Assembly (NCBI GenBank): GCA_973895155.1
Contig: OZ316899.1
Location: forward strand, 1,077,573-1,141,572
From: Marsupella aquatica
Lineage: Eukaryota > Plantae > Marchantiophyta
DNA: 64,000 nucleotides
Direction of reading: 5' to 3'
Position 1 is the stretch's first letter. Each line of letters starts with the position of its first letter. Positions 1-64,000 of the stretch are shown in pieces. A program made the translations under genes and the position numbers. The notes below the pieces were generated by a model. The model saw only the letters and a list, made by a program, of their open reading frames with translations, ran no database searches and was not told where the DNA came from.

Positions 1-3000
1 CAGTAAGCAGACCAAACAGCGGGAACGCGGACTCGACAAACTAGACTACAAAGGTTAGTATGACCCTTACAGCCTTGGGATTTTGGACCTTGTTTGGCGA
101 CGTAGGTGCTAAGTTCTCCAAGACTTACTAGTACTCTTGTCCCGAGAAAGCCGCTTATGAACGAAGATACGCAAAGCTGGTGGCCAAGGTAGCACAGGTT
201 AATTGCGAGAAGACAGCCATCACCAGAGATTCCAGCTACAACGAGCTGCGAGACTACATCACCGAGCTATATCTCAACGAGGAAGGGCTTAGATCGGTAG
301 CAAAGGCGATTCTTGAAGTCCCCGCAAAGTTCTTTAGGCTAAAGGGCAGCCAGCGGCTTACTCAAGCGGAGTTTGACAAGATCCCGGGGTACCTAGACCA
401 GCAGATCGCAGCCGAAAGGCGCCAAGAAGACATCAGCAGACAACGGGAAGCGGCGCGTAACCTTACGTTCCTCGGGGAAATGTCCAACGCCTTCAACTGG
501 GATATGGCAACACCAACACCACCAGCGCCTCAGCCGATGACCACCGGCGTACCACCGAACCAGTCCCAAGTCCGCCCCGTGAACAATACCGAGTGTTCTT
601 TGGGTTTCGAGCGAGTTAGTCCGCATCTCGAGCAGCGTTCTTGTAAGCAGGCAAGAACGACGCCGGCACCCAAATCGACAACACGAACCAACGCCGCTCC
701 TGCACCTGCCCCAACAAACCCCCCGGCCAACCAGACCCGACGGCCCCCGGATAATCCCAAGTCTAACTTATTACAGGTAATCCGCGTTCCCGAGGTAGTC
801 TGGATCGCGATCAAGAAACTCAACCACACGGAATATCTCAAGGAGCATCAGTTAGAGCAGTTCGCTCACTTGCTATGGAGACCGTGCTTGGCCGGGCCAA
901 AGGAGATTTGTGAGTTCATCTCCAATTTCGACACCGACGCATCGACCACTAAGGTTTCAGGGCAGACCTTATCACTCACGGAGCATCGGTTGGCACAGAT
1001 CTTCTGCATGCCAAGCGGACCGGTGCCGGTTGAACTCCGAATTTGGGATGAGGAGTATACACCTCGACACTTCAAACCCGAAGGTAAGACAAACAACGGA
1101 TACAAGCAGGGGTCATGCACCAACTTAATCTGCATGGAGCGGCTTAACTTCATACGGACTACCCTACACATGATTGAGCCACGATCCAAGATTTCCCTCT
1201 GCACGATCGTGCAGGTGGAACAGTACAAACGGCGGAACTGGGCCCAATTCTTTTACCGAAGGTTCTCGGGAGAGCTTAAGCGGGCTCAGGGAGGTATGGC
1301 TATTGGGGGGAAGACTTACTTGGGAAGTCATATCGCCATCATCCTCGCCTGGTACAAAGCACGGCGGGAGGCCAGGGGAAAGAATATGGCCACCTCAGCC
1401 CCGACTAATGTCACCCCCGCCCCAGAAGAGGCAACCCCAAGTGGGCGGACTACCGTCCCTTGGGCAAACCCCAAGCCGGAGGCCCCGACTAATACTCCGT
1501 CACCTCCTCCTGTCAAAATTCCGCCGCCCCCTTCCGTCGAGCCTCCGCTACCCGCAGTACCACCACCCCCAATTCCTCCACCACCTGAAGAAACCTTCCC
1601 CTCCCCAGCGCAGACTACGGAGGAGATCATTGCCCCGCCCGAGGAACCACCGGTACCCGAGAGGATGGAGGACTACCAAATAGCCCCGGAGACCATGGCC
1701 TACGACCTGGTCCAGAAGTTTAGCCAGACTATGTTTGGGGAGCTGGCGATGTACATCGAACAACAAGTCTCGACGTACTTTCAACCAGCCTTCTTCATGT
1801 TAGAGCACCAACCACGGATCGTCGGCCGCTTGGAAGAAGAACTCATGGCGAAGGGGAATGAGATCGGGCGACTCCAAATGCTGGTGGAACACCTCGAGGA
1901 GGAGGCCACTACCCGCCGCGAGGAGTTAGCCCGCACCGTCGAACAGCGAGACGGACTAACCCAGGAGTTGAGTGGGGCACAAGCAGATCTCAAGAAGCTG
2001 GACGACACCGTGCTTCAGTTGCGCTCAGAATCCTCAGCTCGGGTTACTAGCCTAACCAACCTCAACAACCAATTCCTGCAGGCAGCTCAGCAGGTGGCTA
2101 GTCTCTCCGCTGAACGGGATAAATTGCTGGCGCAGGACCAGACCCATCGCGACTCCATTAACCAGCTCAATCGGGAGGTAGCTCGGCTCCAGACAGAGGC
2201 CGATGAAGCCACAAACGAGGCGGAGGAGGCGGTGCGGGACAACAAGGCCTTGCAGGACCGCATTACCCTGCTCGTCCTCCAGCAGGGAAAATCTGGGCCC
2301 ACCTCTGATCAAGGCGGCTCGAGGTCTTGCCTTGACAGGGGGACAAACCCTAGTCCGACCACAGCACGCACGTAAGGGGTGGTTAGCGAAGGGTGGAAGC
2401 AGGCGCCGCGCAAGGCAGTGAGTCAACAACATCTTGTGGTTAGGTGTAACGACAAAATAGCTGTCATTAGGCGCCAATTAGCGGCAGTAGGAAGAATTAG
2501 GACCGAAACAGTCAGGATCAGCCAACGTAGGATGGAGTCCATCAACGGACTAGATTTTGTCAGTAGGCTTAGCTGTTGCCATTCCGGTCAGCACCCTTGT
2601 CGTCGACGGTCAACCAGTCAGGGCGGCGCAGCCAGTTAGTCAGTAGAAGAAAAGGCGAGACACGGGGAGTCCCGGCCTGAGCAAGGTCAAAGCGCACCAA
2701 GGAGTGAGAGCCAGAGTCAAGCTTGCTGGGCAAGTGCGAGGCGGGGCCTCGTAGAGACTGGGCATCGACTGCCGTTGGGCCTGCTGACCCCCCTTAGAAG
2801 TCGAGTCAACCATGTAAACTGATGCTTCGCTGAGTAAATGTAGTCTTTTCCCTCTAATGTTCCGCGAGTAACTGGTGTTGTGTGTATGCGTTGTCTGGGC
2901 AAAGGCGCCATTTCAAAGGACGTACAGGGTGCGGACTAATGGTAGAGATTGCCACCCATTGCATGTCATAAGGTTCTGTCGCGTTGATGGCTTGAAAGCC

Positions 3001-3223
3001 CCAAGCCGGGAGTTAGTCCGAGTCACTAACTATGGGATATTCCAACGGTGGAAAACAAATATACCTATGACTAGTACGAGTTGCGTAAGTGTTATACCAG
3101 TAAGTATATTGTCTTAGCCCAACTAGGGGCTAATCGAGGCCGCTACACACCTCCTTGCCCGAACCCTCACCCCTACTGGTCAAGGTCGCGCCATGGAGCT
3201 AACCAGGATTTAAGGCTGCGACA
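1..3223 (+). mobile_element. Partial LTR (family C, left end outside window) of a Gypsy lineage with protein-coding LTRs, inserted into the gag of another element
   Basis: Contains an ORF homologous to the LTR ORF of the intact element, followed by ~850 bp ending ...GCGACA at 3223 (the intact LTR has ~900 bp between ORF stop and ...GTGACA). No PBS follows; the sequence runs straight into mid-gag. Confidence 0.6.
60..2375 (+). pseudogene. LTR-borne ORF, family C: N-terminal unknown domain, Pro-rich linker, ATHILA-ORF1/plant-transposon-like central domain, Pro-rich linker, coiled coil; one premature TAG at 129-131
   Basis: ATG at 60 is in frame with ORF 180-2375. AILEVPAKFFRLKGSQRLTQAEFDKIP aligns with ALLRLPDEVFNIPGTIDLQRHHFDHIP of family A, and EFISNFD...LSLTEHRLAQIFCMP aligns with EFVKNYD...MSLTEERLKMIFGLP. 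Confidence 0.8.
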
Positions 3224-6200
3224 CAAAGAGACCGGAAGGGATGACCCCTTTGTGTGGAAACTGCGGTAAGGAAGGTCACTTACCTATGGAATGTCCTGTG
3301 CCACCAAAACCAAAGATGTTGGTCAGGTATGTACAAGAGCCAGTCAAAGAAACACAAAAACCGGAATCTAATGTTCGGCTTGTGTGCTATGAGGAAGAAA
3401 GGTGGCTTCCGGAAGGGCAGGTGGACCATGTCCGGATTGTGGAGGTCACCTCTCCAACTCATCGAGACCCAAGGAAGGAGTCTACCCCCCAAGTTGACAT
3501 CATGAAGAAAAAGGAACAAATAAGGGAAAAATCTCTCCCAAATTCAGGTCTAAAGCTGCATCCGAAAATTGGAATTGCTGACCTCAAATTTCCGGATATG
3601 AATGAAGGTGGATCGGAAGGCCTGGTATTTGACATTGAGGTGCCTCATTTGATCAAGGACGAGGAACTTGGCCAACCCAACAAAAGAGTTAGGGAGAGAG
3701 ACAGAGTACTGAATGTGTTTGCAGTGACTCGATCTAAGGAGAAAAAGTTGGCTAAACCCCTGGACAAGGAACTGAAGAAGGTCAGATAGCCTACCACTGC
3801 GGAAAGAGAAGAGGTGGACCACAAGAATGATGGAGCATATGACCGTAATGATCTCAAATATTTCTTGCTAGACATTTCTGCAGAAGTCAAGGAGATTTTG
3901 GCTTGGGAACTACAAGTGAAACCGGAAATCAAGAAGTCACTTACTCCTGCGATAACTTCAGTTGAGGAAGGGAAATTGAAATTGGGGAAATCCCAACCAT
4001 ATGACATTGTAGCGGATATTGACAATGTCAAAGCCAACATCACTATAGGAGAATTGATAAGAATTAACCCTCAATTTTGAAGGGAGATCAGATTAGTGGG
4101 TGGCAGAAGAAGGAGAAAAGCCAAATTGCCAACTGTAGATGTGCATAATTGCTTCCACCTTGAGGCTTCGGATAGAGGACAACCTATATTGACAATTCAA
4201 ATTGCTGGGTGTTCTATTCCGGGAGTCCCTGTTGATGGAGGATCGGGTGTCAATCTCATGACAAAATCTATTGCATACAGTTTGGGATTTGAAAAATTTG
4301 AGCCAACTGATCGTTTCCTGAGAATGGCGGACCAAACCTGGGTTGCTCCCGTTGGCATTTTACAGAATGTGGATACAATAATTGGAGGAATTACATTTCC
4401 TTTGGTGTATGTAATTATTCGACCCTCTTCTCCTTCCAATTTTCCAATCCTGTTAGGGCGGCCTTGGCTGTATGGTGCCGGGGTGAAAGTTAATTGGACT
4501 ATGAAGGAATTGACTTTTGGTACTCCTTGAGTGACAGTAAGCTGGGACGTAGATCCTCACCAAGGCGAGACAGAGATGGACGAGGGCTATACTTCAAATT
4601 CCACAGTCACATCAATAGAGTTTGATTTAGGCGGAAACAAGACGAAGAGACTGAAAGAAGATGACGTTCAATTCCTTGACATTTTTTAATTTGATGCCCC
4701 GGAAATTCCGGAAATAACGGCCATCACTACAAATCCGTAAATATCATCAGATCCGGATCAGGCACACTTCATCCGAAAAGATCTGGTTTTACACTCCGAT
4801 CCAGAAAAAGATTCTAGATCCGGCTTACAACCTGCATGACGCGAGGACCCTTCCTACCTAAGCGCTGGAGTCAAATCTAGGATCTTGGATGGGGAGGGAG
4901 TCAAAATTGACCAAGAAGGTGTCAGCGCAAATTTCTTACCAGAAGAAGCAAAAGGATTGACCATTGAGCCGATGGGTTTTACTAAAGGGATAGTAGATCC
5001 ACGAGCTTGTCAAAAGGCAGAGATTGAACCTGGAAATTTTTTGAATATTAGCAATCATATTCAGGGGGACCTGCGAACTAAGTATGTGGAATTGTTGAAA
5101 CAATATAGGGATGTTTTTGCCTGGAGCCATATCGATATCAAAGGCATACCCTCTTACCTCGGACAACACCGGATAGACTTGGTTGACGGAGCAGTTCCAA
5201 TAAGGCAAAGGCAATATCGCCTTAATCCAAAATACTCCATAATGGTGAAGGATGAGATTGATAAGCTAACTCAAGGCGGATTCATTTTTCCAGTCCTAAG
5301 CAGTGAGTGGGTTTCTCCCATAGTTATTGTGCCCAAGAAACCAGGTCCGGATGGAAAAGTTAAAATACGGGTTTGTCAAGATTTCTGGAAGTTGAATGCA
5401 TCCACTAGGAAGGACCATTACTCCTTACCTTTCATTGACATTGTTTTAGATACGGTTGCAGGACATGATCTTTTCAGTTTCCTCGATGGTTACTCTGGGT
5501 ATAACCAAATTTCAGTCAGGGAGGAGGACCGCAACAAGACCACGTTCACCACGAACTGGGGCACATATGCTTTTTCAGTAATGCCATTTGGACTCTGCAA
5601 CGCCCCAGGAACTTTTCAGAGGATCATGATGATAATTTTTCAAGAATATCTTCATCGATTTTTGGAAATTTTTATTGACGACTTCTGTGTTTTTAGTACA
5701 GAAGAGGAGCATCTGGAAAAGCTGAGGTTAACTTTCCAGAAATGCCGAGAAGCTCGCCTTTGTTTACATCCAGAAAAATGTTTCATGGGGATGCAAAAAG
5801 GAGTGTTGTTGGGACACGTGATCTCTTGAAAGGGGATCGAAGTGGATTCTGAAAAAGTGAAGATTATTCAAAATCTTCAACCCCCTGCTAATCTAAGGGA
5901 GTTGAGAGCATTTTTAGGTCATGTGGGATACTATCGAAGATTTATTCGTAAATATGCTGAGATTGCAATGCCTCTGACTCAGTTGTTGAAGAAGGATGTT
6001 GAATATACCTGGACTAACGCTCGGCAAATAGCTTTCTGGAATTTGAAAGATAAGTTGGTGTCTGCCCCTGTGATGATACCACCTGATTGGGATAAACCTT
6101 TCCATGTGTACATTGACGCATCCGCATTTTGTGTTGGGGCAGTCCTTAGTCAGAAGGATGAAGCTGGTAAGGACCATCCTATCTTCTATGCTAGTAGACA

Positions 6201-6727
6201 AATGAACCCTGCTGAGAAGAACTATACTGTCACGGAAAGGGAAGCCTTGGCGGTGGTGTTTGCGCGTAAGAAGTTCAGACATTACTTGTTGGGCTATCCT
6301 ACGGTATTTCATACTGATCATTCTTCGCTAAAATATTTAGTCAATCAAACTGATCTTTCCGGAAGAATTGCTAGATGGGTTCTTTTACTACAAGAATTTG
6401 ACTTTACTGTGGAAGTTCAACCCGGAAAACATCATGAGAATGCTGATTTCCTCTCGAGGATAGACGGTGAGGCGAACAAATCTCCATTGAATAATAGATT
6501 TCCGGATGAAGATATTTTCTGTGTTCATGAGGAGGATTCTTGGTATGCTGATATCATCAAACTTCTGACTTTGGGTGTTTTACCAGAAAATCTGAACAAG
6601 GAGCAACAAGCAGTTTTCATCCATAAGGTTGGACCTTATACTTTATGCGGAGGTGTGTTGTACAAGCAGACTCCAGATCAAGAGTTAAAGAGATGTCTTG
6701 AGAAGAAGGAGATTAAGACTATGATTC
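3224..6727 (+). pseudogene. Decayed Ty3/Gypsy gag-pol fragment (family D): zinc knuckle, protease, RT, RNase H, start of integrase linker
   Basis: CGNCGKEGHLPMEC knuckle; PVDGGSGVN protease; MPFGLCNAPGTFQR and FIDDF RT motifs; YIDASAFCVGAVLSQ and ERE ALAVVF RNase H. Several in-frame stops (4078, 4528, 5827). Confidence 0.93.
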
Positions 6728-8429
6728 TGTTGAAGTTCCGGAACCTGTCCAAAGACCGGAAAGTAGAGGAAGTCTTTCGGGTGTGACGCCCAGTTCGAAG
6801 TGGACGGCATCAGCAAAGTTGGAGCATGTCCGGATTTTCTTGGAGAGTGCGGCCGGAAAGACAAAACAACTTGAGGACCTTGTTGGGACGGTTGCTAAGA
6901 TGCTCAACTGCAGCCCGGTTGTCATCGTTTCCACTCTGGACATGGTGATCAAGAGTCAGGCTAAGAAGCGGATCTGGGACTTGGAGGATCAGGCCTTCAA
7001 GGACAGACAAAAGATTGACTCTTTGGTGGACCAGTTGGATGCTGCACAGAAGAAGTTGGAGGAACACCTGAAGATCCGGAAACTACAAAATTTTGCAGTT
7101 ACCGAAAGCACTTCATGTACCAGTCCTGAGCTTGTTGGAAGCTAACCTGATAGATAAGTATTTAGCGACAGCCAACCCAGGCACCCTTGTTAAGGTTATT
7201 GAGTGCAATAACCGCTTTGCCAAGAAGATTTCCGGAACGTTTGAGCAGATGGAGAAAGTGATTTTGGATGCGAAGTCCATGTTGACTCCTCCCAGAATCC
7301 GGATTCCGGAATCTGGAATGTCTCTTGGCATAACCTCACCAAGGAGTTCTCTCTCCTGAGGATTGATAGTAATCAATGCACAAAAACTAATAATTAAAGA
7401 AAGGCATGGAAAAGGACTAGTAAGAATGTCTTATCAATTGACTCATGAGAAGAGATGATGGAAAATGACGATCCCCAGCAAATCAACAGGATTCTGGATT
7501 TTTAAGATTCAGAACGCAACAGAGCTCATAACATGGTGGAATTAGAATAGACATCAAAAATTAACTAGAAATTGACATGGAGATCTAGCTATCAAACCAA
7601 GAATTCTTTCTGGTCAACAAATGTGACGGTACTAGAATGCTTGAATTGGTATCTTCTCACACAAAGATTTCTAGATTGTCAAATAGATATCTTCTCAATC
7701 AAATTTAGATAATTACTCATGGGAAAGGAAACATTCCATTTCGACTACTGAAACAATAGGACTTCAATGCTAACTAGAATCCATATGAGTAATTCAAATC
7801 AAAATCCAACTTCAAAGTATGATGGTAAAATTTCTAAGTATTAACTTCTCAACAGGAGAAGGAGTCTGCAGTTCTACTCACAACAGGTCAAGGCTCAACA
7901 GGAGCACCTGAGGAGGAGCTTCTATGCTTCCAACAGAAACTGAGAACTAAAGAAAAATGAATTTGTGTTCCTCCAAAGATACACAAAGGAAGGATCCCAA
8001 AAGTCACAAAGTGTCATTTCCGGTTTTCGTGGAAGAAAAATTAACTGTCAATAAAAATCCGGAAATGAGAACAAAGGAAAATCCGGAAATGGATGTAAGG
8101 CAAAATCCGGATTTTGATTTCCGGTTCTACTACTAAATCCGGATTTAGATCCTAGTCGGATCCGGAAATGCTAACTAACTAACTAAAACAACTAATCTAT
8201 TGAGCATCATCAACTACATCTACTCTAACTGACTCATGTGTAAGATCAACTGGACTAGCAGGTTTCAGAGGAGGAGATGTAATTAAACTCGCAGTAGCCT
8301 CCAAGTCCTTCAAATCAAAAGGTGTTCCACGTGTTGGACTGATAGTCGGAGGTGACACTAATGGAAAACGGAACTCAACCTTCTCAAATCCGGGTGGAGT
8401 GCCTCCTGCTTCATTTTCCTCTTGCAACA
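6728..8429. mobile_element. 1.7-kb TGTTG...CAACA-bounded segment, putative LTR or recombined LTR of a further family
   Basis: 5-bp terminal inverted TGTTG/CAACA exactly at both junctions with flanking pol fragments. Flanks GATTC and CCGCC do not form a TSD. Contains coiled-coil-like ORF remnants (6783-7359). Confidence 0.4.
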
Positions 8430-8431
8430 CC

Positions 8432-9295
8432 GCCACCAAATGGGTCGAGGCACGGGCTATGGTGAAAGACGACGCCACAACAAGCGCCAGGTTCTTATAT
8501 GAACAGATTTTCACTCGCTTCAGGCCACCACTGGAGCTAGTCAGCGATCGGGGAACGCATTTCATCAATGACACCATCACGCGCCTCACGGAACGATACC
8601 TGGTCAAACATCGCAAGACCACCCCGTACCACCCAAAGGCCAACGGTCTGACGGAGAGAGCAAATGGTATTATTGGGAAAGTCCTCAACAAAACCGTAGC
8701 CGCGCATAAAACCGATTGGGATGACAAATTATACGTCACGCTATACTCGTATAATCTAGCTTACAAAACTACTACAAGTCACAGTCCGTATTTTCTCGTG
8801 TTTGGCCGACATTCGTTGGTGCCCGTTGAGTTTAAAGTACACACTCCACGAGTCAGCATTCGGGATCGCTTACCCGAATCTGAAAGTTTGTCAGACCGAG
8901 CTTATCAAATTGAAGCCTTAGAAGAGGCACGGCTACTGGCAGCTTGACACGCCGTAAAGTAGTAGGCAGCTTCCAAGAAGCAACACGACAAAGGACTACA
9001 AAAGGTCGACGTCGTGACGAGCGATCTAGTCCTACTGTACGATAGTAGGTACATGTAGTTTCCGGGGAAGCTTCATACCCGTTGGTAAGGGCCTTTCCTA
9101 GTCAATCAGATCTATCCTAACGGATCTTTGGAACTTGCAACGTACGCCGACGATTTACTCCCCATGCAAGTCAGTTACGATCGTGTGAAGAAGTACCACC
9201 ATCAAGATAACGACGCCGATAGTGATGTTCACGAGGATGCTTCACAATTAAGCAGGGAGCTATGTGCCGCCGCCGGTACGGCAGGAAATGAGTGA
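8432..9295 (+). pseudogene. C-terminal half of a Gypsy integrase (family A', close relative of the intact element)
   Basis: ATKWVEARA, LVSDRGTHF, TPYHPKANGLTER motifs. Near-colinear with 23070-23934. Premature stops at 8945 and beyond. Followed by PPT AAGCAGGGAG and LTR start TGTG at 9263. Confidence 0.92.
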
Positions 9296-9620
9296 TTTGG
9301 CCTAACCGCACTTAGCATGCACGTTAGGGGTATCTTAGGCCGTAATTATTAGAGTAACGACAGTATTTAGGTAGCTATTATGAGAAGGAAATCATTAGTC
9401 AATAAGGGGCATTTGTGTTTGGGCCGGCGACGGGTCGCCATTTGCACGTCGGGTTGTGAGCGTGTAATGGGCCCCTTCCTCGGGTCCGTATAATGAACTC
9501 CGGGAGGCGACCACTAACACACGCTGGCCCGGACTGGTGGAGTGGTCGGTACACTGCAAGCGTGAAAGGCTCGGCCTATAAGCGACGAGGAGGCGTCAGG
9601 CGACCGACGAGCTCCCAGGG

Positions 9621-9627
9621 TATAAAA
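9621..9627 (+). promoter_or_regulatory. TATA box of family A' LTR
   Basis: TATAAAA at the position homologous to 14167 and 24260, ~100 bp upstream of the LTR ORF ATG. Confidence 0.6.
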
Positions 9628-9726
9628 TGGGGGCCAATCGTTTGCAGGGCACCAGTTCTTCAGTTCATGCGCCAGCTTCGACCCCAGTTCTCTCGCTCAG
9701 CCTTAGTCGCCTTCTATCTCCTCTGA

Positions 9727-12236
9727 ATGTTGCACACAATCCTTTCCAGTTCGGCCATACGATTTTGGACGCAGTTCCTCTCTATCAGAGGGCACTTGGC
9801 TGACTCATTGAAACATGCCAACCCGCGCTGATACAAAATTGAATGCGAATACAAGAGAGCCATCCGCCTAGCAGGCCACCGCCACTATCTCCTTAACTTT
9901 GACTACCCGTCCTAGAGCGAGCTTTACCAACCCGAAGAGATATCAGGGTACTTCTTCAACGGAGGCAAATATATCGGCTTCTGGAGGCACTGCTTCGGCT
10001 TCTGAACGAGGTCTTCAATATCCCAGGCACGATCAACTTACAGCGGCACCACTTCGATCACATCCCCGCTCGGGTCCAGGCTATCATCAACAGCAAGTTT
10101 GACACTACCTGGTCGACAAGGCCGTCTACACTTGCTTTGGAAAACCTCCACCGGCACCTACAGAACTTCATGGCAACTACACCATCAACAACCGGTGCCG
10201 GCCCGCCCGTGCCCGTACCCGCATCCACACCACCTCGGCCTCAACCGAGCCAATCCCCGCCACCGGTTGCACCACCTCTTTGAGTACAATCCGTGGTGAA
10301 TGCGGTGAATATTAGCTCCGAAGACGAGGAGGCTCACCCCCCTCTGAATCAACGGCCGCGGGGTATGACTCTACAGTTGCCGAACAACCCGACGCCACTC
10401 CAGCAAGCCCGAGGGGATAACACGATGACTCTAGCGGCCCCGGCACCAATACTCACGGCAATGGCACTACCGCCACCAGATAGGGAAGATGGGGATATGT
10501 CCCCCTCTTCCAATCACCCCAGGAATCAGTCTCGAGGAAGGAAGAGGAAGGAACCCACAACCGTATCCGGGTTACCTTTGGCCACGGTTGCGGTAGCCAA
10601 GCTAACCATGCATCGCATAGGGGACAATGTTCACAAGAACATCCTCCACCCCAAGCATGCATGCTATCTGAAGACCCAAGGGTTTGAGCACCTTGCCTCT
10701 CTCCCTTGGAACGGAAGTAGGTACTACGGGCAGGATATGACGGAGTTCATTAAGAACTTTGACAAGGCCCGTCAACAAACCTGAGCGCACGGGAGAGTGA
10801 TGTGTCTCAATGAGGCACGTTTGAAGATGATTTTCGGCCTACCCGAGGGGATAAACCAGGTAGAGTCACGAGCTCTTGGGGGCAAGGGAGCTAAATACCA
10901 GTCTTCTAGCTTCCTGACCGAGGGAGCAGTGGACAATGGATTCTTGATGAGGACGTGCCTCATCCCAGAAGTGGCAAAACGCCTGGAGTTCCAGCGGTAC
11001 GCCCTCCACATGATGGAACCCAGAGGCAAAATATCGTCCGCCCAGGTCATCTAGGTGGAGAACTATCAGCCCAGGAAGTGGGCGTCCTTCTTCGTCAAGA
11101 AGTTCCACGAGGAGATGGAGCGGAGAAGAAAAACTTTACACCTTGGCAGAAAGGCATACTTTGCTAGCCACATCAAAATCATCATCGAGTGGTACGCTCA
11201 TTTTGACCGCCGCAGCCTCCCACGTATCAACGAGCCCGAGCTAACCCCGTCAAAGTGGGTGTTTCCAGCCCAGGTGAGGCGACCGCAGCCCAAGGCCCAA
11301 AGTTTGGCAGCTGCAAGCCCTGCTACCCCGGCCCCGCAACCCGCCGTTGCCGCCCCGCCAAGCATACCCATGGATGTCATCGCGACCTTAGATGCGATCA
11401 ATTGGGTCAATGCAATCAAAGTCGGGCCGGATGAAGCCATACCCGAACCAGATACCAAGGTAGCCGAGGAGATTCCGCCACCCCCGCGGTTGTGCAGGAG
11501 AACCGCCCAGCTCCAGTGGAACCAACCCCTTTGACCGACTTACCTCAAGGGCTGGATGTTTCCACTCCTACTCCCGCACGGGTTGGAGTTTGCCCGTGCC
11601 CGAATCCAGATGGACATAGTCTAGACCATCCGGAACTCTTTGCGCCGGTCACATTTTTGAACGGGTTGTTGGGAGATTTCTCTCAACAGATCTCACGGGA
11701 CACCGGGGAATACATGGCCCGGAAGGTGGCCTACTTCTTCAACCAGGAGTTGGTTGCGGCTGTAAAAGCAGGACATGCACAGGCAAAGATAGTGCAGAGA
11801 ATAGAGCGATACCGGGTTGAGTCTGCCTACCTGAAGGACAAAGTGGCAACCTGGAGGCTGAACTCCAGCAACTGCGGCCTTAGGTAATGGGCACGGAGGA
11901 CCAGGTTGTCAAGGCCAGGGCCCAGGCAGCTTTAGCAGAATAGGCCGGGCTCGGAAAGGATGCCAAGATTGCACGGCTCCGGACCAAGATCGATGGTTTG
12001 AAGGGACAAACTGTCATTTGGCAGAAGGATCTGGAGGACGCTGACTCTCGGTCTTAGTGGGACACAACCAAGATTGACACCCTGAAGACAGAGGTGGCGC
12101 GGCTTCAAGGAGAAGCCACAAAGCAGGCCCAGTTGGTGGATAAGCTGACAAGCGACGCCCAACAACTGGAGGAGGCATGCCAAGAGGCCGCGAAAGAGGC
12201 GGACGCAACGAAGCGGGAGAATGAATCTCTGCTGGA
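9727..12236 (+). pseudogene. Decayed LTR-borne ORF of family A' (3' end at 54438-54534)
   Basis: Colinear with 14275-16922. Multiple TGA/TAG stops at former CGA/CAG codons and one -1 frameshift near 9983. The N-terminal domain reads in frame through the PVPVP linker into VNAVNIS. Confidence 0.88.
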
Positions 12237-12261
12237 AACACGATTTTGGACCGACCAAGAA
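12237..12261 (+). repeat. Left TIR AACACGATTTTGGACCGACCAAGAA
   Basis: Reverse complement of 54409-54433 is AACACGATTTCCGACCGAACAAGAA (3 mismatches). Confidence 0.88.
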
Positions 12262-12483
12262 GTGTGACACACTTCTCGTTTGGCCCGATTCCATTTTTTT
12301 TCTAAGGCAATGCAATCTCCGATAAAACTGCCGAAAAATTAAAAAAACACGAGTTGCCTACATTGTATCGCCGCGGGAATGCAGGGAGCGATACGTGCAT
12401 TGGGTTTTACATTTGGTCTGTGAAAAAGTCCAAACTGGAAGTAACTTGGTCCAAAACCACGTAATCAAGGGTCAACCATGCAC

Positions 12484-12539
12484 TAACCCGGGTTAAGGTG
12501 GAAAGTAACCATGGTTAAGGGGGAAAGTCACCATGGTTA
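12484..12539. promoter_or_regulatory. Three 12-bp TAACCNNGGTTA palindromes at a 22-bp period, just upstream of a TATATAAA (12550-12557)
   Basis: TAACCCGGGTTA 12484, TAACCATGGTTA 12506, TCACCATGGTTA 12528. Confidence 0.5.
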
Positions 12540-12814
12540 GAGCATCCCCTATATAAAGAGGAGCGAGCTGCCCATAAAAAGTTTGTTTTTGCCGGAGCGA
12601 ACAACACCTCACTCAGAGTGAATACTGAACTCCTATCAAGTCTTTCATTCCTCCCAAGAGACTTGACTCTTTCTCCAGAGAACCCAATAAATTTATCGGA
12701 ACTACCATTCCAGTCGAGTATCATCCATGTAAGGTTGACTTGTCATTTGGTGTCAATGTCCTGGTCCAAGAGGACTGCAATAAATTTATCATTCATTCCA
12801 TAAATTATATTCAA

Positions 12815-13150
12815 GGTCCAATAAATTTATCGGAGTATCCATTCCTGTCATTGATTGAAGATTGCTTGAGACTCCGATAAATTTATTGCACTTTCCATTC
12901 CTGTGATTGATTGAAGGTTGCTTGAGACTCCGATAAATTATCGGAGTTTCCATTCCAGTGATTGATTGAGGATTGCTTGAGACTCCGATAAATTTATCGG
13001 AGTATCCAATCCCTGTGATTGATTGAAGATTGCTTGAGACTCCGATAAATTTATTGGACTTTCCATTCCAGTGATTGATTTAGGATTGCTTGAGACTCCG
13101 ATAAATTTATCGAAGTTTCCATTCTTGTGATTGATTGAAGATTGCTTGAG
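12815..13150 (+). repeat. ~56-bp subterminal tandem repeat x6, each unit carrying a CGATAAATTTATCG-type palindrome
   Basis: GAGACTCCGATAAATTT recurs at 12868, 12924, 12979, 13036, 13092. Confidence 0.92.
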
Positions 13151-13337
13151 TGTGTGAGGGAGTAATGTCTTCAAGATGAATGCGAGGTGCGATAAAGTTA
13201 TCGCACCCTCCTGTGAGACTCATCTTCCTCTGTTTTGTTTGGAGACTCATCTTCCTCTATGATGTCGTAGTGCTGCAGGGTTTAGGAGGCACAACAAAAG
13301 GTCGATTGCACTCGGTGGATCAAAGGTATAGTGACAA

Positions 13338-13808
13338 ATGGCTGTCTTAATTCAAAATCATGTCAAACGTGCATGCTGGTTGTACAAGAAACTTGTGCAA
13401 TGTAAAGTTCTCCCCATTGGTGTAGGAGCGTTGTGGATGGGTGGTACTGATCTCGGAGATAGGCAGAATCCTCTCCGGATTGAGTTCTACGGAATGAATG
13501 GTGCAAGAGTTCCAATCCGTTCGAGGTTGATGTTAACGGCGTGTCTCCATTCTTTGGAGTTTTCTTGTAACTATTGTTGTCGTCGTCTTGACAACAAGTA
13601 CCATAAATTGGCATACTTATGTTGTCAAATTTGGAACGAGGACCCTTGGGTCAACCTTTCACGATGAGTGTTGCGACCTTCACATTGAGGCACGTTTTGT
13701 AAGGACACATTTAAGTAAACAAGTCCTACCCATGTGCAGCGAATACAATATGGTCCGAGTTTTTGCTTGACACTGGTGGGAAGTTATATTCGTACAGGAC
13801 TCGTCAAC
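13338..13808 (+). pseudogene. Possible decayed Cys-rich gene of unknown function, interrupted by the Gypsy insertion (may continue 27915-28195)
   Basis: 109-aa ORF with coding-like frame continuing past stops, and a Cys-rich ORF (CQCCTNACC) after the insertion. No recognised motif. Confidence 0.25.
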
Positions 13809-14166
13809 TGTGACGCTGCCGGTATGGCGGTTAATGAGTGATTCAGTCTAACTGCGCTCGGCACACGCGTTAGGTGGGTCTTAGGCCGCTATTATTAGCA
13901 TAACGACAGTATTTAGGTAATCATTAGGGGTAGGACATCATTAGGCAATAAGGGGGACTTCAGGTTCGGGCTGGCGGCGGGTCGCTATTCGCACACCCGG
14001 GTTACGAGCGTGGAGGGGCCCCTCCCTCGGGTCCGTATAACAAACTTAAGGAAGCGGCCACTGACGCACGCTGACTCAGACCGGCGGAGTGGCCGGTACA
14101 CCACAAGCGTGAGCGGTTCAACCTATGGGCGTCGAGGAGACGTCGGGGATCAACAAGCCCTCAAAG

Positions 14167-14173
14167 TATAAAA
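14167..14173 (+). promoter_or_regulatory. LTR TATA box (also 24260-24266)
   Basis: GTATAAAAGGGG, conserved in the family A' LTR at 9621. Confidence 0.65.
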
Positions 14174-14274
14174 GGGGAGCCAACCCTTTGTAGTGCACCA
14201 GTCCATCAGTCCGCGCGCCAGCTTCGACCCCAGCTCTCTCGTTCTCTCTAGGTCGCCACTACTATCTCCTTTGA

Positions 14275-16922
14275 ATGTCGCACACGATCCTCTCCAGCTC
14301 GGCCATTCGATTCTGGACGCAGTTCCTATCTACCGGAAGGCACTTGGCCGATTCATTGAAACACGCCAACCCGCGCCGATACGAGATCGAACGCGAATAC
14401 GAGAGAGCCATCCGCCTAGCAGGACGACACCACTACGTCCTTAACTTTGACTACCCATCTCAGAGCGAGCTTTACCGACCAGCTGAGGTATCTGGGTACT
14501 TCTTCAACGGAGACAAATATATCGGGTTCTGGGAAGCATTGCTTCGGCTTCCGGACGAGGTCTTCAATATCCCGGGTACAATCGACCTGCAGCGACATCA
14601 CTTCGACCACATCCCTGCCCAGGTTCGGGCTGTCATTAACGGCAAGTCCAGTACCAACCGTTCGACAAGGGCGTCCGCACTCGCTTCGGAGAACTTCTAC
14701 CAGCACCTGCAGAGCTTCATGGGAACTCGACCATCAACCAACATGACCAACCAGCCGGACCTGTACCCGTACCCGTACCCGTGCCCATGCAACCCCAGCC
14801 TCAACTTCAGCTTCAGCCTCAGCCGCAGCCTAGCCAAACCCCACCACCTATCACCCAGCCAGCACAGGTACGCTCCGTCATCAACGCTGTGGATCTTAGC
14901 GATGACGACGAGGCTACCCCACCCTTGACCAGGCGGCCCAGAGGAACAAGCGCGCGGAGGGCCGACACTATATCGTCCCCACCCCCTGCTCTGACCCCAG
15001 GAGCGGCCCCAGCAGACAACATAGTGACCGTGGCCGCCCCGGGCCCGTTACCAACCGCAGTGGCACTCCCCAGGCCCGATCGGGAGGATGGGGAAGTATC
15101 ACCTTCCCCGAGTCAGTCACGAGGAAAGAAGAGGAAGGAATCCGCCACTGCATCCGGGTTACCGTTGGCCACGGTAGCCGTAGCCAAGGTGACGATGCAT
15201 CGCATGGGGGAAAACGTTCATAGCAACATCCTCCATCCCAAGCATGCGGTGTACCTGAAGACTCAGGGATTTGAGCACCTCACCTCTCTCCCCTGGAACA
15301 CTTGCAGGTACTACGGGGAGGACATGACAGAATTCGTCAAGAATTATGACGACGTACGTCAACAGACTCGGCTGCGGGGAAGGAATATGTCCCTCACAGA
15401 AGAACGGCTCAAGATGATCTTCGGGTTACCCGAAGGTGACCATCGAGTCGAATCACGGGCTCCCGGGGGCAAGGGGGCCAAGTACCAATCTTCAAGTTTT
15501 CCCTCAGAGGGATCAGTAGACAACGGGTTCATGATGAGGACCTGCCTCATGCCCGAGATAGCTGAGCGGCTGGAGTTCCAGAGGTATGCTCTCCACATGA
15601 TGGAACCCCGGGGGGAGATCTCCGCCGCCCAGGTTATCCAGGTCGAGAACTATCGACCTAGGAAATGGGCGTCGTACTTCGCTAAGAAATTCCATGAAGA
15701 GATGGAGCGGCGAAGGAAGACGCTGTACATTGGCGGGAAGGCGTATTTCGCTAGCCATATCGAAATCATTCTTGAGTGGTACGCCCGGTTTGATCGACGA
15801 ACCCTTCCCCGCATCAACGTTACAAAGCTGGTCCCAGCTAGGTGGGTTTTTCCGGCATTGGAGAGACGGCCCCAACCCGAGGCCCGAAGTCCAGTGGACA
15901 CGCCAGCTTCACCCACCCCACCTCCACAAATAGCTGTAATCGTAACCGAGGAGGCGCCGGAGGGGTCGGTCGTCGCAACCGTTGATGCGACCCAACTAGC
16001 CGGGCTAAGTACAGAAGTTGGTACGGCAGAGGTCTTACCCGAACCCGGGTCTCCCAAGGACCCGCCGGTGGCAATTCCGGAGAACCGGACATTGCTGCAG
16101 GAGGACACTCCAGCCCCTTCCAACGTTATGTCCCCAGGGCTGGACGTCACTGCCCCGGCCCCTGCGCGTGTTGATGTCTGCCCGTGCCCAAATCCGGACA
16201 GGCACAACTTGGACCACCCGGAACTCTTCGTACAGGGTACGTTTCTGAACGGGCTTCTGGGAGATTTCTCTCATCAAATTGCCCAGGATACCGGGGAGTT
16301 CATGGCCCGGAAGGTAGCCTGTTTCTTCAATCAGGAGTTGGTTGCTGCCGTAAAGGCAGGTCGGGCCCAGTCGGAGGCCCTTCAGAGGATAGAGCGGTAC
16401 CGGGTGGAGTCCGTGTACCTAAAGAACGAAGTGGCGGCTCAAGAGGCTGAGCTTCTGCAACTACGACCCAAGGTTGCAGCCGCCGATGAGTTGTTAGCAA
16501 AGGCGTACGCTCTTACCGCCCTAGCCGAACAGGCCAAAGCTGGGAACGAGGCCGAGATTACACGACTCCGGAACCAGATTGACAATTTGAAGAAACAAGC
16601 TGTCACCTGGCAGAAAGACCTGGAGGAGGCCGAGGAGCGAGCCCAGCGGGACGCGACGGAGATAGCCACGCTGCAGGCCGAGATGGCGCGGCTCCAAACC
16701 GAGGCCGAGAAGCAGGACCAGCTGGCGAGTAAACTGACGAGCGACGCCCAGCAGCTGGAGGAGGCATGTCAGGAGGCAGCAGAGGAGACGGACGCGGCGA
16801 GGCGAGAGAACGAATCTCTGCTGGACCAGGTCCAGCTCCTCAAAGCGGACAATGACAGGCTTCGAAGGCAGCGGGATGGCCGTTCCCATTCGGGCGGCTC
16901 TGGCAAGCGTGCCAGGCATTAG
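14275..16922 (+). CDS. LTR-borne ORF, 5' LTR copy; consensus 882 aa, split here by one 1-nt deletion at ~14751
   Basis: ORFs 14275-14928 and 14781-16922 join if the T present at 24838 in the 3' LTR is restored. Has NLS-like RGKKRK and KRARH, a central ATHILA-ORF1-like domain and a C-terminal coiled coil. Confidence 0.85.
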
Positions 16923-17838
16923 CGGCGGAGTAGGAATAGATTAGGATTAGGATTGGCTTAGTCAGGCTCTTGGGACAGGCACCTGCCTTAGGTACAGCAG
17001 CGCTGCCCTGCTGTCTAGCCTGCGTAGATTAGGATCTTCTAATAAGACACAGCCGTTTTCCGGCCTGACTGTCAGCTTAGTTAGGACCTTAGTCAGCGAA
17101 TCTTCGGCGAGAGGACACCCCGTTCCTCGGCTCTTAGTATTTAGTGCACCCCTCGGTAGAGGCAAGGGGGGGGGGGGGGTTTTAGTTTCAGAGTCGAACA
17201 TCCGCGGGACATGCGGGGAGTCCCGACCTCTGGGAATGACAGAGTACCAAGGGGAGGGGGTAGGACTAAGCTCACCGGGCGAGTGCGGAGCCGGGCTCCG
17301 TTGTAGTGTGCACCCTCGGCCTTGAACCTGTGCATTCCAGGGCTGTCGTGTCAACTAAGTGTACGCATATGTTCCCTTTGTAGTAAAATCCTTTCCCATC
17401 ATTTTCCTTCGTGTAAATCGAGATTGTATGCATGTGTGCGCATATGTGTGTGGGCTTCTCGTATATGGGTGGCAGCGCCAGGCCGAACGCACTACCCGAG
17501 ACGTGCACAGGGTGCAGCCTGCGGGTAAGTGGTTGCAAGCACGGGTTGAGGACCTGTATCATCGAATCCGGATCGAAGGCGGACAGCACGAAGGCTTAGA
17601 AGCCCTTAAGCCGGGGTCGATCCTGCTATCGACTAAGGTACGTTCCGGCGGCGGAACACAAACCATACCTAGGAGGTGTCCGTATTTAGCAGTATGCGCA
17701 CTTAGCGCTAGTTTACGAGAATAAGGTGCATTACGTGCTTCCCTTCCTGCCCGAACCCTCAGATTTACGAGGGATGTGCCCGTCTAAGCTGAAGTCTGAG
17801 TTAAGGCCAAAGCCTACGACGTGACATAGCCTTTGTTT

Positions 17839-17856
17839 TGGCGCTAGATGGAGGGG
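17839..17856 (+). other. Primer binding site, tRNA-Asn(GUU) type
   Basis: TGGCGCTAGATGGAGGGG versus TGGCGCTAGAAGGAGGGG expected from the angiosperm tRNA-Asn 3' end as I recall it (17/18). Lies 12 nt after the LTR end. Confidence 0.75.
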
Positions 17857-17949
17857 GCACTCTACATATCGTAGAGGGGAGACATGTGCGTATTCACCTA
17901 GGCAGGATACATCAGGACGTAGTACTAACCATTGCATTTATATGAGTAA

Positions 17950-20900
17950 ATGCCCGTCACTCGTTCTCAAGCAGCTTACTTGAGGAGATTGACCAGCGAA
18001 CGAGAAAGTGCAACCACAACAAGCTCCGACTCGTCGGGCTCGGAGGACTCGCAATCGTCCCGACGTATGAACATACCCCCGGGATCTTCGGGGTCCGGTT
18101 CGACCGGCCCTGCTGCGGTTCCACCACCACCACCACCTATGGCAGCCGCTCCACCGGTGGCCCGCGCTGCTCAGGCGCCTCCACAAATATCGCAACGATT
18201 GCGATTTCATTATCGACCTTTCAAAGGGCGTCATGGGGATGATCCGGATGAATGGTTGGATGAGTTTGAAGCCACTGCTAAAGCTAATGGGGAAGACGCC
18301 ATTAAGCTAACCGTCCTCCCGGGAGTGATGCGGGGAGAAGCTCGTCCATGGTACAACTCGTTACCACCCGGGACTACCTGGGCACAATTCCAAGCTGCAT
18401 TGCTGCAGGAGTTTCGTGCCATTGGATCAGAACAACATTCTCTATTAAAGATTGGCCAGCTTCGCATGGGAAAAAAAGAGTCCCTGCGGAAATTCATTCA
18501 GAAGTTTCAGAAACTTGCGGCCAAGATCCGGCCCAGGCCAGGAGACACGCTCCAGCTTACATGGTTCCTTCATGATTTGCCCACGAATATGCAATTCTGG
18601 GTACGCCAGAATAATCCAATTTCAATGCAGGCGGCCATAGCGTGCGCCGAAACTTACCGGGAGTCCACCTATAACTCCCGGCGGAGCCAGCGAGCACGCC
18701 GCAGGAAGGGTAAGTACGAAACCTTCAGTGACAGTGACTCCAAATCGGACGACGAGAGGAAGAAGAAACGCAAGAAGAAGAAGAAACATTGTTCGACCTC
18801 GTCCAGCTCCGAGACGGAATCCAGTTCGGATTCAGCTTCAAGCATCGGATCCTCTACCTCCAGTTCATCAGGAAGTGACTTGGAGAGCGAAAGCCGGAGC
18901 AAAAAGAAGAAGAGACGAGTGAAGGAGGGGAAGATTAAACCCCGGGCGCGAAGAACGATACCAGATCCAAAGGCTGCCGAAGCAGACAAGCTGAACGAAA
19001 TCACGGATCGACTCAAAGCACTGTCAGTACATCTTGCAGAAAAGCCGGTGGAGAAGAAGAAGCCATTTGAGATTCGAACCCATGCGTGGTGTTCAAAGTG
19101 CTTCCAATCCGGCCATGTGGTGCAGGAATGCCCAAGGTGGAAGAACCGAGTTCACCAAGTAGAGCTGGATGATGTTGACAACCCGGGCCCCAAATCGGAG
19201 TCCACGGAGTATTTCTTTGAGGACCCTCCTGATTCCGTGTACCAGATTTCAACGGTAGGTCCGCGTAATTTAGCGGGTAGAACTGCGTACCCCTACCCAA
19301 GTAATGGCCAGAGTTTCCAGGTTATCAGTAACCCGAGCATCCCTCCTAAGCCAGGGATTTGGCGGTCCCCGGTTTGTTACAACTGTGAAAAGCCAGGACA
19401 CTTTGCGAGGGAATGCACCGAACCAAGACGTCAGGGAGATGGCCGAGGCACCCCACTATGTCAAGTTTGCAAAACGGAGGCTCATTCCACGGCCAACTGC
19501 CCGTTGGTAATCGTTGCTCGAACGAGTGCGGCTAGACCGGCCCAGGCTGGACCAGTCACGAGCGATGCAGTCGTCCAAATGATTGCTGTAGAATGGCAAG
19601 ATGACAACACCGAGTGGGTGAATCTGGTGGACGTGGCGGAACACCCTAATCCATTGGATGAGGCCGAGTGCTACCGAGTGTCGACAAGGGCCGAACGGAA
19701 GGAAGAAAAGACGGAGGAGAAACGGAGGAAAAAGCAAGATACTACTCCGGTGCAGCCAGCGATAAATATACCCCCAAAAAAGGACGATGACTACCAAAGG
19801 GACGACCCGAAGCTGTTTTTCCCCCGCATCGAAGAATTGGTAAAGAAACAGCTGGAGGCTTACGAAGCTCGGGAATACCAGAAGGCAATCGATAAGGACA
19901 TCAAAGCAGCCGAGACAGCCCGGCGTCAGGAGCAAGAAAAGCAAGATAAACAAGAGGAAGCCAAGCAGCAGCCAACGAAAGAAACAAAGGAGGACTATGA
20001 TATTAAGGAGGACGTGAAGAGTTGCCCGGTTACAGCGACGGTGGGGCAACTGCTGCAAAACAACCCACAGTACAGACGACAACTGAGGGAGTTGCTCATG
20101 GGTCGCCGAAGGAGGAGACTACCCCGAGTTGGGAGTGCGGACTGCAACATGATATGCGAGGACCTTGGAGCGCCGGACATCTCGATCGAAATTAATAACT
20201 GTACCATCAAGATGGTTCTTGTAGACGGAGGAGCGGGAGTCAACATCATGACTGAAGAAACGTCAGTCAAGTTAGGATACCTCACGTATCAACCCACGGC
20301 CCGAGCTATCAGATTAGCAAACGGGGCAAGGGTCCTCCCATTAGGCACGCTCACACGAGTGCTCACTCTGGTGGGAGGGGTAGAGTTCTATCTCAACTTC
20401 TTAGTCATGAGGCCGGTTCGTCCCTCCTCTTATCCGGTTCTTCTGGGCAGGCCGTGGTTGTACGGTGGCCGCGTAGTCACGGATTGGGGAAAAAAGGAGC
20501 TACGGTTCGGGGAACCCACCGTACGGGTATCCTGGGCAATGGACGATTATCAGGGAGAAACCCCACAAGGACCCGAGGAATATGATTCGGAGACCTCGGA
20601 GGAAGAGGAACTCAATATGATCGAACTCATCTCGTCCCTATCCGAGGAAGATGTCTTCGGAGTTGAAGCAACCCGAGAAACACATCTCCTAAATTACCCG
20701 AGGGCTGCCATTGAGTCCACCCCAAGTACATCTACTGTCGGGGATGAGGAAACGCACGAACAACTCGTCGAGACGGAGGACACGGCTCCAGCTAAGCAGG
20801 GAGCCGAGCCTACTCCTTCCATTTCAGAGCCTCGTAACCATGAACCAGCCCAACAACCGCCTGAGGCCGAAAACTCGAGACCGAGACATAAAAAGCGAGT

Positions 20901-23900
20901 CTCATGGGATCCGTCCATTCCGCAATTGGAGGAAGTAAACCCCATCCCGAGACCAATCCCGGTCCCACCCATGTACGGAGGGGTTCGGTTAGTTGAGCTT
21001 GACGCGAGCCTGGACCCAAGTCTGCGAAACCAGGTTGAAGTCATCAGGAAGGAGCACTACCGGAAGTACACTATTGGGATGGATAAATCTTTTAACCTGG
21101 GCCACGCTCTGACGGGGAAGGCTGAAAAATCCATCCAAGCTTTGCTCAAGGAATATGAAGATGTGTTTGCATGGAGTCATCATGATTTAACAGGCGTCTC
21201 CCCCGAGTTGGGAGAACACACAATCGATCTGAACCTAGGAGCCCATGCGGTACGACAGCGACAACGTCGCATGAATCCGAGGTACTCCATCTTAGTGAAG
21301 GAGGAAATTGATCGTCTCCTCGCCGCCGATATCATTTACCCGGTAATGGCCAGCGACTGGGTCTCTCCCATTGTCATTGTACCAAAGAAGGGAGGTACGG
21401 ATGGAAAACCTAAGATTCGTATCTGTCAGGACTACCGTAAGCTGAATGACGCAACCCGAAAAGACCATTACCCATTACCATTCACGGATATGGTTCTAGA
21501 TATGGTGGCCCGAAATGAAATCTATACATTTCTTGACGGGTATTCAGGTTATAACCAAATCTGGATTCGTCTCACGGATCAGCTCAAAACAACTTTCACT
21601 ACGGAGTGGGGAACGTTCGCATTTCGGAGGATGCCTTTTGGTCTGTGTAACGCCCCGGCTATGTTTCAGCGCCTTATGATGAATATCTTCCATGATTTCC
21701 TACGGGAATTTTTGGAGATATTTATCGATGACTTTGCCATCTTCGGAACCGTTGCCATGCACCCCGAACACCTACGACGAACGTTGCAACGATGCCGAGA
21801 TGTTAACCTCAAACTACATCCCGCCAAATGCTTCTTCGGGGTAGAGGAGGGGGTGTTACTCGGGCATCGTATGTCCAAACGGGGCATTGAGGTGGACCAA
21901 GAGAAAGTTGCGGCCTGGATGGCGGTGGTGTTCCCCTTGGATCAAAAAGCAGTACAATCCTTCTTGGGCTGCGTAGGGTATTACCGCCGGTTCATTAAAG
22001 ACTTTGCTAAAATTGCGTTGCCCTTAACTGAGATGATGAAGAAGGACGCAGCGGTCGAGGAGACACCCCGGAGACGGATTGCTTTTGAGGAACTCCGTAA
22101 ACGACTCACCACCGCGCCTATCATGGTCACCCCAGACTGGAATAAGGAGTTCCACGTGTATGTCGATGTGTCAGGGTTCTGTATCGGATCCGTACTTAGT
22201 CAGCTAGATGAGGATGGACGTGATCACCCCATCTATTTCGCTAGCCGTCAACTATTTGCAGCCAAAAAGAATTATTCCCCCACTGATCGAGAAGCTTTGG
22301 GAATAATCTACTCGTGTAAAAAGTTCCGACACTATCTGCTAGGCTACAAGGTCATTTTCCACACGGATCATGATAGCCTAAAGTACATGGTCAACAAAGC
22401 GGATGTGACAGGACGGATAGCCCGGTGGGTGCTACTTCTCCAGGAATTTAATTACGAAGTTCGGGTTCGGCCAGGAAGGGTACACCTCAATGCCGATTTC
22501 TTTTCACGACTGGACGGCGTACCAGTCGATCAGCCAATTGATGATATTTTTCCGGATGAGGAGTTGTTCCACGTGGGGGAAGGGACACCAACGTGGTACG
22601 GCTCAATAATCACCTTCCTTTTAATGGGCCGCATCCCTGACGGCATCAATCAGGAGGCCGCCGCTGTGTTTTTACGGAAAGCCGGGCCTTACGTCATGAT
22701 ACAGGGTCACCTACATAAGGAAGGTATTAACGGAAAGTTACGACGCTGCTTAGAGTATAAGGAGACACTTATCGTGATACGGGCCCTGCATGAAGAAGAA
22801 GCTGGAGGCCATTTCGCGGCAGTTACGACAGCCCGAAAGATTCTGGACTCGGGGTATTGGTGGCCTACGTTGCATCGGGATGTACAGCGCTTCATTAAGG
22901 GCTGTGACTTGTGTCAGCGAGCGGGGGCCCCGAGGTGGGCTCATCATCACCCGCTCACATCTGTGCTTCCATTGGCACCATTCGAAAAATGGGGAATTGA
23001 TTATATCGGACCGTTCACTCCCGTTACCCGAAGGCGAAGGTGCAGGTACATCCTATTAGCTATTGATTACTCCACCAAATGGGTCGAAGCGCGGGCTACG
23101 GTAAAGGACGACGCCGCAACCAGTGCCAGATTCTTATACGAACAGATTTTCACCCGATTCGGACCGCCCTTAGAATTGGTAAGCGACCGTGGAACCCACT
23201 TCCTCAATGACACCGTAGCCCAGCTTACGGAGCGTTACCTAGTCAAGCACCGCAAGACTACCCCATATCATCCTAAAGCCAACGGGATGGCGGAGAGAGC
23301 AAATGGTATCATTGGGAAGATCCTCAACAAAACTATAGCTGCGCACAAAACGGATTGGGATGATAAGTTGTACGCGGCGGTGTACTCGTATAATCTAGCT
23401 TACAAAACTACTACGAGTCACAGCCCGTACTTTCTGGTGTTCGGCCAACATTCGTTGGTGCCCGTCGAATTTGAAGTGCACACTCCACGGGTCAGCATTC
23501 GGGATCGCTTACCTGAATCTGAAAGTCTGTCAGACCGAGCTTATCAGATTGAAGCCTTGGAAGAAGCACGACTACTGGCAGCTCGACACACCGTGAAGAA
23601 ACAGGCAACTTCGAAGAAGCAGCACGACAAAGGACTACGGAGGGTCGACGTCGTGGCAGGCGATCTAGTCCTTCTGTACGATAGTAGGTACATGCAGTTT
23701 CCAGGGAAGCTGCATACCCGGTGGTTGGGGCCCTTCCTTGTCAATCAGATCTACCGAAACGGATCTTTGGAGCTTGCGACGTATGCCGGCGATTTACTCC
23801 CCACGCGAATCAGCTACGATCGTGTAAAAAAGTACCACCATCAAGATGACGACGCCGATAGCGATGTTTGCGAGGACGCTTCACAATTAAGCAGGGAGCT

Positions 23901-23934
23901 ATGTGACGCCGCCGGTACGGCGGTTAATGAGTGA
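17950..23934 (+). CDS. gag-pol: Gag-Pol polyprotein, 1994 aa, single frame
   Basis: Gag (FKGRHGDDPDEWLDEFE), three CCHC knuckles, protease LVDGGAGVN, RT FIDDF, RNase H, integrase HHCC plus WGIDYIG/SDRG/AER, WLGPF motif. No chromodomain and no extra archaeal-type RNase H. The stop lies 33 nt inside the 3' LTR. Confidence 0.97.
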   Translation: MPVTRSQAAYLRRLTSERESATTTSSDSSGSEDSQSSRRMNIPPGSSGSGSTGPAAVPPPPPPMAAAPPVARAAQAPPQISQRLRFHYRPFKGRHGDDPDEWLDEFEATAKANGEDAIKLTVLPGVMRGEARPWYNSLPPGTTWAQFQAALLQEFRAIGSEQHSLLKIGQLRMGKKESLRKFIQKFQKLAAKIRPRPGDTLQLTWFLHDLPTNMQFWVRQNNPISMQAAIACAETYRESTYNSRRSQRARRRKGKYETFSDSDSKSDDERKKKRKKKKKHCSTSSSSETESSSDSASSIGSSTSSSSGSDLESESRSKKKKRRVKEGKIKPRARRTIPDPKAAEADKLNEITDRLKALSVHLAEKPVEKKKPFEIRTHAWCSKCFQSGHVVQECPRWKNRVHQVELDDVDNPGPKSESTEYFFEDPPDSVYQISTVGPRNLAGRTAYPYPSNGQSFQVISNPSIPPKPGIWRSPVCYNCEKPGHFARECTEPRRQGDGRGTPLCQVCKTEAHSTANCPLVIVARTSAARPAQAGPVTSDAVVQMIAVEWQDDNTEWVNLVDVAEHPNPLDEAECYRVSTRAERKEEKTEEKRRKKQDTTPVQPAINIPPKKDDDYQRDDPKLFFPRIEELVKKQLEAYEAREYQKAIDKDIKAAETARRQEQEKQDKQEEAKQQPTKETKEDYDIKEDVKSCPVTATVGQLLQNNPQYRRQLRELLMGRRRRRLPRVGSADCNMICEDLGAPDISIEINNCTIKMVLVDGGAGVNIMTEETSVKLGYLTYQPTARAIRLANGARVLPLGTLTRVLTLVGGVEFYLNFLVMRPVRPSSYPVLLGRPWLYGGRVVTDWGKKELRFGEPTVRVSWAMDDYQGETPQGPEEYDSETSEEEELNMIELISSLSEEDVFGVEATRETHLLNYPRAAIESTPSTSTVGDEETHEQLVETEDTAPAKQGAEPTPSISEPRNHEPAQQPPEAENSRPRHKKRVSWDPSIPQLEEVNPIPRPIPVPPMYGGVRLVELDASLDPSLRNQVEVIRKEHYRKYTIGMDKSFNLGHALTGKAEKSIQALLKEYEDVFAWSHHDLTGVSPELGEHTIDLNLGAHAVRQRQRRMNPRYSILVKEEIDRLLAADIIYPVMASDWVSPIVIVPKKGGTDGKPKIRICQDYRKLNDATRKDHYPLPFTDMVLDMVARNEIYTFLDGYSGYNQIWIRLTDQLKTTFTTEWGTFAFRRMPFGLCNAPAMFQRLMMNIFHDFLREFLEIFIDDFAIFGTVAMHPEHLRRTLQRCRDVNLKLHPAKCFFGVEEGVLLGHRMSKRGIEVDQEKVAAWMAVVFPLDQKAVQSFLGCVGYYRRFIKDFAKIALPLTEMMKKDAAVEETPRRRIAFEELRKRLTTAPIMVTPDWNKEFHVYVDVSGFCIGSVLSQLDEDGRDHPIYFASRQLFAAKKNYSPTDREALGIIYSCKKFRHYLLGYKVIFHTDHDSLKYMVNKADVTGRIARWVLLLQEFNYEVRVRPGRVHLNADFFSRLDGVPVDQPIDDIFPDEELFHVGEGTPTWYGSIITFLLMGRIPDGINQEAAAVFLRKAGPYVMIQGHLHKEGINGKLRRCLEYKETLIVIRALHEEEAGGHFAAVTTARKILDSGYWWPTLHRDVQRFIKGCDLCQRAGAPRWAHHHPLTSVLPLAPFEKWGIDYIGPFTPVTRRRRCRYILLAIDYSTKWVEARATVKDDAATSARFLYEQIFTRFGPPLELVSDRGTHFLNDTVAQLTERYLVKHRKTTPYHPKANGMAERANGIIGKILNKTIAAHKTDWDDKLYAAVYSYNLAYKTTTSHSPYFLVFGQHSLVPVEFEVHTPRVSIRDRLPESESLSDRAYQIEALEEARLLAARHTVKKQATSKKQHDKGLRRVDVVAGDLVLLYDSRYMQFPGKLHTRWLGPFLVNQIYRNGSLELATYAGDLLPTRISYDRVKKYHHQDDDADSDVCEDASQLSRELCDAAGTAVNE
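23889..23898 (+). other. Polypurine tract
   Basis: AAGCAGGGAG 3 nt before the 3' LTR TG; same sequence at 9250-9259. Confidence 0.7.
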
Positions 23935-26900
23935 TTCAGTCTAACTACGCTCGGCACGCGTGTTAGGTGGGTCTTAGGCCGCTATTATTAGCATAACGAC
24001 AGTATTTAGGTAATCATTAGGGGTAGGACATCATTAGGCAATAAGGGGGACTTCAGGTTCGGGCTGGCGGCGGGTCGCTATTCGCACACCCGGGTTACGA
24101 GCGTGGAGGGGCCCCTCCCTCGGGTCCGTATAACGAACTTAAGGAAGCGGCCACTGACGCACGCTGACTCAGACCGGCGGAGTGGCCGGTACACCACAAG
24201 CGTGAGCGGTTCAACCTATGGGCGTCGAGGAGACGTCGGGGATCGACAAGCCCTCAAAGTATAAAAGGGGAGCCAACCCTTTGTAGTGCACCAGTCCATC
24301 AGTCCGCGCGCCAGCTTCGACCCCAGCTCTCTCGTTCTCTCTAGGTCGCCACTACTATCTCCTTTGAATGTCGCACACGATCCTCTCCAGCTCGGCCATT
24401 CGATTCTAGACGCAGTTCCTATCTACCGGAAGGCACTTGGCCGATTCATTGAAACACGCCAACCCGCGCCGATACGAGATCGAACGCGAATACGAGAGAG
24501 CCATCCGCCTAGCAGGACGACACCACTACGTCCTTAACTTTGACTATCCGTCTCAGAGCGAGCTTTACCGACCAGCTGACGTATCTGGGTACTTCTTCAA
24601 CGGAGACAAATATATCGGGTTCTGGGAAGCATTGCTTCGGCTTCCGGACGAGGTCTTCAATATCCCGGGTACAATCGACCTGCAGCGACATCACTTTGAC
24701 CACATCCCTGCCCAGGTTCGGGCTGTCATTAACGGCGAGTCCAGTACCAACCGTTCGACAAGGGCGTCCGCACTCGCTTCGGATACCAGCACCTGCAGAG
24801 CTTCATGGGAACTCGGCCATCAACCAACATGACCAACTCAGCCGGACCTGTACCCGTACCCGTACCCGTGCCCATGCAACCCCAGCCTCAACTTCAGCTT
24901 CAGCCTCAGCCGCAGCCTAGCCAAACCCCACCACCTATCACCCAGCCAGCACAGGTATGCTCCGTCATCAACGCTGTGGATCTTAGCGATGACGACGAGG
25001 CTACCCCACCCTTGACCAGGCGGCCCAGAGGAACAAGCGCGCGGGGGGCCGACACTATATCGTCCCCACCCCCTGCTCTGACCCCAGGAGCGGCCCCAGC
25101 AGACAACATAGTGACCGTGGCCGCCCCGGGCCCGTTACCAACCGCAGTAGCACTCCCCAGGCCCGATCGGGAGGATGGGGAAGTATCACCTTCCCCGAGT
25201 CAGTCACGGGGAAAGAAGAGGAAGGAATCCGCCACTGCATCCGGGTTACCGTTGGCCACGGTAGCCGTAGCCAAGGTGACGATGCATCGCATGGGGGAAA
25301 ACGTTCATAGCAACATCCTCCATCCCAAGCATGCGGTGTACCTGAAGACTCAGGGATTTGAGCACCTCACCTCTCTCCCCTGGAACACTTGCAGGTACTA
25401 TGGGGAGGACATGACAGAATTCGTCAAGAATTATGACGACGTACGTCAACAGACTCGGCTGCGGGGAAGGAATATGTCCCTCACAGAAGAACGGCTCAAG
25501 ATGATCTTCGGGTTACCCGAAGGTGACCATCGAGTCGAATCACGGGCTCCCGGGGGCAAGGGGGCCAAGTACCAATCTTCAAGTTTTCCCTCAGAGGGAT
25601 CAGTAGACAACGGGTTCGTGATGAGGACCTGCCTCATGCCCGAGATAGCTGAGCGGCTGGAGTTCCAGAGGTACGCTCTCCACATGATGGAACCCCGGGG
25701 GGAGATCTCCGCCGCCCAGGTTATCCAGGTCGAGAACTATCGACCTAGGAAATGGGCGTCGTACTTCGCTAAGAAATTCCATGAAGAGATGGAGCGGCGA
25801 AGGAAGACGCTGTACATTGGCGGGAAGGCGTATTTCGCTAGCCATATCGAAATCATTCTTGAGTGGTACGCCCGGTTTGATCGACGAACCCTTCCCCGCA
25901 TCAACGTTACAAAGCTGGTCCCAGCTAGGTGGGTTTTTCCGGCATTGGAGAGACGGCCCCAACCCGAGGCCCGAAGTCCAGTGGACACGCCAGCTTCACC
26001 CACCCCACCTCCACAAATAGCTGTAATCGTAACCGAGGAGGCGCCGGAGGGGTCGGTCGTCGCAACCGTTGATGCGACCCAACTAGCCGGGCTAAGTACA
26101 GAAGTTGGTACGGCAGAGGTCTTACCCGAACCCGGGTCTCCCAAGGACCCACCGGTGGCAATTCCGGAGAACCGGACATCGCTGCAGGAGGACACTCCAG
26201 CCCCTTCCAACGTTATGTCCCCAGGGCTGGACGTCACTGCCCCGGCCCCTGCGCGTGTTGATGTCTGCCCGTGCCCAAATCCGGACAGGCACAACTTGGA
26301 CCACCCGGAACTCTTCGTACAGGGTACGTTTCTGAACGGGCTTCTGGGAGATTTCTCTCATCAAATTGCCCAGGATACCGGGGAGTTCATGGCCCGGAAG
26401 GTAGCCTATTTCTTCAATCAGGAGTTGGTTGCTGCCGTAAAGGCAGGTCGGGCCCAGTCGGAGGCCCTTCAGAGGATAGAGCGGTACCGGGTGGAGTCCG
26501 TGTACCTAAAGAACGAAGTGGCGGCTCAAGAGGCTGAGCTTCTGCAACTACGACCCAAGGTTGCAGCCGCCGATGAGTTGTTAGCAAAGGCGTACGCTCT
26601 TACCGCCCTAGCCGAACAGGCCAAAGCTGGGAACGAGGCCGAGATTACACGACTCCGGAACCAGATTGACAGTTTGAAGAAACAAGCTGTCACCTGGCAG
26701 AAAGACCTGGAGGAGGCCGAGGAGCGAGCCCAGCGGGACGCGACGGAGATAGCCACGCTGCAGGCCGAGATGGCGCGGCTCCAAACCGAGGCCGAGAAGC
26801 AGGACCAGCTGGCGAGTAAACTGGCGAGCGACGCCCAGCAGCTGGAGGAGGCATGTCAGGAGGCAGCAGAGGAGACGGACGCGGCGAGGCGAGAGAACGA

Positions 26901-27909
26901 ATCTCTGCTGGACCAGGTCCAGCTCCTCAAAGCGGACAATGACAGGCTTCGAAGGCAGCGGGATGGCCGTTCCCATTCGGGCGGCTCTGGCAAGCGTGCC
27001 AGGCATTAGCGGCGGAGTAGGAATAGATTAGGATTAGGATTGGTTTAGTCAGGCTCTTGGGACAGGCACCTGCCTTAGGTACAGCAGCGCTGCCCTGCTG
27101 TCCAGCCTGCGTAGATTAGGATCTTCTAATAAGACACAGCCGTTTTCCGGCCTGACTGTCAGCTTAGTTAGGACCTTAGTCAGCGAATCTTCGGCGAGAG
27201 GACACCCCGTTCCTTGGCTCTTAGTATTTAGTGCACCCCTCGGTAGAGGCAAGGGGGGGGGGTTTTAGTTTCAGAGTCGAACATCCGCGGGACATGCGGG
27301 GAGTCCCGACCTCTGGGAATGACAGAGTACCAAGGGGAGGGGGTAGGACTAAGCTCGTCGGGCGAGTGCGGAGCCGGGCTCCGTTGTAGTGTGCACCCTC
27401 GGCCTTGAACCTGTGCATTCCAGGGCTGTCGTGTCAACTAAGTGTACGCATATGTTCCCTTTGTAGTAAAATCCTTTCCCATCATTTTCCTTCGTGTAAA
27501 TCGAGATTGTATGCATGTGTGCGCATATGTGTGTGGGCTTCTCGTATATGGGTGGCAGCGCCAGGCCGAACGCACTACCCGAGACGTGCACAGGGTGCAG
27601 CCTGCGGGTAAGTGGTTGCGAGCACGGGTTGAGGACCTGTATCATCGAATCCGGATCGAAGGCGGACAGCACGAAGGCTTAGAAGCCCTTAAGCCGGGGT
27701 CGATCCTGCTATCGACTAAGGTACGTTCCGGCGGCGGAACACAAACCATACCTAGGAGGTGTCCGTATTTAGCAGTATGCGCACTTAGCGCTAGTTTACG
27801 AGAATAAGGTGCATTACGTGCTTCCCTTCCTGCCCGAACCCTCAGATTTACGAGGGATGTGCCCGTCTAAGCTGAAGTCTGAGTTAAGGCCGAAGCCTAC
27901 GACGTGACA
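23902..27909 (+). repeat. 3' LTR (4008 bp) containing a long ORF
   Basis: Direct repeat of 13809-17826, followed by TSD TCAAC. Confidence 0.96.
24368..27009 (+). pseudogene. LTR-borne ORF, 3' LTR copy; premature TAG at 24407-24409 and 7-nt deletion at 24783/24784; 734-aa C-terminal part open
   Basis: Direct comparison with the 5' LTR copy: TGG became TAG, and GAACTTC (14691-14697) is missing. Confidence 0.88.
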
Positions 27910-29645
27910 TCAACTCCCCCCTCGGCCTCTTTGTTCGTTATTTAGGTTAACTTATGTATCTTGTTTATGGACAAATGTCCTTGACAATGGTGAGATGTGT
28001 CAGTGTTGCACAAATGCCTGTTGTGACGTTTCATCACGCCGCTATTCAGTAGCTGTAGTTAATCCTAAGACTGGTGCCACGGATTTTCATTGGGTGTGGG
28101 CCTATGATCATAGGATCACTCATATACCCCAATGGCCCAAGAAGCTAATCTCTCGCTTTGCTGTAGCACGGTTTGATCTTGGGTGGGATGATTGATTAGG
28201 CACATTATCACATGTACACTCGGCCGTCAATTTAAAGAAGGCTCACTTTTTGTTTGGACCACTTTTGCAATAATTTTATCGGTGTTGGTCTCATTTTCAG
28301 ATGTTGACACATACGATAATGTAATATTGGCCGTCAATTTATATCGTGCTCATATTTTTTTGCGATAATTTTATCGGAGTTGGTATCGCTTGTGGAATGA
28401 CCTAATGCTTGTACGTGAATGAGCACTTTCTGAGTTCATTGTATCGATGTTTGCATGCCGGTTTTTGGTTTTTTGGTTTGTCAGAGCGATAAATTTATCG
28501 CTCCTTGCATTCAGATTTGCAGACTTATTCATCATGGGTCCTAGTGGGAAGAGTGGATCTGCCGAGGCTAAAAGTCTCATGACAAGCCTCACGAACGCGA
28601 TTTGGACAAGCGAAGACATTTGTGAAGAGGTCAAGTTCATCAAGAAACTGTGGTACTTCCGCGACGCCAGGTTATAGTCCAAGGATATGGCAGACTGTGA
28701 GTCTCCTATCCTTTGGGTCCAGATGCAAAAATCCGCAAAGGTTACTCTCTCATTTGGCCCCGTCGTTGGTGTGGCGATCTGTGAGTACTTGATTAGCCAG
28801 GGAGAGGCAAAAGTGTTGAAAGAGGGTCTGAGTTTCTTGACAATATGTGGAGGCAAGGGATTCACCTCTGTCATTGTCACCATGGAGAACTTTCTTGAGA
28901 AATCCCTTGAGAGTTACCCTGAAGACGCGCTTGTCGTGGAAGTTAGGTCAGCAAAAGTAATGAATCTTATGGGCCCAGCTTGGGTGTGCCAGTTTGTCCA
29001 AGATTGTGATCTCATCATGCTACTAAGGGTGAACGCAGAGTACAAGAGGCTCACAGGTGAAGAATTCAGACCCATCCGGAAAATAGTTATTAAGAGGCCT
29101 GGTTCTAACGGGAGTGGAGCTTCATCGGCAAAAAGCGCTGGAGGTACGGCTTTGGACGAGCCCAAAAGTGGTTCGGGGAAGGGAAGTGGCAGGGAGAAAG
29201 GGAGAGGGAGAGGGAACACCAGGGACAATGTTGCTGGTCCCTCCAAGGGCGGGAGAAGCGGCAGCAGCAATCATCAATGTCATGTAGCCGGTGCAGGTAT
29301 AGGCATTTCGGAAGCGCCTTACATAAATGTAAACGAGAGTAGAGGATCTGAGCGATCGGGGCCATCTGGAGTCAGCGTTAAGAGAAAGAGAACAGGTTGG
29401 AGTTTATCCACAGCCCCGGAAGGAGTGGAAGCCCCGATCGATATGGAGCCTCCGGTGATTGACGAGCGTTTGCCTCGTTCAGATATACAAGCCGAGGTTC
29501 GATCGGTAAGTGCTACCAAACTTTGATTTTCTATTGATGAAAGAGGATTTCGATAAAAATCTCGTTGTTTCTTTTGTAATCTAATTTCAAACGGCATTTT
29601 CTAGATTGATGAAGAGGAGGAGACTGCTCTTTCGATGTATGAGAC

Positions 29646-31995
29646 TGTCACGCGATTGACATGGGTCTTAACACCAAAGACGTCACTATGGGTGCCAAAA
29701 CCATCTCCTTGTACCTAAGGATCACGAAGGGATGTTGTGAAGGCCGGTAAACACCAATTTATGCCCTTAACACCAGACTATCATAGCAAAGCTCTATCAC
29801 ACATCACCCAAGCTCAATCCCAAGGAACCAAGGTTGGGGATCAGATCTGCGCTCATGATAGTTCTGGTGAGAAGGGGTCTTCATATCGGGCCCGTACACA
29901 CAGGGCCTAGCGCTACGATGCGCATAGGTCTATACGTATGCTTACTGTCATAGGTATGTTTCTATTCCGCCGCCGGAATGTACCCATAAACCAGTGACTC
30001 CTGACTGATTCCCAGCTTAGGGACTTCTAAGCCATTGCCCCACCACTCTGCCATTCCACTCTCAGCAATCAGAGCTGTGACAGCCCTCACCCAACCCACT
30101 TCAATGCACCCGGTACACCTCTCAGTGGCGCTGCTAGTCTCATCATACACTCAGATTGCCTCACACACACACACATCCATGAGAGAAATGAGGCCTGAAA
30201 GGAAAACTCAATTGGATTCAAAGATGTGCACAATAGTTCACTGAGAACACTTGATCCGAACACTAGGCCCGAAGGCTGTCTCCTCCAGATTGCGACGTGC
30301 TTGCCCTGCAAGCCCCGTGCTTGCCATGCAAGCTCAATCCTGAACTCAACCTCCTTCACTGCACTTCATTCTTGGGGGCACATACAGATCTCACACCTCC
30401 AATTCAGAACGTCAAGTTACGCATGCATAGTTGACTCGACTTCAAAGCTGGTACCAGGCCTAACGGCGATCTACCCCAGACTGCAATGAGGCCCGGCCTC
30501 ACGCTTGCCCTGCAAGCTCAGCTCTGGCCATAGATCCCTTAGTGCTCTCCACCAGACAAAGGCCGGGACTCCCCATGGGTCACGTAGCCTTGCCAGACTG
30601 AACTGTAAATGCTCCTCCTGCTGCCCCTTACTCAGTACCTCAGCCTCCCTAATGTGCCCACCGCAAATCGAATTGAAATCCTCCCCACGGTTTACAATCA
30701 CCAATACATCACCTATCACCAAGGCTCTGTATCGGGGGAAAAGAACCCAGTTGTGCTGCCCACTAGAAAGAGCCACAATCCAGCTCGCAAACCTAGCAAC
30801 CCGTTGTTGTGAAGCTTGGCTGATTACTCCCTGAGTAATAGCACAACCAAGCTCTCCCCAACACGCAGCGTCCAAGTCCAGCCTTGCTTGCACAGAGCTC
30901 CTCCCCGCTGCTCAGTCTAAGTGAGATCACACAACTGAAGTCCCCCCCCATCTCTACCGGGGGGGGGCTGCTCTATATACTCTCATACTGAGCCCAAATG
31001 GCTGGGTACTACGCTGCTGGAGCCCCATCCCAGCCCTAACAGAGCCGCCACTATCTCTAACTACTGAACCCTAACTCGCCGCTTTATTTCTATCTCGAAT
31101 TGGCTATGTACTTCGGATTTGGCCCTCCTCCATGGTTTTCGTGAGCTTACGCCTCCTCTCCCGATTTCTGTATTCAACCATTTGCTGCGTGGATAGCAGC
31201 GTTGGAAGCGGCTTGAGCTCCTCTTTCCAATGAGGTCAATTATAGCCGATTTGGTCAAATACACAGAGAGTTATGCCCCCGCAACCGAGAGAGGGTACTC
31301 ACTGCTGCGCTAACCCGAGTTACATAGCTAACCCGAGTTCGGCTAACCTAGCTATCCTATCTAACCCGAGTAGAGCTAACCCGTGGTCTCGGGTTAGGCC
31401 GCTACCCGCTATCCGCTAACCTAGCCTAAGCTGAGCCCGAACCCGAGCTTACCTATGCTAACCTGAGCCCGAGTTTAGGCTAACCCGAGTTCAATCTAAT
31501 CCGAACCTAGGTTAAGCCTAAGCTGAAGCTGTGCTGACCTGAGCTAAGCTGAAGCCGTGCTCACCTGAGCTAAGCTGAAGCCGTGCTTACCTGAGCTAAG
31601 CTGAAGCCGTGCTCACATAAGCTAAGCCGTGGTCGAGCTTGGGTTAACCCGAAACTGAAGCCGAATCCGCTAATTCCGGCCATAAGTTAACCCGTCACAC
31701 TAATCAGGCCGTATCTCTCTTAATACACCTCCGTTTCCCGAGTGTTTTATATCGATTTTACTCGCCTTGACCAGATCTTTCCAATGCTCTTTACAGATCC
31801 GGATTTGGTGACATATTGAAAGAAACATGGTCGTCGACCACCCGCGACATAGTTTTTATTTCCCTACTCTTAACGCCATGATTGCCCTTATTCTTGCCAT
31901 CTTGCTAATTGTTATGTAATATCAATAGCTACTCCTTGCATACAGCAACCTACTTAATCAGATTACAAAATAAGGACCATGTCATTGGCGTCACA
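29646..31995 (-). mobile_element. Solo LTR (family B), 2350 bp
   Basis: TGTCACGC...GCGTCACA termini; perfect 5-bp TSD GAGAC (29641-29645, 31996-32000); homologous to 58168-59791. Orientation is inferred from a minus-strand TATATAGAG and is uncertain. Confidence 0.88.
31305..31680. repeat. Degenerate short-unit tandem array (CTAACCCGAG and GCTAAGCTGAAGCCGTG units) inside LTR B
   Basis: About 10 TAACCCGAG-like units and 4 copies of a ~22-bp unit. Confidence 0.75.
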
Positions 31996-34838
31996 GAGAC
32001 TGACGCCATCAAAGCGAAGCTCAGTCTGCTGATGCAGCGAAGGGTTCAAAGGACAACTGTCCTCTTGCATGTCGACAATTTAATTTTTGATGAAGCTGGA
32101 GAGAAGTCAACTTTGATCAGACCAGTGGACAAATTGCATGTGGAGAATATCAAGATTCTTCTAAGGAAAAACCCCACTAACTTCAGCGCACCGTTTGTGT
32201 TGTGTGTGGATCCTGAGGATTGTCCCACAATCGAGGATTGGGACATTCTAAAGTCCAGAGTATGGAAGTATAGAATTATTGGAGGAAATCATGGTGCTCG
32301 GGCAAAGGCCGAGTTGTATAAAATGTATGGGAAGCAGATTTATGGTGAGCTGGAAGCTTGGGTATACGCAGGACTTACCAAGTCGAAGGTCCGGAAGTTG
32401 GGCTTCCAGCACAATTATGACCAGGAGTATAGGAAGAACATGAGTCATATCGATAGAGTTCGTGCGTGCCACAATATCTTTGTTGAAATGGATGTAGGAT
32501 CAAACAAGGATGTTCGCGAAGCTTGTTGTCGGGAATGTATGCTGGAATACACTCTTGGTGTTCGTGACAGCATGGCCAAACATGACCCAACGTTCCAGAT
32601 TGCTTTTCAAACGGGTGAAATTTGGGATCTTCCGGAGAAAGTTTTCCAGATGTGGGAGAAGGGGACTGTCTTGGGACAACCCAAAAAGATTGTGGCAACA
32701 ACAAATGCAAAGGGAAAGGTTAAACCTTTAATGTTGAAAGAGATTAAAATGAATAAACTTGCAGGTGACCTCAATTTAAATACTTTTTGAGGTCTTCAAG
32801 GACAGTCAACTAAGGAGCATGTTAAGCGGCTCTTGAATAGGGTCATTGGGAAAGTGATCACCTTGGATCAAATGCACAAGGAATGGGAAAAGCTAAAAAA
32901 AATCCAAGGTGAAGAAATTATTCTTGCAGATATTTGGGCAGCCCGATTGGGCAACGTGCAGAGAAATGTTTCCAAATGAGATGGATGTTTCCGTCCTGGG
33001 AACATGGGTAGAGAAGTTGAGCGAAGCGGTAAGCACCCATCTCTCCCCGAGATTTTTATCGGCCTTGCCATTCCATTAGTAGATTTTTGCATTCCTTGTT
33101 CCATTCAAAAATCATCGCGAGATTTTTATCGGCCTTGCCATTCCATCAGTACATTTTTGCATAACTCGTTTCATTCAAAAATCATCCTGAGATTTTTATC
33201 GGCTTTTATATTCGTTAAGCGATTTCATTCTGATTGGAATTCTGTGCGACCTTTGTTACAGCTGAAGATTGGGTCAAAGCGGAAAAATAAAGTTGTTCCG
33301 CCTGTGCAATATAATTTGATGGGGGAGGTTATTGTTCCCTCCGCTGACATCCCGTATGTGTTCAAGAATTTTGTGCTTGCTGCAATTGATCGGTACAACC
33401 GGCTCCAGGCACTAGGCGAGGACGCACGAGAAGCCGTGGAGCAAATATGGAAAAATGCTGACGGAGATTCTTTCCCTTACTATCTCCATGTTGGGGATGT
33501 TCAAATTTTGGATTCTTTTGTGGAGGCAAAACCTTACACTCTTGCCGTCGCCGACATTCCGTATGGTTTTAATGCGCCTGGTTCGGAGTTTGATGAAGTG
33601 TCCTTCACGGAAAAGAACGTTGTAGATATGGTGAGAAGTTTTTCGAACATGATAGCTGCTAAGCAGTGGAGGTTTGTTGTGATCCATTCATTACAGCAAA
33701 CAAATATGGTCATGTCTGCACTCGAGACTGTGTGCAACTGTGGGGTTGAGTCTGGAATTTGGGAGAAGACCAACATTCATGAGCATCCCGCTGGTGCTCG
33801 ATTGGCGTGGGGTTTTGAAAACTGGTCGATGGGATTCTACAGCGAGGAAGGCATCCGAAACATGAACATGTACAATTTCCAACCGGATGAGTCTCGCATC
33901 AATATCATCAAGGTTCCATGTGTAACCAAAAAGTCTGTTGATCCGTTGGGCTATGTTGTGAACCCGTACCAAAAGCCTGTTGGTTTGGGTGCTTGATTCG
34001 TTACTAATTTCTCGGAGAAAAATGACTCGGTTATGGATCTTTGCTGCGGAACCGGATCCATGTTAGTTGCGGCTCTTCTCAATTCTAGCCAGGGTTGTGC
34101 AGTCGATAAAAGTGCTACGCAAATTGATTTTGTGAGACATCGGATTATGACTCTAGAGTCAAACTGGAATTTATACGATGAAGCACAGATTGAAGGGCAA
34201 GGCTGCGAAGGTCTAGAGATTCAACCACCGATTGGAGGCCAATTGGGAACATTGGGGACTTTGACTTTCACTGTTGAAGTCGTGAAGGAGGTCGAGAATG
34301 AAGAAGAAGCTGAAGAACCTCCCAGAACGCCTAATGAGGATGATCTCAATGACATGTTACTGGATTAGGAAATTGTTATCTGGTTGTATGATAGTTAGGT
34401 TAGGTTAGGTTAGTTTAGGTTATGTTAGATTATGTTAGTCCCACTTCTCAATATTTGGAGAATGGAGTGTGATAAATTTATCGCAATTACGTTTGAACCC
34501 GATAAATTTATTGGACATTGCATTCTACTCCCTTGTTTGTCACGGTGTTCTAGTTGGGGGAATGGAGTTGTCGATAATCTTATCGGACTTTGCATTCCAC
34601 ACTCTAGCTATTCCACTCCCTTATTGTCACGATGTTCTAGCTGGGGGAATGGAGTTGTCGATAATATTATTGAACTTTGCATTCCACGCTCTAGCTAGTT
34701 AGTCATTACAATCAATTTAAAAAAAGATATAATTATAGCTTCGGAGAACAACATAGTCCCAGATGTTCACGACTGCGACCATCCTCGTGGGAATGATAAC
34801 CAGCTTAACGATAACCATTATAACTTAAAACCTTTACA

Positions 34839-37822
34839 CTAGCTTCTACTATCAACGACTACACTGTCCATCATTGCATTTTGAATGATTTGTCTTGTTT
34901 GTACAGGGAGAGTACTATTTGCCAATAACGCAAAGTTATACGCATAAACTGCAATTTCTGCTAGGGACAGTTCATCCTCCAGTACTTTGTTAGACGAAGC
35001 CTCTTTCTCCGGATAATATCTGCCTTCAATTGCAGACTCCTCTTCCAAATCTATTGCATACCAAGTGATTTTAATTTGCTCGGGGATGTCGTTAATTTTT
35101 GTGAGAATCTCAGTCACTTTTGCCATCCAGAATGGTCTTCCCTTTGGATCCTGATGGGCTGCTACACATATCATTGCAAATTTAGTATTCACCTCTAGAT
35201 CCTTGAAGTCTCCAATTTCCGTGACTTTTCTCCAACTTCCGGAATACATGACTGTCCTCACACCCGCTATTTCATCAACCAAGATAGGTTCCATTGCTGC
35301 TTCCGTAGGATTGGTCGTAGGTTCTCTCTATACATTTACCTTGGGCCAACTCCAATCAAAACTCCATTGTGCAGGTTTCAGGTGGTGCTGAATCACTTCT
35401 TTTTGTTTGTAAAAAAAATGACCCCACCATAGCCGATCTTCATCGTCAAAGTAATTGAATCCATCTTCAATTGCTCTCCAATACTTTTGAAGAGTTGAAA
35501 AATGATTTTGCACTGCCCGCTCGTCTTGTTCCTCAGTATCATTCTCTTGATCATCATTGTCTCTTGTCGCTCTCGTGGTCGACTTCAATGCCATTTGTGG
35601 TGCGACCCACATTCCAAATGAAGGAATGTACCAAACAAATTCCACGGGCTCCCCCCAATCTATTGTCGTGGAAAGATGTTTGGCATGGAAGATAGACCGA
35701 GCACTCCCATCTTCGAGTACTATGGTAATCCAAAATTGTTTCTGAGCACTTATGCCGTGGAGAGTACACAGAATTTGACCATCCATATCCTTGTCATTTG
35801 CTTGATCCTTGTCAGACACAAATTTTTGAAATTGGCAACCTCATCGACAAAAAATATTTTTTCCGTAGGATTGTAGGATTCCTCTATGATTGCGGAAAGA
35901 GTGTCCAATCGAAAAGCTTTTCGCTTGTTCAATTTTGAAGAAAACTTGCTAAACATTTGATCAATTTGGTCATGGGTGTGCCCAACCAACAGAAAACCAA
36001 CCTTTATTTTTTGGAAAACACCTATCTCCACCAACATGTTTAAATATGCCATAAAATATTTATTCTTGTTTTCCCGAGCAGTGTTATCAAGGTGGAGGTA
36101 AAGCACTGGAGGAGCGGACCTTCCCAGGTATTCAGAATATGCTGAATAACATGGATGGTCAGGTTGCTATCATTGTGAATATTTGGATAGTTCAAAAAAA
36201 CATTTGAACTCAATTGTTTGTTGAAGATCAAACAACCCACTACGTGTACAGGGATGAAATACTTCTCATCCGTATTCTTCGGACACCAAATGAAATGAGA
36301 TAACTCTGTCTGCTTTTGATCCATTCCATCAATACACATGCCCAAATATTTCTCTGGACTCTTGTAACATTTGCTCTGGTGCTTTGCTAACTTATCCCTC
36401 TCCACTGCTTGTGCCTTCCGATGCTCGTTTAGCAATGTTGAGAATTTTCCTAGAATAATAAAAATGTTTAGAACTTTGCTGGCCTGACAGCGATAAATTT
36501 ATCGGGTTCAGTATTCAAACACTTGATTCGATAACCGTAATGTTAAACCGTGACAACGATAAATTTATCGGGATAAGTATTCAAACAATATATTCACACA
36601 TTACCAAAGAAGAAGCATGGGAATACTCAACCCGATAAAATTATCGGGGATAAGTATTCAAACTGTTCAAATGATATATTCACACACATTACCAAAGAAG
36701 AAGCATGGGAATACTCAACCCGATAAAATTATCGGGGATAAGTATTCAAACTGTTCAAATGATATATTCAAACACATTACCAAAGAAGAAGCATGGGAAT
36801 ACTCAACCCGATAAAATTATCGGGAGTAACACACGGGTTTAGAAACTTACTCTTTTTTGCTTCAACTGTTGCCTTATCACGAAGTGCTTTGAATTCAGTA
36901 CACGGGGCGTAGGTGGAGAAACGACTCCTTTTGGGGATGCGCACGTTAGGAAACTCCTTGTTCCAAATGCAAACAAACCACGAATATGTCACGCCTTGTT
37001 CTTGGCGCATTAGAGTTTTAGAGTGGAAGGCATCAAAACTTCTGTTTTTGTCCAATTGTCAGGTAAATGAAAGATATCCTTGTTGGGGAGACTCTCTACA
37101 TTTGTGGTAAAAAAATCATCCAGCCACTGAACAAGACCAAGATGTGCGGTCAATTTTTCTCTACAAAATGTATCGATCTGTATCCGAGAAAACATGTTCT
37201 TCAAGATTTTTTGGAGACAATTATTTCCTAGGGAAAATAATTTCTTAAAACCACTCCGACAAAAGGATCTACCGCTAACTGAGTAACCACTTGCACCGGC
37301 ATGCCCACCCTTCACACATCCTCTTAGAAGTACGTTCTTCTCTTGGTAGGATAGCCCATAGTAATATGTGCGTTGTTTTGTCACATCCTGTAGACCCAAA
37401 TTCCTCAGACAAAAATTATCACAACATGGATACTTATAAATTTCTTTCATTTTGTTTCTATTCAATTTATCATTTATCACATTGTCTTTCCTAGTAATCC
37501 GGTCTCTATCTTTTTTACTAGGCTCATTTGACTTCTCTATAGACTGAAATCCGATGAGAACATTGGCATTTTCCTCTCCTTTAGGTACCTTGCGAATAGA
37601 TGCATCACTCTCTGTTGAGCTACCATCCTCCACAGATCTCCTCGACGCATTTAGAGGGGCACTAAAAAGGTGACTAAAACTATTCCCTTCTACAGCTCCT
37701 TCTAAACATTCAGACACAACTTGTGCTATGATATCAGATTCTCTATCTCCTTCCTGATCTTTGTCCTCTGATCCACTTGACTCATCTAAAAACACAATTG
37801 GACTCCGTGGCTGTCTATACAT
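34839..37822 (-). pseudogene. Sola-like DDD transposase (DUF7869-type), 2 exons, 3 frameshifts and 1 stop; C-terminal BAH/Tudor-like beta domain
   Basis: PCCDNFC, IW..EFP.V.IPK..RFS, CIDGMDQ, LYLHLDNTARENKN, LLVGHTHDQIDQMFS motifs. Phase-1 intron ~36451-36850. Frameshifts near 37035, 36107, 35812; TAG at 35328. Confidence 0.75.
36557..36824. repeat. ~88-bp tandem repeat x3 in the transposase intron, each unit with CGATAAAATTATCG
   Basis: Motif at 36557, 36633, 36721, 36809. Confidence 0.9.
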
Positions 37823-38830
37823 AACCCAAACGCCACCATCACAAAACTGAAATTTTGTTTGTTTTGTATCTATTGGACATAAGAGTGATTGCTACAAATG
37901 GCTATGTCCAATTTATGTTTTATGCATGACACCATGCCATCTTAATATACTATAACAAATTCATCTATTTTATATCCGTATGATGTCTATGCAATGCTGA
38001 AAGTTTATTTAATTACATTATGAAACATATATACTTTTGATGTAGATTTGCTATTGACATTTTAATTTATTTGATATAAACCTTATGTTCCATCTATAAT
38101 TGGTGTGTAAACTACACATATATAACTATCATAAATTTTCGACCAAATAAGCTTAAAAAACTTTTGAATTCAAAAACTTTGGAGGAAATATTTAACCAAA
38201 ATAAGCAGTGAAAGATTTCCACAAAATTTTCATAGATATTAAAGTAAGGAGAAAGGGAAAACTTTATTTCAATAAACTTTGTTCCTCTAAACTACATAGT
38301 ATTTCGTAGAGTAGTGCTTTGTCAGCCAGTTTTGTTTGACTGTTTCTAGAGATAACCTAATTCCATTAAAGTGTCAACATGTGAGATACCACAGCCGGTT
38401 GGAGACATTCACCGGTGGTAACCTTTGAAAGACCTCATTGCCAGAACATATTTGCAACTAACTACCCTTTTGCTCAGTCTGAAGACAAAAAATTGTCAGC
38501 TGGTACATGCCGCTCCACAGAAACCTCAACATGAGCATATTCATCTATTCGAAGGCCAACAGCAAAAGCTGCTGCACGGCTCTTTCCTATCTCTTGCACA
38601 GAAAGAGGACTGGCCTTGAGTTGCTTCTTGATGCTAACTCCATCCTGTGAACCCAACAATTATGTGAGAAAAGCAAATCACACATGAAGACTCAATTACC
38701 TCTCCTGTCAAATGAATCCAGATCAAAAATTATCAACAGCATACACCTGGCAGGCTGACTCAAAACACAAATAAACAGAAGCGATATATAAAGGCTACAA
38801 GATATAGTACCTGCATTGCATGGTCCACCA

Positions 38831-41800
38831 TTAAAGTTTGAATCTGTTTTCAAAATATGTGCCAACTTGAGCAAATTTAGGGACACAATGAATCACTTTA
38901 GCAATGTTTGCTACCTCCACAACAATATAAGGCACTTTGGATCTTTTGTAAAGTGCTTTTCTGCTTGTAGAGGCTGTTGTGTCTTCATCAACCCACTGGA
39001 GCTTTGTGCAGTGCAATAACTTCCAATCTCCATCCCGTGGCAGCTTTTCCATCATTCTAACAAATGCTAGATGCTTCATGATCTTCTTGCCACCCTCATC
39101 AATGACTTCACAAGAAATCAGCAACCTCAGTTGACCATAAGATGTTACAGGATCAAAGCCAACTTCTTCCATCTGAAGAGAGACGAATCCAAACCATTCT
39201 TTACCATGGAAACTTCTGCAGGCACGGGTGTACATTGGCCAATCTCCAAATCGAATGCCTTCCCCAGCAGGCACTGCTAAGCTTTTCCAAATTTGTATTA
39301 TCTCAGGAACTGCACAGTTCTCATCATTCAAGTGCATAACAAAGGCTTCTCTCAGGTGCAGTTGTATTTCTGGTTGACACTGAAATAGTTCACTCACTTC
39401 CACAGGCACAAAGTCATTGTTACTTGCATCAAGCCAACTCAATGTCAACCTTATATCCTTTCCAGATAGGGTGATCTGTCCTGTCAATACAGCCTGCACA
39501 TATCAAATCATAAAGCACATGCATAAGTGCCTACAAGACATCCTTTGTAAAGTGACATGTGTTGCTACACAGAAAGTACAAACTGAAAGTGTAGCAGAAG
39601 TGGGAGGGAGGTAAGGGGAATAGTACTCGGTCCAGTGCAGTAACATCTTCTGCATGCACTCTTAAGTCTTCTTGATAGCTCGCTTCGTCTAGTAAAATTC
39701 TAGTCCTCTGGCTATGCCTTGCTATTTGCCCCATGAAATTCCTCTTGTTGCTATGTCTGTATGGAACCTTCATGAGGGCAATGTGAAGATGTTCGAATAT
39801 ACCTGTGTCATATTCTAAAGGCAACCCACATCGTTTGATACAATCTTTCAGGTGACTCATGGCATGGACTTTTACAATGTTGAAACTTGACTTATGCCAA
39901 GTTTTAGCGTGTTTTATCATCGATCCTACTGCTTTTTTCATTAACTGATCCATTTGATTCAAGGACCTCTCAGAATGTTGTTTACTCTGGAATGCTAGCA
40001 AATACCAATCTATGAAGTCCACAAAAACCTCAATGAGCGGATTTGGAATGACGCCAAGCAAACAAAATACCACAACCTGCATAACAAATTTATGCTCAAA
40101 TCCATGAAAGTTAGCATTGCTTTGAAAGTAACCACTTTGGTTACTCCCAGGCAATCTAAAGGAAGCATAACGACATTCCTTGTGTATTTTCTGGAGTCTT
40201 CTATCAAGTTCTTGCATAGGTTTTTTCACAAGGCTCTGGGAAGCAGCAGCCGATCTCACAATGCCCACTAGAGTCTTAAATACACCTAGTATGGACTGAT
40301 GAAGACCGTCTAATTGTATGCATCGATAGGGATTTCCATACAGCAAATCACCTCCACAAAATCCCCATAGAGCACACTGCAAGACATCACAAGAAAAAAA
40401 ATCACTCACAGTTGACAAAGAGAAGAATAACTGAACTCATTCAAAACTCCCTTTGCACAATCAATGCTCATCTCAGTAAGAAGTGCTTACCTGTACTGGA
40501 TAAATTGACTGCTCCTTAGACATCTGTTTTTGATCTTGCACAGAAGACTGCCGCATCTCTTCTAAGATTGCTTCCATTCCCTTCTCATCCCTATAAGAAA
40601 ATCTTCTTGCAACATTGCTGAGGGATTCTTTTGGACAAAAACAACAACTGCATGGATAATTTGACTTGTTTGTATCAAATGTGCATGTGATTCTACTCCC
40701 CTCTGTCTGGTCACAGATATACAGACATAGTCTTGGAAAGACCCACTGGGATTGACCAAATGGGTCTTTCATGTGAACTCCTGTATAACTTGCAGCCTTC
40801 AATGGTGCCAAAACAATCTCCTCACATTTGTGAAACAGTTCCAATTTGGCTGTACTAGGAACCTCTGTCTCCAATATACCTACAGCAAAAGAAATTAGTG
40901 TAAGTATTTTGAAATGAATATAAGTTGTAAGTGTTGGACTTTTTAACATCCTGGGAATATCTACACAGACAAAGAGCAGTCAAATTCAACTGGAGGGGAG
41001 TAATTGCAGTTTAAATCTCACCTGGATCATTCGGACCAATAACAGGAAGAATAGCCAGCAAAGCGTGACCTTCTGGCAAACTTCTAAGACTGCAATTAAT
41101 ATTGCCAATTGTCATGACTAAAGGCCAACCCTGAGTTCTCTTGTTGTGAGACAAGGCAGTCTGATCAGAGTACAAAATGATGGGTGCAATCACTCCTCCT
41201 TTGCAAGTAGATTCAACGTCTTGCTCCATTTCCCTCCACCACTCAGCGGATTGCAAAGTAGTGTATAATCTCTCACTGCCCTCTATAGCAACTGAAGAGT
41301 GAAGTGCAAACTCTTCTTTATTTTTAGGAGAAGAAAATAGATCTTCCAAAACACGTAATGGATCACGATGCAACAAATGAACTGGAGCACTTTCAGTCTC
41401 CTCGCGGACTTCAACCTTTTCCCAATTTTGGTCACCCCTCTCACTTGTTAAACTTTCCTCATATTTACAAACCTCAGCAGCAGTATGAACCTGGACTTTT
41501 TTGGTATCGAATTGAGGGTGGTGCAGTAGCCGAAATAATCTGTTCATATCTTTGTGAGATAATCCTCCTCCATTGTGGCATTGTCTCATAAAGAAGACAA
41601 GTTGAAAAGTAGCATCAATTTTTTTATTACAGTGGGCAGGAGATGTGAATTCATTCTCAAACAGGTCCATGAATTCCTCAGAGGACTGCTCTCCAACTGT
41701 CTCAACATTGGCCTGTATAGATTCCGGTATACATGTGTTCCCAACGTTTACACTCGTACGAAACCCTTCATGCTCTGCCTCCATCACATGATCAGTCTGT

Positions 41801-41925
41801 TTAGCCCTTTGCACAGCTCTCTGTTTTGCTAAGCAAAGTCCATTTCGTCCTTGGTGGGTCCGCAAAGCTGTATAATCCAGAAATCCCAAAGCTCCACAAA
41901 AATTACACTTAAAGTTTGAAGCCAT
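38831..41925 (-). CDS. Plavaka-type (CACTA/CMC-related) transposase with N-terminal C2H2 finger, 4 exons, apparently intact (~900 aa)
   Basis: CNFC...LRTHQ finger; APIILYSDQT, WPLVMTIGNI, LYICDQTEG, CSCCFC, LDGLHQSILGVFK, FNIVKVHAMSH, EYDTGIFEHLH motifs. GT-AG introns 40880-41021, 40377-40490 and ~39497-39626 all keep the frame. Confidence 0.85.
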
Positions 41926-44519
41926 CAAAAATCCTGTTGTCCCTACACAGTATAAAATCAATACAGTGTATTAAAACCACTACTCGACACATCGTTACTT
42001 ATTGTTCATTACATTCATTTGAAGCTCATAAAATATTCATGGCTCTCTTTCACCAAGACTTCCTTTTTCTAAATTTCTTCTGACCTTCCACTATTCAGTA
42101 ACTACTTTTGTTGAACTGAGAAACTGCTGCTGTTGAACTGAATACAAAATTGGAAATGTTTCAATGAATTACTTAGGGAGTCACCTTAAGTCACCTGATG
42201 ATGCACCTAAGTCCGCGATGTGACTAATTATAGACCAATCCTTTGGTTGCACTAATAAATCACATCACATACCCACCTTCTGATGTCCGCCTCTGCAGAA
42301 AAAGCAACGTCTATCTATCACTAATTGAACAGTGTCATACATTGCACGGAAGAAAATTGGCCATCGGTATCATGCATGAGTGTTGTTCTCGCTGTTGTGT
42401 TGATGTAGTAGCGTTACTTCTCGCTGTGCTCACTCTTTGGAAGCGCTTGTTGGATTAGTCAATTTGTTCGCACCTACAGTAGGACGCATAGTTATGTGCA
42501 GTAGCATTGGTGCAGTAGCGGTGTCTCTCGTTGAGTATGCAGTAGCGTTACCTGTCGTTGTGCTCACTATTTAGGAGCCCTCGTTTCATTCGTCAATTCG
42601 TTCACAACTGCAGGTTGTTAAAGCTCCACGCAATTTGAGCTCTATTAAACACTCTGTCTCGTTCTCAAGTCGTTCGCAACCAGGTCAAAGCATTTTTGCA
42701 AGCTCCCAAAAATAAATCTTAGCTACACGACTACACGCTCTCTCATTTTGTTCGCTACTACATCTAATTGAAGCATTCTATCAAGGTGAAGCACATAAAT
42801 CTTAGCTTTACGACCTCTGAGTCTGTGCAACGCGATTTTCGAGCATTAAGTGATTTCTGAATTTGAATTACTAAAATTTCTAGAATGATGGCTCTGTAGT
42901 GCAGTGGAACGTTTCTGCGACAATCGGAACTCCCGGCTATCATGGCAATTGAAAAAGGTAAGAATCTCGCCCGATTTCTTCCCTATCCCGTGTGATTTCT
43001 CCCTGCGGACGGACGGACAACGATTTTGCTAGGGAGAGCCCTGACTTCACTTGGGAATGAACATTCTGAAAGTGAGGATATTCACCTACTACATTCCGTG
43101 ATTCATAGCTGAACAGGACTGAACGATGGCTGCAATCTTCTCTAGCTCTTACAGCAATGAGCTGGCGTGTGAAGTTGACAATCCACCTGCACTAGAGGTT
43201 CGTTGTCATTCAAAGCGGCCTGGTTCAATCTCTATGCATTCAATTCGATGACCACTCTGAGATAAATACTACAGAGAGTCCGTGCTCATCCTGAAAATGC
43301 CAACAATTTATGTTTTTGCAAATTGATTCGGTCGTATGGTCACCAAAAACGATCCGTCCACTCTATGGTTGTTGGAAGTCAGACTTGCCGATGGTGTAAC
43401 TGGCCCTTTATTTGACCTTCGTTCAAATGTTCCTTCTCGTCTTGAAGTCAAGATCTCCGACCATGACTGTTGTCCGCAAGCCCCTGTCAGAGGCATCTAC
43501 AGACTTGGCACATGTAGGCTAAAATAAGCTTGTTATGAAATCTGGTTTCTCCTCTGATATGGTGAATGTTAGCTCATGATAGATTCTCACCGTCTATCGC
43601 TGTCAAACTACGCTAGCTACCGTGGTTGTAACCTATGAACTTTAAGTCGTCTTGTGTCCTCAAAGTATATGTTGCTCATCGACTTGAGACAGAGACTAGA
43701 AAGCACCCCTTCAATCAACGCCCGATGCCTTGACAATTGCATACACACCGACTGAGTATGCAACGCAAGGATTAACCGGTCCCCTCCCCTCCCCTCCCCT
43801 CCAATTTCATTCATCGGGAATCATCGGCCGCAGCAGCTGGAGCAACAATACTGGCAAGAAGGGACCCTATCGCTTACGCAACCTTCCCACAAGAGAATTA
43901 AAGAAAGCAAATTAGCCGACCATTCAGATTCAAGGGAGGCACAACGACATGATAAGCCTGTCATCTCAGTCAGACAAGTCAAGCAAAGAAGAACCTCATT
44001 GGCCGGGACGTACCTCACAAACCAAATTACAGGACCCGTGAATCCGCAAGGCCGTCCCCATGCACCCACCCTAAATTTCTCCCTACCGTATAATTATACA
44101 ATCATATCCTCCCTTCTGTCCTCCGTCCTCAAAATTCAACCCCGCAGCAGCTTACAGTAGCATCAAGTTACCTGCAATGAAGACCTAAATATCTAACAAT
44201 CAATTAGATGTCTCCCGGAAAATCAAAGCAGAGCAATCAATCAAAATCCTCCAAGAAAATTGAAAGAGAGCGCTCAAATCCAAAACTATGATATGCCCCC
44301 CTTGGAAAGTCTCTATCGCTCACTGTTCATACGACCGACAACCTAGCGATAACAATACGTGTCACAGATATATTATTTTCTAAGCTACATTACAGCCTGT
44401 GTTCTCCAAGTTCTCCAAGTGGCCGAAGTGGTGGTCGAAGTAGTCAAAGTAGTTGAACTCCTCGTCCTCTCTACCCCGCCCTTCCTCCTTCCCTTCCTCG
44501 TCGTCGTCTTTGTACTAGT

Positions 44520-44890
44520 ACTGAGGGCACAGAGGAGACCGAAATTATCTGGCAATACTTGTAATGCTTCGCAGCGATTCAAATGGAGGTCTTGCAGGGT
44601 AGAGAGAAGACCAAAGCTCTCAGGCAATCTTTTGAGCCGTCGACACTCTAGCACCAAACGTGTGAGTGAAGGTAACTTTCCAAAGTCATCGGGCAGCACT
44701 TGTAGCTTATCGGCACCATATATTCTCAACGTCGTCAGAGCCTTAAATTGGCCAAACTTTCCCGACAGTGTCTTTAGTTCTGTGCAGAAATCCAGCACAA
44801 GTTCTTCCAAGGACCAAAGAAGGCCAAAACATGCAAGCGCCGCTTCTAGACTCGTGCAGCTATTTAAGAGTAAGAAGATTCTGTAAACGA
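44520..44890 (-). pseudogene. Plant NLR-type leucine-rich-repeat fragment
   Basis: Four to five ~24-aa repeats: LEELVLDFCTELKTLSGKFGQF, LTTLRIYGADKLQVLPDDFGKL, LTRLVLECRRLKRLPESFGLL, LQDLHLNRCEALQVLPDNFGLL. No NB-ARC seen. Confidence 0.8.
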
Positions 44891-45299
44891 CGTCTCCTTC
44901 TTCAAAATCCTGAAAGCTGCTGCATCTTTAAATGGTCTTTGATCTTTGCAAGTCCCAGGATGTGCCTCCCACTTGAAAGGAATTGCAGCGCGGGGCTGGT
45001 GTTGCTTGAAGATGGTGAACAAATCATCATCCGCGAACCATGATAAGTTGCTGCTGCACAAGTTCTAAACTCACCGGCTCGTCCATTTTGACACTGCTCC
45101 TCCTTGTGCTGCATTTTTCCTTCCTCATCCTCGCAGCTTCTCCTCCTCCTCCTCCTCCTCCAGCCGACTTCCTCTCCACGTTGCCGTCGTCGTGCGGCCC
45201 TCAACTCCAATTCCCCTAAACTCCTTGCTTCGCCCCTTCCTCCTCCTCCCCCTCCCCCTCCTCCGACAAAGAGTGCAGCCCCGTCGGCCGCCCCCGACG

Positions 45300-45455
45300 G
45301 GCGTCTTGACATCTGGAAGGGCCATCTCGGGCATGAGCGACGAACTGCAGTCTTGACGTCCGGAAGGGCCGTCTTGACGTCCAGACGCTTGAAAATCAAC
45401 TTGTCGTCTTGACGTCCGGAAGGGCCGTCTTGACGTCCGGAAGAGCCTCTTTGAC
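45300..45455. repeat. 21-bp tandem/dispersed repeat GTCTTGACGTCCGGAAGGGCC
   Basis: About 5 copies between 45301 and 45455. Confidence 0.75.
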
Positions 45456-47168
45456 GTGCAAAAAGAGTGCAGGGAATAAATCTGCTTGTATAACACGTAG
45501 AGCATACTTTTAGATTTTCTACCTCCCGGTCAAGTGTTTTGAGCTCAAAATTGGTCCTTCGAGGGTCCTTGAAAGATTTTGATGCCAAAACGCTCTTGCA
45601 CAAATAGGCGAATGTGACAGTAGCAATCAGTGACAGTAGCTCGCTATTCGCTTTGAATTGTTTGCATGGCTAGATGGACAGTGGAATGCATGAGGGTTTT
45701 CATGCGGGAAGATGCGCTGAGACAGAGTAGATTACATTGTACGTGTGCTCTAAATGCGGGGGCAAATTGGACCACTCAAGATTCATTTAGAGTAGATCTC
45801 TTTGTCCGGTTGAAGAATCAGTCCGACGCCAATCTGTTTGTGTTCGGTGTCAAAAATGAATTCAAGGGTCCATCCAGGCAGGCAGAAGCTATTATTGCAA
45901 TGAACATCGGACTGCGTGGAGTTAGATTGTTGGAATGTTAGATTGTTCCTACTGTGGTTGCTCTGGCCGGGTGTATTCCAACTTGTGCGGCACACAAACC
46001 CTAAACCTTTGAGCAACTGGCACAAAACTGTTTTTGAGTATGGACGGTCTCAACTTGTATTCTAAGATTCTAAAGATCCTGGATGTCCTTCCCCTTTGTC
46101 CATCATGTCAATGTAATTTTTACACGCTGAGCATCTCCCATGATATTCCGAATTGCTCTTCCTGCATGCCTGATGCATGTGTCAATCTAGTGCCTGTTAA
46201 ACTTCTAATTAAAAAAAGTCTACAATAGTTGGTGGGCAAGATATTTAAGTTCACGCTAACCCGATTTTGCTTTGGCATGCAGGCATGACGGGGAAAGCTG
46301 ACATTGAAGGATCTGAAAAGCTGATGCACGTGTCCATTTAAAATAGTCCTATATTTTGCCTGCCCTACTATAGTGTCTACCCAGGAAAAACTTGAACGAT
46401 CCAGCAAGTGAACTGGAAATGATGCATTGGTATTGTTTTATATGATGCCCACCAGGCGACAGCTAGCCTGTGTGGGAGTTGAGAGTTTGACTGAAATCAG
46501 AATTCAGAAAAGAGAGGCTGCTGTCATCTATCCACGGTCGTGTAATAGTGAGAGGGAAGGCTATGAGGAGTGGACTGAGGATTTTGTACAGACAACCAGA
46601 GAATTGGGGGCATTCACCGAGCAACAAAAGGTTTAGCATGCAGGTATAAGCAAGAGCGAGAGAGGGGCATTTCATTTTGGCAGTGGAACCTGAAAAGATT
46701 CACTGTTAATTTTCACTCTACATGGACGTCTACAAAAGGAGATCAAAGACTGTGTTCATTTTCATAGTGATGGCACCAATGATGATGAGACTGGTAACTT
46801 GCCACAATCTTCTACAGCAATCTCAAATGGAGATCCGCACCGCAGAGAAAGATCCAGCATGCAATCTATTCTTTGCGGGACCTTTACTGCAAGGAATCAT
46901 TTTGCAAAGTGAAGGAGATAGATATAGTAGGTTCAGACCATATTGACCTTTATTTGATTTTCTGGATTTGCAACAGAGAATAACAACTAAAAAGAAAATG
47001 ACAGGTACGCAGAGTTTATCTGGTTTGTAACAGTAAGTAGATACAACTAAAGTAGGTCCACTATCTACTCGCAAATTATAGCTATCAACTGACTAGTTGT
47101 AAATTGTTGGCCTATTTTATTTTTCAGAAAAGCAACTTGTCAGGTTCATACATCAGCTTCTTGTCATA

Positions 47169-48364
47169 CTAAGCGTCAGGACACTTAATTGCTATGCGCT
47201 TCATATATGGCTCCCACTCAACAATTTTCTGCGACATTTCCTCCAACTCGCCTGCCAGAGTAAGTCTTTCGTTGCCCTGTAGATTCCGGTCCTCCATAGC
47301 CAAAGTCAGCACATAAAATATGAAAGCAGCCAGATCAAGAGACAGTGAAATTATGTCAGACGGGATATAGTGAACTCCGAAGATTGCCTTGGAAATGGCA
47401 GCATGCACTGCTAAAGAACCCCAAGGGTCCCATATTCCATCTGACTCAGAGGTTCTCCATGCGTCATTGTACGTGTGGACCTGTAGTTCTTTTATGAAAT
47501 ATTCTTTCTCCTGTAAAGTTGATCCTCTGTGATACTTCTTGACTCCCAATTGTTGCTACAGCTCATCTCTGAGACTCTGCAAAATAAAATAGTACTAGAA
47601 TTTTAGAACAATTATACAACATAAGGAGAGTGAATAGTATTTTACTTCTGATCTTGTTGAAGGCTTACCTTTGTGAGCGATCCTTTTCTCCTCCTCATTG
47701 CATCTTTCATGATTGCTTTGAAATTTGGTTGGCTGGTATTGTTGTTCCAGGCTCTAACAAATTCATCATGAGATTTCTTGTCTTCAATAGAAATTCCAAA
47801 TTCATGCAGCAATGCTTCTTGCTGAATATCCTCTGTAGGATAGAGTAGCTCTTTCTCCAAGAGCAGGTGGCTGACAACAGAGTTCGAAATTCTCTTCAAA
47901 ATTCTTGGGTTACAGTGAGCAGGCGGTTCTTCGCTATTCTTCAATGCACTTTGATTTGCTTTGAGTAAAAACTGAATAGTCTCTTGTGCTTGCTTGATCT
48001 CTCCCCTCAAAAGTTGAAGTTGTATCCGCTCGCCAGCATTTACCAATGACTTATGCCGTGTAACCTCCATGTGTGGAATCTCTGCATGCGCAGTGCTTGC
48101 CTCGGGCACCTGATCTGCTAGAAAAGTGCGTGGATTCCCAGAAGATGGCAATGTTGTTTGAAATGGCACCTGACCCTTTGAACAAGCACGTGCATCTCCA
48201 GAAGAATGTAACGGTGGGCTAGGGGAGCCCTCAGGATTTGTACTCTCAAGGGACCCTCGCTGACAGGAACTAGTTTGAGAGTTTCTAACAGTATTGACAA
48301 AAGTATCTCTCCCTAACTTTTTGCCACTATGAACAGTGTCTTGACTGAAGCTACGTTTCCTCAT
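47169..48364 (-). pseudogene. Two-exon gene of unknown function (coiled coil plus helical domain), one in-frame TAG
   Basis: Phase-0 intron 47577-47668 (GTAAG...TTTGCAG) joins ...KGSLTK to SLRDEL*QQLGVKK. Confidence 0.5.
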
Positions 48365-48566
48365 GATAGAAATCTTTTTTCAGCAGGTTGGGGAGGCGTG
48401 CCTGGACAGGAAGGAGGAGGAGACACAACTACTGGAGGAGGAGGGTCCGGATACAGATCCAAATCAATTATGTTGACTTGTCTCCCCTCTACTGCTCGTT
48501 GGATAAGCCAGGGGTCAGCCATTGAAAATAAGCCCAAAGTATTTCAAACTTACTTTATGGAATGGT

Positions 48567-48720
48567 GCAAGTGGCCTGGAGGCCATGGATCGACACTTCT
48601 GCAAGTGGCCTGGAGGCCATGGATCAATCGACGCTTCAGCAAGTGGCTTGGAGGCCAAGAATTGACACTTCAGCAAGTGGCCTAGAGCCATGGATTGACA
48701 CCGCAGCAACTGGCCCGCAC
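48567..48720. repeat. ~34-bp tandem repeat x4.5 (GCAAGTGGCCTGGAGGCCATGGAT...)
   Basis: Unit starts at 48567, 48601, 48639, 48673, 48706. Confidence 0.85.
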
Positions 48721-48966
48721 CATTGATCTTGATCTCACTTGGAAAATGTAATTATAAAGATCGTTGAAGTGTACTCTACTTGATTTGGAAAATGGCGCTA
48801 GCGCCCCAATTTTGAAATTGAGAATTCTTATTTTGTTCCGTGGCAGAGGGATTTCAATCGTGAATTGGTAAAGTGTCAATTAGCATCTTTCTTTGCTCCA
48901 TGCAGGCATTGTGATCCGTAGAGACTGCCATGGGTGGACATGATGCATTATCACAAGATGGAGAAC

Positions 48967-49925
48967 GGATGGCTCTGCGGTGTGGAAATGTAGAGCTGGG
49001 AACAAATTTTGTCTCTCGAATCTTAGACTGATTCGTCCACCTCGGAGCCTAGAGGAAGGCGCTCAATCATGGACTTCTTGGTTTGAATCCAATTTTCTTT
49101 TTTTGTCCGCTGTTGTTCTGAGAAAGTGGGAATCGGGGGTTTTTAGGAGAAGATGGCTTTGCGCTGTGGAAATATATGCAGAGGTGGGAAGTTCTTTCAC
49201 TTCTCAAATCTTAGACTAATCCGCTCGCCTCGAAGCTGAAAGGAAGGCGCTGAATCGTAGACTTCTTGGTTTGCTGAATCCAGTTTTTTCTTGATGTTCT
49301 GGGAAAGGGGAATTGGAGGATTTTTAGGAAAAGGATGGCTCTGGGGTGTGGAAATGCAGAGGTAGGAGAGAATTTCACTTCTCGAATCTTACACTGATTC
49401 GTTCGCCTCGGAGCTTAAAGGTAGCCGCTGAATCATGGACATCTTGGTTTGTGGAATCCTGTTTTCGCTTGCTATCCCCTGTTGTTTTGAAAATGGGGAA
49501 TTAGAGGATTCTTAGAAGGATGGCTCTACGTTGTGGAAATGCGGAGGTAGGAACGAGTTTCACTTCTTGAATAGATTTATCCGTTTGCATCGGAGCTTAG
49601 ATGAAGGCGCTGAATCATGGATTTCTTGGTTGTTGAATCCAGTTTTCTTTTGCTATCCCCTGTTGTTCTGAGAAAGGGGAAATCAAAGGATTTGTAGGAG
49701 AAGGATGGCTCTGGGGTGTGGAAATGCAGAGCTGGGGACAAATTTCACCTTAGACTGATCCGTTCGCCTCGGAGCGTAGAGGAAGGTGGTGAATCGTGGT
49801 CATCTTGGTTCGGTGAGATCCGTCCAGTTTTTTCTTTCGATTCACTGCTGCTTTGAGAAAGGAAATATCAGAGGATGTTTAGGGCAAGGATGACTGTGCT
49901 ATGGGGAAATGCAGAAATGGAAACT
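48967..49925. repeat. ~184-bp degenerate tandem repeat x5
   Basis: GGATGGCTCT..GTGGAAATG recurs at ~48967, 49150, 49333, 49518, 49703, 49887. Confidence 0.88.
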
Positions 49926-52900
49926 AGAGCAGCAGCTTCCACGATTTGGAGTCCCATCAAATAGTTCCGTTTCGCCAGGTGCTGCCCGAAATTCAACATG
50001 GATTGGAGTAGTTTGAGGAGGGGAATTTACAAAGGAACAGACAAAAGAACAGCTTGATTATTGAACTATTGTGACGCGCTATGCTCGATAGACTCTCCAC
50101 AATCTACGGAGCGCTTTCAACGAGCAACCCCTTCACCTGATTGCTGGAAACATAGATTTGAGGAGATGGTTTCCTCAGTCTGTATGTTGTCGAGCTGGTA
50201 GTGACTAGGGAATATCGCGTCATGGATCATCTTCGTAGTTCCAATATCAAGCTGCCTTTTGAATGCCTCTTCTGAATTCTCTGGAAACCCGATGAACTTT
50301 GTTCATGAAGTGAATTACACAACATTTTGTCACAAATTGACAAATGTTCACTTGCAAAAATGGCAGAACTATGCAAATAGAAGAGTCCACATCTCTCCCT
50401 CAAAGCACTCAAGGCTCAGCATAAAATGCGGAGATTGAGCTTGCTTCCTTAATCGAGAACGTTCCAGAATGATAGATCTAACAAGGTGACCACTTTTGGC
50501 ACGCAGAAACGTATTACTTATTTCAACCTAGCAGATTTCGTGAATTTGGATAACAGTCTTCCCTTCGTGCTTGAGACGTGGACGGTCCCAATCCTATTGG
50601 TTGGGAAGCTCGGAATTTTGCCCGCAGGGATGCAGAGATGCTCTTGCATGGAGAAACCTGTTTGTGGATCCAGTCACCGGACAGTGGTCAAGGATTTCAC
50701 CGAACATGATGCATTGTCACCTGAAGCATCTAGAAGGGGTGAAATTTGGACGATTTGGTCGCTCTTCCAGATGTAAATCTTCAATGCGGATGTAACCTCA
50801 CTCCAGAGATTTCCCCTAGTCCTGACCTATGCAAATCTTCAACTCAAGGTATTAATTTTTTGGTATTGAGCTGACAATTTATTCCTCTAGGGAAGGGTTG
50901 AATTCTGTAGCCGGAAAAAATTTCAGTATAGAGAGGGATATTGAATCGAATGAGCCCATAGGGTCCCTAGCTTGTCTCGATGCTATACTTCCAGCTTCAA
51001 TTGAACAGTTTTGTAGTGTCTGAAGTGACTCCTTGCTCGCCAAGGATCTCTAAGTTTTGAATAAAAGTTCCTGAGTGTTGTTTCCTGGCTCTTTTACTCA
51101 CGTACACGACAGTTTCCCATGTTTCAATCGCTGTTTTGTTTCAGGTTGATAAAGCTGCTGGCAGACAATGCCTCGGTGTTTGACACAAGGGGCACTGCAA
51201 AATGCAGGAGGAACGCCACAAAGCAAGTGCCAAGCATCTCCATCCACCCTCTTCTGCCGTTATGTTATATTCCAATACTTCCAATTCTATTATGAACATT
51301 TCGGGATGAATATTAAAGGACTCGTCTAGCTTGGCAAGCGTGAGAAAGGCCTCTCTTTGCCTCTCTAATGAAGCCAAATTCTTCTCTTGGAGCCGTTCTA
51401 TTCCACTCAAATGCGGTGGGTGGCTGAACCTTTGTGTGCAACGAATACGTTGAAGACTAATTTATCTCTTATGTCGCTGTCAGTTTAGTTGTTTCTCCTT
51501 CTGTTGCCAGGTTGTCTTCATTGGAACGTGTATGGTCCTCTCTTTTTGTCTGCGTCTGTTATGGTCTCCGCCATCTCTTTTGTTCTCCTCTACATCACCC
51601 TAGTGTCTTCTGGTGGGGCAGCCCGCGATTAGTGTTCTCGCTGTAGGTTTGAGTACCTCTCATCTGGCAACGTCCGTAGCGAGTTCAAAGGAAGAGACCT
51701 GATTTTCACCGTGCAGATTGAAATGATAGGCTACACTGCTTACGTCAAGGGATGCATTCCAGAAACAAAGAAGCCTTCTATCGCCGAGTAAAACTGTGAA
51801 AACAACATCCCAAGACATTAACAAAAGTTTTGACTAAATCAATTAAGATGAACTCTGAGACTTGTGATCTCCCCAAAAACCTAAGCTGAAAATTTGCCAC
51901 CAACTTTTCACAAGGCTAAGTCATCTCTACAATGATTCTAGCTCGATCTCAAAGACGTTACTAGGTTTTGCGGTCTACAATCTCCCCGGTGGCCCGATAA
52001 GGACCCATGACATCCTACACAATCCATAACAGGTACGCAACGACACCAAATCCAGAAAGCACAATAAAAATTGTTCCATTCAGAGGGATAGGGAATCAAT
52101 CCATCTGCTTAACAACTACTAATGTTTAGAGCTCAGAATTGCAGGGATAGAGACGAGGAAGGCATCCCGCTTGTGAAGCCCTTTATCAGGATCTCAAATT
52201 GTTAAAAAGTGTCTTGTACAAGACCGGGAAACTCAGATGTCAATCATGGGGAAAATCAAGGAACAAATAACTTTTAACTGTTTAACTCCAGTCACTGTGC
52301 CTGCTCTACCTTGCTCACAATGCCCTCCCGCCTTGATAACATGTGTTCAAGTATGACAACATTAAAAGAGGGTCGACGTGCTGCAATCATAGTAAAGTAA
52401 GAGCAAGAGATGTGTGGTACAATGAGCTGCATGCACAACCCAATAACTACTTCTTACCCATTATTAAGTCAATATTACTACATCATCTATATGCAATCTT
52501 TTTCTGTTTAATACATGGACATATGGTAGCAATCTATTGTTAATTTTTAATGTCTACCGGATATCTAACTGACGTTGGTTCAAGTACATGAACATTACAA
52601 TTAAGCCATGACATGTTTTTATGTAAAAGTTATGACTCATATGTGTCAATGGGATATGCAATCCAATTTACATCATAATCACATACAAACAATATCAACT
52701 TAGCATATTAAGCAGTTTGATACAAAATGATTGTCCAGTACACTCATAGAATTGACAAAGAAATCATGTACTAATACAACTTATGTCAAATACATATACA
52801 CCTCAGTTTCGTGATGACTAAGACCTCTCCTCGACACTTGGAGCCTCGAACCAATCACAATCCGCCCTGGAGAACTTGGAGAATCTGGAACTCTGAACGG

Positions 52901-53540
52901 TGAACTATTCACACGTGCAGTCCCAACGACTCCGCAAGCTGCAAGAAAATTGAGCACTTGTTGACCACAATTCCCACGGACCATTCGGGAAAGGGCCGAG
53001 TCTGGACTTCGTAATCCAATTCCCTCGCTTGCTCGCACGTCCAGTCTAGGCAATGCAACGACCGATCGCCGTATCGGTCTTTGTATTTCTGCCTCTTGAT
53101 CCTCACCCGGAGACTGAAAGATCCGTCATTGAACGTGTGTTGAATGTGGCAACTTGAATGCTGAGTGCGATACGCGTATCGGTTGCCAGATACCCTCTCC
53201 ATAACCCGGGATGGATGGCCTGAAGCGACATCTCGGACCTAAACCTGGGTTGTAATTTTCTCATTCCTTGGTGATGGAATGCTCAAGAGACGATGCTTCT
53301 CAGGTTTACTAGGCAACACATAGTAACAACTGGGCTCAAGACTAGAACTTGCATCAGAACTATCTGCTGTGAGAGAGGTAGAGCTTTAAGTATGCGACTT
53401 GGAAAACAGCGAGCGACAACATTAGGAGAGGATTCAACTGAACTTGAAGGTGAATCTGTGTCTGATTGAGACATGGCTATCCGAGACACTATGGGGCTTT
53501 ACATTCCTCCCTCAATCAGGGAAAATGAATGGCTCAATCT

Positions 53541-53830
53541 ATCTGATGTTGGTATTGCAAAAAGTGTTTCCTTCATATGGAAAGTTGCAATTTTGAAATT
53601 GCAACGATAAATTTATCTGATGTTGGTATTGCAAAAAGTGTTTCCTTCATATGGAAAGTTGCAGTTTTGAAATTGCAACGATAAATTTATCTGATGTTGG
53701 TATTGCAAAAAGTGTTTCCTTCATATGGAAAGTTTGCAATTTTGAAATTGCAGCGATAAATTTATCTGATGTTGGTATTGCAAAAAGTATTTTCTTAATA
53801 TGGATAGTTGTAATTTTGAAATTTAACCGA
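53541..53830. repeat. ~74-bp subterminal tandem repeat x4 with CGATAAATTTATC palindrome
   Basis: ATCTGATGTTGGTATTGCAAAAAG at 53541, 53615, 53689, 53764. Confidence 0.92.
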
Positions 53831-54408
53831 TGAACCAAAGGATCTTAGTATTGTCGGCAAGTATTTTTGTCGTCCGGAGTTGCCGCGATAATTTTATCGG
53901 ACTGCACATTGTTGTTGAGACAACGGCATGTTGACTATGCATGTATGTGGTTACTATGGTCAATTGCGGAGGTAACTGCAAGGTAAGTTTGACAAACTGT
54001 GCTGTAATTTCTTATCGATTGTGATGTAAAATAGTTATGGTAAATAACCAAAAATTGGGGAAATTGAGATTCGGTCGGAACTTTCATGGTTGAAATCCGC
54101 AGTCCGATACAGGTATCGGACTTTGTTTGAAAAGTGGATATGGATTTCTAGATAAGACGTTTCATATATGTTTGGAGAGCGTGGATATGAGGTTCTGGCG
54201 AACGTTTTTTGGATCTAATCTTTCCTTGATAAATTGAATGTTTGTGACCATTAATTTCAGTGGTTCGGACCATTCCTGAATTTCCTGATTCAATCCGAAC
54301 TCCGATACGGATTATATTATTTCCCCAAAAACCTGTTTTTGATTAAAAAACCATCGATTTGCGAGATTTGGCGGAAAATGAAAAAACACTTCTTGTTTGC
54401 GGAAATAG

Positions 54409-54433
54409 TTCTTGTTCGGTCGGAAATCGTGTT
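54409..54433 (-). repeat. Right TIR of the giant transposon
   Basis: Inverted copy of 12237-12261, followed by TGGA. Confidence 0.88.
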
Positions 54434-55417
54434 TGGACCAGGTCCAGCTACTCAAGCAGGATGCCGACAGGCTCAGGAGGCAACGGGATAGTCGCTCCCA
54501 CTCAGGCGGCTCTGGCAAGCGTGCCAGGCATTAGCGGTAGAGTAGGATTAAAATAGAGTTAGGAATAGCTAAAATAGGCTATAGGGACAAGAGCCTGCCC
54601 TAGTTAAAGCGGCACTACCATACTGTCCAGCCTGCATAGATTAGGATCTTCTAATAAGACAAGTCATTTTCCGGCCTGACAGCCAGCTTAGTTAGGATCT
54701 TAGTTAGCGAATCTTTGGGCACAAGGCCACTTCGGTCCTCGGCTCTTAGTATTTAGTACACCCCTCGGTAGAGGCAGGGGGTTTTTTTGTTAGTCTCAGA
54801 GTGGGGCATTTGCGGTATGTGGGGGGAGTCCCGATCTCTGCGAGTGAAAGAGTACCAAGGGGAGGGGGTAGGACTAAGCTCGTCGGGCGAGTGCGGAGCC
54901 GAGCTCTATTGTAGTGTACACCCTCAACCTTGGACCTGTTCATCCGAGAGCTTTCGGGTCAACTAAGTGTACGTGTATGTCCCCTATGTAGTAAAATCCT
55001 TTCCCATTATTTCCTTCGTGTAAATCGAGATTGTATGCTTGCGCGTGTGCATATGTGTGAATCTTGTGTATGGGTGAATCTCGCACCTGAGCCATGCACG
55101 GGGTGCAACTTGCGGGTAAGTGGTTGCGAGCCCAAGTTGAGTGACCGTATCATCAAATCCGGATCGAAGGAGGACAGCACGAAGGCTTAAAAGCCCGTAA
55201 GCCGGGGTCGATCTCGCTATCGACTAAGGTATGTTCTGGCGGCGGAACACAAACCATACCTAGGAAGGGTCCGTAAATAATAGTAGACGCACTTAGCGCT
55301 AGTTTACATGAGTTAGGTGCATTCCGGGCTTCCCTCCCTGCTCAAATCCTCATATTTACGAAGGATGTGCCTGTCTAAGCCAAAGCCTGGTTTAAGGCCT
55401 AGGCTGACGATGTGACA
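54434..55417 (+). repeat. 3' LTR of family A' element, right part
   Basis: Resumes the ORF (DQVQLLKQ...KRARH*, stop 54532-54534) and ends TGTGACA at 55417. Confidence 0.9.
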
Positions 55418-58167
55418 CTTTGGCGGCCCCGGCACCCATACTCACGGCAGTAGCGCTACCACCGCCTGACCGGGAGGAAGGAGAGATGTCCCCCTCTTCT
55501 AGTCACCCCGGGAATCAGTCTCGGGGTAGAAAGAAAAAGGAACCCGCAGCTATATCGGGGTTGCCTTTGGCCACGGTTGCAGTGGCCAAGCTGACCATGC
55601 ATGCTATTTGAAGACCCAAGGGTTTGAGCACCTCGCCCCTCTCCCTTGGAATAAAAGCAGGTACTACGGGCAAGATATGACTGAGTTCATCCAGAACTTT
55701 GACGAGGCCCGCCAACAAACCCGAGCGCACGGGAGAGTGATGTGTCTCAATGAGGCACGTTTGAAGATGATTTTTGGCCTACCCAAGGGGATAAATCGGG
55801 TAGAGTCGCGGGCTCTTGGGGGCAAGGGAGCTAAATACCAGTCTTCTAGCTTCCCGACCGAGGGTGCTGTGGACAATGGATTCTTGATGAGAACGTGCCT
55901 CATCCCGGAGGTAGCTGAACGCCTGGAGTTCCAGCGGTATGCCCTCCATATGATGGAACCATGGGGCGAAATATCTGCCGCCCAGGTCACACAAATAGAG
56001 AACTTTTGGCCTAGGAAGTGGGCGTCCTTTTTTGTTAAGAAGTTCCACGAACAGATGGAGCGGAGAAGGAAGACCTTGTACATTGGCAGAAAGGCATACT
56101 TTGCGAGCCACATTGAGATTATCATCGAATGGTACGCCCGTTTTGACCGCCGAAGCCTTCCCCGTTGCAACAAGACGGAATTTACTCCGTCAAAGTGGGT
56201 ATTCCCAGCTCAGGAGAGGCGACCAAAGCCCAAAGCCCAAAGCGTGGCAGCCATAGGACCTACTTCTCCGGCCCTACAACCAACCACTACCGCCCCACCA
56301 AGCGTACCCATGGATGCAGTTATCACAACCTTGGAAGCGATCAACCGGGTCAACGCAATCGAAGCTGGGCCGGTTGAGGCCGGACCCAAACCCGACACTA
56401 TGGTGGCCGAGGAGATTCCGCCACCCCCCACGCCCATGCAGGAGAATCGCTCGGTGGAACCAGCCCCTTCGACCGACTTACCTCAAGGGCTGGATGTTTC
56501 CACTCCTACTCCCTTGCGGGTTGGGGTCTGCCCGTGCCCGAATCCAAATGGACATAGTCTAGACCATCTGGAACTCTTTGCGCCGGGCACGTTTTTGAAC
56601 GGGTTGTTGGGAGATTTCTCGCAACAGATCTCACGGGATACCGGGGAATACATGGCACAAAAGGTGGCCTACTTCTTCAACCAAGAGTTGGTTGCGACCA
56701 TAAAGGCAGGACATGCACAGGCGGAGACAGTGCAAAGAATAGAGCGATACCGGGTTGAGTCTGTCTACCTGAAGGACAAAGTGGCACCCCTGGAGACTGA
56801 ACTCCAGCAACTACGACCTCAAGTAACGGCCACGGAGGATCAGGTTGCCAAGGCCAGGGCCCGGGCAGCCTTAGCAGAGCAGGCCAGGCTTGGAAAGGAC
56901 TCCGAGATGGCACGGCTCCGGACCAAGATTGACGGTTTGAAGGGACAAGCCGTCAGTTGGCAGAAGGATCTGGAGGAAGCTGACTCTTGATCTCAGCGGG
57001 ACGCAGCCAAGATTGACACCCTGAAGACAAAGGTAGCACGGCTTCAAGGAGAGGCCACAAAGCAGGCCCAGTTGATGGATAAGTTGACAAGCAATGTCTA
57101 GTAACTGGAGGAGGCATGTTAGGAGGCCGCAAAAGAGACGAACGTGGCGAAGCGTGAGAACAAATCTCTATTGGACCAGGTCCAGCTACTCAAGCAAGAT
57201 ACTGACAGGCTCAGGAGGTAGCGGGATAGCCTCTCCAACTCGGGCGGCTTTGGCAAGCGTGCTAGGCATTAGCGGCAGAGTAGGATGAAAATAAAGTAAG
57301 GAGTAGCTAAATTGGGCTATAGGGACAAGCGCCTGCCCTAGTTAAAGCGGCGCTGCCATACTGTCCAGCCTGCATAGATTAGGATCTTCTAATAAGACAA
57401 GCCGTTTTCCGGCCTGACAGCCAGCTTAGTTAGGATCTTAGTTTGCAAATCTACGGGCGTGAAGCCGCTCCGGTCTTCAGCCCTTAGTATTTAGTGCACC
57501 CCTCGGTAGAGGCAGGGGGTTTTAGTCTCAGAGTCGAACATCCGCGGTATGTGCGGGAAGTCCCGACCTCTGTGAGTGAAAGAGTACGAAGGGGAGGGGG
57601 TAAGACTAAGCTCGCTAGGCAAGTGCGGAGCCGGCTTTGTTGTAGTGTACACCCTTGGCCTTGGACCTGTTCATTCGAGAGCTTTTGGGTCAACGAAGCG
57701 TACGTGTATGTCCGCTATGTAAGTAAAATCCTTTCCCATTATTTCCTTTGTGTAAATCGAGATTGTATGCTTGTGCGCATGCATACGTGTGAATCTTGTG
57801 ATTGTATGGATGCCAGCGCTTGGCCGAACGCACTACCCAAACCGTGCACGGGGTGCAGCTTGCGGGTAAGTGGTTGCAAGCACGGGTTGAGTAATTGTAT
57901 CATCAAATCCGGATCAAAGGTGGACAACACGAAGGCTTAGAATCCCGTAAACCGGGGTCGATCCCGCTATCGACTAAGGTACGTTCCGGCGGCGGAACAC
58001 AAACCATACCTAGGAGGTGTCCATAAATAACAGTAGACGCACTTAGCGCTAGTTTACGTGAGTTAGGTGCATTCTATGCTTCCCTCCCTGCCTGAACCCT
58101 CATATTTACAAAGGATGTGCCTGTCTAAGCCGAAGCCCGAGTTAAGGCCTAGATTGACGACGTGACA
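55418..58167 (+). mobile_element. Right portion of another family A' LTR (target of the previous element), with decayed LTR ORF 55418-57272
   Basis: Starts mid-ORF (AAPAPILT); 460-aa open stretch 55608-56990; ends CGTGACA at 58167. Confidence 0.88.
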
Positions 58168-59791
58168 GCTCTCTACCAGACAAAGGCCGGGACTCCCCAT
58201 GGATCACATAGCCTTGCCAGAGTAAATTGTAAATGCTCCTCCTGTTGCCCCTCAATCAATATCTCAACCGCCCTAATGTGCTCACCGCAAATCAAATTGA
58301 AATCCTCCCCACAATTTACAATCACCAATACATCACCTATCACCAAGGCTTTGTACCGGGGGGAAAAGAACCCAGTTGTGTTGCCTACTAGAAAGAGCCA
58401 CAATCTAGCTTGCAAACCTAGCCAACTGTTGCTGTGAAGCGTGGTTGATTACTCCCTAAGTAATAGCACAACCAAGCTCTCCCCAGCATACAGCTTCCAA
58501 GCCCAACCTTCCTTGCACAGAGCTCCTCCCTGTTGCTCAGTCTACGTGAGATCACAAAATTGAAGCCCCCCTGCCTCTACCGGGGGGTTGCTCTATATAC
58601 TCTCACACTGAGCCCAAATGGGTGGATACTACGCTGCTGGAGCCCCATCCCAGCCCTAACAGAGCCGCCACTATCTCTAACTACTGAACCTTAACTTGCA
58701 GCTTTATTTCTATCTCAAATTGGCTATGTACTTTGGATTTGGCTCTCCTCCATAGTTTTTGCAAGCTTGCACCTCCTCTCACAATTTCTCTATTCAACCA
58801 TATGCTGTGTGGATAGCAGCGTTGGAAGCGGCTTGAGCTCTTCTTTCCAATGAGGTCAATTATAGTCGATTTGGGCAAATACAGAGAAAGTTATGCCCCG
58901 CAACCGAGAGGGGGTATACACTGTTGCGCTAACCCAAGTTTGACTACCCTATCTAACCCGAGTAGAGCTAACCCGTGGCCTCCGGCTAAGCCGCTATCCC
59001 TGTCCGTTGCCTGCATCCGCTATCTGTGTTCGTTGTCCATCTCCGTTGCCCGTGTCCATTGTCCATGCCTACTATCTATGTTCTCTAACCTCTATCCATA
59101 TTTGTATCCGTTATCCGTGTTCGCTAACCTCTATCCGTATCCGCTACCTTGGGTTACACACTAACCTGTCACACTAATAAGATCATATCTTTTGTAATAC
59201 ACCTTTGTTTTGAGAGTGTTTTATATCGATTTTACTTGCCTTGACCAGATCTTTCCAATGCTCTTTACAGATCCAGATTTGGTGACGTACTGAAAGAGAT
59301 ATGGTCGCCGACCACCCGCGACATAGCTTTTTATTTCTCTAACTTTCTAAGACTAAACTATGGATTACTAACCTAACACATGGAATGAAGATGCACACAA
59401 AGACATTCAGATTTCATTATGAAAACAACCACCATACCACATAGTCATTTTCTCAATCGGGGAGACTTGCTTCCCCAAATTACCTCATCTACCCCTGCAT
59501 CTTGGAGAGCCCCCATGCTCCATTGTGCTTGCCAACACAGTAGTATGGTAGGGGAGATGACTTCTCTCTTCCCCTAGCTGCTTATTGGTGGCCTTGACAA
59601 TGATTGTCTCCGTTATGTCTGCTTTGGTTGTGCACTCTTTAGGCTAACCTGCCCTAGTCCTGCTCTAAACACCATGATTGCTTTTATTCTTGCCATCTTG
59701 TTGATTGTTATGCAATCTCACAATTACTTATTGCGTACAGCATACCAATTCCATTGTATTACAGAATAAGGACCATCTCATCGGTGTCACA
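58168..59791 (-). mobile_element. Partial LTR of family B
   Basis: Colinear with 30543-31995 and ends GTGTCACA at 59791. Has ~320 extra bp and a different internal tandem array (TATCCG units). Confidence 0.85.
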
Positions 59792-60417
59792 GTTCTAATC
59801 CTATGTGCAGACTGCATTTGTCTCAGGTCGAGTCAAAATTTTGACCACTTGGTCAAAGAATGCAGTTGTGAACTAGACTAATGAGTCATTTTGGGTCATT
59901 AAGTTATGACCGTTATATATTACATCATGGTCCCCAATAAGACTGACCAGTCTAGCCCAATCTTAAGATTTCTAATAGTCATCAACTATCTATAGTCATC
60001 ATTGGTCACAAAGGTGACCATATACTCTAAACTTTTAAGACCAACTAGTTGTAATCAATTGCCCATGTTTTGATGTTGAACCATAGCACGAGTCATATAT
60101 GCGAAAGGCTATTCTTCCTCACTTATTGTTTGTGACTAATTCATACCTTGTCTTGAGTCATGAAAATGACTACTTTGCAGTCATTTCTAAGACTATAACT
60201 CATTTTCAACCAAACAGGCCCAAGTACGGATTTGGTCATTATTAGTAACAAAATGTGTCTTAAAGCCTAGTCATAGAGCTGGCCACTCAACTTCAATCAC
60301 TTTAAATAAGACGCTATGTCAAAATTACGACTGACTTGATACCCCCCAAACTTTAGTCACAAAGAGTCATGGGCAGTCGTAAAACCTAGTCATAAAACAC
60401 CCCCGTTTCTACTAGTG
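59792..60417. mobile_element. CACTA-type element terminus with subterminal repeats
   Basis: Ends ...CCCCGTTTCTACTAGTG (reverse complement CACTAGTAGAAACGGGG). Many short AGTCAT/GACCA/GGTCA units upstream. Confidence 0.6.
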
Positions 60418-61349
60418 ATATAAATACATAGTGTATATGCAATTTGTACAAAGTCTCTTAATGCCCATGTCAATACTATGGGCTTGTGGAAGATCCTCCT
60501 TGGTATGAGTTAGCAAAGTTGATTGCGTCATGCGTCTCGTTCCATGCTAGCAATGAAGACTCCTTCATGTTCATAGATTACATGCAAGGAAAAAAATCAA
60601 GGTATTAGTTCAGAATGAAGATGATATGGTGGGTTGTAATCCTTGGCCTTGGAAGCGTTTGGAGTGTCCAATCCTAGATTGGGTGTTGGCATAACCTGGT
60701 CACACCATAACATATACCATATCCATATCATAGAGGTATCCTATTAAGATATGGCACACCATCTCTCGTGGTGCCTTACCAGGCCATATCTCACCTTATG
60801 GTACTTTACAACCTGATACCTTACCTCATATGATCATATGATACCATATCATGATAAAGTCTGTTTTATTTCCAAATTTAGTAGTCATGATATGTCATTC
60901 AATATTAGTGAATGAATGTGTGAACATCCTATCCAATGGTGTACAAAGATTCCTCATTTTTCAGAATTGGCCATATGGTTCCAACTCATAGAATATAGTT
61001 CCATTGTTAAATATTGATTGGTGCAAAAAGGCACTTGTGCATTAGGCACATCCCATGGGTTCTATTGCTTGGGGCCAAGCCTTTCATGAGGTCTCCCCCT
61101 CAAATTATCAAATATTGTTCCTGTCTGCCTGAGTGTGCGGGTATAACCACCGTGATAGCAAACAGTTACTCGTAATAGCAAACGGGTGGTAAATTTTTTT
61201 CAATTTTTTTTTTGGGAGAATTTTTGTTTTGTTTTTTGTAGAGTTGATATTTTTTGGCTAGTGCCCGGAGCTAGTAATAGTATCGCCTTACACTAGCAAA
61301 AAATTGTCATGTTTTGAATTATTTGGAAAATTGTGACTTTTAATCCTGC

Positions 61350-63150
61350 CATTAAAGTGGTAGCTTCAGGCACTGTGGATCTCGGGCGAGCAGCATGGGC
61401 ATTAGTAGAGTTGGAAGAATGCAATTTGGTGTAGTGAGCGTGTATGCTCCTCATTCCCCCAGAAGGAGGGCTATTCTTTGGAATGAATTAAAGCTGCTGC
61501 TGCCCCAGGCAAACTGGATTGTTTGTGGGACTTTAATATGACTAAGAGGCGGGTAGATTCTACTGGGAATTCTCCTTTTATCAAGGGCCGAGAAGCTGAG
61601 TTTCGGTGATTCTTTAAGGTGAGATTTAATTTGGTGGATGCAATACTCTTGAAGGGAGCAGCAAATGGGGCATGTTTTACCTGGCGCAGAAATAGGAACG
61701 GGAGCATGGTCCAATCCCGGCTGGACAGGTTCTATTTCAGTGATAATGGAGACTGGATTGAACAGCTGCTGAAGCTTGAGCATGACGGTGGTTCGGCCCT
61801 CTTGGATCATGACCCTATTGTGATTTGTGTGAGACTGGTTGATGGTCTGCGGGGGGACTGCCCTCGGAAAAGGATTAGACTCTTTAAGGCAAATCCGGCA
61901 CTATTGCTGATTGATGGTACAGTGGAGGCTTTGCAAGCGGCATGGTATGAAGGAAAAGGGTATTGCTCTGAACCGATACTGGCTTTTGACAAGGCTAGCA
62001 AGAACTTGAGACGAGTGTACATGGGGAAGCAGGCTTCACCCAAGAAGCAAGAGGAAGAGATGCTGCTATTGCGAAATCAGCTACGGGTGCTGAAGGTGGC
62101 GATTATGGAAGAGAGTTCAGAAAATGAACTGCAGGAGTACATTGAAACGGAAGACCTATTACACGCAGCGGAACTAGAGGAGGCACATAGAGTAAGACGG
62201 CTGGAAAGAATCAAGTGGCTGGGGGAGGGAGAGGAACCCTCTCGATTTTACTTTGCAACGGTAAAGGCAAAGCGGGAACGGGAGGCGATGAAGTACCTAA
62301 TGTTAGAGGGAGGGACGGTGATCACAGATGCGGGGATGATAATGAGAGAAGTTGAAAAGGTGTGCATTGAACTGTATGCCCCCGCTGCTCCCACTACTCA
62401 TGAGAGGGGAAATACTCTTAGGGAACGTGGCAGACTGCTAGAGCACACTTGGGCTTCTTTATCCATTGCGGAGACTGCAAGGCTGGAGGGGCTGCCAAGC
62501 GCTAAGGAAATCCAAGAGGTGCTTTGGGTACTCCCAAAAGATAAAGCCCCTGGCCCGGATGGACTTTCGGTGGAGGTATACCAGGCGTGTTGGGAATTCA
62601 TGAAAGAGGATCTGGTCGCCATGGTACAAGAGTTCTGGCTGACTGGGAAGCTGGCAAGTGGGATCAAGGAGGGGACGATTAAGTTCATACCCAAGAAGCC
62701 TGATAAGAGAATGCTGAAGGATTGGAGACCTTTAACTATGCTGAACACCATATACAAGCTGATTGCTAAAATATTGGCACTTCGATTAATCAGGATTCTG
62801 CCACAACTTATCAGCCCGTAGCAGACGGGCTTTATCCCCGGGAGAAATATTTTGGAAAACATTTCGCTGGCCTGGTTAACCTTTGACTGGCTGAAAAATA
62901 GGAAGCATGAGGCACTATTTCTTAAGCTAGATTTTGAGAAGGCGTTCGATAGAGTAGATCATGATTACATATGGGAGACGATGCATCTGTTAGGCATAAG
63001 CAGCAATTTTATTAAATTGGTACAGGCACTGTTGTCAAATTCAACGTCAAGGATTTACCTAAATGGGATGGTATCCACTGAGATTGAACTTAAAAGGGGA
63101 GTCAGACAGGGCTGTCCCCTATCACCGCTCCTGTTTGTAATCTCACTAGA
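61350..63150 (+). pseudogene. Non-LTR retrotransposon (L1/Tx1-like) ORF2 fragment: endonuclease and part of RT
   Basis: SVYAP, GDFN (frameshifted), SRLDRFY, DHDPI endonuclease motifs. KAPGPDG, WRPLTMLNTIYKLIAK, KLDFEKAFDRV, GVRQGCPLSPLLF RT motifs. TAG at 62819; truncated both ends. Confidence 0.92.
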
Positions 63151-64000
63151 AGAAACCCACCCATTCTGAGACCCTCCCCTATGTGACTTGTGCGAGACCT
63201 TCATAAATATGCGACTCCAAGTTTGTGGGTGTCATGTTAGTTACATCATACCAACTAAGTTTTGGTGAGGTTGTGGGAAGTCATGCTTACAACTTTATCC
63301 AATGTCGCTATTGTAACACTGGTAAGTAAGAAATAGGTAAGTTATGTTAGTTACTCCACAATAGTGCAATATGAATTGGACATCATTTTTTAAAATTCTG
63401 TCAGCATGCATACCCCATTAGCCAATTTCAGATGCCAATCCCTAATATGCAACTCCCGGTGCAACTACATATTGCACACTCATGGTTCAATAAGTCCAAA
63501 TATAATGGGTATAAATATGGGGGTTTTCATCAGAATGGTGGGTACTTTCACTTATAATGTGGATTCATACCTGACTATATTTGGCCTTGTTCTTGACCAA
63601 AGTGCACTCTCCCCACATTGAACTTTTTGCTAAGTCATTTGCATTGGTTCTTTTATGTCCAAACCAACCTGTTTGCTAAGTCACTCGATGGCTGCCCACA
63701 TGTGAGGGGTACTACTTTCCCTCAGGGTCAGTGTACCTTGGAGGTTGGTTTTGCGAGAGATTTTGGGGGTACTACTTGCCCTAAGTGTTCAGGGTCAGTG
63801 TGCCGCAGAGGTTGGTTTTGCGAGGGAAATTGGGAGTCGACGACCTTCATTCCAGCTGCACTCTTCACGAACTTCCTGCAGGGTCGTTTGAAAGTGTTTG
63901 AGCGCGACTGGACTTTAGGGTGCAAATGTGTTTAGGATTGGGCCTGCTACGAGCATCAGTGTGGAGGTCTGCCAATCAGTTTTGAGGGGAGTCCATTGTC

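What the first reader, a model, noticed from the sequence alone, without database searches (positions are those of the whole stretch)
12237..54433. Giant (42 kb; ~26 kb core) cargo-carrying TIR DNA transposon with an exact empty-site control in the same window
Seen: 25-bp TIRs (22/25) bound 42,197 bp inserted at AATCTCTGC-TGGA-CCAGG. Uninterrupted paralogous LTRs near 16822 and 57172 show a single TGGA, which confirms the duplication. The boundary is ambiguous by one base: a 4-bp TGGA TSD with AACACG ends, or a 2-bp GG TSD with AAACACG ends. Established: Sola elements make 4-bp TSDs, while CACTA/CMC-type elements make 2-3 bp TSDs. Inference: a ~26-kb plant cut-and-paste element carrying a DNA methyltransferase and other cargo is far larger than typical Sola elements and may be an undescribed family.
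Basis: partly seen in the sequence, partly recalled or inferred. Interest (0 to 1): 0.85.

Follow-up and report, generated by a model that had tools for sequence, protein, structure and literature searches.

The report
Dead Sola1 transposon carrying DNA methylase
The 42-kb stretch is a real but dead cut-and-paste DNA transposon of the Sola1 kind. It sits inside a retrotransposon repeat of a probably bryophyte-like plant, carries a DNA-methylase gene and a second, unrelated transposase gene, and is swollen by two later retrotransposon insertions, so it is an interesting variant of a known kind rather than a new class.

Summary
Two 25-bp inverted ends (22/25) at 12237 and 54433 bound 42,197 bp, flanked by TGGA. 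Three uninterrupted paralogous LTR copies in the window carry a single TGGA.

Two later insertions inflate the element: a full Ty3/Gypsy (13809-27909, TSD TCAAC) and a solo LTR (29646-31995, TSD GAGAC). The core is 25,736 bp.

The core holds three genes:
- a ParB-like/N6-N4 DNA-methylase fusion;
- a DUF7869 protein with an RNase H fold and a DDD motif, which matches a curated bivalve Sola1 transposase (hhalign E 2.8e-7);
- an apparently intact, intron-bearing Plavaka (CACTA-like) transposase gene.

A 16-bp palindrome, CCGATAAATTTATCGG, occurs 24 times. All copies lie inside the element, in both subterminal regions and around the methylase and DUF7869 genes.

Two complete relatives in the liverwort Riccia sorocarpa (8.6 and 11.3 kb) carry the same gene pair, their own palindrome, RAC-type ends and no Plavaka gene. 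One has an unambiguous 4-bp duplication with empty sites. I therefore read this as a Sola1 element with a 4-bp TSD.

This copy is dead: the transposase has two frameshifts and a stop, and the methylase has a nonsense codon. Methylase-carrying Sola1 elements of 9-12 kb are already catalogued in red algae.

The parts
12233..12236 (.). Left copy of the target-site duplication, TGGA
   Evidence: paralogous LTRs have a single TGGA, and the BLAST alignments of the two flanks overlap by 4 bases.
12237..12261 (+). Left terminal inverted repeat, AACACGATTTTGGACCGACCAAGAA
   Evidence: 22/25 complementary to the right end, with only two matches in the window.
12684..13204 (.). Left subterminal array of the 16-bp palindrome CCGATAAATTTATCGG (56-bp unit x6 at 12817-13150)
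13809..27909 (+). Nested complete Ty3/Gypsy retrotransposon. Its LTRs (13809-17826 and 23902-27909) are 98.9% identical, its polyprotein ORF is 17950-23934, and its TSD is TCAAC. It is a later insertion, not part of the element.
28267..28501 (.). Palindrome cluster upstream of the ParB-methylase gene
28678..34365 (+). ParB-like/N6-N4 DNA methylase fusion gene, in one reading frame throughout once the solo LTR is removed. The ParB-like domain is at 32002-32787. The methylase part is at 32980-34365, with DIPY and DLCCGTG motifs. A TGA nonsense codon at 33994-33996 replaces a Trp codon that is intact in L001. Whether 28678-29523 belongs to the gene is likely but not shown.
29646..31995 (-). Nested solo LTR of a related Gypsy family (TSD GAGAC), inserted inside the ParB-methylase gene. 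It is a later insertion.
34469..34586 (.). Palindrome cluster between the 3' ends of the methylase and DUF7869 genes. The palindrome is also present at this position in relative L001.
34842..37891 (-). Sola1-type DDD transposase gene (Pfam DUF7869), inactivated by 1-bp deletions near 36113 and 35828 and a stop at 35328-35330. An 88-bp tandem array of the palindrome (36490-36824) lies inside what looks like an intron.
38831..41925 (-). Plavaka (CACTA/CMC-related) transposase gene with four exons, three introns with canonical GT..AG sites, and no disruption. No TIR or TSD of its own was found around it.
   Evidence: Negative TIR searches are.
41926..53535 (.). Internal DNA of unresolved origin with no palindromes. 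It contains a GC-richer island with an LRR-like ORF (44388-44927, minus strand) and a 188-bp tandem repeat (48960-49915).
53536..54119 (.). Right subterminal palindrome array (74-bp unit x3.9 at 53536-53823, plus further copies up to 54119)
54409..54433 (-). Right terminal inverted repeat (read on the minus strand: AACACGATTTCCGACCGAACAAGAA)
54434..54437 (.). Right copy of the target-site duplication, TGGA

Best explanation
This is a fossil copy of a Sola1-superfamily cut-and-paste DNA transposon. Its transposase is the DUF7869 protein, which has an RNase H fold and a DDD catalytic triad. The transposase recognised the ~25-bp inverted ends (5'-AACACG...) and made a 4-bp staggered cut in the target, giving the TGGA duplication inside the LTR of a Gypsy retrotransposon. 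As its standard cargo the element carries a ParB-like/N6-N4 DNA-methylase fusion gene. Arrays of one 16-bp palindrome occupy both subterminal regions and lie around and inside the two genes. These are most likely parS-like loading sites for the ParB domain, which would direct methylation to the element's own DNA; alternatively they are binding sites for the transposase. Shown: the ends, the TSD and empty sites, the nested insertions, the gene content, the folds, the homology to Sola1, and the same architecture in Riccia elements. Inferred: who binds the palindrome, that the methylase is a DNA adenine or cytosine-N4 methylase acting on the element, and what that achieves (self-marking or anti-silencing). 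The copy can no longer move by itself: the transposase has two frameshifts and a stop, the methylase has a nonsense codon and a solo-LTR insertion, and two retrotransposon insertions came later. It also contains an intact Plavaka transposase gene within a 15.6-kb internal segment that the Riccia relatives lack. This is most likely a passenger, either a nested Plavaka insertion whose ends I could not find or captured DNA.
For: The ends, the TSD and the paralogous empty sites are shown. The nested insertions with their own TSDs are shown. DUF7869 is detected at E 2e-37 in the window and 2e-50 in relative L001. The family alignment has invariant D61, D139 and D181. The AlphaFold model has pLDDT 84, and its Foldseek hits are RNase-H-fold enzymes: IstA transposase, a terminase nuclease, RNase HI and PFV integrase. 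A curated bivalve Sola1 catalytic exon matches the DUF7869 profile at hhalign probability 93%, E 2.8e-7, with the same 42-residue spacing between the second and third Asp and the same DNxxx(E/Q)NKN and H..xxIDxMF motifs. In Riccia sorocarpa, L005 holds an 11.3-kb element inserted in a satellite whose empty monomers show an unambiguous 4-bp TSD (GTAG); it has ~30-bp TIRs starting (G/A)ACAAC, the same ParB-methylase plus DUF7869 pair, at least 14 copies of its own palindrome, and no Plavaka gene. A second Riccia copy (L041, 8.6 kb) has the same content. The methylase-DUF7869 linkage also appears in L001, L004 and L042. The methylase is assigned because 9 of 10 long homologues, L001 and a Chara ORF all hit PF01555. 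The ParB-like fold is assigned because the top 25 Foldseek hits are ParB, Noc or KorB at probability 0.97-1.00. The palindrome occurs 24 times, all inside the element, against 0.2 expected. Red-algal Sola1 elements of 9-12 kb with a methylase gene next to the transposase are listed. Gene decay is shown.
Against: An intact Plavaka transposase gene lies inside, and the boundary can also be read as a 2-bp GG duplication, which is the TSD length of red-algal Plavaka elements. The Sola1 homology rests on my hand translation of one published consensus, and the alignment covers 59 columns. TIR similarity between the window and Riccia is limited to the first 4-5 bases. One Riccia copy (L041) shows a 5-bp rather than 4-bp flanking repeat. 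No second copy from the source genome was available, so the family's TSD length in this species rests on a single insertion. No Pfam hit to the methylase or ParB domain is obtained from the window's own broken ORFs; both assignments come from homologues and a fold prediction.
Confidence: 0.78

Rival explanations
1. It is a giant Plavaka (CACTA/CMC-related) transposon. On this reading the Plavaka protein is the working transposase, the duplication is the 2-bp GG with ends AAACACG...CGTGTTT, and the methylase, ParB and DUF7869 genes are accessory genes like PAG1-3 of red-algal giant Plavaka elements.
For: The Plavaka gene is the only intact transposase gene in the element. Red-algal Plavaka elements are 14-20 kb, make 2-bp TSDs, and carry an N6-methylase gene, a ParB-like gene and inverted-repeat arrays. 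The boundary allows a 2-bp reading. No separate Plavaka ends were found inside.
Against: The ends do not resemble any reported Plavaka or CMC terminus (CGTCT, CACTG, CACAG, TGT or CATCA). Riccia elements that lack any Plavaka gene have matching RAC-type ends, the same gene pair, and a 4-bp TSD proven by empty sites. The palindrome that fills both subterminal regions recurs around the DUF7869 and methylase genes and is absent from the 15.6 kb around the Plavaka gene. DUF7869 is itself a DDD RNase-H-fold protein homologous to Sola1 transposase.
Confidence: 0.1
2. It is a true two-transposase chimera that moves as a unit. The Sola1 ends are used, and the Plavaka gene has been recruited or retained under selection inside the element, rather than being a chance nested insertion.
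For: The Plavaka gene has no disruption over ~3 kb of coding sequence, while the neighbouring Sola1 and methylase genes have at least four. No Plavaka ends were found. Logan assemblies from neighbouring SRA run accessions contain relatives of both gene sets at similar divergence: Plavaka at 79%, DUF7869 at 79% and the methylase at 70%.
Against: Only one copy was seen. Similar divergence is equally expected for two independent families diverging with their hosts. The Riccia, L004 and L042 relatives show no linked Plavaka gene. Short or degraded Plavaka ends (13 nt in some families) could escape my searches.
Confidence: 0.1
3. It is not one element. The two ends belong to different elements or are a chance inverted repeat, or the junctions are assembly artefacts.
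For: Only one copy was seen, the region is extremely repeat-rich, and read data cannot be checked.
Against: The two flanks join exactly into one LTR with a 4-bp overlap against three paralogues. The TIR pattern has zero chance expectation. Both ends carry the same palindrome arrays as the internal genes.
Confidence: 0.02

Closest known systems
Repbase Sola1-1_CCri, Sola1-2C_CCri and Sola1-3_CCri (Chondrus crispus) and Sola1-1_KAPAL (Kappaphycus), as tabulated in Suppl. Table 6 of bioRxiv 10.1101/2025.02.11.637652
   Same: These are Sola1 transposons of 9-12.4 kb that carry an N6-adenine-type DNA-methylase gene (PAG2) next to the transposase gene. The Riccia relatives found here have the same two-gene layout and size (8.6-11.3 kb).
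   Different: Here the methylase is fused to a ParB-like domain, and no SET domain was detected; in red algae ParB sits in a separate gene (PAG3) with a 2OG-oxygenase domain. The host is a streptophyte or bryophyte-like plant. This copy has a 25.7-kb core with an extra 15.6 kb that includes a Plavaka gene. I could not compare sequences with the Repbase entries.
Giant Plavaka elements of red algae (Plavaka-1 to -3_BOSMO, EnSpm-2C_CCri and others)
   Same: They are large TIR transposons with a Plavaka transposase, an N6-methylase gene, a ParB-like gene and tandem inverted-repeat arrays thought to be bound by the ParB-like protein.
   Different: Those elements make 2-bp TSDs and have CGTCT, CACTG or CACAG termini. 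Here the ends are AACACG, relatives without Plavaka keep the same kind of ends and a 4-bp TSD, and the palindromes avoid the Plavaka region.
Animal Sola1 elements (curated bivalve consensus Sola1_A.kagoshimensis_23, PMC10294476)
   Same: The DDD catalytic core is homologous (hhalign E 2.8e-7), with the same spacing between the second and third Asp, and the ends start with GAC (RAC here).
   Different: The animal elements average ~5.4 kb, and no methylase cargo is reported for them.
Bacterial and phage ParB-like/DNA-methylase fusion proteins and ParB/Noc/KorB parS-binding proteins (own knowledge plus the PDB fold hits)
   Same: They combine a ParB N-terminal plus helix-turn-helix fold with a PF01555-class methylase, and their cognate sites are 16-bp palindromes.
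   Different: Here the fusion is encoded by a eukaryotic transposon, contains introns, and its presumed sites are arrayed within the transposon. Binding was not tested.

Membership tests
Sola1 (Sola superfamily of DNA transposons) | A DDD transposase with an RNase H-like fold, homologous to known Sola1 transposases | tested here: met
   D61, D139 and D181 are invariant in 27 DUF7869 proteins. Foldseek confirms the RNase-H fold. The curated bivalve Sola1 catalytic exon matches the DUF7869 profile at hhalign probability 93.3%, E 2.8e-7. Caveat: the Sola1 peptide was translated by hand from the published consensus, and the window's own gene is frameshifted.
Sola1 (Sola superfamily of DNA transposons) | A 4-bp target-site duplication | tested here: met
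   In the window, TGGA is supported by three paralogous empty sites, but it can also be read as a 2-bp GG. The Riccia L005 relative has an unambiguous GTAG with empty satellite monomers. One Riccia copy (L041) shows a 5-bp repeat, GACAT.
Sola1 (Sola superfamily of DNA transposons) | Terminal inverted repeats with family-typical termini | tested here: inconclusive
   TIRs are present: 25 bp at 22/25. Termini are AACACG in the window, (G/A)ACAAC and AACAGC in Riccia, and GACGTT and GACTGC in the bivalve Sola1 consensus. They share only 5'-RAC, and I have no reference list of Sola1 termini.
Plavaka / CMC (CACTA-Mirage-Chapaev) transposons | A Plavaka/CMC DDE transposase encoded in the element | tested here: met
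   PF18759 hits at 1.9e-21 and 7e-15. The gene is intact with three canonical introns.
Plavaka / CMC (CACTA-Mirage-Chapaev) transposons | A 2-3-bp TSD | tested here: inconclusive
   A GG reading is possible at this one insertion. Homologous elements without Plavaka give 4 bp.
Plavaka / CMC (CACTA-Mirage-Chapaev) transposons | Termini of the CA..TG type (CACTA, CACTG, CACAG, CGTCT, TGT..ACA or CATCA..TGATG) | tested here: not met
   The ends are AACACG or AAACACG.
PAG accessory-gene cassette of red-algal transposons | PAG2: a PF01555 N6/N4 DNA methylase plus a SET domain | tested here: inconclusive
   The methylase part is met through homologues. No SET domain was detected in the window ORFs or in homologues. 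The source table notes that the SET domain is 'possibly degraded' in the Sola1 carriers.
PAG accessory-gene cassette of red-algal transposons | PAG3: a ParB-like DNA-binding domain plus a 2OG oxygenase, with adjacent inverted-repeat arrays | tested here: inconclusive
   The ParB-like fold is met and palindrome arrays are present. However, the ParB domain is fused to the methylase, and no oxygenase domain was found.

The most novel reading that the evidence does not exclude
Land-plant and streptophyte Sola1 transposons may carry a self-addressed epigenetic module. A single ParB-like/DNA-methylase polypeptide would load on parS-like 16-23-bp palindromes that each family keeps in its own subterminal and intragenic arrays (a different palindrome in the window, in Riccia L005/L041 and in L040), and would methylate the transposon's own DNA. 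In this lineage the Sola1 element may additionally have become a vehicle for a second, still intact Plavaka transposase, that is, a two-transposase chimera.
Probability: 0.25. Interest if true: 0.7.

Novelty: new variant of a known kind. Interest (0 to 1): 0.45.

Why it matters
Three things follow from this finding.

- **A function for DUF7869.** The Pfam domain of unknown function DUF7869 is multi-copy in liverworts, ferns and marine invertebrates. This work links it to the Sola1 DDD transposase.
- **Wider range for methylase-carrying Sola1 elements.** Until now these were tabulated only for red algae. Here they also appear in streptophytes (Riccia, and the source plant of this window), with the ParB-like domain and the methylase fused into one protein and with family-specific palindrome arrays at the element ends.
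- **A testable idea.** Some eukaryotic transposons may mark their own DNA with a bacterial-type ParB/parS-plus-methylase module. That can now be tested with long-read 6mA/4mC calls and binding assays.

The particular copy in the window is an immobile fossil and ordinary in that respect.

Tried and rejected
- **Nested Plavaka element.** I looked for its own TIRs and a 2-5-bp TSD around 38.8-42 kb using repeat finder, exhaustive 13- and 16-mer TIR+TSD scans, blastn-short and an 11-mer repeat census. Only chance-level pairs turned up, so the origin of the 37.9-53.5 kb segment stays open.
- **Source genome and extra copies.** An exact-protein look-up of the Gypsy polyprotein found nothing on record. 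The closest Plavaka relatives lie on contigs whose DNA could not be fetched.
- **Metagenome scans.** A scan for the TIR gave 0 hits. A scan for two spaced palindromes gave 33 loci, none of which shares any other similarity with the window, so they are chance or unrelated repeats.
- **Direct Pfam and PDB sequence searches.** The window's own methylase and ParB ORFs gave nothing significant. The assignments had to come from homologues and a fold prediction.
- **Ends of other relatives.** None could be found for L004 or the Saccoglossus locus L006. L042 does not reach far enough upstream to show whether a Plavaka gene is linked.
- **Literature.** Bao et al. 2009 and Yuan & Wessler 2011 (the Sola definitions) are not held in the library. 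The statement 'Sola = DDD transposase plus 4-bp TSD' is therefore from my own knowledge.
- **Chara locus L002.** It is full of assembly gaps and gave no context.
- **A wrong first assumption.** I initially took ORF 37013-37891 for the C-terminus of the Plavaka protein. It is the N-terminal part of the DUF7869 protein.

Full report
**1. The observation.**

The left junction reads AATCTCTGC-TGGA|AACACGATTTTGGACCGACCAAGAA. The right junction reads TTCTTGTTCGGTCGGAAATCGTGTT|TGGA-CCAGG. The 25-bp ends are complementary at 22 of 25 positions. With the three variable positions masked, the pattern occurs exactly twice in 64 kb, once at each end in inverted orientation, against zero in 100 shuffles.

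Self-BLAST shows that the flanks are the two halves of one ~4-kb LTR of a Ty3/Gypsy element (9263-12236 and 54434-55417). They align to three uninterrupted paralogous LTR copies, and the two alignments overlap by exactly the four bases TGGA (16822-16825, 26909-26912, 57172-57175). The empty sites are paralogues, not the allele. Even so, around the junction the copy at 16813-16840 is base-for-base the joined flanks.

**2. Anatomy.**

Two later insertions inflate the element.
- A complete Gypsy element lies at 13809-27909. Its 4.0-kb LTRs are 98.9% identical, it has TG..CA ends and TSD TCAAC, and its 1994-aa polyprotein has gag, protease, RT, RNase H and integrase domains.
- A solo LTR of a related family lies in reverse orientation at 29646-31995 with TSD GAGAC. 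I recognised it from its match to 58168-59792 and its TGTCACG...CGTCACA ends.

Removing both leaves a 25,736-bp core.

The core contains three genes.

(a) The first is a plus-strand gene, 28678-34365, that is in one frame throughout once the solo LTR is taken out.
- Its middle part (32002-32787) carries a GGxH box conserved in homologues from Chara, Riccia and metagenomes.
- An AlphaFold model of this part (pLDDT 76) has ParB, Noc and KorB as its top 25 PDB matches, at probability 0.97-1.00.
- Its 3' part has the DIPY and DLCCGTG motifs of beta-class amino-methylases.
- The broken window ORFs give no Pfam hit. However, 9 of 10 long homologues, the 70%-identical L001 ORF and a 929-aa Chara ORF that contains both domains all hit PF01555 N6_N4_Mtase.

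(b) The second is a minus-strand gene, 37891-34842, with Pfam DUF7869 (E 2e-37). Its N-terminal ORF (37013-37891) matches the N-terminus of full-length DUF7869 proteins.

(c) The third is a minus-strand Plavaka transposase gene, 41925-38831 (PF18759, E 1.9e-21 and 7e-15). It has four exons and canonical GT..AG introns and no disruption. Relatives are split at similar places.

A 16-bp palindrome, CCGATAAATTTATCGG (up to 3 mismatches allowed), occurs 24 times in the window against 0.2 expected. Every copy lies inside the element:
- in both subterminal regions (12684-13204 and 53604-54119);
- upstream of gene (a);
- in its presumed intron;
- between genes (a) and (b);
- in an 88-bp tandem array inside gene (b).

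None lies between 36824 and 53603, the part that holds the Plavaka gene.

**3. What DUF7869 is.**

DUF7869 proteins are multi-copy in Riccia sorocarpa, in ferns and in marine invertebrates. An alignment of 27 of them has three invariant aspartates in the motifs DGMDQ, QLDN..ENKN and GHTH..IDQMF. The AlphaFold model (pLDDT 84) matches RNase-H-fold enzymes, including IstA transposase, a herpesvirus terminase nuclease, RNase HI and foamy-virus integrase.

A curated bivalve Sola1 consensus is printed in a supplement of PMC10294476. I translated its catalytic exon by hand and compared it with the DUF7869 profile. hhalign gives probability 93.3% and E 2.8e-7 over 59 columns. The spacing between the second and third Asp is 42 residues in both, and the DNxxx(E/Q)NKN and H..xxIDxMF motifs are shared.

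Together with the DDD chemistry and the 4-bp TSD that define Sola (Bao et al. 2009, from my own knowledge; the paper is not held), this identifies DUF7869 as the Sola1 transposase core.

**4. Relatives settle the boundary.**

In Riccia sorocarpa (L005), an 11.3-kb element lies in a ~575-bp satellite. Empty monomers read GCTCCGTAG|TCTAAAA. The junctions read CCGTAG|GACAACGGACAATCTGGAGTG... and ...CACTCCAGATTGTCTGTTGTT|GTAGTCTAAAA. That is an unambiguous 4-bp duplication with ~30-bp TIRs.

This element contains only the ParB-methylase gene and the DUF7869 gene, plus at least 14 copies of its own palindrome, ACGTCCATGA(A/G)TCTCATGGACGT. It has no Plavaka gene.

A second Riccia copy (L041, 5462-14035, 8.6 kb) has the same two genes and ends that start AACAGC. 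There the flanking repeat is 5 bp, GACAT.

The methylase-DUF7869 pair is also linked in L001, L004 and L042.

The window's ends (AACACG under the 4-bp reading) line up with these RAC-type ends. They do not resemble any Plavaka terminus reported by Kojima 2025 (TGT..ACA, CATCA..TGATG) or in the red-algal table (CGTCT, CACTG, CACAG, all with 2-bp TSDs). I therefore read the duplication as 4 bp and the element as Sola1.

**5. State of this copy.**

Relative to both L001 and L042, the DUF7869 gene has 1-bp deletions near 36113 and 35828, and an in-frame stop at 35328-35330. The methylase has TGA at 33994 where L001 has TGG (Trp); L042 independently has TAG at the same codon. The gene is also split by the solo LTR. 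The element is therefore a non-autonomous fossil, older than the two nested retrotransposon insertions.

**6. The Plavaka gene.**

The Plavaka gene is intact, while its neighbours have at least four disruptions. That suggests it arrived later or is under selection. I found no TIR/TSD pair around it, and no relative that links it to the Sola1 genes. The 15.6 kb between 37.9 and 53.5 kb is absent from the Riccia relatives and also holds an LRR-like ORF in a GC-richer island and a 188-bp tandem repeat. Its origin is unresolved: it could be a nested Plavaka element with short or degraded ends, captured DNA, or a true chimera.

**7. Comparison with what is known.**

Giant Plavaka elements with methylase and ParB-like accessory genes and inverted-repeat arrays are described in red algae (bioRxiv 10.1101/2025.02.11.637652). 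The same paper's Supplementary Table 6 lists Repbase Sola1 elements of Chondrus and Kappaphycus, 9-12.4 kb long, that carry the methylase gene next to the transposase. Plavaka has been noted in streptophyte algae and moss (PMC13519894).

The kind is therefore known. Three things appear new here:
- the streptophyte/bryophyte-like host range — the Gypsy polyprotein's best named relatives are Riccia (55%) and Marchantia (47%);
- the fusion of the ParB-like domain and the methylase into one protein;
- the family-specific palindromes in the subterminal regions, and the embedded second transposase gene.

**8. Mechanism (inferred).**

The Sola1 transposase binds the TIRs and integrates with a 4-bp stagger. 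The ParB-like domain probably loads on the palindrome arrays and brings the methylase to the element's own DNA.

One observation leaves an alternative open. A third Riccia DUF7869 locus (L040) has palindromes of its own but no methylase within 10 kb. The palindromes could therefore instead be transposase-binding subterminal repeats.

**9. Verdict.**

This is a real, well-delimited but dead Sola1 transposon with methylase cargo, and a new variant of a known kind. The 'undescribed giant family' reading is overstated.

Noticed in passing
window 14781-16922, 24805-27009 and 180-2375: The ~4-kb LTRs of the Gypsy elements contain a conserved ORF of ~715-730 aa with a coiled-coil C-terminus. The ORF at 180-2375 is a 28%-identical homologue (E 5e-45) although the DNA no longer aligns. 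The Sola1 element inserted inside this ORF, at the codons for ...ENESLLDQVQ.... A long protein-coding ORF inside an LTR is unusual.
   Followed up: partly
window 55417-58167 and 58168-59792: A 5'-truncated LTR copy abuts the end of the interrupted LTR directly. It is followed by a second, truncated copy of the reverse-oriented solo-LTR family that is also nested in the transposon at 29646-31995. This is a dense pile-up of related Gypsy LTRs.
   Followed up: partly
window 33994-33996; L042 3354-3356; L001 ~794-796: The same Trp codon of the methylase (TGG in L001) is TGA in the window and TAG in an independent metagenome relative. These are two separate G-to-A nonsense mutations at one codon.
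   Followed up: partly
window 43700-45700: A GC-richer island inside the transposon contains an LRR-like ORF (44388-44927, minus strand; LRR_8 at E 8e-7, just above its Pfam gathering cutoff) and low-complexity CT-rich runs. It may be a captured host gene fragment.
   Followed up: no
window 48960-49915: A tandem repeat of a ~188-bp unit (about 5 copies, 73% matches) of unknown meaning lies inside the transposon.
   Followed up: no
L005 2413-5172 (Riccia sorocarpa CM100798.1): A 1,381-bp tandem duplication, 100% identical, includes satellite flank plus the left end of the Riccia element, so the left TIR appears twice (3036 and 4415). It could be an assembly artefact or a real duplication.
   Followed up: no
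L041 5462-14035 and 21960 (Riccia sorocarpa CM100797.1): The second Riccia copy is flanked by a 5-bp repeat (GACAT) rather than 4 bp. A further left end lies at 21960, and fragments homologous to L005's right part lie outside the element. This is a cluster of related copies.
   Followed up: partly
L040 798-821, 9802-9872 and 13366-13514 (Riccia sorocarpa CM100796.1): A DUF7869 gene with no methylase within 10 kb is flanked by yet another palindrome, CACCCCATGCG(T/C)CGCATGGGGTG. Palindrome arrays therefore accompany the transposase even without the ParB-methylase gene.
   Followed up: no
L002 9998-11059 and 35701-38487 (Chara braunii BFEA01000570.1): Two ParB-like/methylase copies lie ~26 kb apart and are merged into one 1,825-aa gene model. 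The second is a single intact 929-aa ORF with both domains. No DUF7869 or Plavaka gene is nearby, but the locus is full of assembly gaps.
   Followed up: partly
L006 3900-4112 and 10001-17810 (Saccoglossus kowalevskii GL013216.1): A DUF7869 gene model in an acorn worm lies about 6 kb from a short ORF carrying the same ParB-type GGxH box. The pairing may therefore extend to animals.
   Followed up: no

Follow-up and report, generated by a model that had tools for sequence, protein, structure and literature searches.

An accessory gene inside the long terminal repeats of a Ty3/gypsy retrotransposon from Marsupella aquatica

The stretch of Marsupella aquatica DNA analysed here (64,000 nucleotides, hereafter the window) contains a retrotransposon, element A, that carries a gene for an accessory protein within both of its long terminal repeats (LTRs). 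The frame is a genuine gene under purifying selection, and its position in the LTR is almost certainly the layout of a whole lineage. Our main reading of its role, to which we assign a probability of roughly 0.55 as a complete chain, is that the product would be a nuclear, oligomeric, family-specific factor that counteracts silencing or activates transcription in trans. The features discussed below are collected in Table 1.

Table 1. Positions of element A, its parts and the related LTR copies in the window
Feature	Position	Strand	Remark
Family C gene copy	60..2375	+	27-39% identity; 747 open codons after one early stop
Family B 3' LTR, first part, decayed gene copy	9263..12236	+	split by 42-kb insertion
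TSD, left copy, TCAAC	13804..13808		
5' LTR of element A, 4018 bp, TG..CA	13809..17826	+	
TATA box TATAAAA at LTR +359, then pyrimidine patch	14167..14173	+	likely promoter of the LTR gene
LTR accessory gene, ~882 codons	14275..16922	+	frameshift near 14750 in the 5' copy
N-terminal domain	14275..14652	+	no named family; 69-83% identity in family B and a short match in family C
Core domain, predicted VANC-like fold	15201..15845	+	modelled from relative L003
Predicted coiled coil, then basic C-terminus	16287..16871	+	KRAR at 16905-16916
Second TATA-like box with C-run/G-run	17137..17170	+	candidate genomic-RNA promoter
TGTA/AGTAAA cluster	17360..17430	+	candidate polyadenylation region
PBS	17839..17855	+	PBS-type sequence
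gag-pol, one open frame, 1994 aa	17950..23934	+	GAG, zinc knuckle, PR, RT, RH, INT
Conserved LTR-start motif, 36 nt	23866..23901	+	includes weak polypurine tract
3' LTR of element A, 4008 bp	23902..27909	+	gene copy at 24368-27009
TSD, right copy, TCAAC	27910..27914		
Family B 3' LTR, second part	54434..55417	+	
Family B' LTR, 3' 2.75 kb, decayed gene copy	55418..58167	+	

Comparison of the window with itself revealed a pair of direct repeats of 98.9% identity (K2P distance 0.0083). Both repeats have TG..CA termini and the same 5-bp target site duplication (TSD) lies on either side; in other words, the 4-kb repeats are the true LTRs of a 14.1-kb Ty3/gypsy element. An earlier note on this DNA had stated that TSD, termini, primer binding site (PBS) and polypurine tract define the LTRs unambiguously. 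The first three stand, whereas the polypurine tract is a weak purine tract that is recognisable because the 36-nt motif around it is kept in relatives. The interior is nearly all gag-pol, the stop codon of which lies 33 nt inside the 3' LTR. A domain search of gag-pol found no second RNase H and no chromodomain, and a spacer of about 110 aa separates RNase H from the integrase zinc finger. The PBS of element A is putatively of the tRNA-Asn type and those of relatives L002, L004 and L005 putatively of the tRNA-Asp type; a tRNA scan found none. The PBS is offset from the LTR end by 12 nt (17827-17838), and by 5-11 nt in L002, L004 and L005; element A and its relatives thus exceed the 0-5 nt offset that the REXdb account gives for PBS scoring (PMC6317226).

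The accessory frame covers 66% of the LTR, in line with the two thirds reported before. The claim that each LTR encodes a protein of about 880 aa has to be corrected, since neither copy in element A is continuous: the 5' copy has its frameshift, the 3' copy is interrupted twice, by a stop at about 24408 and by a frameshift near 24783, and reading from an ATG yields at most 711 and 734 aa, respectively. A length difference at the 14750 site is seen in contigs from all six public runs that were mapped there, so the break looks private to the 5' copy. The protein contains Pro-rich linkers and KKRK, RRRK and KRAR motifs, and its C-terminal part is rich in E, K, Q, R, L and A, the proxy by which the coiled coil is predicted here (coiled-coil Pfam matches were sub-threshold only). 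These parts agree with the earlier description, as does, by hydrophobicity alone, the absence of a signal peptide or transmembrane helix: the maximum Kyte-Doolittle (KD) value over 19-mers is 1.13, and 0.45 in the N-terminal piece. None of the 25 long family members reaches 1.8, and an env-like extra ORF was rejected on these values. The N-terminal domain has no counterpart in the metagenome relatives.

The selection on the frame is best seen between element A and family B. In the core domain 117 changes fall on third codon positions and 35 and 25 on the first two, with a dN/dS of about 0.05, an approximate figure as dS is near saturation. The same limit applies to the N-terminal blocks (0.17 and 0.21), the linkers (0.2-0.6), the coiled coil (about 0.2) and the integrase that served as control (0.08). 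Within the family there is no contrast, i.e. 11 of 24 variants are synonymous and likewise 9 of the 19 differences between the two LTRs.

In order to see how general the layout is, contigs of four public runs were mapped on the LTR and the interior; the values are summed contig depth, not copy number. The LTR exceeds the interior 4.3-fold in run X1 and 5.2-fold in X3, the bins of the ORF do so 5.3-fold and 7.3-fold, depth drops at both LTR ends, and joints that skip parts of the ORF are at most 230 deep among the joints listed. These values speak against a short-LTR form being common and only hint at LTRs that are solo or truncated. A metagenome scan with the integrase gave 79 loci (the core domain gave none among 96 candidates). 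The 36-nt LTR-start motif follows pol directly in L001, L002, L003, L004, L006, L007, L008, L009 and L032; L032 is a near-copy of L007, and a match in L017 is stray and distant from pol. A homologous ORF lies downstream of the motif in all of these except L001, where the contig ends; seven metagenome loci show the gene after the LTR-start motif. In L002 and L004 one contig holds both the LTR start and the LTR end that precedes the PBS, the former as an inverted copy of the latter, and this places the gene within the LTR; in the remaining relatives the placement relies on the LTR-start motif. The idea of a lineage-wide layout, already put forward in the earlier note, is thereby borne out.

The sister arrangement is internal. 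In L005, which is circularly assembled, the homologous gene follows pol and precedes a 990-bp LTR, and the spacings resemble those of element A (505 vs 434 nt before the gene, 1126 vs 917 nt after it), and internal-type elements retain a G-rich tract immediately after pol. L024 also has a long ORF ahead of an LTR motif, a likeness of position that does not imply homology to the accessory gene. An integrase tree of 20 rows (15 element rows from the window and the loci, 5 proteins; LG+G4, flowering-plant root) placed the LTR-type rows on one side of a branch (91/92) with the group of L005 as sister. The internal types as one clade were rejected (AU p=0.008, for groups named after a first tree); a single origin of the LTR-type layout is possible. 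The internal layout of L005 and the near-equal spacings are most simply read as one circle opened at different places, and the most likely course of events would be that the LTR start moved upstream past a gene that was once internal.

Element A shows the traits of Ty3/gypsy elements, i.e. a pair of TG..CA LTRs, TSD, PBS and the order PR-RT-RH-INT. An Athila-like retrotransposon is the best explanation of its sequence: the 5-bp TSD, the single GAG-PROT-RT-RH-INT frame and the lack of archaeal RNase H and chromodomain match the Athila entry of the REXdb table, in which the PBS is complementary to tRNA-Asp or tRNA-Asn (PMC6317226). The extra ORF of Athila is similar as well, being on the sense strand with a globular domain, a coiled coil and basic motifs, but it lies between pol and the 3' LTR, whereas that of element A lies within both LTRs. 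Tat, Ogre and Retand were rejected given the single RNase H and the missing archaeal RNase H, and so were Phygy and Selgy, which are described with a 4-bp TSD, a Trp or Ala PBS, no extra ORF and a length of 4.4-10 kb (PMC6317226). In the integrase trees, which compare window, metagenome and flowering-plant rows, element A falls outside the flowering-plant rows (100/100), on a separate branch among the metagenome relatives. The closest pol relatives are metagenome proteins (60-75%), and the best named matches are elements of flowering plants (about 45%). The accessory protein itself had been credited with an ATHILA-ORF1-like domain; however, neither ATHILA ORF-1 (PF03078) nor Transposase_32 (PF20167) matched any window protein above the gathering score. 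Transposase_32 matched 2 of 139 family members (best E 0.005), and in hhalign the best matches of both proteins compared fell at the start of Transposase_32 with weak E values (0.21 and 0.12; 0.56 with the larger profile), which faintly suggests a link to the ATHILA ORF-1/Transposase_32 group.

The core domain belongs to a family of 930 clusters without a name. Its model, built from L003, matched the fold of VANC21 (PDB 9LNK) over 193 residues at 11% identity, and on this prediction the domain probably has a VANC-like fold. Foldseek searches against the PDB and viral models and a second-look aligner gave no further structural match, and sequence searches of the PDB gave none. A word-indexed protein search with the core domain had no matches and a profile had two; no DUF1985, DUF287 or PMD match was among the Pfam matches shown for window proteins. 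VANC21 is reported to bind dense arrays of short motifs in the non-coding parts of its own element and to remove methylation there (PMC5735166). The accessory protein shares with it the predicted fold, a coiled coil beside the domain, a transposon as carrier and short repeated motifs in the element's non-coding DNA, the last being weak in element A; the carriers differ, VANDAL21 being a Mutator-like DNA transposon (PMC5735166) and ours a Gypsy LTR. The predicted match to VANC21 lends the proposed anti-silencing role independent structural support. Gypsy elements of flowering plants are already known to bear PMD domains (PMC5418596, PMC13547354), and an anti-silencing role has been speculated for plant mobile domains borne by Mutator elements (PMC5418596).

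As for the motifs, TTAG is over-represented on the plus strand of the non-coding LTR of A, B, C and D and TCCGG in four relatives; the words were chosen post hoc and mutation bias is possible. In the non-coding parts of L002, L004, L007, L008 and L009, TCCGGA/ATCCGG is far more frequent than expected (37 counted against 2.2 expected in L004) and it is raised in coding parts too; L005 has AGCGCT instead.

The strict test for a TATA box with a pyrimidine patch was positive in 5 of 9 LTR starts at +300..480, at a shuffle rate of at most 0.4%; the boxes that passed lie 330-460 nt into the LTR. The TGTA/AGTAAA cluster lies 430-510 nt past the stop in A, B' and C, by an uncontrolled count. With the TATA box ahead of the gene and the poly(A)-like cluster behind it, each LTR looks like a complete transcription unit. 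The second TATA-like box is found about 690 nt ahead of the LTR end in both LTRs of A, in B', in the part of B near 54k and in both family D copies.

The five ORF-bearing LTR copies that the earlier note counted in the window could all be located (A5', A3', B, B' and C). The family C gene sits in an LTR-like segment that ends near 3225 and for which no PBS or TSD was found. At the junction 55417/55418 the end of the family B LTR abuts about position +1220 of the B' LTR, consistent with an insertion into the LTR gene of an older relative. Since no solo LTR with a TSD is seen within the 64-kb window, the survival of the gene in solo LTRs is something we infer. Family D comprises LTR-like segments at about 29780-31995 and at 58168-59791 (both minus strand), the start of which resembles that of A's LTR and which share its post-gene motifs. 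They hold arrays of TTAG-containing repeats and no accessory ORF (longest frame 146 codons); family D is possibly a non-coding relative that uses the accessory protein in trans.

The segment 12237-54433 splits the family B LTR within its gene. It has imperfect terminal inverted repeats (10/10 and 24/30 matches) and a 4-bp duplication TGGA, it contains element A, the family D LTR D1 and a Plavaka-type transposase (41011-41925, minus; Pfam E 2e-21), and by these sequence features it appears to be a DNA transposon, either giant or heavily nested. ORFs of 240-330 aa without a Pfam name (32032-33996, 37010-37822, 28687-29526 and 47642-48364) are possible cargo, and short tandem arrays lie at 12817-13150, 36485-36824, 48960-49915 and 53536-53834. 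Elsewhere, 3241-8430 is a decayed gag-pol of a different family (40-56% to A) that becomes family B integrase at about 8430 and includes a piece with a broken frame (about 6790-8200). A fragment at 61706-62821 has a weak RT match (E 0.018) and is LINE-like by eye.

The mechanism that we propose would run as follows. Plus-strand priming and the attachment site would have moved away from a tract downstream of the gene to a tract adjoining the end of pol, making the spacer and the gene part of U3. Each LTR would then be a self-contained unit with its TATA box at +359, ORF and poly(A)-like cluster, and the genomic RNA would start at the second TATA-like box past the gene. The accessory protein would enter the nucleus, oligomerise via its coiled coil, bind short motifs that recur in the non-coding stretches of the LTR, and lower silencing or raise transcription in trans, and two copies per element together with lone LTRs would raise its dose. 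A bolder form, which we hold only tentatively, is that in a whole clade of plant Gypsy elements the LTR took up a sequence-specific anti-silencing gene of the VANC type, together with the promoter, poly(A) signal and binding motifs that belong to it. Any LTR, even a solo one, would then activate itself and lift silencing from the family in trans, and the domain family would be an older, retrotransposon-borne relative of VANC/MAIN.

Several other explanations have to be weighed against this mechanism. A local duplication, or an error of assembly, could in principle have produced the 4-kb repeats around an ordinary short-LTR element with an internal gene, a reading that only their unusual size and the internal layout of the sister L005 might suggest. 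It is refuted by a TSD and a PBS that sit right at the 4-kb boundaries, by family B, the LTR of which has the same start and size, by the fall of depth at both boundaries in the public runs and the agreement of the relatives, and it has next to no probability. A different possibility touches the expression step alone: the +359 promoter would make both RNAs, with the gene in a 3-kb R region, the ORF as first cistron and gag-pol expressed via read-through and splicing or a separate start. The +359 box is indeed the sole canonical TATAAA in the A LTR, and a donor-like word GTGAG occurs between TATA and ATG in all seven relatives checked (an uncontrolled observation). However, this word is missing from A and B, the second box is kept in six window copies including those of the ORF-less family D, and a start at this box would give ordinary R and U5 lengths with the gene in U3, as in sag and nef, whereas minus-strand strong-stop DNA would otherwise be 3.6 kb. 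We lean towards the second box as the start of the genomic RNA and regard the long R region as a serious but less probable arrangement.

As to the role of the protein, the gene and the fold could be as proposed while the product serves in integration targeting or nuclear import as a chromatin tether. The integrase of element A lacks a chromodomain, a tether could equally well have a DNA-binding fold, a coiled coil and basic motifs, and nuclear or regulatory roles have been proposed for other plant extra ORFs (PMC7264820, PMC11963269). Yet the sole structural neighbour counteracts silencing and binds to the very element that encodes it, and the short motif repeats in the element's non-coding DNA fit self-binding, if weakly, so we consider a tether unlikely. 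More improbable still is that the gene brings no anti-silencing gain and is either a relic retained only by descent or, in the manner of MAIN, a self-limiting repressor. All five window copies are broken, family D has the LTR motifs without the ORF, and MAIN and MAIL1 are described as acting in silencing (PMC5418596), but the strong purifying selection between families speaks against it, as do the 632-853 open codons in L003, L005, L007 and L008 and the fact that in runs X2 and X4 the sole frame-changing site at a share of at least 20% across the ORF is the break of the 5' copy. The anti-silencing or trans-activating factor remains our preferred reading.

The best known parallels are MMTV sag and lentiviral nef, protein genes that lie in an LTR and are duplicated with it (PMC2664473). 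The proteins are unrelated, and the accessory gene takes about 2.6 kb of a 4-kb LTR as against an MMTV LTR of 1.3 kb (PMC2664473). Moreover, element A has no envelope and its protein is predicted to be nuclear, not membrane-bound. Among plant Gypsy elements, Retrosat2/RIRE3 ORF0 (PMC3485330), Grande gene23 and Retand TRP28 (PMC7264820, PMC11963269) are alike in having long LTRs and/or an extra ORF with a probably nuclear role, and the Grande ORF is reported to have its own promoter (PMC7264820, PMC11963269). Nevertheless, these ORFs belong to other lineages and are described outside the LTR, either ahead of gag-pol or in the stretch from pol to the 3' LTR, where they are often antisense. In the full-text literature searched we found no description of a plant LTR retrotransposon with an extra ORF inside the LTR, although an earlier mention elsewhere is possible. 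A review places extra ORFs in the internal region (PMC7264820), and in passages of PMC3485330, PMC1142308, PMC11728184, PMC11963269, PMC12885004 and PMC7466625 they are internal or not treated.

Extra ORFs are common in plant LTR retrotransposons and their function is still in question (PMC7264820); likewise, the origin of the plant mobile domain, from Gypsy elements or host genes, has been called fully open (PMC5418596). With the core domain, a family of 930 clusters gains a predicted structural link to the sole transposon anti-silencing protein with a solved DNA complex. The lineage further indicates that the edge of an LTR can move past an entire gene and so create, in plants, an arrangement like that of sag, and pipelines that seek extra ORFs only between the LTRs would miss such genes. 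If the proposed role is true, solo LTRs, which are usually counted as dead, would be protein-coding regulators, and the host's main route of removing elements would become a source of counter-defence.

Follow-up and report, generated by a model that had tools for sequence, protein, structure and literature searches.

Positions 28687-34368 of a 64,000-nucleotide stretch of DNA from Marsupella aquatica (hereafter the window) are a decayed copy of an accessory gene in a 42.2-kb DNA transposon bounded by terminal inverted repeats (TIRs). The ancestral protein had ~1,000 residues and consisted of an orphan N-terminal region, a predicted ParB/sulfiredoxin fold, a helical domain and a C-terminal beta-class amino-methyltransferase; we refer to the gene as ParB-MTase. 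The family to which it belongs is under purifying selection and usually travels with a gene for a DUF7869 protein.

Structure and decay of the ParB-MTase gene

When a GT-AG intron (29506-29604) and a solo LTR (29646-31995) are taken out, a single open frame of 549 codons results, composed of exon 1 (28687-29505), 29605-29645 and the sequence from 32001 onward, and stop-free up to a TGA at 32788. One such gene had been proposed in a sequence-only reading of this DNA, and every feature named there was found where it had been placed. Along the frame, the orphan N-terminal region is followed by the domain with the motif IIGGNHGARA, a second intron (33029-33261) and the methyltransferase exon. Exon 1 (+ strand) encodes the orphan region in 273 codons, the second half being Gly/Ser/Lys-rich; a 5' extension from 28535 is possible, and if the ORF started there a TAG at 28675 would be a further lesion. 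A homologue search with this 273-codon region found none, in keeping with its earlier description as an unknown domain, and it is joined to the gene by reading-frame continuity and position only.

Intron 1 (+ strand, GTAAGT...TCTAG) is in phase 0 and keeps the frame. Exon 2 is split after its first part (29605-29645) by the solo-LTR-like insertion, 2,350 bp on the + strand with TG..CA ends (first bases TGTCAC, last GTCACA) and a 5-bp target site duplication (TSD), GAGAC, at 29641-29645 and 31996-32000; a second, related copy of this LTR lies at 58168-59792. The remainder of exon 2 (31996-33028, + strand) encodes the ParB/sulfiredoxin (Srx)-like and helical domains (~32080-32700), with IIGGNHGARA at 32275-32304 (GGNHGARA at 32281-32304), and has an in-frame TGA (32788-32790) and a frameshift in or just past an A8 run (~32893-32925). 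The earlier reading had described the gene as intron-containing; two GT-AG introns were found, the second of which it had not mentioned. This intron 2 (33029-33261, + strand, GT..AG) contains three ~70-bp repeats, each with the palindrome variant GAGATTTTTATCGG; L001, a 72%-identical relative, retains both the acceptor of this intron and a motif within it. The last exon (33262-34368, + strand) encodes the beta-class amino-methyltransferase domain and ends in an acidic tail; DIPY is encoded at 33553-33564, QKP at 33970-33978 and DLCCGTGS at 34036-34059, with an in-frame TGA at 33994-33996. With the LTR insertion, both TGAs and the frameshift, the window copy is dead, as had been claimed, and the protein cannot be made from it.

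The transposon and its other genes

The element spans 12237-54433 and has 25-bp TIRs and a 2-4 bp target duplication. The left TIR, AACACGATTTTGGACCGACCAAGAA, lies at 12237-12261 (+ strand) beside the TSD TGGA at 12233-12236, and the right TIR at 54409-54433 (- strand) beside the duplicated TGGA at 54434-54437; the window has exactly two occurrences of this 25-mer, in inverted orientation, against 0 expected. The element ends are just as symmetric if read as a 2-bp duplication, GG, with AAACACG as the TIR. Two target copies that lack the insertion, which read CTGCTGGACCAGG, confirmed the target duplication, and an LTR-borne target ORF is cut by the element and resumes exactly beyond it (...ENESLL / (D)QVQLLK...). 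The termini read AACACG...CGTGTT, with CA/TG two or three bases inward from the ends; Plavaka/CACTA-related (CMCT) elements are expected to have a TSD of 2-5 bp (PMC12730594) and 5'-CA..TG-3' termini, which in fungal Plavaka take the form TGT..ACA or CATCA..TGATG. A nested LTR retrotransposon (13809-27910, + strand), with ~4-kb LTRs at 13809-17827 and 23902-27910 and a polyprotein at 17950-23934, splits the element and is not part of it.

Two candidate transposases are encoded inside the element. The gene for a Plavaka-type (CACTA/EnSpm-related) transposase occupies 38831-41961 on the - strand as four consecutive long ORFs, two of which match PF18759 with 77.1 bits (ORF 41011-41961) and 55.5 bits (ORF 40473-40949) at a cut-off of 26.3. 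The TIRs, the target duplication, the interrupted target ORF and this transposase bear out the earlier proposal that the ParB-MTase gene is transposon-borne. The DUF7869 gene (34839-37822, - strand) is frameshift-broken and convergent with the ParB-MTase gene, and its internal gap (36485-36824) contains a palindrome array. The model of the DUF7869 protein (pLDDT 85) has weak fold matches to RNase H, integrase and NurA, its invariant residues are D, D and HTH..D, and there are dozens of copies per genome; it is predicted to be an RNase H-like DD(D/E) protein, and probably a transposase. Either protein may move the element, and one of the two genes may derive from nesting. Neither SET nor 2OG domains were found in the element ORFs scanned (those of at least 90-130 aa).

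The methyltransferase domain belongs to the beta class

In the window gene, motif IV (DIPY) comes before QKP and motif I (DLCCGTGS), and all aligned family members have the same order. Searches with single fragments of the window gene gave no match in PDB and none that reached a Pfam threshold. An intact relative (P0001, a 347-aa ORF with ~68% protein identity to the last exon) scores 30.5 bits against PF01555 (N6_N4_Mtase), above the cut-off of 26.7, and scores elsewhere in the family reach 65.7 bits. In PDB, the best matches to the family profile are beta-class N6-adenine methyltransferases of solved structure (M1.HpyAVI, CcrM, M.MboIIA and M.RsrI), at E=2e-15 to 1e-10, whereas those cytosine-N4 enzymes that match do so at E=1e-6 to 6e-4 only, 5-9 orders worse. 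Judged by its motifs and profile matches, the domain is a predicted beta-class methyltransferase (motif IV ahead of motif I) of the N6_N4_Mtase type, as the sequence-only reading had deduced from the motif order.

Conserved across the family are GD..., D[ILVFP]PYGF, NPYQKP and LDxFxGSGT. Motif IV is thus D-[I/L/V/F/P]-P-Y-G-F, the first Pro being replaced in all but P0060, which alone has DPPY. With Ile, Leu, Val or Phe in place of the first Pro, catalysis by the predicted methyltransferase is putative. Between the last exon and the intact relative, dN/dS is 0.10. The D-x-P-Y motif and the best profile matches, all of them N6-adenine enzymes, point to N6 of adenine as the most likely target, so that adenine-N6 specificity appears likelier than 4mC.

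The N-terminal domain is predicted to have a ParB/sulfiredoxin fold

The AF2 model of the ParB-like domain, built from a 15-sequence alignment, has a pLDDT of 72. Nearly all of the top 50 Foldseek matches in PDB are ParB, Noc, KorB, PadC or sulfiredoxin (probability up to 1.00, best E=2.8e-5), with sulfiredoxin at an rmsd of 4.3-4.5 A over ~120 columns; full-length TM-scores are low (0.3-0.4). In a viral library, most of the named matches are to phage ParB; a protein named phage 'DNA methylase' is among them, as are ParB/Srx proteins of giant viruses. Foldseek alignments to ParB chains (N-terminal domain and HTH) extend over ~200 columns, which suggests that the ParB fold leads into a helical domain that binds DNA.

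At the level of sequence, Pfam scans of the window ORF and of the ParB-like region of each family member found no ParB_N match, the family profile of the domain found no ParB in PDB, and comparison with a phage ParB_N domain by hhalign gave a probability of 0.95%; the Ginkgo member alone has a weak match to the ParB-associated DUF6551 (E=0.0055). The family motif is G-G-x-H-x-x-x-A-(R/K), GGNHGARA in the window. Compared as motif sequences, it resembles the nucleotide-binding motif of sulfiredoxin, GGCHR; the corresponding ParB motif is box II, GERRxRA. The ParB/Srx-like domain claimed earlier stands as a predicted structure of moderate confidence and found no ParB match by Pfam, PDB profile or hhalign; a ParB/sulfiredoxin fold is supported at the predicted-structure level only.

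A family found from stoneworts to seed plants

Homologues are present in Chara, Riccia (a liverwort), Diphasiastrum (a lycophyte), Adiantum (a fern) and Ginkgo, and sit on megabase scaffolds in these five streptophyte genomes. At least 10 proteins, independent of one another, have both domains in one and the same order; they come from metagenome and read-assembly contigs as well as from five streptophyte species known by name, which makes the association more than chance. The earlier proposal turned on linkage of homologues to a transposase, and a gene for the putative DUF7869 transposase was found near the methyltransferase gene in five of the six loci (the window, L001, L002, L003 and L004), a result that does not refute the proposal.

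Palindrome arrays accompany the gene

A 16-bp palindrome of the form CCGAT-N6-ATCGG occurs 19 times in the window against 1.4 expected, and all copies lie within the element. A left subterminal array (12684-13203) consists of 56-bp tandem units with CCGATAAATTTATCGG and variants, and a right subterminal array (53511-53899) of 74-bp tandem units, each with GATAAATTTATC; further CCGAT-N6-ATCGG sites are at 53062, 53167 and 54104. One cluster (28268-28500) lies just upstream of the ParB-MTase gene, of which it is a putative promoter or control region, and palindrome variants are likewise placed upstream of the homologous ORF in L002. Another cluster (34470-34700) lies between the convergent ParB-MTase and DUF7869 genes, and L001 has one palindrome copy at the equivalent position. 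In a Chara locus, eight palindromes were found against 0.55 expected, seven of them between the methyltransferase and DUF7869 genes. CCGAT-N6-ATCGG or close variants are present in four of the six loci, as arrays in three; in Riccia (L003) and one Chara locus (L005), no arrays were found near the methyltransferase gene. Palindromes thus often accompany the family; they are located near the element ends in subterminal position, in the space separating the genes, and within the introns of these genes.

Discussion

We consider it reasonably probable that the decayed gene was a transposon accessory gene whose palindrome-guided ParB-like module brought the fused methyltransferase to the element in order to mark the element's own DNA. 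In this scheme, the ParB-like and helical module, possibly an NTP-gated clamp, would recognise the palindrome arrays much as bacterial ParB recognises parS, and recognition would carry the fused methyltransferase to the element. The predicted enzyme would modify an exocyclic amino group of DNA, most likely N6 of adenine, and the methyl group would be a label on the DNA of the element itself.

The most plausible source of the architecture is a ParB-methyltransferase fusion of a phage or prophage. Fusions of ParB with an N6_N4 methylase are phage-enriched (PMC12704722); examples are Streptococcus phage Javan93 QBX22681.1 and the methylases of ParB-terminase loci (Iyer and Aravind). They share with the window family the order of an N-terminal ParB fold and a C-terminal beta-class PF01555 domain, and both are borne by mobile elements; the methyltransferase domains are 24-29% identical. 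Unlike the phage fusions, the window gene is eukaryotic, has introns, an orphan N-terminal region, a long linker and ~1,000 residues, its ParB domain has diverged too far for sequence methods to recognise it, and it has DIPY, not DPPY; it lies in a cut-and-paste transposon, whereas the phage fusions lie beside terminase.

The idea of such an element is not unprecedented, and by its described gene content the closest precedent appears to be the giant Plavaka elements of red algae, which encode both a PF01555 methylase and a protein whose N-terminal domain is ParB-like and have adjoining tandem inverted-repeat arrays; the ParB-like protein has been proposed to bind the element's own repeats (bioRxiv 10.1101/2025.02.11.637652). 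There, PAG2 combines the methylase with SET and PAG3 combines the ParB-like domain with a 2OG oxygenase, whereas here ParB and methylase are one protein; by domain descriptions, the window family is also set apart from PAG1-3 by its constant partner, DUF7869, and its streptophyte hosts. DNA-modification cargo is likewise carried by fungal KDZ, Plavaka, EnSpm and other transposons with TET/JBP dioxygenases, which are thought to counter host silencing (PMC12730594), but these are 5mC oxidisers, not amino-methyltransferases, and neither a ParB-like domain nor palindrome arrays are reported in the fungal elements. Dam-type adenine methyltransferases of prokaryotic origin occur in retrotransposons and are reported absent from Streptophyta (bioRxiv 10.64898/2026.05.21.726589); they belong to another methyltransferase class (Dam/D12, NPPY) and another element class (LTR/DIRS).

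Among solved enzymes, M1.HpyAVI (5hek/5hfj), CcrM (6pbd), M.MboIIA (1g60) and M.RsrI (1eg2) align with the family over most of the catalytic domain, including the motif IV region, QKP and motif I; they are bacterial, have canonical DPPY and are single-domain or have other DNA-recognition domains.

Several other readings were weighed. Since the palindromes lie at the positions expected of transposase-binding subterminal repeats, their reader could be a transposase, DUF7869 or Plavaka, in CACTA-like fashion, the ParB-like domain then being an NTP switch or non-specific clamp and methylation falling on a short motif anywhere. Methylation might in that case time transposition by hemimethylation, as Dam does for IS10 and Tn5, or protect transposon DNA intermediates. 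We regard this as rather unlikely, but as the most serious of the alternatives: arrays lie 450-970 bp from both element ends, the classic position for such repeats, two loci have the gene without arrays, and in many fusions the ParB fold acts simply as an ATP/CTP/GTP module (PMC12704722). However, promoter-like and intronic arrays are also found in both genes at positions kept between distant loci, more than end recognition requires; the 16-bp palindrome geometry fits parS-type sites, and the ~200-column ParB alignments suggest a DNA-binding helical domain.

The remaining readings concern the enzyme and the gene itself. A 4mC writer akin to Marchantia DN4MT1 and bdelloid N4CMT, both cited in the earlier reading, with such elements as the entry route into plant genomes, appears improbable. 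DN4MT1 and N4CMT share the PF01555 fold and a prokaryotic origin and act in eukaryotic nuclei (N4CMT: PMC8885841), changes of specificity between 6mA and 4mC have taken place repeatedly within the N6_N4_Mtase fold (PMC8885841), a family member is present in the liverwort Riccia, and the family profile does detect cytosine-N4 enzymes. Yet no special relation emerged: DN4MT1 and N4CMT are host genes rather than transposon cargo, lack ParB (N4CMT having a chromodomain instead) and have a motif of the SPPY type, TSPPY in DN4MT1, whereas every family member checked, Riccia proteins included, has D-[ILVFP]-P-Y; the nearest structures are N6-adenine enzymes, and these outscore cytosine-N4 enzymes by 5-9 orders of magnitude. 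We give equally little weight to the possibility that DIPY reflects loss of classical catalysis and that the domain serves as a binding module or acts on RNA or protein instead of DNA. The first Pro of (D/N/S)PPY is indeed replaced throughout the family (P0060 excepted), and DIRS1 retrotransposons have inactive methyltransferase domains (PMC4738411). Against this, the Asp, second Pro and Tyr, then Gly-Phe, are conserved, the SAM-binding GxGxG loop and QKP are intact, and the dN/dS of 0.10 speaks for constraint. In known enzymes, the replaced motif IV position touches the target base through its backbone. An artefact, whether contamination with DNA of bacteria or phages or a series of ORFs lined up by chance, would account for single fragments without a Pfam or PDB match, but is effectively refuted by the GT-AG introns, one of which a relative has kept, by the setting of the gene among eukaryotic retrotransposons and its disruption by an LTR with target duplication, by the homologues on megabase scaffolds of five streptophyte genomes and by a joined frame open for 549 codons.

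The ParB-MTase family is conserved from stoneworts to ferns and Ginkgo and has not been described before. If the palindrome-guided methyltransferase marked its own element, the mark could oppose silencing by host 5mC and heterochromatin, or couple transposition to replication; we infer a possible self-marking or anti-silencing role for the methyltransferase of this element.

The gene model and its lesions

The plus strand between 28.5 and 34.4 kb carries a run of consecutive ORFs, none of which, searched individually, matched a methylase or ParB model in Pfam or any entry in PDB (phmmer). Because these single-ORF searches were empty, the case was built via homologues and profiles. The splicing and LTR removal proposed in the sequence-only reading proved correct: joining 28687-29505, 29605-29645 and 32001 onward gave 549 stop-free codons, ending at a TGA at 32788. 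Intron 1 (29506-29604) has GTAAGT...TAG ends and is phase 0. The inserted solo LTR (29646-31995, plus strand) starts with TGTCAC, ends with GTCACA and has the 5-bp duplication GAGAC on both sides; it is 86-88% identical to 58168-59341, and the homology ends exactly at the right edge of the insertion. Further downstream are a single frameshift at about 32893-32925, within an A8 run or immediately past it, intron 2 (33029-33261, GT..AG) and the last exon (33262-34368), where DIPY and QKP are followed by DLCCGTGS, with a TGA interrupting the frame at 33994. The closest relative, a locus from read-archive assembly SRR18067573 (L001), is 72-76% identical to the gene at the DNA level, has the intron 2 acceptor in common with it, and maintains an uninterrupted 347-codon ORF across the last exon. 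The model of the ParB-methyltransferase gene is sound. What makes the window copy dead, as had been claimed, is a single insertion together with a frameshift and two nonsense codons. By tblastx there is no second copy of the gene within the window, where only the solo-LTR family recurs (58168-59792), and Rfam had no match anywhere in the window.

A beta-class methyltransferase fused to a predicted ParB-like module

When 1.84 billion representatives were searched exhaustively by HMMER with the DIPY-QKP exon as the query, only 102 proteins came back at E<=1e-3, and most of the longer members tested passed the curated threshold of PF01555 (27-66 bits). By this measure the methyltransferase family is small and distinct, and no stray member of the bacterial crowd. 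The alignment of its methyltransferase domain has the beta-class order, i.e., a motif X region (GD), D-[ILVFP]-P-Y-G-F, NPYQKP and LDxFxGSGT, and the profile built from it matched solved beta-class N6-adenine enzymes: M1.HpyAVI (2e-15), CcrM (5e-13), M.MboIIA (6e-13) and M.RsrI (2e-10). The earlier assignment to the beta-class amino-methyltransferases is thus upheld. The best match to a cytosine-N4 enzyme reached only 1.5e-6, with PvuII at 6e-4. Membership in the 4mC family of Marchantia DN4MT1 and bdelloid rotifer N4CMT was rejected on the motif and profile evidence. Between the last exon and L001, pN was 0.18 and pS 0.71, giving a dN/dS of about 0.10, so that the family is under strong protein-level constraint, though the window copy has decayed.

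Proteins that match the methyltransferase exon in their C-terminal halves have N-terminal halves homologous to the ORF containing IIGGNHGARA. Since both regions are matched in the same proteins, the fusion is a trait of the family. Sequence did not identify the N-terminal half as ParB, whether the family profile was compared with PDB, all members were scanned with Pfam, or hhalign was run against a phage ParB_N domain, and a metagenome scan returned no relatives of this piece. In PDB, the top 50 fold matches of an AlphaFold2 model built from 264 residues of the window itself (pLDDT 72, pTM 0.54) were ParB-CDP, Caulobacter and Myxococcus ParB, Noc, KorB, PadC and sulfiredoxin, with hardly any others. 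When the model was compared with a viral library, the matches were ParB proteins of phages, a 'DNA methylase' from a mycobacteriophage and ParB/Srx proteins of giant viruses. The alignments of the model with ParB cover about 200 columns, corresponding to the N-terminal domain and the helical DNA-binding domain, and a conserved G-G-x-H-x-x-x-A-(R/K) appears to lie at the position expected for the nucleotide-binding motif. The ParB/Srx-like domain named in the sequence-only reading is thus borne out by predicted fold and not by sequence profiles, and we accept the ParB/Srx fold of the N-terminal half as a prediction resting on a shallow alignment.

Neither the family proteins nor a set of 5.8 billion proteins, within the length window searched, contained a homologue of exon 1 (273 codons). 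Its sequence context argues that it is part of the gene: the reading frame continues over two junctions, and the upstream palindrome cluster and start context mirror those of another relative's locus, L002. This region may be lineage-specific.

The transposon and its candidate transposase genes

The gene was described as transposon-borne, and the structure of the surrounding DNA agrees. Inverted repeats of 25 bp, occurring exactly twice in the window, delimit the element at 12237-12261 and 54409-54433; an earlier BLAST of 12300-12700 against the window gave no TIR, the TIRs sitting further out. The element is flanked by the two halves of one ORF within a retrotransposon LTR. The uninterrupted target, present in two copies, reads CTGCTGGACCAGG, which indicates a TGGA duplication, or GG if the TIR is one base longer; a target duplication of 2-4 bp is consistent with the CACTA/Plavaka group (PMC12730594). 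Two genes lie on the minus strand within the element: one for DUF7869, frameshifted (34839-37822), and one for a Plavaka-type transposase (38831-41961). The latter could be a separately nested element, but this was not supported: a repeat search of the window found no internal TIR pair around it. The length of 42.2 kb is swollen by the solo LTR and by a nested 14-kb LTR retrotransposon (13809-27910).

The LTRs of this retrotransposon are about 4 kb long (13809-17827 and 23902-27910), and their identity of 98-100% indicates a young insertion; LTR copies of the same kind are also found at 9263-12236 together with 54434-58167, and at 180-2375. Long protein-coding ORFs are unusual within LTRs. Here, each nested LTR holds one of 713-734 codons (14781-16922 and 24805-27009), with a Pro-rich N-terminus and a coiled-coil C-terminus, and it is this LTR-borne ORF, in another LTR copy, that the 42-kb transposon entered. 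Also inside the transposon, 44385-44810 (minus strand) resembles the LRRs of plant resistance proteins (LRR_14, R13L1/DRL21), below Pfam thresholds, and may be a captured piece of a host gene. This plant-type fragment and the taxonomy of the relatives are what supports a plant origin of the window. Long ORFs with no Pfam match are located at 47642-48364 and 47169-47549 (both minus strand) and at 61619-62821 (plus strand); the first two, lying within the transposon, could be further accessory genes. A pair of 28-nt inverted repeats in the element (47101-47128 and 47576-47603, 447 nt apart) may mark a small nested MITE.

A structural model of DUF7869 (pLDDT 85) has a beta-beta-beta-alpha-beta-alpha-beta-alpha core, and its best fold matches, all weak, were RNase HI, the foamy-virus integrase core, NurA and a terminase nuclease; the family profile had no match among PDB sequences. 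Residues D9, D87 and H123/H125/D129 (GHTH..D) are invariant. DUF7869 is multicopy in liverworts, with dozens in Riccia, and in ferns, and is present also, outside plants, in marine invertebrates (bivalves, sea urchins, amphioxus and acorn worms). On the predicted fold, DUF7869 is probably an RNase H-like DD(D/E) transposase of an unclassified superfamily, and this widespread family is thereby given a likely role.

Relatives of the gene and their linkage to DUF7869

Named species with family members are Chara braunii (many copies), Riccia sorocarpa, Diphasiastrum complanatum, Adiantum nelumboides and Ginkgo biloba. In five of the six loci with DNA, the window counted, a DUF7869 gene lies within 10 kb of the methyltransferase gene: it is convergent in the window and in L001 (1311-2813), divergent in L002 (378-3534) and in Riccia (L003, 4055-6628), and in tandem in a Chara locus (L004, 20349-21999). 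The linkage of homologues to the element, on which the sequence-only reading depended, is therefore supported, at least as regards the putative transposase. A Plavaka gene was seen only in the window, the flanks at the other loci being short.

The Riccia member (R. sorocarpa CM100800.1, 10001-13655) has ordinary host genes on either side, one for an aminotransferase and the other for ribosomal protein L22e; a DUF7869 remnant is found 4 kb upstream, and palindrome arrays are absent. It may be a decayed insertion or a domesticated gene. The Chara protein GBG86584.1 (1,825 aa) was considered as a tandem double fusion and rejected: it is a gene-model artefact, the annotation merging two gene copies 26 kb apart (BFEA01000570.1, 10115-12168 and 36058-38094). 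Intact members do exist in nature, for example Chara GBG70967.1 and one metagenome ORF, so that the hypothesis can be tested directly, with no repair of the dead window copy.

Palindrome arrays and the proposed mechanism

The window contains 50 two-strand matches to GATAAATTTATCG, against 1.4 expected, and 19 matches to CCGAT-N6-ATCGG, against 1.4 expected. All 19 fall within the element, where they occupy the two subterminal regions, the DNA preceding the ParB-methyltransferase gene, intron 2, the stretch separating that gene from the DUF7869 gene, and the gap within the latter. The Chara locus L004 has arrays of CCGATTACGTAATCGG between its two genes (8 matches, 0.55 expected). L002 carries inverted arrays of a variant directly upstream of the ParB-methyltransferase ORF and in its DUF7869 gene gap; in L001, the 140-bp spacer separating the genes retains a single copy, and the intron a single variant. 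Arrays within introns or gaps of both element genes (window 36485-36824 and 33029-33261; L002 2254-2373) are a placement common to the window and distant loci. The same half-site and spacing, with different spacer sequence, in very distant hosts suggests a co-evolving protein-DNA pair.

In the best-supported reading, the ParB-like/helical module would recognise the palindrome arrays, and the fused enzyme would thereby be delivered to the element's own DNA, where it would methylate adenine at N6, perhaps for anti-silencing or the control of transposition. The main rival is that the arrays belong to a transposase. That the enzyme makes 4mC is less likely; the profile does reach cytosine-N4 enzymes, at values well short of those for N6-adenine enzymes. 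An inactive methyltransferase domain is likewise less likely, the coding sequence of the family being constrained.

The reading in which module and enzyme act together on the element can be taken further, to a version that we consider rather improbable: streptophyte DNA transposons would carry a eukaryotic counterpart of ParB-parS. An NTP-gated ParB-like module would load at CCGAT-N6-ATCGG arrays at ends, promoters and introns and carry the adenine-N6 methyltransferase along the element, leaving a private 6mA mark neither written nor read by the host 5mC machinery, and the co-evolution of half-sites and protein would date back to before Chara and land plants diverged. If true, such elements could explain some of the contested 6mA signals in plant genomes.

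Known systems and significance

Transposon control in land plants and related algae is ascribed to 5mC, and abundant 6mA is regarded as lacking there. Fusions of ParB with an N6_N4 methylase are typical of phages and prophages (PMC12704722), and one top phage match to the methyltransferase domain of this family has just this architecture and lies beside terminase genes. In red algae, giant Plavaka elements encode PF01555 fused to SET and a ParB-like domain fused to 2OG and bear inverted-repeat arrays, and self-binding of the ParB-like protein to the element's repeats has already been proposed for them (bioRxiv 10.1101/2025.02.11.637652); in fungal transposons, the cargo is TET/JBP (PMC12730594). 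A recent survey of transposon-borne adenine methyltransferases reported none from Streptophyta, where Dam enzymes on retrotransposons are said to be absent (bioRxiv 10.64898/2026.05.21.726589), a 2015 catalogue of eukaryotic adenine methyltransferases has no such streptophyte clade, and the published literature searched contained no description of this ParB-methyltransferase family.

These results suggest that streptophyte transposons carry, as cargo, a conserved family of genes under selection, in which a bacterial-type amino-methyltransferase is tethered to a predicted ParB-like module, often accompanied by arrays that resemble dedicated binding sites. If these enzymes work, transposons of these lineages would write their own DNA mark, which could be tested as a model of how elements identify themselves epigenetically or counter silencing. 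ParB-parS logic would then extend to the chromatin of eukaryotes, and the red-algal Plavaka elements would be joined by a second, independent example.
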